Shown here: positions 1-37,076 of the stretch, in pieces | Layout: each line of letters starts with the position of its first letter | How positions within the stretch are numbered: position 1 is the stretch's first letter | Origin: Synechococcus sp. PNGco_S_binSS4 | Lineage (GTDB): Bacteria; Cyanobacteriota; Cyanobacteriia; PCC-6307; Cyanobiaceae | Direction of reading: 5' to 3' | NCBI GenBank assembly: GCA_007571085.1 | Contig: RKSC01000168.1 | Location: 1 to 37,076, forward strand | DNA: 37,076 nucleotides | The notes under the pieces: generated by a model | The model's database searches: none | Seen by the model: the letters and a program-made list of their open reading frames with translations, nothing else | What the model was told of the DNA's origin: nothing | Program-made: the position numbers and the translations under genes

Positions 1-1004
1 TCCCGATACCAGCCCACAAACTGCTCCAGGCCATGGCGCAAACTGGTGTTGGGCTGAAAATCCACAGCCTGTTGTAGGGCTGACACATCAGCATGGGTCT
101 GTTGCACATCCCCTGCTTGCATGGGCATGAACTCCACAATGGCTTTCTCTCCCAAGGCCTCCTCCAAAAGCTCGATGAACTCCAGCAGGGGCACCGGGCT
201 CTGGTTGCCAATGTTGAACACACGCCATGGGCCATAGCTGGTGGCCGCTGTAACCTGCTCCTCCATGGGCCGGGGCTGGGGTGGTTTGGCCAGTAGGCGC
301 ACCAGACTGTCCACCACGTCGTCCACATAGGTGAAATCCCGTCCCATGCGCCCGTGGTTAAACACCTGGAGCGGCTCCCCTGCCAAGATTTTTTGGGTGA
401 AGGTCCAATAGGCCATATCCGGCCGGCCCCATGGGCCATAAACAGTGAAAAACCGCAGCCCTGTGCAGGGCAGCCCATAGAGATGGCTGTAGGTGTGAGC
501 CATGAGCTCATTGGCCTTTTTCGTGGCCCCGTAAAGGCTCACAGGGTGATCCACCGGATCCTCCTCCGCAAAAGGCAGCTTGCGGTTGGCCCCATAGACC
601 GAGCTGCTGCTGGCATAGATCAAGTGGGGCACTTGCTGCTGACGACACCCCTCCAACACATGGCCAAAGGCCACCAAGTTGCTGTTGATGTAGGCAGAAG
701 GATTCTCTAGGGAGTAGCGCACCCCAGCCTGGGCCGCCAGATGGACCACCGCAGCAAAGTGGTGCCCAGCAAAGAGGGCAGCACAGTCATGGCCCCGGGC
801 CAGGTCCATTTCCACAAACTGGAACTGGGGCCACAGCCCCAACTGGGCCAGGCGGTCCCGTTTTAGCCGGGGAGAATAGTAGCCATTGCAGTTGTCTATG
901 CCCACCACAGGCACCTGGGCCTGGAGCAAGGCCCGGCTCAGGTGAAAACCGATGAAGCCAGCCGCTCCTGTAACCAGAACTGGCTCAGCCTGATGTGCGC
1001 CCAT
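1..1004 (-). CDS. NAD-dependent epimerase/dehydratase, UDP-glucuronate 4-epimerase-like (3' end runs off the window)
   Basis: Not in ORF track. Manual minus-strand translation from ATG 1004 gives MGAHQAEPVLVTGAAGFIGFH (Rossmann GxxGxxG). Near base 1 it reads PMQAGDVQQTHADVSALQQAVDFQPNTSLRHGLEQFVGWY, the typical family C-terminus. Confidence 0.9.
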   Translation of the reverse strand, partial: MGAHQAEPVLVTGAAGFIGFHLSRALLQAQVPVVGIDNCNGYYSPRLKRDRLAQLGLWPQFQFVEMDLARGHDCAALFAGHHFAAVVHLAAQAGVRYSLENPSAYINSNLVAFGHVLEGCRQQQVPHLIYASSSSVYGANRKLPFAEEDPVDHPVSLYGATKKANELMAHTYSHLYGLPCTGLRFFTVYGPWGRPDMAYWTFTQKILAGEPLQVFNHGRMGRDFTYVDDVVDSLVRLLAKPPQPRPMEEQVTAATSYGPWRVFNIGNQSPVPLLEFIELLEEALGEKAIVEFMPMQAGDVQQTHADVSALQQAVDFQPNTSLRHGLEQFVGWYR

Positions 1005-2421
1005 AGTGATCTTCAAAACGGACAATATCGTCTTCCCCTAGGTAGGCTCCACTCTGCACTTCGATGAGCTCCAGGGGAATCCGGCCAGGATTGCTGAGGC
1101 GATGGTGGCAGCCCAGGGGAATGTAGGTGCTCTGATTCTCGCTGAGCAGCATGGTGTCCCCATCGCGCTCCACCCGGGCTGTGCCTTGCACAACCACCCA
1201 ATGCTCAGCCCGATGGTGATGCATCTGCAACGACAGGGAGCAGCCTGGTTTCACGTGAATTCTCTTCACCTGCCACCGCTCCCCCTCCACCCCGGTGTCG
1301 TAGTGGCCCCATGGTCGATAGATGCACTGGTGGGCTTGTATTTCCCGCGCGCCGGCACCATGAAGACGCTCCACCGCTTGTTTCACAGCCTGTGTCTGGT
1401 CCCGTCTAGCCACCAGCACGGCATCCTTGGTTTCCACCACCACCAGATCCTCAAGACCCAAGCCCATTACTAGGCGGTGTTCGCTGCGCAGGTAGCAATT
1501 GCGCACGTTCTCATGGAATACCCGCCCCCAGATGGCGTTGCCCTGCCCATCTTGATCCCCTTTCTCCCAGAGGGCCTCCCAGCTGCCCACATCACTCCAG
1601 CCTGCCTCTAGGGGGGCCACACTGCCCAGGTTGGTCTTTTCCATCACGGCCACATCAATGGCCAAGGGGGGGCAGCGACGGAAGGTCTCCGGCTCTAGGC
1701 GGAGGAAGTCCAGATCCCTCTGGGCCTGTTGAAGGGATGCGCTGGCGGCCTGCAGCAGCTCAGGTGCATAGCGCTCCAACTCCCCCAACATCACACCAGC
1801 ACGAAACAGAAAAATGCCACTGTTCCAGCTGAAGTTTCCCTGGGCCATAAAGGCCTGGGCCCGCTCACGGCTGGGCTTCTCCACAAAGCGCCCAATGGGA
1901 TTTAGGCCAAACTTGTCCGGTTGGGAATCGGCTTCAATGTAGCCGTAGCCAGTGGCAGGGGTGGTGGGCACCACACCAAAGGTCACCAGCCGGCCCCCTA
2001 AGGCAGCGGGCATGCCCTGGCTAATGGTGGCCCGGAAGGCCTCAGGATGGGCAATGGCGTGGTCAGCTGCCAAGATCAGCAGCAGGGGATCCTCCTGGTT
2101 CTTGTTCCTGGCTTGAAGACTGGCAACAGCCACCGCTGGGGCCGTGTTGCGGCCTACGGGCTCCAGCACAATGGCCCCGGGCTCCATGTTGATGGTGCGT
2201 AACTGCTCAGCCACAATGAAGCGGTGGTCATCGTTGCAGATCAGCAGGGGTGGCTGTAGCCCCGGCAGACCCTTCAACCGCAGTAGGGTTTGCTGCAGAA
2301 GGGTTTCCTTGCCCATGAGGGAAAGAAACTGCTTGGGATAGGTGGCCCGGGACAGGGGCCAGAGCCGGGTGCCCACACCTCCGCACAGCACAACCGGAAT
2401 CACAGCTTTGGGTGAGGCCAT
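985..2421 (-). CDS. manC: Mannose-1-phosphate guanylyltransferase / mannose-6-phosphate isomerase
   Basis: LCGGVGTRLWPLSR, PKQF, EPVGRNTAPA, FVEKP, WSDVGSW, and a C-terminal cupin (RPWG, SLQMHHHRAEHW). ATG 2421 overlaps the rimM stop (TGATG). Confidence 0.95.
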   Translation of the reverse strand: MASPKAVIPVVLCGGVGTRLWPLSRATYPKQFLSLMGKETLLQQTLLRLKGLPGLQPPLLICNDDHRFIVAEQLRTINMEPGAIVLEPVGRNTAPAVAVASLQARNKNQEDPLLLILAADHAIAHPEAFRATISQGMPAALGGRLVTFGVVPTTPATGYGYIEADSQPDKFGLNPIGRFVEKPSRERAQAFMAQGNFSWNSGIFLFRAGVMLGELERYAPELLQAASASLQQAQRDLDFLRLEPETFRRCPPLAIDVAVMEKTNLGSVAPLEAGWSDVGSWEALWEKGDQDGQGNAIWGRVFHENVRNCYLRSEHRLVMGLGLEDLVVVETKDAVLVARRDQTQAVKQAVERLHGAGAREIQAHQCIYRPWGHYDTGVEGERWQVKRIHVKPGCSLSLQMHHHRAEHWVVVQGTARVERDGDTMLLSENQSTYIPLGCHHRLSNPGRIPLELIEVQSGAYLGEDDIVRFEDHYGRTSG

Positions 2422-3011
2422 CAGGATTCGGGCCGATGATCTGAGCCTATGGCATCCACTGGTGTGGATTCTGTTTCCCCTGGCAAGAGTCCTTCCGGTG
2501 GGTCCAGTAGGAGCCACCCCTCATTGATGTGCACCTGGGGAACGATGGCCTTCACAAAAGGCACCAAGATGGATTGCCCCCCAGCCATGGGACGAACCTC
2601 TATCAGGTCATTGCCCCCGTGGAGCAGGTTCACCACCGTGCCCAGGGCTGGACCTGCCGGATCCAATCGCACCTCTAAGCCCTCCAGGTCTAAGAGATGG
2701 AACTCACCCTCCCCCAAGGCCGGGCGGCTGGTGCCATCCACCAGAAGACGGTGCTGAATCAATTTCTCCGCCTGGCTCCGTGTCTCAATGCCCTTGAGCA
2801 CAATCCCATAAAGACCCCTGCGGGGCAGGGAACGACCCCGCAGCAATTCCACCAGTCGAGGAGGCTCATGTCCCCTCTGCAACCAGCGGGGACCAGGCTC
2901 CAGAAAGCGCTCCGGGAAGTCACTGCAGGGCAAAATCCGCAGTTCTCCCTTCAATCCCTGAGGGGCCACCACCAGGCCAATCTCAATCAGTGGAGGAACA
3001 ACCCTAACCAA
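2421..3011 (-). CDS. rimM: Ribosome maturation factor RimM
   Basis: IGLVVAPQGLKGELRI, SDFPERF, EFHLLDLEGL, GNDLIEV, LVPFVKAIVP, PPEGLL. Confidence 0.93.
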   Translation of the reverse strand: MVRVVPPLIEIGLVVAPQGLKGELRILPCSDFPERFLEPGPRWLQRGHEPPRLVELLRGRSLPRRGLYGIVLKGIETRSQAEKLIQHRLLVDGTSRPALGEGEFHLLDLEGLEVRLDPAGPALGTVVNLLHGGNDLIEVRPMAGGQSILVPFVKAIVPQVHINEGWLLLDPPEGLLPGETESTPVDAIGSDHRPES

Positions 3012-3017
3012 TGCTCC

Positions 3018-3054
3018 CTAGGCTAAAAGCTGGCAACTAGGCTAAAAGCTGGCA
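3018..3054. repeat. 19-bp tandem duplication (ctaggctaaaagctggca[a/c]) x2
   Basis: Read directly in the rimM / hypothetical divergent intergenic region. Confidence 0.9.
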
Positions 3055-3111
3055 CCGGAATGCTTGCTTTTAGGGCATAATGGGGATAGGAATAGATTCC
3101 CAATTAAGCCA

Positions 3112-3507
3112 ATGCACAAACCTCTAAGACTCACCTCCCCTTTACTTGCCACCCTCATGGGGCTAGGATTGGTGACTGTGGTGGCCGTGGGAATGAAGAT
3201 GGGGAGCCCCAGCAGAGCCAGCCCCTCTGACCTGCTCCACCTGGTCAAAAGTAACCCCCGTAAGGCTGAGATGCTGTGCAAGCGATTCCAAGCCTTGAAT
3301 GCCAATGGCAATAGTGTCTACTCCTCCCTGGTTCCCAAGCAGGCTTCTACTCTGACAACTACGGTACTGACCGCTACGGTCACACCTCCATCAGTCTACT
3401 CCCCCCTAGCTCTGAATCAGCTTTCTCCAGACACTAAGCTCACCCCTGGGGAAGCCGAGATAGTTGTCACCTATGTGATTGGCCTCCATTGCCCTGGAGT
3501 GCAGTAG
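3112..3507 (+). CDS. Conserved picocyanobacterial exported hypothetical protein with a Thr-rich insert
   Basis: Hydrophobic N-terminus; LCKRFQALNA...AEIVVTYVIGLHCPGV two-Cys pattern; lies upstream of CocE/glgB. Confidence 0.7.
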   Translation: MHKPLRLTSPLLATLMGLGLVTVVAVGMKMGSPSRASPSDLLHLVKSNPRKAEMLCKRFQALNANGNSVYSSLVPKQASTLTTTVLTATVTPPSVYSPLALNQLSPDTKLTPGEAEIVVTYVIGLHCPGVQ

Positions 3508-3551
3508 CTGGTGTGAACTAACTGGAGTGAGCTAAAAGGAACTCCACTGTA

Positions 3552-5198
3552 ATGGTGGGGTCAATATTGGGGCCTCCCATGGATGGTACCAGCACTCTCC
3601 ATGGGGTCATCCATGGGCAGCGACGGTTGCAGTTACCCGATGGTGTCAGCCTCCAGTCCAGCTGTTGGAGGCCCCGCCGGGGCGGGCCATGGCCCGCACT
3701 GCTCATGCGTCAGCCCTACGGGCGAGATCTGGCCTCAACCCTGGTCTATGCCCACCCCTCCTGGTATGCCGCCCAGGGCTACCTGGTGGTCATTCAGGAC
3801 GTGCGGGGTTGTGGGGACTCCGGTGGCCAATTCCGCCTCTTCACCCATGAGGCCCATGATGGTGCTCATACCATCACCTGGCTACGGGCACAACCGGACT
3901 GCAATGGCCGGGTTGGCTGTTATGGCTTTTCCTACCAGGGGCTCACCCAGCTGCTCTGGGACGGACCAGAGGTGCCTGATTGCACCGCCCCGGCCATGGC
4001 CGGGCCCAGCCTGCAACACCATTGGTGCCGTGATGGTCAGGCGGATTGGTGGATTTTAGGACTGGCCTGGGCCCTCCAGCTGGCAGCTGGAGCCTGTAAG
4101 CGACGGGGGGATGGGGTGGCCCACAGGCGAATCCGCAAAGCCCTTGATAGCCAAAACTTTCTTGAAGAGGGCTGGAGCCTTCTCCAACAGGTGGATCCCC
4201 AGAACCACCTCCTGCGCTGGTGGGTAGCTGACTGGGAGTCACCGGTGGTGGATTGCAGCCTAAAAGCTGTCCTACAGCGGCCCATGTTGCTGATTGGGGG
4301 CTGGTATGACCCCTACCTGCGAGGCACCATGGCCCTCTATGACCAAAGCCTGATGGCTGGTGGCGCCCCCCAGCTGGTGGTGGGTCCATGGACCCATGTG
4401 AACTGGCACGGTGGCCAGCTGGATCAGCGGCAGTTGGCTTTCTTTAACCACCACCTTAAGGATTGCCCCCCAGAGCAGCCTCCCCATTCTGTTCAGCTCT
4501 TTGATAGTGGTTGTGGGAGCTGGTTGTCTAGTCCCCACTGGCCCATCACCCTGGTGGAGCGTTTTTGGTTGCGTGGTACGGGCCTCAGCGCCGTGGATAC
4601 CCAGGCCGGTGTCCTGCTTTTTGAGTCTGAACAGGCCATGGCTGGGGGCTGGGATCGACTGGTGCTGGATCCATGGCGTCCCACACCGGCGCGAGGTGGC
4701 CATCTGGACCTGGGGGCCGGGCCCACAGACCGCTACGACTTAGATTGCCGCAGCGATGTGCTCACCTTCACCACCAGGCCCCTGGATCAGCCCCTGACCC
4801 TGGGGGGTACGGTCCAGCTGCGGCTGAAGGCTGCCAGTGAGGGGAAGGGCTTTGATCTTTGCTGCACCCTCTCCCAGATGCTGGAGCCAGATGGAGATGG
4901 CCAGGTACGGGTGGAGCAGCTCTCCATGGGGGTGGAGCGCTGGCTAGGAGCTGGGGCTCAGATCCTCAATTGGCGTCAGGTTCAGTTCCAACCCCTGGTG
5001 CAAACCGTGCCAGCAGGGGTGCGACTGCGCCTGTCCATCGCTTTGGCCGGCTGGCCCCTAATTGGCATCAACCCAGGGGACGGACGTGCTCCCCATGGTG
5101 CAGCGGCCCACGAACGCCATGGGGTGGTGGTGAGTTTTTGTTGGGATGGAGCCTGGCTGCAGCTGCCACTACAGCAGAGCAAAAAGGTGGCCGCTTAG
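3552..5198 (+). CDS. CocE/NonD family hydrolase
   Basis: [19 protein letters not shown], nucleophile GFSYQG, GGWYD, GPWTH. Start may be slightly downstream. Confidence 0.9.
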
Positions 5199-5224
5199 GC
5201 TCCTACTTAGTCTCCATTCTCCCT

Positions 5225-7537
5225 GTGGTTGAGCACCCTGAAGGGCTCGTTCAAGCAGCTGAGCAACTAGCCAGCTGCCGTTACCATGAGCCCTACGCCA
5301 TTCTTGGCCCCCACCTTCTCCCTGGTGGGGACCATGTGGTGCGCGCCTGGTTACCGGATGCGGAGCGGGTAGAGCTGGTGCTCCAGGATAAGGTGCTGCC
5401 CATGGAGGCAGTCCATCATCCATGGCTGTTTGAGCAGCAGCTGAAGACCGATCCCGGAAGCACCTACCAGCTGCAGCTACAACGGGGCACCATCAACAGC
5501 CGTCAACATGACCCCTACAGCTTCCGCCAGGAGTGGATGGGTGAGTTGGACCGCCACCTCTTTGCTGAGGGGAATCATCACCACATCTGGACCCGCATGG
5601 GTGCCCATCAGATTCAGCAGGCTGGCATCAGTGGTGTTCAGTTTTGTCTCTGGGCCCCCAATGCAGTGGGTGTGTCCGTGGTTGGTGCCTTTAATGGCTG
5701 GGATGGGCGCATGCACCCAGCCCAAAAGCGCCTCGGGGGCATCTGGGAGCTGTTTATTCCTGGTTTGGGGGAAGGGGACCTCTATAAATATGAGATCCAA
5801 ACCCGCCATGGCCATCCCTACACCAAGGCGGATCCCTACGGATTTCACCATGAGGTGCGCCCTGCCACCGCCTCTGTGGTGAGCCGGAGCCAGTTTGCCT
5901 GGAGTGATGAGGACTGGGTTCGCCAGCGAGATGGGCAAAATCCCCTGGAGCAGCCCATTGCCATCTATGAGATGCACCTGGGCAGCTGGCTCCACGCTGA
6001 TAGTAACCAGCCCTATGTGGAACCTGACGGCACCACCCGCTCACCGGTGCCTGCCAATGACATGAAGCCGGGAACACGGCTACTCACCTATGGGGAATTG
6101 GCAGATAAGGTTATACCCTATGTTAAGGCACGTGGCTTTACCCATATTGAGCTGATGCCCATCACGGAGCACCCCTTCGAGGGTTCCTGGGGTTATCAGG
6201 TGACGGGTTGGTATGCCCCCACCAGTCGCTATGGGAAACCCGATGAATTCCGTGCCTTTGTGAATCGCTGCCATGGCCATGGCATCGGTGTTATTTTGGA
6301 TTGGGTGCCAGGACATTTTCCAAAAGATAGCCATGGCTTGGCATATTTTGATGGTGATTTCCTCTATGAACATGGCGACCCACGCATCGGTGAACATAAA
6401 GAATGGGGGACACTGATTTTCAATTATAGCCGCAATGAGGTGCGCAACTTCCTGGTGGCCAGTGCCCTGTTCTGGATTAGTGAGTTCCACATTGACGGCA
6501 TTCGCGTGGATGCAGTTGCCTCCATGCTCTACCGGGACTATCTCCGTCCAGAAGGAGAATGGTTACCCAATGAACATGGTGGCCGGGAAAACAAGGAAGC
6601 AGTGACTTTCCTTCAGCAGCTCAACGCAACCCTCTTCAAATACTTCCCCGGAGTCCTATCCATTGCGGAAGAGTCAACGGAGTGGCCAGGTGTTACCCAA
6701 CCTCCCAGTGAGCGTAATGGTGATGCCCTAGGTTTCAATCTCAAATGGAACATGGGCTGGATGCATGACATGTTAGATTACTTTGCTATGGATTCATGGT
6801 TCCGACAATTTCACCAGAATCTGATTACCTTTTCCATGATGTACTACCATAGCGAAAACTTCATGCTAGCCCTTTCCCATGATGAGGTGGTGCATGAGAA
6901 GAGCCATTTGTTGCATAAAATGCCAGGGGATGACTGGCGTAAGTTCGCCAACACCCGGGCCCTTCTATCCTATATGTGGACCCATCCTGGCAAGAAAACA
7001 ATTTTTATGGGTATGGAGTTTGGCCAGCGTGGGGAATGGAATGTCTGGGATGACCTGGAATGGGATAAAATGCAATATCCTGATCATCAGAAGCTCATGA
7101 AAATGATTGATGACATGAACGCCCTCTACAAGTCTGAACCAGCTCTCTGGCGAGAGGACTTTCACACCAACGGCTTTCAATGGATCCACTGTGATGATAA
7201 CCGCAACAGTGTTATCAGCTTCATGCGACGGGATGAGCACAGTCAACGTTGGTTGGTTGTGGTTTGTAACTTTACTCCAAATCCCCACAAGAGCTATCGC
7301 ATTGGTGTGCCCCTGGATGGCTGGTATGGAGAAATCTTCAACAGCGATGCAGAAATCTATGGAGGCGGTAACTTGGGGAACATGGGAGGTCGCTTTACAG
7401 ACCCCTGGCCCATGCACAGCTATCCTCACTCCCTGGATCTGTGCTTACCTCCCTTAAGTACAGTCATCTTCCGCCACAGCTCCCATGGTCCCCACCAGGA
7501 AGAAGCCGTAGCGACTGTTCCTGTTCCATCGCATTGA
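5225..7537 (+). CDS. glgB: 1,4-alpha-glucan branching enzyme
   Basis: [42 protein letters not shown]. Likely GTG start at 5225; the ORF-track start at 4859 overlaps CocE. Confidence 0.97.
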
Positions 7538-7548
7538 TGCTTGCCTCA

Positions 7549-8601
7549 ATGGCCGATTCCCTTCCTCTGCTTCTCCGTGCCGCTTTAGGTGAACCCACCT
7601 GGCGCACACCCGTCTGGATGATGCGCCAGGCGGGACGCTACATGAAGGCCTATCGACAGCTGCGGGACCGTTACCCCACCTTTCGGGAGCGCTCTGAAAA
7701 CCCTGAGCTCTCCTATGAGATCTCCATGCAGCCCTTTGAGGCATTTCACCCGGATGGGGTGATCCTGTTCTCAGATATCCTGACGCCCCTGCCAGGGATG
7801 GGCATTGACTTTGACATCATTGAAAGTCATGGTCCCCTGATTCCCCAACCCATCCGCAGCCAGGCCCAAGTTGATGCCTTACGCCCCTTAGAACCAGCTG
7901 ATTCCCTGCCCTTTGTGGGACATGTGCTGACCCGGTTGCGCCAGGCAGTGGGTAATAGTGCGGCAGTCTTGGGATTTGTGGGTGCCCCCTGGACCCTGGC
8001 TGCCTATGCCGTGGAGGGCAAAAGCAGTAAAACCTATGGGGTGATCAAGGCCATGGCCTTCCGGGAGCCAGCCCTGCTGCACCAACTCCTGGCCCACCTG
8101 GCGGATGGAATTGCCACCTACGTGCGTTACCAGATTGATTCCGGTGCCCAGGTGGTGCAAATCTTTGACTCCTGGGCTGGTCAACTGAGCCCCCAGGACT
8201 ATGACGTCTTTGCAGGACCCTACCAACAGCGTCTGATCCGCCAAGTGAAGCAGACCCACCCGGAAACCCCCCTCATCCTTTACATCTCCGGCAGTGCAGG
8301 GGTGTTGGAACGCATGGGAACCAGTGGGGCGGACATTATTAGTCTGGATTGGACCGTGGACATGGCAGACGGCCTGGCCCGACTCCCTGAACAGTTGGGT
8401 GTCCAGGGGAATGTGGATCCCGGTATTCTCTTCGGCAGCCCTGAAATGATCTGTGCCCGCATTGAGGACACACTCCACAAGGCCCAGGGACGGCGCCACA
8501 TCCTGAATCTGGGCCATGGCATTTTGCCCGGCACCCCTGAGGAGAATGCCCGCCTGTTTTTTGAGGCTGGTAAGCGCTTGGGGGCCAAGCCGGTTGCCTG
8601 A
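7549..8601 (+). CDS. hemE: Uroporphyrinogen decarboxylase
   Basis: [44 protein letters not shown]. Alternative ATG at 7537. Confidence 0.97.
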
Positions 8602-8621
8602 TTCCCTCCCTTATTGCCCAC

Positions 8622-9644
8622 GTGAGCTTGTCTGAGCCCAGTCGTATTCTCATTACTGGCGCCAGTGGCTCCATTGGCCAGGCGGTGACCGCATGGTTGC
8701 TCAAACACACCACTGCCCAACTACTGCTCTGGCTACGCCAGCCCCATAAACTCACCGCCGTTGATCAGAGCCATCCCCGCCTGGAGCTGCTGGTGGGGGA
8801 TCTGCGCCAACCCCAGGCTTTCCGCCAGCAGCTGGCCAGTGTAGATCGGGTTATTCATACGGCCACCGCCTGGGGAGATCCTGACCGTGCCTGGGCAGTC
8901 AATGTGGAGGCCGTGAAGGATCTCCTTGCCCACCTTGACCACCAGCGGCTCCAGCAGGTGCTCTATTTCTCCACCGCCAGTATTCTGGACCATGACTTGG
9001 AGCTGCTGGCAGAGGCCCAGCAGTGGGGCACGGAGTACATCCAGACCAAGTACAGCTGCCTACGCCAGCTGATGGCCCATCCGCTCCGGCAAAAGATTGT
9101 GGCCATCTTCCCCACCCTCATCTTTTCCGGTCGGGTTGATGGCCGGGACCCATTGCCCACCAGCTACCTGACCGCTGGCTTGGGATCTGCCATGGGGTGG
9201 CTTTGGCTGATGCGTTTCCTGCGGGTGAAGGCCAGTTACCACTACATCCATGGAGAGGATGTGGCCAGTATCTGTGGCCACCTGCTCACCACACCACATC
9301 GGCAGGGCCCAGAGCACTGGGGTGGTATGTGCCGCTATGTGTTGGGTCAGGCACCCCTAACCGTCAATGGCACCATGGCCCAGCTCTGCCGCTACCGCCA
9401 CATGGCCTATCCACCCGGTCTGGAGCTGCGGCCCTGGTTGTTGGAGGCCTTGGTGGCCCTGTTGCCCATTCAGCTGAGCCAGTGGGATCGCTTCACCATG
9501 CAGCGGCGCCACTTTGTCCATCATCCCATCACCCGCCCTGAAAGCTTCGGGCTCAGGTCCCGCTTCCCTGACCTGGCCACCGTCTTATGGGCAGCCGGTG
9601 TTCCCCGACGGGGCCCCATAACCGCTCCCCCCTCAAGCCCGTAA
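8622..9644 (+). CDS. NAD-dependent epimerase/dehydratase family protein
   Basis: ILITGASGSIG, HTATAWG, FSTASIL, YIQTK (YxxxK); usual position between hemE and petE. Confidence 0.88.
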   Translation: MSLSEPSRILITGASGSIGQAVTAWLLKHTTAQLLLWLRQPHKLTAVDQSHPRLELLVGDLRQPQAFRQQLASVDRVIHTATAWGDPDRAWAVNVEAVKDLLAHLDHQRLQQVLYFSTASILDHDLELLAEAQQWGTEYIQTKYSCLRQLMAHPLRQKIVAIFPTLIFSGRVDGRDPLPTSYLTAGLGSAMGWLWLMRFLRVKASYHYIHGEDVASICGHLLTTPHRQGPEHWGGMCRYVLGQAPLTVNGTMAQLCRYRHMAYPPGLELRPWLLEALVALLPIQLSQWDRFTMQRRHFVHHPITRPESFGLRSRFPDLATVLWAAGVPRRGPITAPPSSP

Positions 9645-9709
9645 CACTTCTCAAATCCATGGCAGACTCCATGGCAGGGGAGCCTGGAACACCATTAAGC
9701 TGGTGAGCA

Positions 9710-10081
9710 GTGACTGAACATGCCATGTCTCGCCTTCTGGGCACCTGCCTTGCTGTTGTTCTGGGCCTTGTTAGTCTTTTGGGGTGGGGGTCCACCGCCG
9801 CTGCTGCCACCTTCGAGGTGATCATGGGAACTGATAGTGGCCTCCTAGCCTTTGAGCCCAGCAGCCTTACCATCAGTGCCGGTGATACGGTCAGGTTTGT
9901 TAACAACTCACTGGGACCCCACAACGCTGTGGTGGAAGGGCATGGGGAATTGAGCCATGCAGATCTGGCCTTCGCCCCTGGAGAAAGCTGGGATACAACC
10001 TTCTCCGACCCAGGCAGCTACAGCTACTACTGCGAGCCCCATCGTGGTGCAGGCATGGTGGGCACCATCACGGTTGAGTGA
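9710..10081 (+). CDS. petE: Plastocyanin precursor
   Basis: Signal peptide, LAFEPS, PHN, and copper ligands [11 protein letters not shown]. Alternative ATG at 9725. Confidence 0.96.
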
Positions 10082-10225
10082 TTCAGTTGGTTGGGTGCTT
10101 GTGGTGTGGGAAGCAAGGCCCATCGCTGGACCTATGCTTGCCCAGCCACCCACTGGTTCAGCGGCTGCCCTATGGCACCACTTCCACCTTGCAACGGGTA
10201 GCTGAGCAAACCACGGTCAAGGGCC

Positions 10226-11132
10226 ATGGCCTTACCACACCCAATCCCTTATCAGGGGAGCAACCGAAAGCTGGCTCCCGCCATTGCCCCATATCTGCCG
10301 GAAGAGATCTCAACCTTCTATGAGCCCTTCGCCGGGTCAGGGGCAATGACCATCTACGCAGCCCATCATCGTCTTGCTTCGCGATTCGTAGTGGCAGACA
10401 GCCTGGCACCGATCATAGATCTTCTCCGGGCCATTGTGGAAGAGCCCGAGAAAACTGCCGCCAGATACCGAGCTTTGTGGCACGGCCAAACCACCAGGGA
10501 CGGTGGCTATTTCAACCGCGTCCGGGATCGCTACAACAAAACTGGTCACCATGTGGATTTGCTATACTTAATATGCCGCTGTGTCAAAAATGCAGTCCGC
10601 TTCAATCGATCCGGAAGCTTCACCCAATCCGTTGATAAGCGTCGTCTCGGAATGCATCCAGACAAGATGCAAGGGGCAATCCTTAGAGTCTCAGCCATTC
10701 TCCGAGGCCGCGTTGAATTCCCCATCGGGGACTGGCTAGAAACAACGGCGGACGCCATGGCTGCTGATTTCCTCTACATGGACCCCCCCCCTATCTTGGC
10801 ACCTCCATTGGCCGGGACAAGCGATACCATCAGCAAATGATGCAGGAGGAATTGGTTAGGGGCCTGGAAAACCTGCGTTCTAGGCGAATACCGTTTGCCC
10901 TCTCCTATGATGGGGCCACTGGCAGCAGGGAGTACGGCCCGCCATTGCCCGAAGCCCTGGGCCTTACTGCCTCTTGCTCCATGCCGGCCCGTCCTCTCAA
11001 GCAACCCTGAACGGTGGTAGGGAAGAAACTGTCGAGAGCCTCTATCTAACCCCTGGCTTGACCCCTGTTCATCCCGTCATCCAGGACTACAAACAACTCA
11101 GCCTAAGTCTGGCGCCAGTAGCCTCTTTATGA
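10226..11132 (+). pseudogene. Dam/D12-class N6-adenine DNA methyltransferase (M.SphI-like), two frameshifts
   Basis: PIPYQGSNR, YEPFAGSG, RFN. The catalytic YMDPP(Y) is broken in a C9 run (10783-10791). The next frame reads YLGTSIGRDKRYHQ...LSYDG...LPEALGLT. After a second shift near 10968 it reads LLLHAGPSSQATLNG...ETVESLYL to TGA 11132. Confidence 0.88.
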
Positions 11133-11675
11133 TGGACAGGCCGCACATTCTCCCCAGCAATGTGTGTGTAGTGCTCCGGAGAAGCCCAGAAGCAGCACCG
11201 GCAGACAGCTTCGTCCCGGTCTTCCTGCCAGTTCCGGCACTGCTGGCAGGACCAGGACTTTCCCCGCTGGCTCGAAGCATCCAGGAGCATATAGGCTTCA
11301 GGCTGTCTTCGTCGGGCTCGCCAGTAATGGCATCCCGTGGGCCATAGTGCTCAATGAGCAGGTTTTTGAATCCCTTCGAGAATGCCTTACGGCCACTGAT
11401 GCGCCCCCGGACGATCTTATCCGGACTGTCGAAGCGATAGGCTGCAATCATGCGGCCCGTCTTCTCGCTGCCCACTCGGAATGTCTGGATAGGAACTCCC
11501 CTCTCCCGAACATCCCGAACTGCCCGGGGCGGATGGTCATAGCCATAGAGTGTCTGCAGTTCCTCAGTCGTTACTGCACCGTATTGAAGGATATGGTCTA
11601 TGACTGTCCGGGGCCCCTTAGCCGTCACCTTGTGACAAAGCGCAAGGATAGGCGGTCAATGGGTTGACTTAGCAT
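11087..11675 (-). pseudogene. SphI-like HNH-type type II restriction endonuclease, frameshifted, internally deleted and truncated
   Basis: HILQYGAVTTEEL..GYDHPPRAVRDVRE..IAAYRF, then in another frame MLLDASSQRGKSWSCQQCRNW..CRCCFWASPEHYTH; matches the R.SphI family as recalled. Frameshifts near 11654 and 11315; the QxDHRxP segment and the C-terminal helix are absent. Confidence 0.8.
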
Positions 11676-12044
11676 GACAGAGAACGGCGAAGGGTCATGG
11701 CAGTAAACCTAGACCAGCTACAGCCATGACGAACACGGACTACCCCTGGCACTTTCTTATATAAATCCCAACCAGTGGTGTGAAGGGGGGACAATTCTAT
11801 CCATTATCCATTCACAAAGCCATGGCCCCTAGAGAAGCAGCTTCCATGGGAGCACTTTCCCCATGCCCCGTATGGTCTCCAAGGGGGAATTACCCCAAGG
11901 TCTAGGGCTAGGTATTTCAGCTGAGATGGGACCCTGAAGTCCACCATGGTGGGGTGATCCCAGCCAATCAGTACGGTTAGTGGGATGGTACTAGGCTGCA
12001 GAACTTTCTAATTTGCTGGGTAGATGCCCATCAACTGACCTGCC

Positions 12045-14663
12045 ATGCAACCCAACCCTGAAACCTTTACCCTCAAAGCCTGGGAAGCCATCACCGCCGC
12101 TCACCAGTTGGCACGGACCCGCAAGTCCCAAGCATTGGAGAGCGAGCATCTGCTCAAGGCCTTGCTAGAGCAGAAGGACTTGGCGGTGCGCATCCTGGAA
12201 GCTGCAGGTCTGGAGGTGGCTGCCCTAGACCGTGAGCTGGAGCAATTCTTCGCCAAACAACCCAAGCTCAGTGCCCCTCCCCAAACCATTGCCCTGGGCT
12301 CCAGCCTGGACCGTCTATTGGATGAGGCTGAGAAGGAGCGGAAGCATTGGAAAGATGATTTCATTGCCATTGAGCATTTGCTCCTAGGTTTCTATGGGGA
12401 CAACCGTTGTGGTAAACCCCTGTTACAGGCCCTGGGGGGAAAGCGTCATACTCTTAAGGAAGCCATTCAATCCATCCGCGGTAGTCAACGGGTCATCAGT
12501 CAAACCCCAGAAGCCACCTATGAGGCCTTGGAGCAATACGGTTCTGACCTAACCGAGGCGGCCCGCCAGGGCAAACTTGATCCTGTCATAGGTCGGGATG
12601 AGGAGATCCGCCGCACCATCCAAATTCTTTCACGCCGCACCAAGAACAACCCGGTGCTGATTGGTGAACCCGGTGTGGGCAAGACTGCCATTGTGGAGGC
12701 CCTGGCCCAGCGCATTGTGGACGGTGATGTACCCACAGCCCTGCAGAATCGGCGCCTTATTGCCCTTGACATGGGTGCTCTGATCGCAGGGGCAAAGTAC
12801 CGCGGTGAGTTTGAGGAGCGTCTCAAGGCAGTGCTCAAGGAGGTCACCTCTGGGAACGATCAAATTGTGTTATTCATTGATGAAGTTCATACTGTGGTGG
12901 GGGCTGGAGCCACCGGTGGGTCTATGGATGCCAGCAACTTGCTCAAACCCATGTTAGCCCGTGGAGAGCTGCGCTGTATTGGTGCCACCACCCTAGATGA
13001 ACACCGCCGTTACATTGAAAAAGATGCTGCACTTGAACGACGTTTTCAGCAGGTTTTGGTGTCTCAACCGACGGTGGAAGACACTATTTCTATCCTACGT
13101 GGCCTCAAGGAGCGCTATGAAGTTCACCATGGTGTACGGATTTCTGATGGTTCCCTAGTGGCTGCAGCAGTTCTCAGCAGCCGCTACATCAATGACCGCT
13201 TCTTACCGGACAAAGCCATTGATCTGATGGATGAAGCAGCCGCCCGTTTGAAAACAGAAATCACATCAAAGCCTGAAGAGATTGATGAGATTGACCGCAA
13301 AATCTTACAGCTGGAGATGGAAAAACTTTCCCTAGCTAAGGAAAGTGATCCGGCTAGTCGAGAGCGGTTGGCCCGTATCAGCCATGACCTGGCCAATCTG
13401 AGGGAGCAGCACCATGATCTTATGGCCCAATGGAACAAGGAGAAGGGTGCTCTAGATGATCTCCAGGGCTTGAAAGAGGAAATTGAACAGGTGCAGGTTA
13501 AGCTGGAGCAAGCCAAGCGCAACTATGACCTTAATAGGGCTGCAGAGCTAGAATATGGCGAACTAGCTCAGTTACAACGTCGCCTGCAGGAGAGGGAAAA
13601 TCAACTTCAGCGCAATGAGAGACGACTGCTACGCCAAAACGTCAGCGAAGAAGATGTGGCGGAGGTGGTGAGCAAATGGACTGGCATCCCAGTGAAACGC
13701 CTGACCCAGTCAGAACTGCAAAAGCTGCTGGATTTGGAGCAGCGTCTCCAGGAACGGGTGGTGGGCCAAGGGGAGGCGGTCCGTAGCGTCGCTGATGCTA
13801 TCCAGCGCTCCCGTGCTGGTCTGGCGGATCCACGGCGGCCCATTGCTTCATTCTTGTTTTTAGGTCCCACGGGTGTGGGCAAAACAGAGTTGTGCAAGGC
13901 CCTGGCGGAGCAGCTTTTTGATAATGAGACCGCCATGGTGCGCCTTGACATGTCGGAGTATATGGAGCGCCACGCCGTGTCCCGCCTCATCGGCGCACCT
14001 CCAGGTTATGTGGGTCATGGGGAAGGGGGTCAACTCACAGAAGCTGTACGACGACAACCCTACGCGGTGATCCTGCTGGATGAGATTGAGAAGGCCCACA
14101 CCGATGTATTCAATGTACTACTGCAGGTATTAGATGATGGCCGCATCACTGACAGTCAAGGCCAAACGGTCAATTTCTCTAACACTGTCGTCATCTTGAC
14201 CAGCAACATTGCCAGCCAGGCCATTCTGGATTTAGTTGGTGATGATAGCCAACATGGGGAGATGGAAACCCGTGTGAAGCAAGCCCTGCGTGCCCATTTC
14301 CGCCCTGAATTTCTGAATCGCATTGATGAAACTATCATCTTCCATGGGCTCCAGAAGCAGGAGTTACGCCGCATCGTTGAACTGCAAGTGACCCATCTCA
14401 AGCAACGACTACGGCAGCGTGATCTATCTTTAATGCTGATGCCAGAAGCCTATGATTGGCTAGCCACAGTGGGCCATGACCCCACCTATGGCGCCAGACC
14501 CCTACGCCGCGCCATCCAAAAACATTTGGAAACACCCATGGCCAAAGCCATTCTGCGGGGTGACTTTTGTGGCGGTGAAACTATTACTGTTGAGCCAGAA
14601 GGCTCCCAGCTCCGACTAAGCAAAAGGGTCCAGGGCACCGTAACAACTGGGGTGTCCAGCTAA
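12045..14663 (+). CDS. clpB: ATP-dependent chaperone ClpB
   Basis: Two AAA modules ([16 protein letters not shown]), coiled-coil middle domain, GARPLRR; 872 aa. Confidence 0.97.
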
Positions 14664-14708
14664 GGCAACAACTGGCTGCAAGCTTCAGGGGGACTAGAAT
14701 TCCCCACG

Positions 14709-14742
14709 CCAAAGAGCTCTTGGGGAAATAAGAGCTCTTTGG
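14709..14742. terminator. Perfect 13-bp inverted repeat after clpB, probable terminator
   Basis: ccaaagagctctt-ggggaaat-aagagctctttgg, followed by tggtttgttgt. Confidence 0.65.
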
Positions 14743-15017
14743 TGGTTTGTTGTGATGGCCATCAATCTAATCTGGTAGATTCAGCCTTCCCCATTAGTTC
14801 TCCATGCTGTGAGATGATCCATAGGCCAGCACAATAGCACAAATAGTAATTAGCTATTCCATTCAGCAAGGCTTGCCTATAGTTACCTCAAAAACAGATA
14901 CAGATTATCTTAGTCTGCATAGATAACTGCTCTCTTGATACTAATCCAATCCATAGATAAACTGAGATGGGGGATTCTATTCTGGCTTTATCTATTTGTC
15001 TCTCAGCTTCTACCAGT

Positions 15018-15043
15018 ATATCTTACTAAAATATCTTACTAAA
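15018..15043. repeat. 13-bp tandem duplication (atatcttactaaa) x2
   Basis: Read directly in AT-rich intergenic DNA. Confidence 0.85.
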
Positions 15044-15451
15044 ATCGAAAGCTAACATGTAGGCCGTTGCCCTAGGCTAGGCACCCCATTGGTCAGGTGC
15101 AGCCTCTTCAAGGGTTACAGCCCCTGGGGCGAGGAGCAGCCACGTTCCCCTGTCGGTCCCCCGGTCCCTATGGCACCACTGCCCCCATTGCCTGAGCAGG
15201 GGGACGGAGCACTAGACTACAACTCAAGGTGTTGCCAAGAATGCCAGACTACCTAGGGAATGGTGCTGAGGCATGGGCCACTGCCGTAGCCATAGGGCAC
15301 AGTGGGAAGAGGAAAGCCAGCCGTGGAATACAAGCAAGAAGTAACAGTTTGCGAATAAAATCAGGACTTATGTGAGCATTTGCCCATTAGAGACCCAGCT
15401 AGAAGTTGGCAGGGGGGTAGGCTAGAGTAGAGGACCATCAGCCATTCCTCT

Positions 15452-16693
15452 GTGTTTCTCAAGCTCCAGCATCTGCTCTTTAGCACTCCTCTGGCAATTC
15501 TCCTGACATCTCCCCTGGCTCTAGTGGAGCCTGCTCAGGCACACCACTCTGTCACCATATCCACCTTAGGTGGACAAGAATTCTGGTGTGCTGGCGAAAC
15601 CCATGGCCCTGAAAAAACAATGAGTGCAATCTGCACGGTGGAAATTTTAACAGTGTACCAGCGGACCTATTTAGCGGGCTTGATGATCTGGAATACATAT
15701 ACCTGAATGATAACAATTTAACTAGCGTGCCAGAAAGTTTATTTAGTGGACTTGATGATCTGCGGCATATCCAACTAGAAGACAATAGTTTGGCCAGTTT
15801 GCCAGAAGATTTATTTAGTGAACTTACCAAGCTAAGGTATATTCGACTAGACAACAACAATTTAAGTAATCTACCAAGCAATTTATTTAGTGGACTTACT
15901 AGTCTGCGAGAGATCTACTTGTATAGAAACAATTTAAGTAATTTACCGAAATATTTATTTAGCGGGCTTACTAATTTGCAAAGTGTCCATCTATATAACA
16001 ACAGGAATCTGTATTGCCGACCTGCACTTCCATCAGGCGCTTCATTTGTAATAGATCTACTTAATCAGCCTGATACTGTGACCGCTAACCTGCCAGTTTG
16101 TCAGACTATATTGTTAAATAGAACTACATTAAGTGTGGATGAGGGAAGCAGCAATACATGGACAGTGAAACTCTCCAGCCAACCCAGCGGTGGTAATGTG
16201 ACACTCACCATCAGCCCTGACACAGCCAACGTTGTTGTTTTACCAGCCAGCCTTACCTTCAGTAGCACCAATTGGAGCAGTGGTCAGACAGTAACGGTCA
16301 GTGCTAAAGAGGATGACAATGAGATTAATGAGGAAGTAATCATCACCCACACCGCCAGTGGCGCAGACTATCACAGTACAAGTGACAGCGTAGTGATAAC
16401 GTTAATGGATAACGACAGGAGGTCAATAGAGATAGGCCCCAGCAACACCGCGAGTGTAGAGGAGGTAAGCAGTGCCACGTGGACCGTACAGCTCTTCAGC
16501 CCCAGCCCACGGGAGATATTACAGTGGATCTGGAGCTAGACAGAACTGGAGAGGGCATCAGTGTCTCACCAACCAGCCTCACCTTCACCATAGATAGCTG
16601 GAATATGGCACAGACAGTAACGGTCATTGCTAAAAAAGATGACAATGCAGTGAATGAGTAAGTCACTATCACCCACAGCGCCAGTGGAGCAGA
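15452..16693 (+). pseudogene. Secreted leucine-rich-repeat plus Calx-beta/cadherin-like repeat surface protein, degraded and truncated
   Basis: Signal peptide ending AQA; frameshift in an A6 run (15612-15617); five 24-aa LRRs; two ~100-aa repeats (TWTVxL..SLTF..NW..QTVTV.A..DDN..NE.V.ITH.ASGAD); frameshift near 16500; in-frame TAA at 16659-16661; cut off at the intron remnant. Confidence 0.85.
15649..16008 (+). repeat. Five 72-bp LRR-coding tandem units
   Basis: Each unit carries tatttagtgg/tatttagcgg-like cores encoding LFS(G/E)L, and most end in aacaattta; the block is AT-rich relative to the backbone. Confidence 0.9.
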
Positions 16694-17023
16694 TTCACTA
16701 AGTTCATCAAAGTGAAGGGAACCAAAAGCCCCTTTGATGGAGATATCACTTACTGGGCCGCAAGAAACAGTAAGCACTATGAGGGATCACTAGCCAGGGC
16801 TTTACGCAAGCAGAACTACATGTGGAGATGTTGTAATCAGCATTTGCTGGATGGCGAACGAGTCCCCTTCACCATGGGGACGGGAAGCATTCAAACTGCA
16901 GGAGCAAGGGATCTAAGCAAGCCCCAACTGCGTCCTAAAACGGTCGCCAGACCCATGGGGGGAAACTTTCATGCACGGATCTAACAGAGATGGGGCCGGG
17001 CTAACCTGGGCCTTGACTCTAAC
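16694..17023 (+). mobile_element. 3' remnant of a cyanobacterial group II intron: maturase/HNH tail plus domains V and VI
   Basis: KFIKVKGTKSPFDGDITYWAARNSKHYEG..ALRKQN..C..ERV / LHHGDGKHSN matches cyanobacterial intron-encoded protein C-termini. Domain V-like tcgcc..ggggaaactttcatgcacggatc at 16944-16981. Domain VI agag..ggccgggctaacctgggcc..gActctaac has a bulged A at 17016, 8 nt from the terminal AC. Confidence 0.85.
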
Positions 17024-17162
17024 CTGTGGCTAAATGTTGCCTGCTCAAATATGGAGTTTCCATGGAGTTCTGTGGCAGCATATGTTGCTAACCACAACCC
17101 TTGAGTGGGCTCAACCTGGAGAGCCTGGGCTGTGGCCTTGACAGGTGTCTGAAGGAATTTGG

Positions 17163-18506
17163 ATGAGCACCCCTATTTCAAACCGTTCTACCCAACCCCA
17201 ATACCATGGCCATGAGCATGACCAGGGGACCCTCTCCACACCATGGCATCCCAATCTCTGGCATCCCTTTGCCCAAGAGGCCCTTCATGATTCCCCAGAG
17301 ATGATTTGTTCCGGCTGGGGGCCCTGGCTGGAGTTAGAGGATGGGCGGCGGGTGCTGGATGCCATCAGTAGCTGGTGGGTCACACTCCATGGCCATGGTG
17401 AACCCACCATTGCTGCAGCCATTGCTCAACAGGCCCAGAGGCTGGAGCAGGTCATCTTTGCCAACTTCAGCCACCATCCTGCGGTCACCCTGGCAGAGCG
17501 GCTCTGCCTGGTATGGCCAGGTCTGGATAGGTTGTTTTTTTCTGATAACGGATCCACTGGGGTGGAGGTGTGTCTCAAGATCGCACTCCAGTATTGGCAC
17601 AATCGCGGGGAACCCCGCCAGCAGCTCATTGCTTTTGCTGGGGCCTATCACGGGGACACCTTTGGGGCCATGGCCTTGGGGGCCCGCTCCCTGTGGACCA
17701 ACCCCTTTGACCCCCTACTGTTTGCCGTGGCTCGCTGCCCATGCCCAGCCACTTGGTGGGATGATGAGACAGTGGAGTACCGTGAGCAAGGTGCCCTAGA
17801 ACGGCTGGAGCAGCTTTTGGAGACTCCAACTGCCGCCGTTATTCTTGAGCCCCTGGTGCAAGGAGCCAGCGGTATGGCCATGGTGCGCCCCACCTTCCTG
17901 CAACAGGTGGCAGAACGGGTGCAGGCTGCTGGTTCCCTACTCATTGCCGATGAGGTGATGACAGGCTTTGGACGCACCGGAGCCCTCTTTGCCAGCCACA
18001 AGGCAGCCATTGAACCAGATCTGGTGGCCCTGTCCAAGGGTCTGACGGGGGGCTTTTTGCCCATGGCTGTCAGCCTGGTGCGGGAGGAAATTTACCAAGC
18101 CTTCGTGGGAGAGAACCCACAGCGCACCCTCTTTCACGGTCATAGCTTTACTGCAAATCCCCTCGGTTGTGCTGCTGCCAATGCCAGCCTCACCCTGCTG
18201 GAGGCTCATCCAGAGCGTTATGAAGGCTTTGCAGCACGACACCGCCCCCATCTGGAGCAGCTGGCCCGGCAGCCCAATTTGGAGCATGCACGCCTCTGCG
18301 GCACCATTGCCGCCATTGATCTCAAGGTTTCTCAATCCGGCTCCCTTCCCCACCTGGGCCAGCAGATCCGGCGGGCCTGCATGGCAGATGGTGTGTTTGT
18401 GCGTCCCTTGGGAAATGTGCTCTATCTATTGCCACCCCTTGCCATGGGGGATGAGGAGCTGGAGCAGTGCTATAGGGCATTGACAAGGGCGGTGGAGAAC
18501 CTTTGA
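17163..18506 (+). CDS. bioA: Adenosylmethionine-8-amino-7-oxononanoate aminotransferase
   Basis: LWHPF, DAISSWWVTLHGH, SDNGSTGVE, YHGDTFGAM, IADEVMTGFGRTG, LSKGLTGG, HGHSFTANP. Confidence 0.95.
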   Translation: MSTPISNRSTQPQYHGHEHDQGTLSTPWHPNLWHPFAQEALHDSPEMICSGWGPWLELEDGRRVLDAISSWWVTLHGHGEPTIAAAIAQQAQRLEQVIFANFSHHPAVTLAERLCLVWPGLDRLFFSDNGSTGVEVCLKIALQYWHNRGEPRQQLIAFAGAYHGDTFGAMALGARSLWTNPFDPLLFAVARCPCPATWWDDETVEYREQGALERLEQLLETPTAAVILEPLVQGASGMAMVRPTFLQQVAERVQAAGSLLIADEVMTGFGRTGALFASHKAAIEPDLVALSKGLTGGFLPMAVSLVREEIYQAFVGENPQRTLFHGHSFTANPLGCAAANASLTLLEAHPERYEGFAARHRPHLEQLARQPNLEHARLCGTIAAIDLKVSQSGSLPHLGQQIRRACMADGVFVRPLGNVLYLLPPLAMGDEELEQCYRALTRAVENL

Positions 18507-18546
18507 GAGACACAATGGACAAGAGACCCAATGGAGACATGGCTTG

Positions 18547-19614
18547 ATGCCCCCCATGCCTAACCTGCTGACAAAACTTGCCTACCAGACGCTGCAGAAG
18601 GGGAGAGGCGCACTGAGTCTGGCCCATAAGGAGATGAACATCCGCCTGCTCAAGACCATGGCTCCTGATGTGGTGGTAAAAACCTTGCCCTTAGAGCCGG
18701 AAGTCATCAAAGCTCTTCAAAAATCCATGGATGCCCTTCTGGAGCAAGATTGGCAGGATGGTGTCGATGGTGTTTATCCGGTGGAGTTGCTGTTCAGGGC
18801 GCCATGGAAAGACTGGGCACTTCGCTACCCCCTGCTCTGGCTGGATGCACCTGCCGTATGGGATCGTCTGCGGCGGCGGGATTTTCAAGATCTACCCAAG
18901 GCCATTAACCGGCAACACTACCCCGCCTATTACCTGCGCAATTTCCACAATCAGACCGACGGCTACCTTAGTAACCATTCAGCCGCACTTTATGATCTCC
19001 AAGTGGAGATCCTCTTCAATGGCGGTGCGGATGCCATGCGGCGGCGCCTACTAAGGCCCCTGAAGGAAGCACTGACAAAGCAACAGGCTGGGCAACTTCA
19101 ACGGCTCCGTATTCTGGATCTGGCCACAGGCACTGGCCGCACCCTGCAGCAGTTGCGGAGCGCCCTTCCCCAGGCACAGCTGGTGGGCTGTGATCTCTCT
19201 GAAGCCTATCTGCGCCAGGCTGGTCGCTGGCTTGCAGAGCAACCCGCTGAGGTGCCCCAGCTCCTTCAAGCCAATGTGGAGGACGTGCCTTTTGTCAATG
19301 GCTGGTTTGATGGGATTACCTGCGTCTTTCTGCTCCATGAGTTGCCCCGATCAGCACGGGTCAACTGCATCAATGAAGCCTGCCGTCTGTTGAGGCCCGG
19401 CGGCGTTTTGGCCATCTTGGATTCTATTCAGCCGAAGGATTCACCAGAGTTCAGTGCACTTTCTGAGAACTTCCGACGCATCTACCATGAGCCCTTCTAT
19501 GGCAACTACATCCATGACAACATTGAAGCCCATATTGAGGCTGCTGGGCTGGTACTGATCACCGCAGAGACCCATTTTGTGTCCAGGCTGTGGCTGGCCC
19601 AGCGACCTGTCTAA
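18547..19614 (+). CDS. Class I SAM-dependent methyltransferase (cyanobacterial UbiE/COQ5-like family)
   Basis: YYLRNFHNQTDGYLS, YDLQVEILFNG, ILDLATGTGR, FLLHELP, YHEPFY. Confidence 0.9.
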   Translation: MPPMPNLLTKLAYQTLQKGRGALSLAHKEMNIRLLKTMAPDVVVKTLPLEPEVIKALQKSMDALLEQDWQDGVDGVYPVELLFRAPWKDWALRYPLLWLDAPAVWDRLRRRDFQDLPKAINRQHYPAYYLRNFHNQTDGYLSNHSAALYDLQVEILFNGGADAMRRRLLRPLKEALTKQQAGQLQRLRILDLATGTGRTLQQLRSALPQAQLVGCDLSEAYLRQAGRWLAEQPAEVPQLLQANVEDVPFVNGWFDGITCVFLLHELPRSARVNCINEACRLLRPGGVLAILDSIQPKDSPEFSALSENFRRIYHEPFYGNYIHDNIEAHIEAAGLVLITAETHFVSRLWLAQRPV

Positions 19615-19640
19615 ATCTTTAAATCTGAATTGCTTTCTGT

Positions 19641-19925
19641 TTATGGTGACCCCTTTCCAGAGAGCAGAAGGGTCACCACCATGCCCAGGGCAAACCAACG
19701 GAGTGCCCACCAAAACCGTTCCCCAGGATGCCACGGTCTTGGCTGAAGCCACACCAGCCTATGGAACAGGCCATGCCGTTGCCGGTTGCGGCGGGCCTGC
19801 AGACCAGAGCCAGTCCGCTGCAATCTCCCTAGCCGTTGCTGACAGGCTGCTAATTTTAAAACAAGACGTACCAGACCCTGGTCCTGCCGTGGGCGCCCAT
19901 GGAGCCGGTACTGGCGACGGGTCAT
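19641..19925 (-). CDS. Hypothetical protein with C-terminal membrane helix
   Basis: Basic N-terminus MTRRQYR and hydrophobic C-terminus ALRWFALGMVVTLLL; fills the gap between two convergent/divergent genes. Confidence 0.55.
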   Translation of the reverse strand: MTRRQYRLHGRPRQDQGLVRLVLKLAACQQRLGRLQRTGSGLQARRNRQRHGLFHRLVWLQPRPWHPGERFWWALRWFALGMVVTLLLSGKGSP

Positions 19926-20002
19926 TGCAATTCTCAACATGGCCCAGGTGCAACAGCTAGGACCATGGTGGAGCAACCATTGCCTTTCCCCTGAGACACA
20001 CC

Positions 20003-20308
20003 ATGGCCGCCCCTACCGATCCCCTGAATCCTTCCGCCATTCCCTTGGCCCAGGCCTTGCTGGACAGCCTGCGCATCCATGAGCACCAATGGCACAGACT
20101 CAAAGGAAGTGCTCACCATCGAGCAGCGGAGCAGGCAGCGGCTGGCCTGAACCAGCTGCTCCATGGTCAGGAGCAAGCTGCCCTGGCCTCCTTGCAAACA
20201 GCTGTGGCTTGGCTAAAGGGTGAATTGCGAGATCCAGGCTGTCCTGACCGCGGTAAGCCTCCATCAACCATCCGGACAGCGGGCCATGATGGCAGGGTGG
20301 TGAAGTAG
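20003..20308 (+). CDS. DUF6439 family protein
   Basis: WHRLK..RAAEQAAA..WLKGELRDPGCP pattern. Confidence 0.75.
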   Translation: MAAPTDPLNPSAIPLAQALLDSLRIHEHQWHRLKGSAHHRAAEQAAAGLNQLLHGQEQAALASLQTAVAWLKGELRDPGCPDRGKPPSTIRTAGHDGRVVK

Positions 20309-20995
20309 GGCATCCATCAACCGCACCCCCCGCAGCTGGTTTACCAAGGGCATGTGTCCTTCCGGGGCAGAGTGGCACCAGGTGAATTGGTTGGGGTAGC
20401 GGGTCCAGACACCATCCTGCTTCCATCCCAGGCGTAACCAGAGCTGCTCCCAGCGTCCCCCGCAGGCCTTCAGCAGGCGTCGCTGTACGGAAAACCCATA
20501 GCGACCACGAGAGTAGGCAACCCAGAGGCGATCAATGGTGTCCAGATCCACCGTCGCCAAGGCAGGCACCTCAGAGAAAAAAACATACCCACGGTTCACG
20601 GCAGCAGGACCTGCCATTTGCCGTAGACTGGCCATGGTGAGGCGGTCAGCATTCTCAAAGTCCTCTTTTGCCAGGGCATGTTGTAGGGGCTGGTGATTTT
20701 GACCCATGGCAGAGGGGGCCAGAAACCAACCATGGGGGTGGCAGCGGAGAAACTCTGCTCTCGTGGCTCCACCATGGGCCATCAGCAACTGGATCAATGT
20801 GCCTGCTGCCCAGTCATCACCAGCCGGGTCATAGCCTTGTAAGGCTGTGGGAATGGACTCCACCAGCTGTTGGGCCCCATTAAGCACACCCTGAAGAAGC
20901 CGCTGCCGTTGGCGGCCTTGGGCTTGGCGAAAGTTCTCCAGCAGCTGGGCAGATGAGGAATCAGCGGTAAAAAAACCAGCCTGGCCCACAGTCAA
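20264..20995 (-). CDS. GUN4 domain protein (Mg-chelatase cofactor / Ycf53-like)
   Basis: FENADRLT, DLDTIDRLWVAYSRGRYGFSVQ, APEGHMPLVNQLRG. Likely start TTG 20995 or GTG 20989. Confidence 0.9.
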   Translation of the reverse strand: MTVGQAGFFTADSSSAQLLENFRQAQGRQRQRLLQGVLNGAQQLVESIPTALQGYDPAGDDWAAGTLIQLLMAHGGATRAEFLRCHPHGWFLAPSAMGQNHQPLQHALAKEDFENADRLTMASLRQMAGPAAVNRGYVFFSEVPALATVDLDTIDRLWVAYSRGRYGFSVQRRLLKACGGRWEQLWLRLGWKQDGVWTRYPNQFTWCHSAPEGHMPLVNQLRGVRLMDALLHHPAIMARCPDG

Positions 20996-21056
20996 GACAA
21001 CAGAGAAACAACACTGGCCACCATGGTAGGAGCCATCCACCAGGAACAATGGGTCC

Positions 21057-22091
21057 ATGGCCCACGCTCTTCCCTGTGATCCCTTCTTGAAGGCAGGTGG
21101 TCCCTTGCTGGATGTGCGCAGCCCTGGGGAATTTGCCCATGGCCACATTCCCCATGCCCACAACCTGCCCCTGTTCAGTGATGAGGAGCGGGCTGCAGTG
21201 GGAACTATTTACAAGCACCAGGGTCGCCGTGCCGCAGTGCGCCATGGGCTTGAGCTTGTGGGGCCACGACTGGTTCTGTTGGCGGATCAAGCTGCGGCGC
21301 TGGCAGAGGAGGGTACCCCCCTGCGGGTGCATTGCTGGCGTGGTGGATTGCGCAGCAGCAGTACCACCTGGCTCCTGGAGACCTATGGCCTGCCCTGCCA
21401 CCTGCTGGAGGGAGGCTACAAGGGTTTTCGCAGGTGGGTACGCCAGACCATGGCCCAGCCTCGTCCCATGGTGCTCCTCGGTGGTTCCACAGGCAGTGGC
21501 AAAACAGAGGTGCTCCACGCCCTTCAAGGTGCCGGGGCTCAGATATTGGATCTGGAGGGCTTAGCCCACCACCGGGGCAGCAGTTTTGGGGGTCTCGGTC
21601 AACCTGCTCAGCCCACCACAGAGCAATTTGAAAACGAGATTGCCATGGCTTTGCAGGCCCTCTCCACAGAGCAAGCAATTTGGATTGAAGATGAGAGTGC
21701 CCAGTTGGGACGTTGTCGCATTGCCCCTGAGTTGTTTCTGCAGATGCAACAGGCACCGGTGGTGGAGTTGCGGCGCTCAGATGGGGAACGGTTGGACCGG
21801 CTGCTGGCCATCTATGGCCCAATGGCGCCCCAGGAGCTTGTGCATGCCACCCAAAGGATTGGCAAACGCCTAGGACCCCAGAGAACCAAACAGGCGGTCC
21901 AGGCCATTGAAGCAGGTTATCTCCGTCAGGCCTGCCAGGTGATCCTCGACTACTACGACAGAACCTATGCCTATGGCCTGAGGCGCTGTCACCATCCTCC
22001 CATTCCCTTGGTGAGTTCAGGGGAGTCCAATGAAGCCATTGCCCAACGGCTCCTAGCCCTGGGGCCAACGCTCTGGAAACCCAGCCTGTAG
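21057..22091 (+). CDS. mnmH: tRNA 2-selenouridine synthase
   Basis: Rhodanese DVRSPGEF..HCWRGGLRS, P-loop GSTGSGKT, DLEGLAHHRGSSFG, LDYYD. Confidence 0.93.
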   Translation: MAHALPCDPFLKAGGPLLDVRSPGEFAHGHIPHAHNLPLFSDEERAAVGTIYKHQGRRAAVRHGLELVGPRLVLLADQAAALAEEGTPLRVHCWRGGLRSSSTTWLLETYGLPCHLLEGGYKGFRRWVRQTMAQPRPMVLLGGSTGSGKTEVLHALQGAGAQILDLEGLAHHRGSSFGGLGQPAQPTTEQFENEIAMALQALSTEQAIWIEDESAQLGRCRIAPELFLQMQQAPVVELRRSDGERLDRLLAIYGPMAPQELVHATQRIGKRLGPQRTKQAVQAIEAGYLRQACQVILDYYDRTYAYGLRRCHHPPIPLVSSGESNEAIAQRLLALGPTLWKPSL

Positions 22092-22110
22092 GCTACCCAT
22101 TCTTGAAGCA

Positions 22111-22452
22111 GTGATGATGGCAGCCATTCAGTTTTTTCCAGGAATTGACGAGACCGTCATTCCAGATATTCGTATGACCCGTTCCCGGGATGGGATGACC
22201 GGTCAGGCCATTTTCCTCTTTGAGGAGCCAGATGCGTTGGCGCCGGAGATGACTGGCACCATTGCCGGCATGTTCCTTGTGGATGAAGAGGGGGAGCTGG
22301 TGAGTCGAGAGGTGAGGGGAAAGTTTGTAAATGGCCGTGCCAGCGCCATTGAAGCTGTCTACACTTGGAAAACAACAGAAGAATTTGAGCGTTTCATGCG
22401 CTTTGCTAAGCGCTATGCCAAGCGTGCCAACCTGGACTTTGCCCAGAGCTAA
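22111..22452 (+). CDS. psb28: Photosystem II reaction centre protein Psb28
   Basis: IQFFPGIDE..PDIRMTRSRDG..GMFLVDEEG..KFVNG..ERFMRF. Confidence 0.93.
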   Translation: MMMAAIQFFPGIDETVIPDIRMTRSRDGMTGQAIFLFEEPDALAPEMTGTIAGMFLVDEEGELVSREVRGKFVNGRASAIEAVYTWKTTEEFERFMRFAKRYAKRANLDFAQS

Positions 22453-22467
22453 GGGCAGGAGAGGTGT

Positions 22468-23559
22468 ATGGGCCTTGGTCAGTGTATTGGTCTCCTAGCA
22501 ACTGCCGCCGCGGCAATCCTCCTCTGGAACCTCAAAGGAGTTTTGCTCCTGGTGTTTACCGCAGTGGTTCTTGCCCGCATCCTCACCTTACCAGTGGGTG
22601 CCTTGCAGAAGCACCTGGGTTGGAGGCGACCTTGGGCTTTTCTCCTGGTTCTCTTCTCCTTAATCCTGGTAATTTTTCTAGCCAGCGTGCTGTTGGTTCC
22701 ACCTTTTGTCACGGAGTTCCGCCAGCTCATTGCCCAGTTACCTGAGGCCTTCACTGCCCTGCTGACCCTCCTTGATGAGGTCTATGGTTCCCTTGTCTCC
22801 TTTGCCTATGGTGCCAATGCAGATGTACCCGACAGCATCACTGAGCTGTTGCGCCTCAGGATAGATCCGGGTGCTGCCCTTGGCCATAGCTTCCAAGGCA
22901 TCCTGGATTTTGCAGGCAACCTGGGGGGTGGGTTAGTGCAGACGGTTTTTGTGTTAGCCCTTGCGGTGATGATGGCCATTCAGCCCGCACCCCATCAGAA
23001 GTTGGTCATTCGCTTAACACCCAGCTTTTACCGCCGCCGCATGGAGGATATTCTTCACCAGTGTGGTGAAGCCTTGGGAAACTTGTTGATGGGCATCTTG
23101 ATTAGCTCCATCTGCGTTTCATTGATGGCTGGAATTGGTTTGAGCATAATGGGAGTAAAACTGGTGGTGGCCAACGCCCTACTGGCTGGCCTACTCAATG
23201 TGATACCCAACCTGGGCCCCACCTTAAGCACGGTGTTTCCCATTTCCGTGGCCCTGACAGATTCCCTCTGGAAGGTGGTGGGTGTTGTGGTTCTCTACGG
23301 GCTGGTTCAGAACATTGAGAGCTATGGCATCACCCCTTACGTGATGCATCAACAGGTGAAGCTGCTTCCCGGGCTGACCCTACTGTCCCAATTTGTCTTC
23401 ACCGTCCTCCTAGGACCACTGGGTTTGCTCATGGCCCTGCCCCTAGTGGTGGTGATACAGGTTTTGGTCCGGGAAGTGCTGGTGCGCGATGTGATGGATC
23501 AGTGGCTTCTCAATGGTGAGAGTGCCGTGGCCAAAGCAATGGCAAGGCAAGGAGATTGA
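22468..23559 (+). CDS. AI-2E family transporter
   Basis: Multi-TM protein; LLNVIPNLGP, QNIESYGITP, GPLGLLMALPL. Confidence 0.9.
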   Translation: MGLGQCIGLLATAAAAILLWNLKGVLLLVFTAVVLARILTLPVGALQKHLGWRRPWAFLLVLFSLILVIFLASVLLVPPFVTEFRQLIAQLPEAFTALLTLLDEVYGSLVSFAYGANADVPDSITELLRLRIDPGAALGHSFQGILDFAGNLGGGLVQTVFVLALAVMMAIQPAPHQKLVIRLTPSFYRRRMEDILHQCGEALGNLLMGILISSICVSLMAGIGLSIMGVKLVVANALLAGLLNVIPNLGPTLSTVFPISVALTDSLWKVVGVVVLYGLVQNIESYGITPYVMHQQVKLLPGLTLLSQFVFTVLLGPLGLLMALPLVVVIQVLVREVLVRDVMDQWLLNGESAVAKAMARQGD

Positions 23560-23701
23560 GCAGGGACAATGACTGAGCCTGAAGGCTGTAAGCCAGTGCT
23601 GTCCATGTGAAATGGTCTAAGAGCAAACCCAGCTCACCCCTCAGCTGCATAAGGGCCAGAAGGGTGATGAGGGTAAGGAGAAACTTTTGCAGGCCACGCA
23701 A
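23510..23701 (-). CDS. Small conserved membrane hypothetical protein downstream of secF
   Basis: LRGELGLLLDHFTWTAL resembles the small ORF recalled in this position in picocyanobacteria; TTG start 8 nt after the secF stop. Confidence 0.55.
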   Translation of the reverse strand: MRGLQKFLLTLITLLALMQLRGELGLLLDHFTWTALAYSLQAQSLSLLNLLALPLLWPRHSHH

Positions 23702-23709
23702 TTGCAGAT

Positions 23710-24789
23710 TCAGGCTGATGCTGGAGATTGTATGACTGGGGTAGGGGGTTCCTTCTTCACCAGACCCAGTAAGAGAGGGGCCACAAACAGGGAGGAATAG
23801 GTGCCCACCCCGATGCCAAATCCTAGGGCAGCGGCAAACCAGCGCAGTTCTCCCCCGCTAAAGAGGGCCAGGGCAATAATGGGCAGCTCAGTGGTGATGG
23901 ATGTGTTGATGGAGCGCACCAAGCTGGCAGCAATGGAGCGGTCGATGCGGGCAATGGCACTCAGGTGAGGTTGGAGGCCATTGGTTTCCCGGATACGATC
24001 AAACACCACCACGGTGTCGTTCACCGAATATCCCGCCAGGGTCAGCAGGGCCACTGCAAAAAGGCTATCCACTTCCACATCAAACAACCGACCCAACCAG
24101 GCAAAGAGCCCAGCCACGATCACCACGTCATGGACAAGTGCCCCTAGGGCTAAAACGGCGTTGATTGGAGAAAAGCGAATGGCGATATAGATAGCCACCC
24201 CCAAAAATGCAGCCCCCAAGGCTAGAAGGGCAGATCTGAGCAACTGGTCCCCCAGGGATGGACCAATGGTGTCCACTTGGGTGCGCTCCCCTTGAAACTG
24301 GCCCAGGGATTCGGATCTGCCCAGGTGGCTCTCAATGGCTTCGGCCTGCTCAATGGTTAAGGCCGTGGAGCGCAGCAGCAGACCCTCCCCATTGTCTAGA
24401 AGCTGGAGGCTAAAGCTAGATGGTGCAGGTGGGGGCTGATCCCCTGCAGAATCCAATTGCAGCTCCGCCAGAGCCGAGCGCACCACCGGCAGCTGGAGCC
24501 GCTCACTGTCTTCACAGGGGCCAGGATTATGGCAAGCCAACTCCATCTGGATACTGGTTCCACCACGGAAGTCCAGCCCAGCCCGTAGGGGACCACCAAT
24601 TTGAGGATCCATCCCATTGAGCACAAAGCCCAAAAGAGACAGCAATATCATTAGACCTGAGAGGCCCAAGAGTACCCAGCGGTAACGGCTGGCTTGAAAT
24701 CCTGTAAAAGGCCCATGGGGGATGGGCGCCTGGGGTTTAGGGCCTGACGGTATCTCAGGGGGGGAGGGAAGGATCTCGCTTGAGGTCAT
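23710..24789 (-). CDS. secF: Protein translocase subunit SecF
   Basis: GLDFRGG, IGPSLG, HDV, GYSVNDTVVVFDRIRE, RSINTS, GTYSS. Confidence 0.96.
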   Translation of the reverse strand: MTSSEILPSPPEIPSGPKPQAPIPHGPFTGFQASRYRWVLLGLSGLMILLSLLGFVLNGMDPQIGGPLRAGLDFRGGTSIQMELACHNPGPCEDSERLQLPVVRSALAELQLDSAGDQPPPAPSSFSLQLLDNGEGLLLRSTALTIEQAEAIESHLGRSESLGQFQGERTQVDTIGPSLGDQLLRSALLALGAAFLGVAIYIAIRFSPINAVLALGALVHDVVIVAGLFAWLGRLFDVEVDSLFAVALLTLAGYSVNDTVVVFDRIRETNGLQPHLSAIARIDRSIAASLVRSINTSITTELPIIALALFSGGELRWFAAALGFGIGVGTYSSLFVAPLLLGLVKKEPPTPVIQSPASA

Positions 24790-26270
24790 TGCACAGACTG
24801 GAAGTACTTGATCTGGCGAAGGGTTGGATACAGTAAGAGGGTGGTTTTCAAAATTGTCCTGCTGCAGATCAGGCTTGTGAATAGGCTAAGGCCCACCCCA
24901 ATGCCTAGGGTGATGGCAAAGCCCCGCACCAAGCCACTGCCTAGGTAGCCCAGGGCCAAACAGCTGATCAAGGTGGTGACACTGCCATCAAAGATGGAGC
25001 TAGAGGCTCTGCCGAAGCCAGCCTCCACTGCTTGGTAGAGCTTGCGGCCAGAGTGCAGCTCCTCCCGGATGCGCTCAAAGATGAGCACATTGGCATCCAC
25101 CGCCATACCAAAACTCAAAATCAGGCCAGCAATGCCCGGCAGGGTGAGCACCACCGGAATCAATGCATAGACAGCCAGATTGAAAATGGCGTAGATGGCC
25201 AAGGCTGCAACAGCCACCAGGCCAGGCAGCCGATAGATCATCACCATCAACACACTCACAAAGACCAAACCCACCAGGGCAGCACTGAGGCTGCGGCGCA
25301 CATTGTCAGAGCCCAAGGTGGCCCCCACGGTGCGCTGCTCCACGATTTCAGTGTCATAGGGCAAGGAGCCTCCCCGAAGCTGCACCTCCAGCTCCCGGGC
25401 TTGCTCCAGGCTGAAGGTACCAGTAATGCGGGCCCCGCCTCCTGTAATCCCATTCTCACGAAACTCTGGTCCCACAGTGGCCTCACTGATGGAGCGGCCA
25501 TCCAAGAGAATGGCCAACCGTAGGTTGGGGTTGGAGGCTACTTGCTTGGTGAGATCAGCAAAGGTTTGTGCCCCATCTGCGGAGAAGGTGAGGTTCAGCT
25601 GGTAATAACTTCCTTGGGACTGCGGATTGGGCTCAGCCACCGCCTGCACCAGATCCTCACCGGTGAGGGGATACAGGTCAAACAACTGACCGATGTCCTG
25701 TTCCAGCTGGTCCAGGTTTGCCTGAGCGGTTGCCAGGGCCTCCTGCACAGCACCACGCTGTTCAGCCCCGGCTCCGCGAGCTCTCTGCAGCTGTTCCAGT
25801 TGCAGCTGGCCAATGAGCACCTCACGGCTGGCGTCTTGGCGCTCCTCCACCAATGTTCTGTAGCGATCCACTTCACTGGGACGCAGGATGCCAAATTGGA
25901 GAAAGGCCTTTTTGGTGATCTGGGTTGCCGCCTGTTGCAGGGTGTTATCCACCTGTTCCTCAGGGGCTTCTCCATCATCCCCCTGGGTGACCTGGGGAAT
26001 GGGTAGTTGCACCACCACCCGATCTGAGCCCACTGTGTAGATTTGGGTTTGGGCAATTCCTAGGCCATCAATGCGCCGCTGGATCACGTTTTTGACTCCA
26101 TCCAGATCAGGGGCAGTAATGACCAACTCTGGATCAGAACTCAACACCCGGGCGCTGAGCTGATGTCCTCCCCGCAGATCTAGGCCCAGCTGGAGTGACT
26201 GACTGCTCAGCAAGACCACGGCCGCCAGTGTTGCAGCCAGAATCACGGGGAACCATCCTTGACGGACCAT
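24786..26270 (-). CDS. secD: Protein translocase subunit SecD
   Basis: LGLDLRGG, GGSLP, VGATLG, LTLPGIAG, GMAVDANVLIFERIREE. Confidence 0.96.
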   Translation of the reverse strand: MVRQGWFPVILAATLAAVVLLSSQSLQLGLDLRGGHQLSARVLSSDPELVITAPDLDGVKNVIQRRIDGLGIAQTQIYTVGSDRVVVQLPIPQVTQGDDGEAPEEQVDNTLQQAATQITKKAFLQFGILRPSEVDRYRTLVEERQDASREVLIGQLQLEQLQRARGAGAEQRGAVQEALATAQANLDQLEQDIGQLFDLYPLTGEDLVQAVAEPNPQSQGSYYQLNLTFSADGAQTFADLTKQVASNPNLRLAILLDGRSISEATVGPEFRENGITGGGARITGTFSLEQARELEVQLRGGSLPYDTEIVEQRTVGATLGSDNVRRSLSAALVGLVFVSVLMVMIYRLPGLVAVAALAIYAIFNLAVYALIPVVLTLPGIAGLILSFGMAVDANVLIFERIREELHSGRKLYQAVEAGFGRASSSIFDGSVTTLISCLALGYLGSGLVRGFAITLGIGVGLSLFTSLICSRTILKTTLLLYPTLRQIKYFQSVQ

Positions 26271-26271
26271 T

Positions 26272-27255
26272 TTAAATCTGACCTCGAATCAGTTGCTGAC
26301 AGGTTTCCACAATTTGGTGCGGTTGGATAATGGTGTGGTTTTCTAGGGTGCCGTTGTAGGGGGTGGGGATATCCTGGGAGGAGAGGCGAACAGGCCGGGC
26401 ATCCAGCTCATCAAAGCAGTGTTCATTGATGAGGGCCATGAGCTCAGCGCCAATGCCACCAGTTTTCATGCACTCCTCCACGATGACCACCCGGTGAGTC
26501 TTGCGGATGGAGGTCGTGATGGTGTCCAAGTCAAAGGGTTTTAGGCTAATCAGGTCAATGAGTTCTGGATCATGGCCCAATGCGGTGAGTTGCTCCACAG
26601 CTTTGAGGCAGTGGTGGCGCATGCGGGAATAGGTGAGCAGTGTCACATCTTGGCCTTCCCGCACCAGGTCTGCCTGGTCCAAGGCACAGGTGTAGTGGCC
26701 TTCTGGTAGCTCTTCGCTCAGGTTGTAGAGCAGCACGTGCTCAAAGAACAGGACCGGGTTGTCATCACGAATGGCAGCCTTCAGCAAGCCCTTGGCATTG
26801 GTGGGGGTGCTGCAGGCCACAATCTTGATTCCGGGCACCGCATGGAAATAGGCCTCCAACCGTTGGCTGTGTTCTGCCCCCAGCTGTCGCCCCACACCCC
26901 CTGGCCCTCGCACCACGGCAGGGATTGTGTAGTTGCCCCCACTGGTGTAGCGCAACATGCCCATGTTGTTGGAAATCTGATTAAAGGCCAGGAGCAAAAA
27001 GCCCATGTTCATGCCCTCCACAATAGGGCGCAAGCCCGTCATGGCTGCTCCCACTGCCATGCCGGTGAAGCTGTTCTCTGCGATGGGGGTATCGAGGAGC
27101 CGCAGCTCCCCATATTTTTTGTAGAGGTCCCTGGTGACTTTGTAGGACCCACCGTAGTGTCCCACATCTTCACCGATGACCAGCACACGGGGGTCCCGCT
27201 CCATCTCCTCATCGATGGCTTCGCGGAGAGCATTGAAAAGAAGGGTTTCTGCCAC
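26272..27255 (-). CDS. pdhB: Pyruvate dehydrogenase E1 beta subunit
   Basis: [37 protein letters not shown]. Confidence 0.97.
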
Positions 27256-27344
27256 AAGCCCAAGGTCATGCCCATGTGGTGAGCATTGAAAGGAAAGCTT
27301 CTCAAAGTTAACCCAGGCTGGGAGTCATGGGTCTGCAAGGTGGC

Positions 27345-27440
27345 TCAACCACCTGCAGCAAAGCTGGTGAGCAGGAGCACAGAAAGCATCAGTCCAGGGC
27401 TCAAGAGCAAGGCCAGGAGGCCCAGATCATGGGGTGTCAT
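27345..27440 (-). CDS. 31-aa single-TM small protein (MTPHDLGLLALLLSPGLMLSVLLLTSFAAGG)
   Basis: Clean ATG..TGA ORF below the ORF-track cutoff, co-oriented between DUF3082 and pdhB; resembles a recalled cyanobacterial smORF family ending FAxGG. Confidence 0.7.
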   Translation of the reverse strand: MTPHDLGLLALLLSPGLMLSVLLLTSFAAGG

Positions 27441-27482
27441 GGGGAATGAACCACTACCTACTCCAGTTTAGCCAGCTGGGAT

Positions 27483-27809
27483 CTAGGGAGCACTGCTGGG
27501 AAGTAAGGAGCGCACCAGCAATAGGAACAGCCCCAGGCCAATGAAGATGAAACTGAAAACAGCCAGAAAACTGGTGCCGATGAGAATGGTTTTGAGGGCC
27601 ACAGCAATGCTTTGGGCAATGGGCTTGCTGTAGTGGGGAGGATGGAGGGTGAAGTGGACCACAAGCCTCTGGGCCACCAGCCAGGAGAGCACAGCAAATA
27701 GGCTGCTACTCAACCAGCCCACCATGTAGCGAAGGGGTCCGTAGTGGGGACCTGGGGAATCCGGAGGCCCAGGTTCTCTTCCAGGGGATGTGGGTTGGGT
27801 CATGGCCAA
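27483..27809 (-). CDS. DUF3082 family membrane protein
   Basis: GPLRYMVG..HPPHY..IAQSIAVALKTILIG..FLAVFSF..GLGLFLL. Confidence 0.85.
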   Translation of the reverse strand: MAMTQPTSPGREPGPPDSPGPHYGPLRYMVGWLSSSLFAVLSWLVAQRLVVHFTLHPPHYSKPIAQSIAVALKTILIGTSFLAVFSFIFIGLGLFLLLVRSLLPSSAP

Positions 27810-27812
27810 AGC

Positions 27813-28742
27813 TCAGCAAAAACGAACCCCATCCTCCCGGAGACCACAGGCCCAGGAGTCCATGCCGTTGTCCTTGAGGTGACCAGACAAGCTGCGGTGA
27901 GTCACCTGGGCAGCCTCCATGGTGGGGAAGAGGGCAAATACACTGGGGCCAGAACCACTCATGGAAACTCCACAGCAGTTGGGAATCTGGCCCAGCAGCT
28001 CTAGGCTTTTCCCCACGGCAGGCACCTGGGCGGTCACCACCCCTTCCATTTGGTTACAGAGCAGCTCACCCACTGTGGGAAAATCTCCCCGCTGCAAGGC
28101 TGCCACCATCTCCCCATGGCGCATGGTCTGGCGGGCGCGGCAGAAAGCCTGCTCTCCTCTCAAATAACCCTGGCCCAACTCCTGCCGACAGAGGCCATAG
28201 GCCCAGGCGGTGTTCACTGATGCATCAACCCGTTTGCCGAGCAAGACGGCCCCTCCCCCGGTCTTGGCCACCGGTTCCAACCGCTCACCCCGTCCAAAGC
28301 AGAGCTGGGTACCTCCCGCCATAAAAAAGGGCACATCAGATCCCAGCTGGGCCCCATAGAGCCTTAGCTCTTCGGCGGAGAGTTCCAGCTCCCAGAGCCG
28401 GTTTAAGCCCACGAGAGCGGCGGCTGCATTGCTGGAGCCACCCCCCAAACCTGCCCTGACGGGAATGCGCTTCCGCAGATGCATCCGGGCGTTCAACTGC
28501 CGCTCAGGGAAGGCTTGCCGCAGCAGCAGGGCCGCCTGCATCACCAAGTTGGTTTGGTCACTGGCCAGTTCTGCCCCTTCACAGTGAAGCTGCAGACCAC
28601 TGTGGGTCTCCAGCATCAGCTCATCACAGAGGTCGATGGCCTGCATCACCATGGCCAGCTCATGGAAACCGTCATCCCTCAGACCCAGCAGGGCCAGGTG
28701 CAGGTTCACTTTGGCGGGAGATTCCAGCTGCAGGCAGGTCAT
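27813..28742 (-). CDS. ispE: 4-diphosphocytidyl-2-C-methyl-D-erythritol kinase
   Basis: PAKVNLHL, AGLGGGSSNAA, LGSDVPFF, MSGSGPSVF. Confidence 0.95.
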   Translation of the reverse strand: MTCLQLESPAKVNLHLALLGLRDDGFHELAMVMQAIDLCDELMLETHSGLQLHCEGAELASDQTNLVMQAALLLRQAFPERQLNARMHLRKRIPVRAGLGGGSSNAAAALVGLNRLWELELSAEELRLYGAQLGSDVPFFMAGGTQLCFGRGERLEPVAKTGGGAVLLGKRVDASVNTAWAYGLCRQELGQGYLRGEQAFCRARQTMRHGEMVAALQRGDFPTVGELLCNQMEGVVTAQVPAVGKSLELLGQIPNCCGVSMSGSGPSVFALFPTMEAAQVTHRSLSGHLKDNGMDSWACGLREDGVRFC

Positions 28743-29562
28743 GGGCGGAAAAGTGCCCCAGGGCGTGTGTCAAGGCTACCCACTGGCCAGGGGTGAGATC
28801 TTGGGGGCGCTGGCTCAGGTCTACAGAAGCCTGATGGGCCGCCTGCTCAAGACTTCCTACTGGCCAGAGGCTCCTTAAGGTTTTGCGGAGCATCTTACGG
28901 CGCCCACCGTAGGCCACCCGCAGCAGCCGCTCCAATAGGGGGGCTTGTTCCATTGTGTAAGGGCGCTGATCCAGTGGTTGGGGCATGAGCACCACCACCG
29001 CAGAGGTGACAGCTGGGGGGGGGGAAAAGCAGTCTGGGGGCACAGTACAGACTGGCTTCACCTCTGCCATGAGCTGCATGCGCACGGTAAGGGCTCCACA
29101 GGCAGGGCTACCGGGCAAGGCCGTGATGCGATCCGCCACCTCCTTCTGCAGCAGAAGGGTCAAGTGTTGGAAGGGGGGTTGTCGTGGCTGGGCAAGGCTT
29201 CCCATGAGCCGCTGCAACAGGGGACCAGTGATGTTGTAGGGAATGTTGGCCACAACTTTGTTGGGGTTATGGGGTAGGGGCAGCTTCAGCACATCCAATG
29301 CATCGCCGTGGAGCAGTAAGAAGCGCTCATCACCGCCGAAGCGCTGCTGCAAGCCACCAATGAGCTGGTTATCCAATTCCACAGCCACAACGGCAGCCAC
29401 CCGGGCGGCCAGCAGGTGTTGTGTCAGGGCCCCTCGTCCAGGACCAATTTCCAGGACCCGATCCTTGGGGTGAAACTCCGCAGCGGTGACAATCTGCCCC
29501 AGCACGCCCTGGTCACGTAACCAGTGCTGTCCTAAACGCCTGTGGTGTTGCAGCTTGATCAA
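28672..29562 (-). CDS. rsmA: 16S rRNA dimethyladenosine transferase
   Basis: GQHWL, LEIGPGRG, VANIPYNIT, LQKEVADR, RRKML. TTG start at 29562 overlaps the yraN stop. Confidence 0.93.
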   Translation of the reverse strand: MIKLQHHRRLGQHWLRDQGVLGQIVTAAEFHPKDRVLEIGPGRGALTQHLLAARVAAVVAVELDNQLIGGLQQRFGGDERFLLLHGDALDVLKLPLPHNPNKVVANIPYNITGPLLQRLMGSLAQPRQPPFQHLTLLLQKEVADRITALPGSPACGALTVRMQLMAEVKPVCTVPPDCFSPPPAVTSAVVVLMPQPLDQRPYTMEQAPLLERLLRVAYGGRRKMLRKTLRSLWPVGSLEQAAHQASVDLSQRPQDLTPGQWVALTHALGHFSAHDLPAAGISRQSEPAPGPAGSEG

Positions 29563-29948
29563 TCTAGATGTGGGGGAGGTTGGGTTACAGCATTCTCCAG
29601 ACCCACCCAGATAATCTGCTGACCACACACCACCGCCAGCCCCATGGTCACCTCACAATGGCTCCACTGGGGCGCCTCCTGCAGCCAGAGGCCAAAAGCT
29701 TGCCCTAGGCGCCGCTGCTGCTGCCAGCTGAGACAGTTGCCAGGACCACCCACAAAGGCAAGCCCTGCGGTATTGCGGCATTTCACCTCCACGATCAACA
29801 GCTGCCCATTCCGGTGGAGCAGCAGGTCCATTTCCCCATGACGACAGTGCCAGCGATGTTCCAGCATCTCCCAGCCCTGCTCCACCAGCACTGTTGCCAC
29901 CCGATGCTCTGCAGCCAGTCCCCGCTCACCGGAAGAGGGCATGGTCAT
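29559..29948 (-). CDS. YraN family (UPF0102) putative endonuclease
   Basis: GLAAE, W.CRHGEMDL, IVEVK.R. Confidence 0.85.
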   Translation of the reverse strand: MTMPSSGERGLAAEHRVATVLVEQGWEMLEHRWHCRHGEMDLLLHRNGQLLIVEVKCRNTAGLAFVGGPGNCLSWQQQRRLGQAFGLWLQEAPQWSHCEVTMGLAVVCGQQIIWVGLENAVTQPPPHLD

Positions 29949-30042
29949 TGTGTGTTATGGAGGATGGTCTAAAGATTCCCCTGGTCTGGTGGTTAGAAAA
30001 CCCACAGGACACCACTAGGCTGGGTGAAGCTTCCCTTAAACC

Positions 30043-30525
30043 ATGGCCTTGCTGCTGGCCCACCTGTTGGCCTTTGGCCTTGTCTTAACAGCTCTTTGGG
30101 CACCACCTCCAGCCTTGGGGGCCATGGACTACGCCAAGCAGTCCCTCATAGGGGCTGATTTCCAGGGCCAAGACCTGCGGGGCACCACATTTAACCTGAC
30201 CAATCTGCGGGAAGCCAATCTCAGCGGCTCAGATTTGCGGGGTGCCAGCCTGTTTGGGGCCAAACTTCAAGACGCCAACCTGCGGGGTGCTGATTTGAGA
30301 GAGGCCACCCTAGACTCTAGTATTCTTCGTCGAGCAGATTTAAGAGATGCCCGCCTGGAGGATGCCTTTGCGTTTAATGCCCGCTTTGAGGATGTGCATA
30401 TTGCTGGTGCAGACTTCACCAACGTGATTTTACGCAAGGATCAGCTCCGGGGTCTCTGCCAGCGGGCCGAGGGAAACAACCCGGTCACCGGTCGGCAAAC
30501 CCGCCGCACCCTCAGTTGCACCTAG
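30043..30525 (+). CDS. Lumenal pentapeptide repeat protein
   Basis: Signal peptide, A(D/N)L repeats, LC.RAEG.NPVTGR.TR.TL.C C-terminus. Confidence 0.92.
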   Translation: MALLLAHLLAFGLVLTALWAPPPALGAMDYAKQSLIGADFQGQDLRGTTFNLTNLREANLSGSDLRGASLFGAKLQDANLRGADLREATLDSSILRRADLRDARLEDAFAFNARFEDVHIAGADFTNVILRKDQLRGLCQRAEGNNPVTGRQTRRTLSCT

Positions 30526-30530
30526 ACCTG

Positions 30531-30848
30531 ATGGATTCCACCAGTCTCGAGCGCCTGGCTGCCTTAAAACGCCAGCTGCCGCAAAAGCTTCCCCTTCCTC
30601 AAGAAAAGCCAGCTCAACAAACATGCAAGGGGCGCCACCCCCTGGAGACCACCCAGGATCCCCAGGAGTTTTTCAGGGAGTTGATGAAGGCCAGCCCTGA
30701 TGGCCACATCCCTGACCATCTTCTGGCCCGCATGGGCACCATAGAGCAGGAGCACCAAGACCAGATGAAACAAAACTCCGGGGAAGAGTTGACCAGTCAA
30801 CAGGAGCAATACAGGGTTTTTGAGCAACTGCTTGAAGATGAAGATTAG
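30531..30848 (+). CDS. Conserved picocyanobacterial hypothetical protein
   Basis: SLERL..L.RQLPQKLP, HPLET..DPQEFFRELMKASPDG.IP.HL, Y..F.QLLEDE. Confidence 0.8.
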   Translation: MDSTSLERLAALKRQLPQKLPLPQEKPAQQTCKGRHPLETTQDPQEFFRELMKASPDGHIPDHLLARMGTIEQEHQDQMKQNSGEELTSQQEQYRVFEQLLEDED

Positions 30849-30861
30849 ATAAGCAGAAGCT

Positions 30862-30950
30862 GTTTAGATCAAGTTTAGATCAAGCAGAGGCTACATTGCT
30901 ATTTTAGGATCTTTCCAAGATATTGAGATATATCAAGATATTGAGATATA
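30862..30950. repeat. Two adjacent tandem duplications: gtttagatcaa x2 (30862-30883) and caagatattgagatata(t) x2 (30916-30950)
   Basis: Read directly in AT-rich intergenic DNA. Confidence 0.88.
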
Positions 30951-31063
30951 AGTTTTCTCACAGGTTTTCCTCGCAGTTTTGTCACAAGAATCTCCCACAA
31001 AAAGCCTCTCAAGGCTCTCAGCTTGGAATTTAAGAACCTTGGAGTTTAAGAGTCATTTAAGGG

Positions 31064-31276
31064 TCATTGATCTGCCGAATGAAGCTGACGAGCAGTTTCC
31101 CAAAGCCCCACCATTGTCCTCATCCGCTGCAGGCGAACTTTGGATACAATTGGCCGGGACATTCTGCCAAAGCAAAGTGTGGAGCCAAAGGTTTGTCGGA
31201 GGCCAGCCTTGCACAGGCTTTCTTGCTCCTTGACAATTGCGGCTAGGCTGGCGCCGTTGCTAGTTGCAGTGTCCAT
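31064..31276 (-). CDS. Possible small hypothetical protein (70 aa)
   Basis: ATG ORF co-oriented downstream of atpC; no recognisable motif. Confidence 0.25.
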   Translation of the reverse strand: MDTATSNGASLAAIVKEQESLCKAGLRQTFGSTLCFGRMSRPIVSKVRLQRMRTMVGLWETARQLHSADQ

Positions 31277-31398
31277 GGTGGGTGGTGAAGGGTGTGGAAA
31301 GGGAGAATGGGGAGCTTAGGAGTCAAGCCCTGGCTTGTCAAGGCAGGCAGATGTGGGGCATCAGACCAATACAGGTCTGTTCCCATGGGGCCAGGAAA

Positions 31399-31812
31399 TC
31401 AATCCAGTGTACCACCAGCGGCCTGAAGCCGTGCTCGTGCACGGCTGGCCTTTTGCTGGGCCTGAAGTTTTTCTGGAGTGTTGATTTGCCCTGCAACCCG
31501 GGTCAGCTCTTCTCGGGAAGCAGCAAAGGCCTTCTCGGCTTCCCCACGGTTGATGTCTGTTCCCCGCTCCGCACCGTTAACCAGCACGGTGACTTCATCA
31601 TCAATCACTTCAGCAAATCCACCCATTAGGGCAATGGAGCTCCAGGAGGAACCTTCCCGCAACCGCAGCACCCCCACATCCAGAGCAGTGAGTAGGGAGG
31701 CATGGCCTGTGAGCACCCCCAGCTGACCAGTGGTGCTGGGCAGGATGACTTCGTCGGCCGCCCCATCAAAGACGTTGGTGTCTGGGGTGAGAACCCGTAG
31801 GGTGAGGCTCAT
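31399..31812 (-). CDS. atpC: ATP synthase epsilon subunit
   Basis: LRVLTPD, LPSTTGQLGVL.GH, ALMGGFAEV, ARARLQA. Confidence 0.96.
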   Translation of the reverse strand: MSLTLRVLTPDTNVFDGAADEVILPSTTGQLGVLTGHASLLTALDVGVLRLREGSSWSSIALMGGFAEVIDDEVTVLVNGAERGTDINRGEAEKAFAASREELTRVAGQINTPEKLQAQQKASRARARLQAAGGTLD

Positions 31813-31886
31813 GGGAACAGAAAGAATGAGGGGAAAGGATCTGCCGGTGTGGAGGCTGATCCAGGGAAGAGTGTGGGATGGGCAGG

Positions 31887-33444
<1,558 letters not shown>

Positions 33445-33482
33445 AGGCCAGACCTTGTTGGCTCACCATGGGGATCCCTAAT

Positions 33483-33509
33483 TTGGCAGTCAAGCGCCGA
33501 GAGTGCTAA
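33483..33509 (+). promoter_or_regulatory. CIRCE operator (HrcA binding site)
   Basis: TTGGCAGTC-N9-GAGTGCTAA versus consensus TTAGCACTC-N9-GAGTGCTAA (two mismatches in the left arm). Confidence 0.85.
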
Positions 33510-33622
33510 CTCCTGGCGTTCAAGCCTTCGTTCTCCTATGTCAGGGCTGATCAATTCAATCCAAGACCAACTCAACCACAGGAGCAACTTTGGCTTTCAG
33601 ATGCTGAAACCCCCTTTTCCCC

Positions 33623-33934
33623 ATGGCAGCAGTTAATCTCAGCGTTTCCACCGTCAAGCCCCTGGGTGACCGGGTCTTCGTGAAGGTCTCCGAGTCAGAA
33701 GAGAAAACCGCTGGCGGCATCCTTCTTCCTGATACCGCCAAGGAGAAGCCCCAAGTGGGTGAAGTGGTCCAGGTGGGTCCTGGCAAGCGCAATGAGGATG
33801 GCAGCCGGCAGACCCCGGAAGTGAGCACTGGCAATCGGGTGCTCTACAGCAAGTACGCCGGCACAGACATCAAGCTGGGCACTGACGAGTACGTCCTCCT
33901 CAGTGAAAAAGACATCCTGGCCATTGTCGGCTGA
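33623..33934 (+). CDS. groES: Co-chaperonin GroES
   Basis: [31 protein letters not shown]. Confidence 0.98.
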
Positions 33935-33986
33935 CCTCTTCCGCCACTCCTTTTTTCCCGTCAACCTTTCCTAAGAGACACTTTCA

Positions 33987-35624
33987 ATGGCTAAGCGCAT
34001 CATTTACAGCGAAAGCGCCCGCCGCGCTTTAGAAAAAGGCATTGATACCCTCAATGAAGCCGTTGCTGTGACCCTGGGTCCCAAGGGTCGCAATGTGGTG
34101 CTGGAGAAGAAATTCGGTGCACCCCAAATCATTAATGACGGCATCACCATTGCCAAGGAAATCGAACTGGAGGATCACATCGAAAACACCGGTGTGGCCC
34201 TGATTCGCCAGGCAGCCTCAAAAACCAACGATGCTGCTGGTGATGGCACCACCACAGCCACCGTCTTGGCCCATGCCATGGTGAAGGCTGGCCTGCGCAA
34301 CGTGGCTGCCGGCGCCAATGCAATTTCCTTGAAGCGTGGCATTGATAAAGCTGCCGATTTTCTGGTCAGCGAAATCGAGAAGCTGGCCGTTCCGGTGACA
34401 GACAACAATGCCATTGCCCAAGTGGGTGCCATTGCTGCCGGCAATGATCCTGAAGTGGGTCAGAAAATTGCTGACGCCATGGACAAAGTGGGCAAGGAGG
34501 GTGTCATCTCCTTGGAAGAAGGCAAGTCCATGAGCACCGAGCTGGAGGTGACTGAGGGCATGCGCTTTGACAAGGGCTACATCTCCCCCTACTTCGCCAC
34601 CGACAATGAGCGCATGGAGGCGGTGCTGGATGAGCCCTACATTCTGCTCACTGACAAGAAAATCACCCTGGTGCAGGATCTGGTGCCTGTGCTGGAGCAA
34701 ATCGCCCGCACTGGCAAACCCCTCCTGATTATTGCCGAGGACATTGAGAAAGAAGCCCTGGCCACCCTGGTGGTGAACCGTCTACGTGGGGTGCTGAATG
34801 TGGCAGCAGTGAAAGCTCCTGGCTTTGGCGACCGCCGTAAAGCCATGCTGGAGGACATGGCAGTGCTGACTGGTGGTCAGATGATCACCGAAGATGCCGG
34901 TCTCAAGCTGGATAATGCCAAGGTGGACATGATGGGCACAGCCCGTCGGGTGACCATCACCAAGGACACCACCACCATCGTGGCGGATGGCCAAGAGGCC
35001 CATGTGAAAGAGCGCTGCGAGCAGATCCGCCGTCAGATTGATGAGACGGACTCCTCCTACGACAAGGAGAAACTGCAAGAGCGCCTGGCCAAGCTGGCCG
35101 GTGGTGTGGCCGTGGTGAAAGTGGGTGCGGCCACAGAAACCGAGATGAAAGACAAGAAGCTGCGCCTTGAAGACGCCATCAATGCCACCAAGGCTGCTGT
35201 GGAAGAAGGAATTGTTCCCGGTGGGGGCACCACCCTGGTTCACCTCATGCCCCAGTTGCAAGCCTGGGCTCAAGACAACCTCTCCGGTGAAGAGCAAACT
35301 GGCGCCCTCATCATGGCCACTGCCCTCACCGCTCCCCTCTGTCGCATTGCCGACAACGCTGGTGTAAATGGTGCCGTGGTGGCTGAGAATGTGAAAGGTC
35401 GTCCCTTCAATGAGGGCTACAACGCCGCCAAAGGCTCCTATGAGGACCTGCTGGCAGCTGGCATTGTTGATCCAGCCAAGGTGACCCGCTCTGCCCTGCA
35501 AAATGCCGCCTCCATTGCCGGCATGGTGCTCACCACTGAGTGCATCGTGGCTGACCTGCCCGAGAAGAAAGAAGCTGCTCCCGCCCCTGCTGGTGGTGGC
35601 ATGGGTGGAGACTTTGACTACTGA
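33987..35624 (+). CDS. groEL: Chaperonin GroEL (GroEL1)
   Basis: [35 protein letters not shown] tail. Confidence 0.98.
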
Positions 35625-35671
35625 TCTGCTGGTCTGCTGATCTGCGGTCAATCTCTTCAAGTTTCATCTGC

Positions 35672-35698
35672 AGCGCCCCATTTAAGGGGCGCTTTTTT
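35672..35698 (+). terminator. Rho-independent terminator of groESL
   Basis: agcgcccc-atttaa-ggggcgct followed by a T run. Confidence 0.88.
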
Positions 35699-35723
35699 GT
35701 ACCTGGCCCGGTGTACCTGGCCC
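35698..35723. repeat. 14-bp-period tandem duplication (tgtacctggccc[gg]) x2
   Basis: Immediately after the groEL terminator, at the edge of the accessory region. Confidence 0.8.
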
Positions 35724-36012
35724 AGCCTGGTGAGAGTATGGTGGCACCACCTACCGTTTTCCAACGGGCTGGGGGAACTGCAGGGCTGGGTGTCAAGCAT
35801 TCTGGCATCAAAGGTCTTATTGGCATTCCGCCTGGGAAGGGCCTCAATAATCCGGGAGTAGTATGTATGGGCACGTGCCCATGGGTTAGGGATTTATCCA
35901 ACTCCTCACGGGCATAGTTGTTATGGCCTGTACAGACACCCATGGCCTGGACGCAGTGTTGTATGTTTCAACTGATCCCGTTGCTCCCTGGAGGAGGTAA
36001 CCTTCCCACAAT

Positions 36013-36278
36013 TTGCTGGCCCATGACCCAGACACTGATGGCTCCCTGGAGGCCAAGCTCAAGCACCTTGAATTGATTCAAGGTGTTATTAACCGCCTTG
36101 CCGGGGAGTCAGCCAGGCTCAAGAACTGGAGCGTGACCCTGGTTGCCGGGTTGTTCGCCCTCATGGGAAGTACGGGCTAGCTGGACACATTCCGGCTGGA
36201 TGCATTCATGGTGACCCTCATGCCCATAGTGGTCTTCTGAATCCTGGACGGTTACTTCCTGTGCCATGAGCGGCTGTA
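36013..36278 (+). pseudogene. N-terminal half of an uncharacterised transmembrane protein (candidate TIR-associated effector), two in-frame stops
   Basis: Not in ORF track. Manual translation: EAKLKHLELIQGVINRLAGESARLKNWSVTLVAGLFALMGSTG*LDTFRLDAFMVTLMPIVVF*ILDGYFLCHERL, ending abruptly at the TIR junction. Confidence 0.75.
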
Positions 36279-36701
36279 GACAATGATTGGGAAGCTATCA
36301 AGAAAAGTGGGGACAGTGCAATCAAGAGCTGGATCGCCGACCAGATGAAGGGTCGTTCCTGCACCGTTGTCCTGGTGGGGAGGAATACCGCTAATCGCAA
36401 GTGGATCAACTACGAAATCTATGAGTCCTGGAATAATAAGATGGGAATTGTTGGCATCCATATCCACGGCCTGAAAGACCGGGATGGCCATACATCATCC
36501 AAGGGCAAGAATCCTTTTCAGTACATTACTCTGGAGAACTCTTCCAAGAGGCTATCATCCATTGTAAAGTGCTACGACCCGGAAGGTGACTGCAGCAAAA
36601 AACGTTACCGTTGGATCTCCCAGTATCTAGAGGCCGCCGTGGAAGAAGCAATTCAGATCCGAGCAAAAACAAGATGGCTCCGCTTCACCCTTCCCATCTA
36701 G
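36279..36701 (+). pseudogene. ThsB-like / DUF1863 (MTH538) TIR domain gene lacking its N-terminus
   Basis: DNDWEAIKKSGDSAIKSWIADQMKGRSCTVVLVG..TANRKWINYEI..SW..GIVGIHIHGLKD..KGKNPF. The catalytic-type Glu is intact; the first strand (FxSFHY) and about 30 aa are missing. Confidence 0.85.
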
Positions 36702-36903
36702 ACTGGTCCATGTAGCACTTCAGGCCATCTGTCATAGATCTTTTTGCTGGAGCTAGGGGACTTCCCCCGCCTTTACTCACCTTGGGTTCCCTGTGCAGAT
36801 GGCAGGGGATATGGGTAAGTGTGCCAATTGTATTAGCGGCATAAATAGACCTGACTTTGAGCATTAAGTAAGATAAAAAGCTTCTTGCCGATGATTTTGC
36901 CCC

Positions 36904-37076
36904 GTGTCTGCTTCGCCCCTTAAAGCTCTGCTTGCTGTTGGCCTTATGGGTTTAGGCACTTTTCCTAATCCAGCCTTGGCCTACGAGACCACACGTAAGC
37001 AATATGGCGATAATAACAAAGAAGAATTAACTCCATGTTTCCCAACAAGAACTGAAGAGTATATTCATTTTAAGCA
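36904..37076 (+). CDS. Secreted protein, 5' part (runs off the window)
   Basis: GTG start; MSASPLKALLAVGLMGLGTFPNPALA-YETTRKQYGDNNKEELTPCFPTRTEEYIHFK open to the end, with an ALA signal-peptidase site. Confidence 0.55.
   Translation, partial: MSASPLKALLAVGLMGLGTFPNPALAYETTRKQYGDNNKEELTPCFPTRTEEYIHFK

Follow-up and report, generated by a model that had tools for sequence, protein, structure and literature searches.

The 37,076-nt stretch analyzed here, called the window in the following, raises the question of why the palindrome CCATGG recurs in it so often, and whether this word stands in for the highly iterated palindrome HIP1 (GCGATCGC). The origin of HIP1—mutational ratchet or selection—is unsettled in the field, and the gain and loss of such a word can be measured directly in a clade where a weak bias is still at work, genomes can be compared in close pairs, and MutL is lacking.

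CCATGG in the window

The window carries 89 CCATGG sites, 37 of them inside the first 12 kb, matching the 85 to 90 sites of a preliminary description. The 8-fold excess given there corresponds to an observed/expected ratio (O/E) at order 0 of 7.96 for the window and 8.67 for the genome, and GCGATCGC, described as absent, has 0 copies across the window. Sites fall in several frames and outside genes, again as described: 32 as nCC-ATG-Gnn, 24 as nnC-CAT-GGn, 9 as CCA-TGG, and 24 in intergenic DNA or at gene boundaries. Dinucleotide-preserving shuffles of the window yield 31.7 ± 6.1 sites, so that the observed number is 2.8 times higher; none of 100 shuffles reaches 89. The features are as follows.

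31..35945, unstranded: 89 dispersed CCATGG palindromes with 299 CCATG/CATGG half-sites (count in the window)
3552..5198, forward strand: site-dense ORF, presumably CocE/NonD-like as judged from its sequence, 12 sites (7.3/kb; count)
6271..6282, unstranded: tandem doublet CCATGGCCATGG (count)
10226..11660, unstranded: decayed restriction-modification islet (profile match and composition)
17145..22091, unstranded: metabolic genes forming a block dense in CCATGG, with 26 sites (5.3/kb; count)
17387..17398, unstranded: second tandem doublet (count)
22111..27255, unstranded: site-poor conserved block of genes that we take to be psb28-like, permease, secF, secD, and pdhB, one site at 24713 (count)
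31399..35624, unstranded: presumed atpC/atpD and groES/groEL, three sites within genes (0.5–1.0/kb; count)
36000..36720, forward strand: ThsB-like TIR remnant islet, 0 sites (count)

The doublets (6271/6277 and 17387/17393) and the 12-bp-spaced pairs (3599/3611 and 9657/9669) of the preliminary description were recovered, as were the scarcity in conserved genes (secDF 1, pdhB 0, atpC/atpD 1, groES/EL 2) and the lack of any site in the TIR islet. The junction of a doublet yields TGGCCA, the second most enriched palindrome, and CCATGGCCATGG occurs 47 times across the genome. The restriction-modification islet features a truncated D12-class adenine methyltransferase (positions 1–184 of 253 of the PF02086 profile) and, on the opposite strand, an ORF that weakly matches an HTH; with a CG O/E of 0.73 and one internal CCATGG, it serves as an internal control for recently acquired DNA. 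Contigs from four sponge metagenome runs of one study, one of which possibly provided the window itself, span 2500–22400 with few differences, so the excess is not an assembly artefact. The strain SNPs from these runs (40 listed) are too few for a spectrum; one is G>C at G6276 within the first doublet, seen in two of the four runs.

Strength and distribution across the genus

The source genome (G000, 95% complete) falls in the genus of 'Ca. Synechococcus spongiarum' and contains 4,469 CCATGG sites (2.66/kb), 8.7 times the base-composition expectation, which makes CCATGG its most over-represented hexamer. The excess is common to nine of nine congeners (1.6–2.0/kb), and the density stays at or below about 1.07/kb in 144 other family members: The word is 2–3 times denser in the sponge-dwelling genus than in free-living relatives. 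In G000, coding sites are distributed over the three frames as 261/2198/1157, and a further 705 are intergenic. GCATGC, TCATGA, and ACATGT are depleted. Genes of the fastest quartile carry 3.4 sites per kb and those of the slowest 2.1/kb (Spearman −0.29, n = 247); the O/E reaches 10.5 in convergent intergenic DNA. The spacing of 1,990 sites on 33 contigs, each of at most 37 kb, reveals no period up to 15 kb and clustering only below 1 kb.

Comparison with known iterated palindromes

Known iterated palindromes (HIPs) comprise HIP1 and the alternates GGCGCC, GGGATCCC, TCGATCGA, rCCGGy, and GCsGC, at frequencies of about 500–2500 per Mb (Elhai 2015, PMC4390886; Xu 2018, PMC5861425). CCATGG shares this frequency, with 2,660/Mb in G000 and about 1,600–2,000/Mb in the nine congeners. 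It likewise exceeds 2 per kb, occupies all frames and noncoding DNA, is conserved above control palindromes, and has a maximal-order O/E near 1. HIPs are, however, outliers at order 0 (GGCGCC 15.5–30×, with 30× in Calothrix PCC 7103), whereas CCATGG attains only 8.7×, with the next palindrome at 6.5×. The claim of HIP-like strength fails at order 2, where HIP1 is enriched 28-, 28-, and 140-fold in control genomes (core 4–7) and CCATGG 2.3-fold. Its octamer GCCATGGC reaches 3.8, below the second-order enrichment of more than 16 that defines a HIP (PMC4390886, PMC5861425), with a model that is not frame-specific here and frame-specific in the work of Xu. The consensus is soft: The probability of the consensus base given the rest is 0.84–0.99 at inner positions of HIP1 but 0.63/0.63/0.51 in CCATGG, for which one-off variants are common. 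CCATGG further differs from HIP1 by lacking a GC-methyl core and, as far as contigs of at most 37 kb show, by the absence of periodicity; a cognate methyltransferase was not identified. Nor does it replace HIP1, as had been proposed: Free-living members of the family have few copies of HIP1 to begin with (40–182/Mb), the family as a whole being HIP1-poor.

A closer relative is TGATCA, the 'weak oligomer' of picocyanobacteria (group C1 of Elhai). Both are the top palindromic hexamer in HIP1-poor genomes at a modest order-0 O/E (4.6–7.6 for TGATCA in free-living samples); the higher-order residual of TGATCA, however, is 1.1–1.2 compared with 2.3, and CCATGG has displaced it as top word in the symbiont genus. 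The supplement of Elhai places GCCATGGC at the head of the palindromic octamers of Synechococcus BL107 and CC9902, with values of 5.2 and 4.8 that we read as O/E (PMC4390886).

Composition, Markov order, and CpG decay

For Markov orders 0–4, the O/E of CCATGG in G000 falls from 8.67 to 2.81, 2.32, 1.56, and 1.03. The preliminary description had held that an excess vanishing after correction for CCATG/CATGG would speak against a motif-level process. It does vanish at 1.03, but this value is not diagnostic because the corresponding values for true HIP1, from three control genomes, are 1.06, 0.96, and 1.07—the maximal-order test is unable to tell HIPs and background apart. Each of the two flanks of CATG is nearly independent of the other, and the unit of the bias is the pentamer CCATG/CATGG. 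Trinucleotide composition covers 3.7× of the 8.7× excess, and the remaining 2.3× is a longer-context bias on this pentamer.

The low-order part is chiefly CpG loss. G000 has 57% GC, a CG O/E of 0.43, and a TG/CA value of 1.41; C>T differences from congener G008 to G000 amount to 226–502 per 1000 at CpG compared with 52–231 at non-CpG sites, and CG is also lost via transversion to CC/GG and CA. CpG loss raises CCATGG since it leaves CA, TG, CC, and GG behind, which make up four of the five steps in the word. Double CpG decay (CCGCGG>CCATGG) was rejected as sole cause, as congeners with a CG O/E of 0.62–0.77 still show a 5–6× excess. The strong CG depletion and TG/CA excess are shared with Mycoplasma penetrans, a CpG-depleted bacterium with the CpG methyltransferase M.MpeI (cited in PMC11282364), from which G000 differs by its GC content and by having only an 80-aa relic of a C5 enzyme.

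Whether the whole excess is a by-product of low-order composition—CpG/TpA depletion, CC/GG excess, codon and amino-acid usage, start context—with no motif-level process at all can be weighed from the same data. CCA and TGG placed independently already give about 2,100 of the 4,469 sites, TGGCCA (6.5×) and CAGCTG (4.5×) are elevated alongside, and 164 of 828 called ATG starts lie within CCATGG. A codon-preserving check speaks on both sides: An excess independent of codon usage survives synonymous shuffling (O/E 1.8/1.8/3.6 by frame), and only 1.34× is left when the codon box and the next base are kept. At 4-fold sites, the residual left by a ±6 pairwise-context model is no larger in G000 (1.22) than among free-living relatives (1.44); this points to a genus change that is mostly low-order and, hence, speaks against the explanation preferred below. 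The order-2 O/E, however, remains 3.0–3.7 in intergenic DNA, convergent spacers included, and possible upstream starts account for only 91 of 519 spacer sites; start-codon context contributes yet leaves the convergent spacers unaccounted for. CCATGG also heads about 2,000 hexamers after the pairwise model. Simulation under measured trinucleotide rates, which are noisy and present-day only, does not reproduce the excess: Free-living or random starting sequences get to an O/E of just 1.2–2.0, and the real G008 declines from 5.5 to 4.3. A mere by-product is improbable in our judgment.

The order-2 residual of congener samples equals that of G000 (2.29–2.31) at a CG O/E of 0.72–0.73; it is 1.31 and 1.55 in free-living G017 and G018. 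Free-living relatives carry a faint CCATG/CATGG residual (O/E 1.7–2.8), and the value for C at NC[N] preceding ATG is 0.91–0.95 in the genus compared with 0.46–0.69 in these relatives.

Gain, loss, and conservation

In three congeners, 5,685 substitutions were polarised and classed. Among these, with expectations from trinucleotide rates, CCATGG was gained 24 times (14.8 expected) and lost 43 times (56.9 expected), a ratio of 2.1. The p-values are 0.018 and 0.034 for small event counts and 16 motifs tested. The ratio is 1.15 for TGGCCA and 1.19 for CATG, neither of which is biased in this way. CCATG/CATGG ranks first of 453 pentamers with z = 4.0, a marginal value given the number of tests. 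A smaller data set without class control gave no excess (16 gains vs 17.8), and the G008–G000 comparison with classes pooled fell below expectation (112 vs 145). Nonsynonymous gains number 15 against 7.7 expected, and on the G000 branch 17 Leu>Met changes face two in reverse: The bias overrides protein constraint.

Gains are spread across many substitution routes, and losses are reduced as well; this route table already largely refutes a single chemical hot spot, be it m4C-driven C>A at CCWGG (to CATGG), deamination of m5C in CCACGG/CCGCGG, or a template switch within quasi-palindromes. Increases of C>A by as much as about 500-fold can arise from m4C systems (bioRxiv 10.1101/2021.01.19.427316), G000 has an MvaI/BcnI-family system, and CCCTG>CCATG gains are elevated (12 vs 5.5). 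The sister product CAAGG, however, is unenriched (order-1 O/E 0.93–1.03) and the other NCATGN palindromes named above are depleted, leaving this origin highly improbable.

Among congeners, CCATGG ranks first in conservation of 15 coding and of eight noncoding palindromic hexamers with four GC (0.65 and 0.71), a conservation not distinguishable from that of its half-site and drawn from genome pairs that are not independent. In the G000–G008 pair alone it ranks third and second. Synonymous codons are better conserved inside the motif than outside. Such conservation would suit weak selection if CCATG(G) acted as a signal for binding, recombination (Chi-like), or DNA uptake, and gain ×1.6 with loss ×0.76 would fit S of about 0.8, as calculated from the polarised substitutions. 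With a half-site every 120 bp or so, however, one more adds little; periodicity is missing, the regions of weakest constraint hold the densest sites, and PMC6506613 reports that Ca. S. spongiarum lacks RecBCD and pilT. We consider selection very doubtful. Gain up and loss down by many routes is also expected from weak selection or methylation-directed repair.

Methyltransferases and repair genes

The preliminary description had attributed CCATGG to a methylation- or repair-driven, lineage-specific process. The lineage-specific process beyond codon and trinucleotide composition holds up, given the top pairwise residual, the gain and loss bias, and the top conservation; the methylation part found no support. 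The proposed methyltransferase search identified no CCATGG or CATG enzyme, although several type IIG/ISP enzymes carry no assigned specificity. The partners of the type II enzymes are of the NgoMIV, EcoRV, EcoRI, MvaI/BcnI, or HindIII type. A vertically kept m4C-type enzyme lies beside a full-length NgoMIV homologue in at least eight of 10 genomes; as an NcoI-like CCATGG system it was rejected, since it aligns with NgoMIV over the full length, recognition segment included. A conserved orphan (five of 10 genomes), 65% identical to an enzyme adjoining a HindIII-family nuclease, was rejected likewise as HindIII-type by its plasmid neighbours; its target is likely AAGCTT. Known CATG methyltransferases belong to the D12 class, and G008 has neither a D12-class nor a C5 enzyme and still an O/E of 6.2. 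No intact C5 methyltransferase (PF00145) was found in G000, only the relic at C124:1780-2019. No motif position mutates faster than the others, and the motif cytosines are not C>T hot. A weak pattern test for phosphorothioation (Dnd/Ssp) found no PAPS-reductase-type motif.

MutS (PF01624) was found in five and MutL (PF01119) in none of the five genomes searched. MutL is likewise missing in G017 and G018, so its absence alone cannot explain the genus shift. PMC6506613 reports RecBCD, ExoVII, and UmuCD as absent or depleted in Ca. S. spongiarum. Vsr-type patch repair was rejected (Vsr above cut-off in only four of nine congeners, not found in G000 or G008, T>C routes not dominant), as was loss of uracil-DNA glycosylase (gene present in 10 of 10). 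For loss of MutY, a further candidate, the location of the gene coincides exactly with the C160/C148 contig gap.

These genes bear on an incipient HIP, in which a methyltransferase would mark CATG, CCATG, or CCATGG and methyl-directed repair would fix site-creating mutations (the ratchet of Elhai). Independent flank gain is what this ratchet predicts and what is seen; the density lies about within the HIP range, the maximal-order O/E resembles that of HIP1, the bias is distributed over routes, and the genus is rich in methyltransferases, with three type IIG/ISP enzymes of G000 having congener homologues at 45–75% identity. The ratchet, however, needs MutS plus MutL, the two vertically kept type II enzymes point to other sites, and G008, the even mutation rates, and the soft consensus all count against it, which makes it rather unlikely. 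Equally unlikely is a MutL-independent, methylation- or repair-directed ratchet on CCATG/CATGG by which the genus would be building a new HIP in real time, pushing Met and His into proteins; if true, it would provide a living, HIP1-free model for the origin of iterated palindromes.

A probable layered origin of the bias

CCATGG is a real, genus-wide, weak HIP-like bias, inflated in G000 by strong CpG decay. In our preferred reading, to which we give a probability of roughly 0.55, it builds up as a non-adaptive sequence sink, driven by CpG loss and, on top of that, by a weak bias in replication or repair that depends on context and favours CCATG/CATGG. Three layers are seen in the data. The faint residual is present in free-living relatives as well. 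On the genus stem, C took over from G as the base preferred before AT, and an about 2-fold bias to CCATG/CATGG, running over many substitution routes, is still active. The G000 species has lost far more CpG, lifting the O/E from about 6 to 8.7. The 2-fold bias may stem from the reduced repair set (MutS without MutL; losses of RecBCD, ExoVII, and UmuCD) rather than from site methylation or function.

Two further sharp genome-wide shifts occur within the same clade: the CpG decay of the G000 species, in which no intact C5 methyltransferase was found, and the near elimination of CAGCTG in the sister clade.

Source genome and site counts

The source genome G000 is a draft of 1.68 Mb in 169 contigs (57.3% GC, completeness 95%), with the window as contig C1. 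It is the sister of nine other members of the genus in the protein tree (FastTree support 1.0), and the PdhB encoded in the window shares 94–95% identity with entries labelled Ca. Synechococcus spongiarum or its kin. Part of the window is matched by contigs from four sponge metagenome runs of one study. Two variable or fragmented stretches are as follows:

Window 15452–16661: broken gene with leucine-rich repeats; a multi-copy, variable repeat family is evident from read depth and joints
Window 36000–36720: fragmented islet, transmembrane plus ThsB-like TIR

The window carries 89 CCATGG sites, whereas its dinucleotide shuffles yield 31.7 ± 6.1; 37 of the 89 lie within the first 12 kb. These counts agree with the preliminary description (about 85–90 and 37), which also located the doublets and site-poor regions correctly and rightly saw no GCGATCGC in the window. 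Genome-wide, CCATGG occurs 4,469 times, GCGATCGC once, and CGATCG three times. The 47 tandem CCATGG doublets each join the two commonest palindromes.

Composition layers and unit of the bias

The O/E of CCATGG in the source genome is 8.67, 2.81, 2.32, 1.56, and 1.03 at Markov orders 0 to 4, the first value being in line with the roughly 8-fold excess over base composition described earlier for the window. Behind the low-order part stand dinucleotide O/E values of 0.43 (CG), 0.56 (TA), 1.41 (CA/TG), and 1.20 (CC/GG). Intergenic DNA, where sites had been noticed, is enriched too (10.8 at order 0, 3.25 at order 2), and convergent spacers hold 65 sites (10.5 and 3.7); of 519 spacer sites, only 91 are possible upstream starts. 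The excess persists at 2.2× in a synonymous shuffle, shrinks to 1.34× when the next base is kept too, and is 5.2× upon codon-order shuffling; hence, the signal resides in part in the protein sequences. The codon after Met starts with G in 56–58% of cases in the genus versus 45–51% in free-living relatives.

When pairwise (±6) and trinucleotide terms are fitted in a logistic model, no hexamer leaves a larger residual than CCATGG, either at 4-fold (1.22) or at intergenic sites (1.52). Simulations run with the measured, noisy trinucleotide rates failed to generate the excess, and real genes of the congener G008 lost part of theirs. That CCATGG is a by-product of low-order composition is decidedly doubtful. 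At congener 4-fold sites, the top residual hexamer is GGCGCC (O/E 1.40), which is not the case in G000. The flanks of CATG are almost independent—P(C) is 0.63 if the far side is G and 0.59 if not—and, therefore, the unit of the bias is the half-site CCATG/CATGG.

Comparison with highly iterated palindromes

For HIP1 itself, sampled over 60–80 kb in each of three genomes rich in it, the order-2 O/E values are 28, 28, and 140 and the maximal-order values 1.06, 0.96, and 1.07. The maximal-order test suggested earlier, giving 1.03 for CCATGG in G000, is thus non-discriminating because true HIP1 also scores about 1. The order-2 enrichment of CCATGG is intermediate between the HIP1 core CGATCG (4–7 in the controls) or GGATCC (4.0 in a fourth genome) and picocyanobacterial TGATCA (1.1–1.2). 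CCATGG behaves partly like highly iterated palindromes, yet it is too weak, its consensus is too soft, and it does not replace HIP1; it is therefore not filed as one, and the initial reading of it as a palindrome in place of HIP1 is not supported. In 33 contigs of at most 37 kb (1,990 sites), its spacing shows no period up to 15 kb.

The literature considered comprises PMC4390886, PMC5861425, PMC13756078, PMC11282364, PMC6506613, and bioRxiv 10.1101/2021.01.19.427316. In the Elhai supplement (PMC4390886), GCCATGGC is the top palindromic octamer in Synechococcus BL107 and CC9902; CCATGG is absent from the main texts of PMC4390886 and PMC13756078. A search thin on subscription journals yielded no published report of CCATGG as a highly iterated palindrome and no earlier report of the bias, on whose novelty supplementary data to Xu 2018 and to the 2026 survey may bear.

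Distribution across genus and family

CCATGG reaches 1.6–2.0 sites/kb in all nine congeners (sizes rounded), and the maximum in the rest of the family (144 members) is about 1.07/kb. In congener samples of 24–56 kb, it is the top palindrome in 8/9 and the top hexamer in 7/9, with O/E of 5.0–6.3; free-living samples give 1.7–2.8. C at synonymous NC[N] before ATG has a frequency of 0.91–0.95 in the genus versus 0.46–0.69 in free-living relatives. Coding sites are shared with the aligned congener in 395/862 cases and with free-living orthologues in 36/245. From the densities, the NC[N] reversal, and the site sharing, it follows that the shift arose on the genus stem. Pooled free-living 4-fold sites also leave a residual (1.44, rank 4 of 1,589 in the logistic model). 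CGATCG is nearly absent throughout the genus (O/E 0.01–0.13), though 2–3× enriched in free-living relatives.

Ongoing gain and loss

Substitutions were polarized in the congeners G008, G001, and G003 with other congeners as outgroups. The smaller set (3,593 substitutions, without class control) gives 16 CCATGG gains versus 17.8 expected and 24 losses versus 47.9. The larger set comprises 5,685 classed substitutions, with trinucleotide expectations for synonymous and intergenic and amino-acid-pair expectations for nonsynonymous changes. Here, gains are 24 versus 14.8 (p 0.018) and losses 43 versus 56.9 (p 0.034), a gain/loss ratio of 2.1, with 16 motifs tested; TGGCCA and CATG have no bias among these. 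The gain and loss ratios are 1.31 and 0.77 for CCATG and 1.33 and 0.93 for CCAGG. Out of 453 pentamers, CCATG/CATGG takes rank 1 (z 4.0); out of 1,042 hexamers, CCATGG takes rank 11. The bias is ongoing, at modest significance.

Gains and lowered losses are distributed across both transitions and transversions; a single chemical hot spot as their source is extremely improbable. Among 4-GC palindromes, CCATGG is the best conserved among congeners, but not for the G000–G008 pair. Codons within it are no better conserved than those in the half-site, and its density drops as protein conservation rises. Selection for CCATGG as a signal is very unlikely.

Methyltransferases and repair genes

The search for an enzyme recognizing CCATGG or CATG identified no cognate among the methyltransferases of G000. 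No intact C5 methyltransferase was found in this 95% complete genome; PF00145 matches occur in 6/9 congeners. The known methyltransferases for CATG fall into the D12 class. G008 is without any D12 or C5 enzyme. The relevant loci of G000 are as follows:

C124:1780–2019: 80-aa C5 methyltransferase relic, sole C5 trace in G000
C50:18264–20006: L101, NgoMIV-family restriction-modification pair, about 80% identity among the genomes that keep it, adjoining prfA in several
Window 10226–11660: decayed adenine methyltransferase islet, in which two runs show a 3-base indel and several SNPs between strains

Amino-methyltransferases of G000 have nuclease partners of the NgoMIV, MvaI/BcnI, EcoRV, and EcoRI families; the remainder are type IIG/ISP enzymes, fragments, and one orphan. 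Two are vertically kept in the genus: the NgoMIV-type system, in at least 8/10 genomes (among 30 of about 110 PF01555 matches, plus 15 regions), and the orphan, in 5/10 genus genomes and 0/51 others, whose plasmid homologue adjoins a HindIII-family nuclease. As judged by sequence, both would point elsewhere than CCATGG. For a type II system, the NgoMIV-type pair is retained with unusual stability. C>T changes at CCATGG cytosines are fewer than expected, which argues against m5C there. A methylation-directed ratchet is unlikely.

Five genomes, two of them free-living, gave no MutL match, while MutS is present. The UDG gene is present, and mutY occurs in 9/9 congeners; in G000, it is missing exactly at a contig break (C160 start/C148 start). 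C>A differences toward G000 are twice those in the reverse direction. The composition layers, the genus-level reversal, and, at modest significance, the ongoing bias are the directly observed parts of the mechanism, together with the failure to identify a cognate enzyme. Beyond these, the CCATG/CATGG bias would stem non-adaptively from how DNA is replicated or repaired in this lineage, whose repair set is reduced—a reading to which we assign a probability of roughly 55%.

CpG decay and other word shifts

CpG depletion in G000 (0.33–0.54 per contig, all >5 kb, at 57% GC) exceeds that of the congeners (CG O/E 0.62–0.77). C>T differences from G008 to G000 at CpG amount to 226–502 per 1000, and CG is also lost through transversion. 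This decay is a layer added by the species of G000 on top of the genus shift. On its branch, Arg>His changes number 17 versus 3 and Val>Met 7 versus 0. T>A transversions are nearly missing from the clade. GTGCAC is near zero in congener samples, and CAGCTG is likewise almost gone from the sister clade G001–G009 (16–400 sites per genome versus 2,325 in G000), replaced mainly by CAACTG/CAGTTG (124/181 one-step differences). An approximately 370-aa methyltransferase, present in G001, G002, G004, and G008 and not in G000, is one candidate that may be behind this loss.
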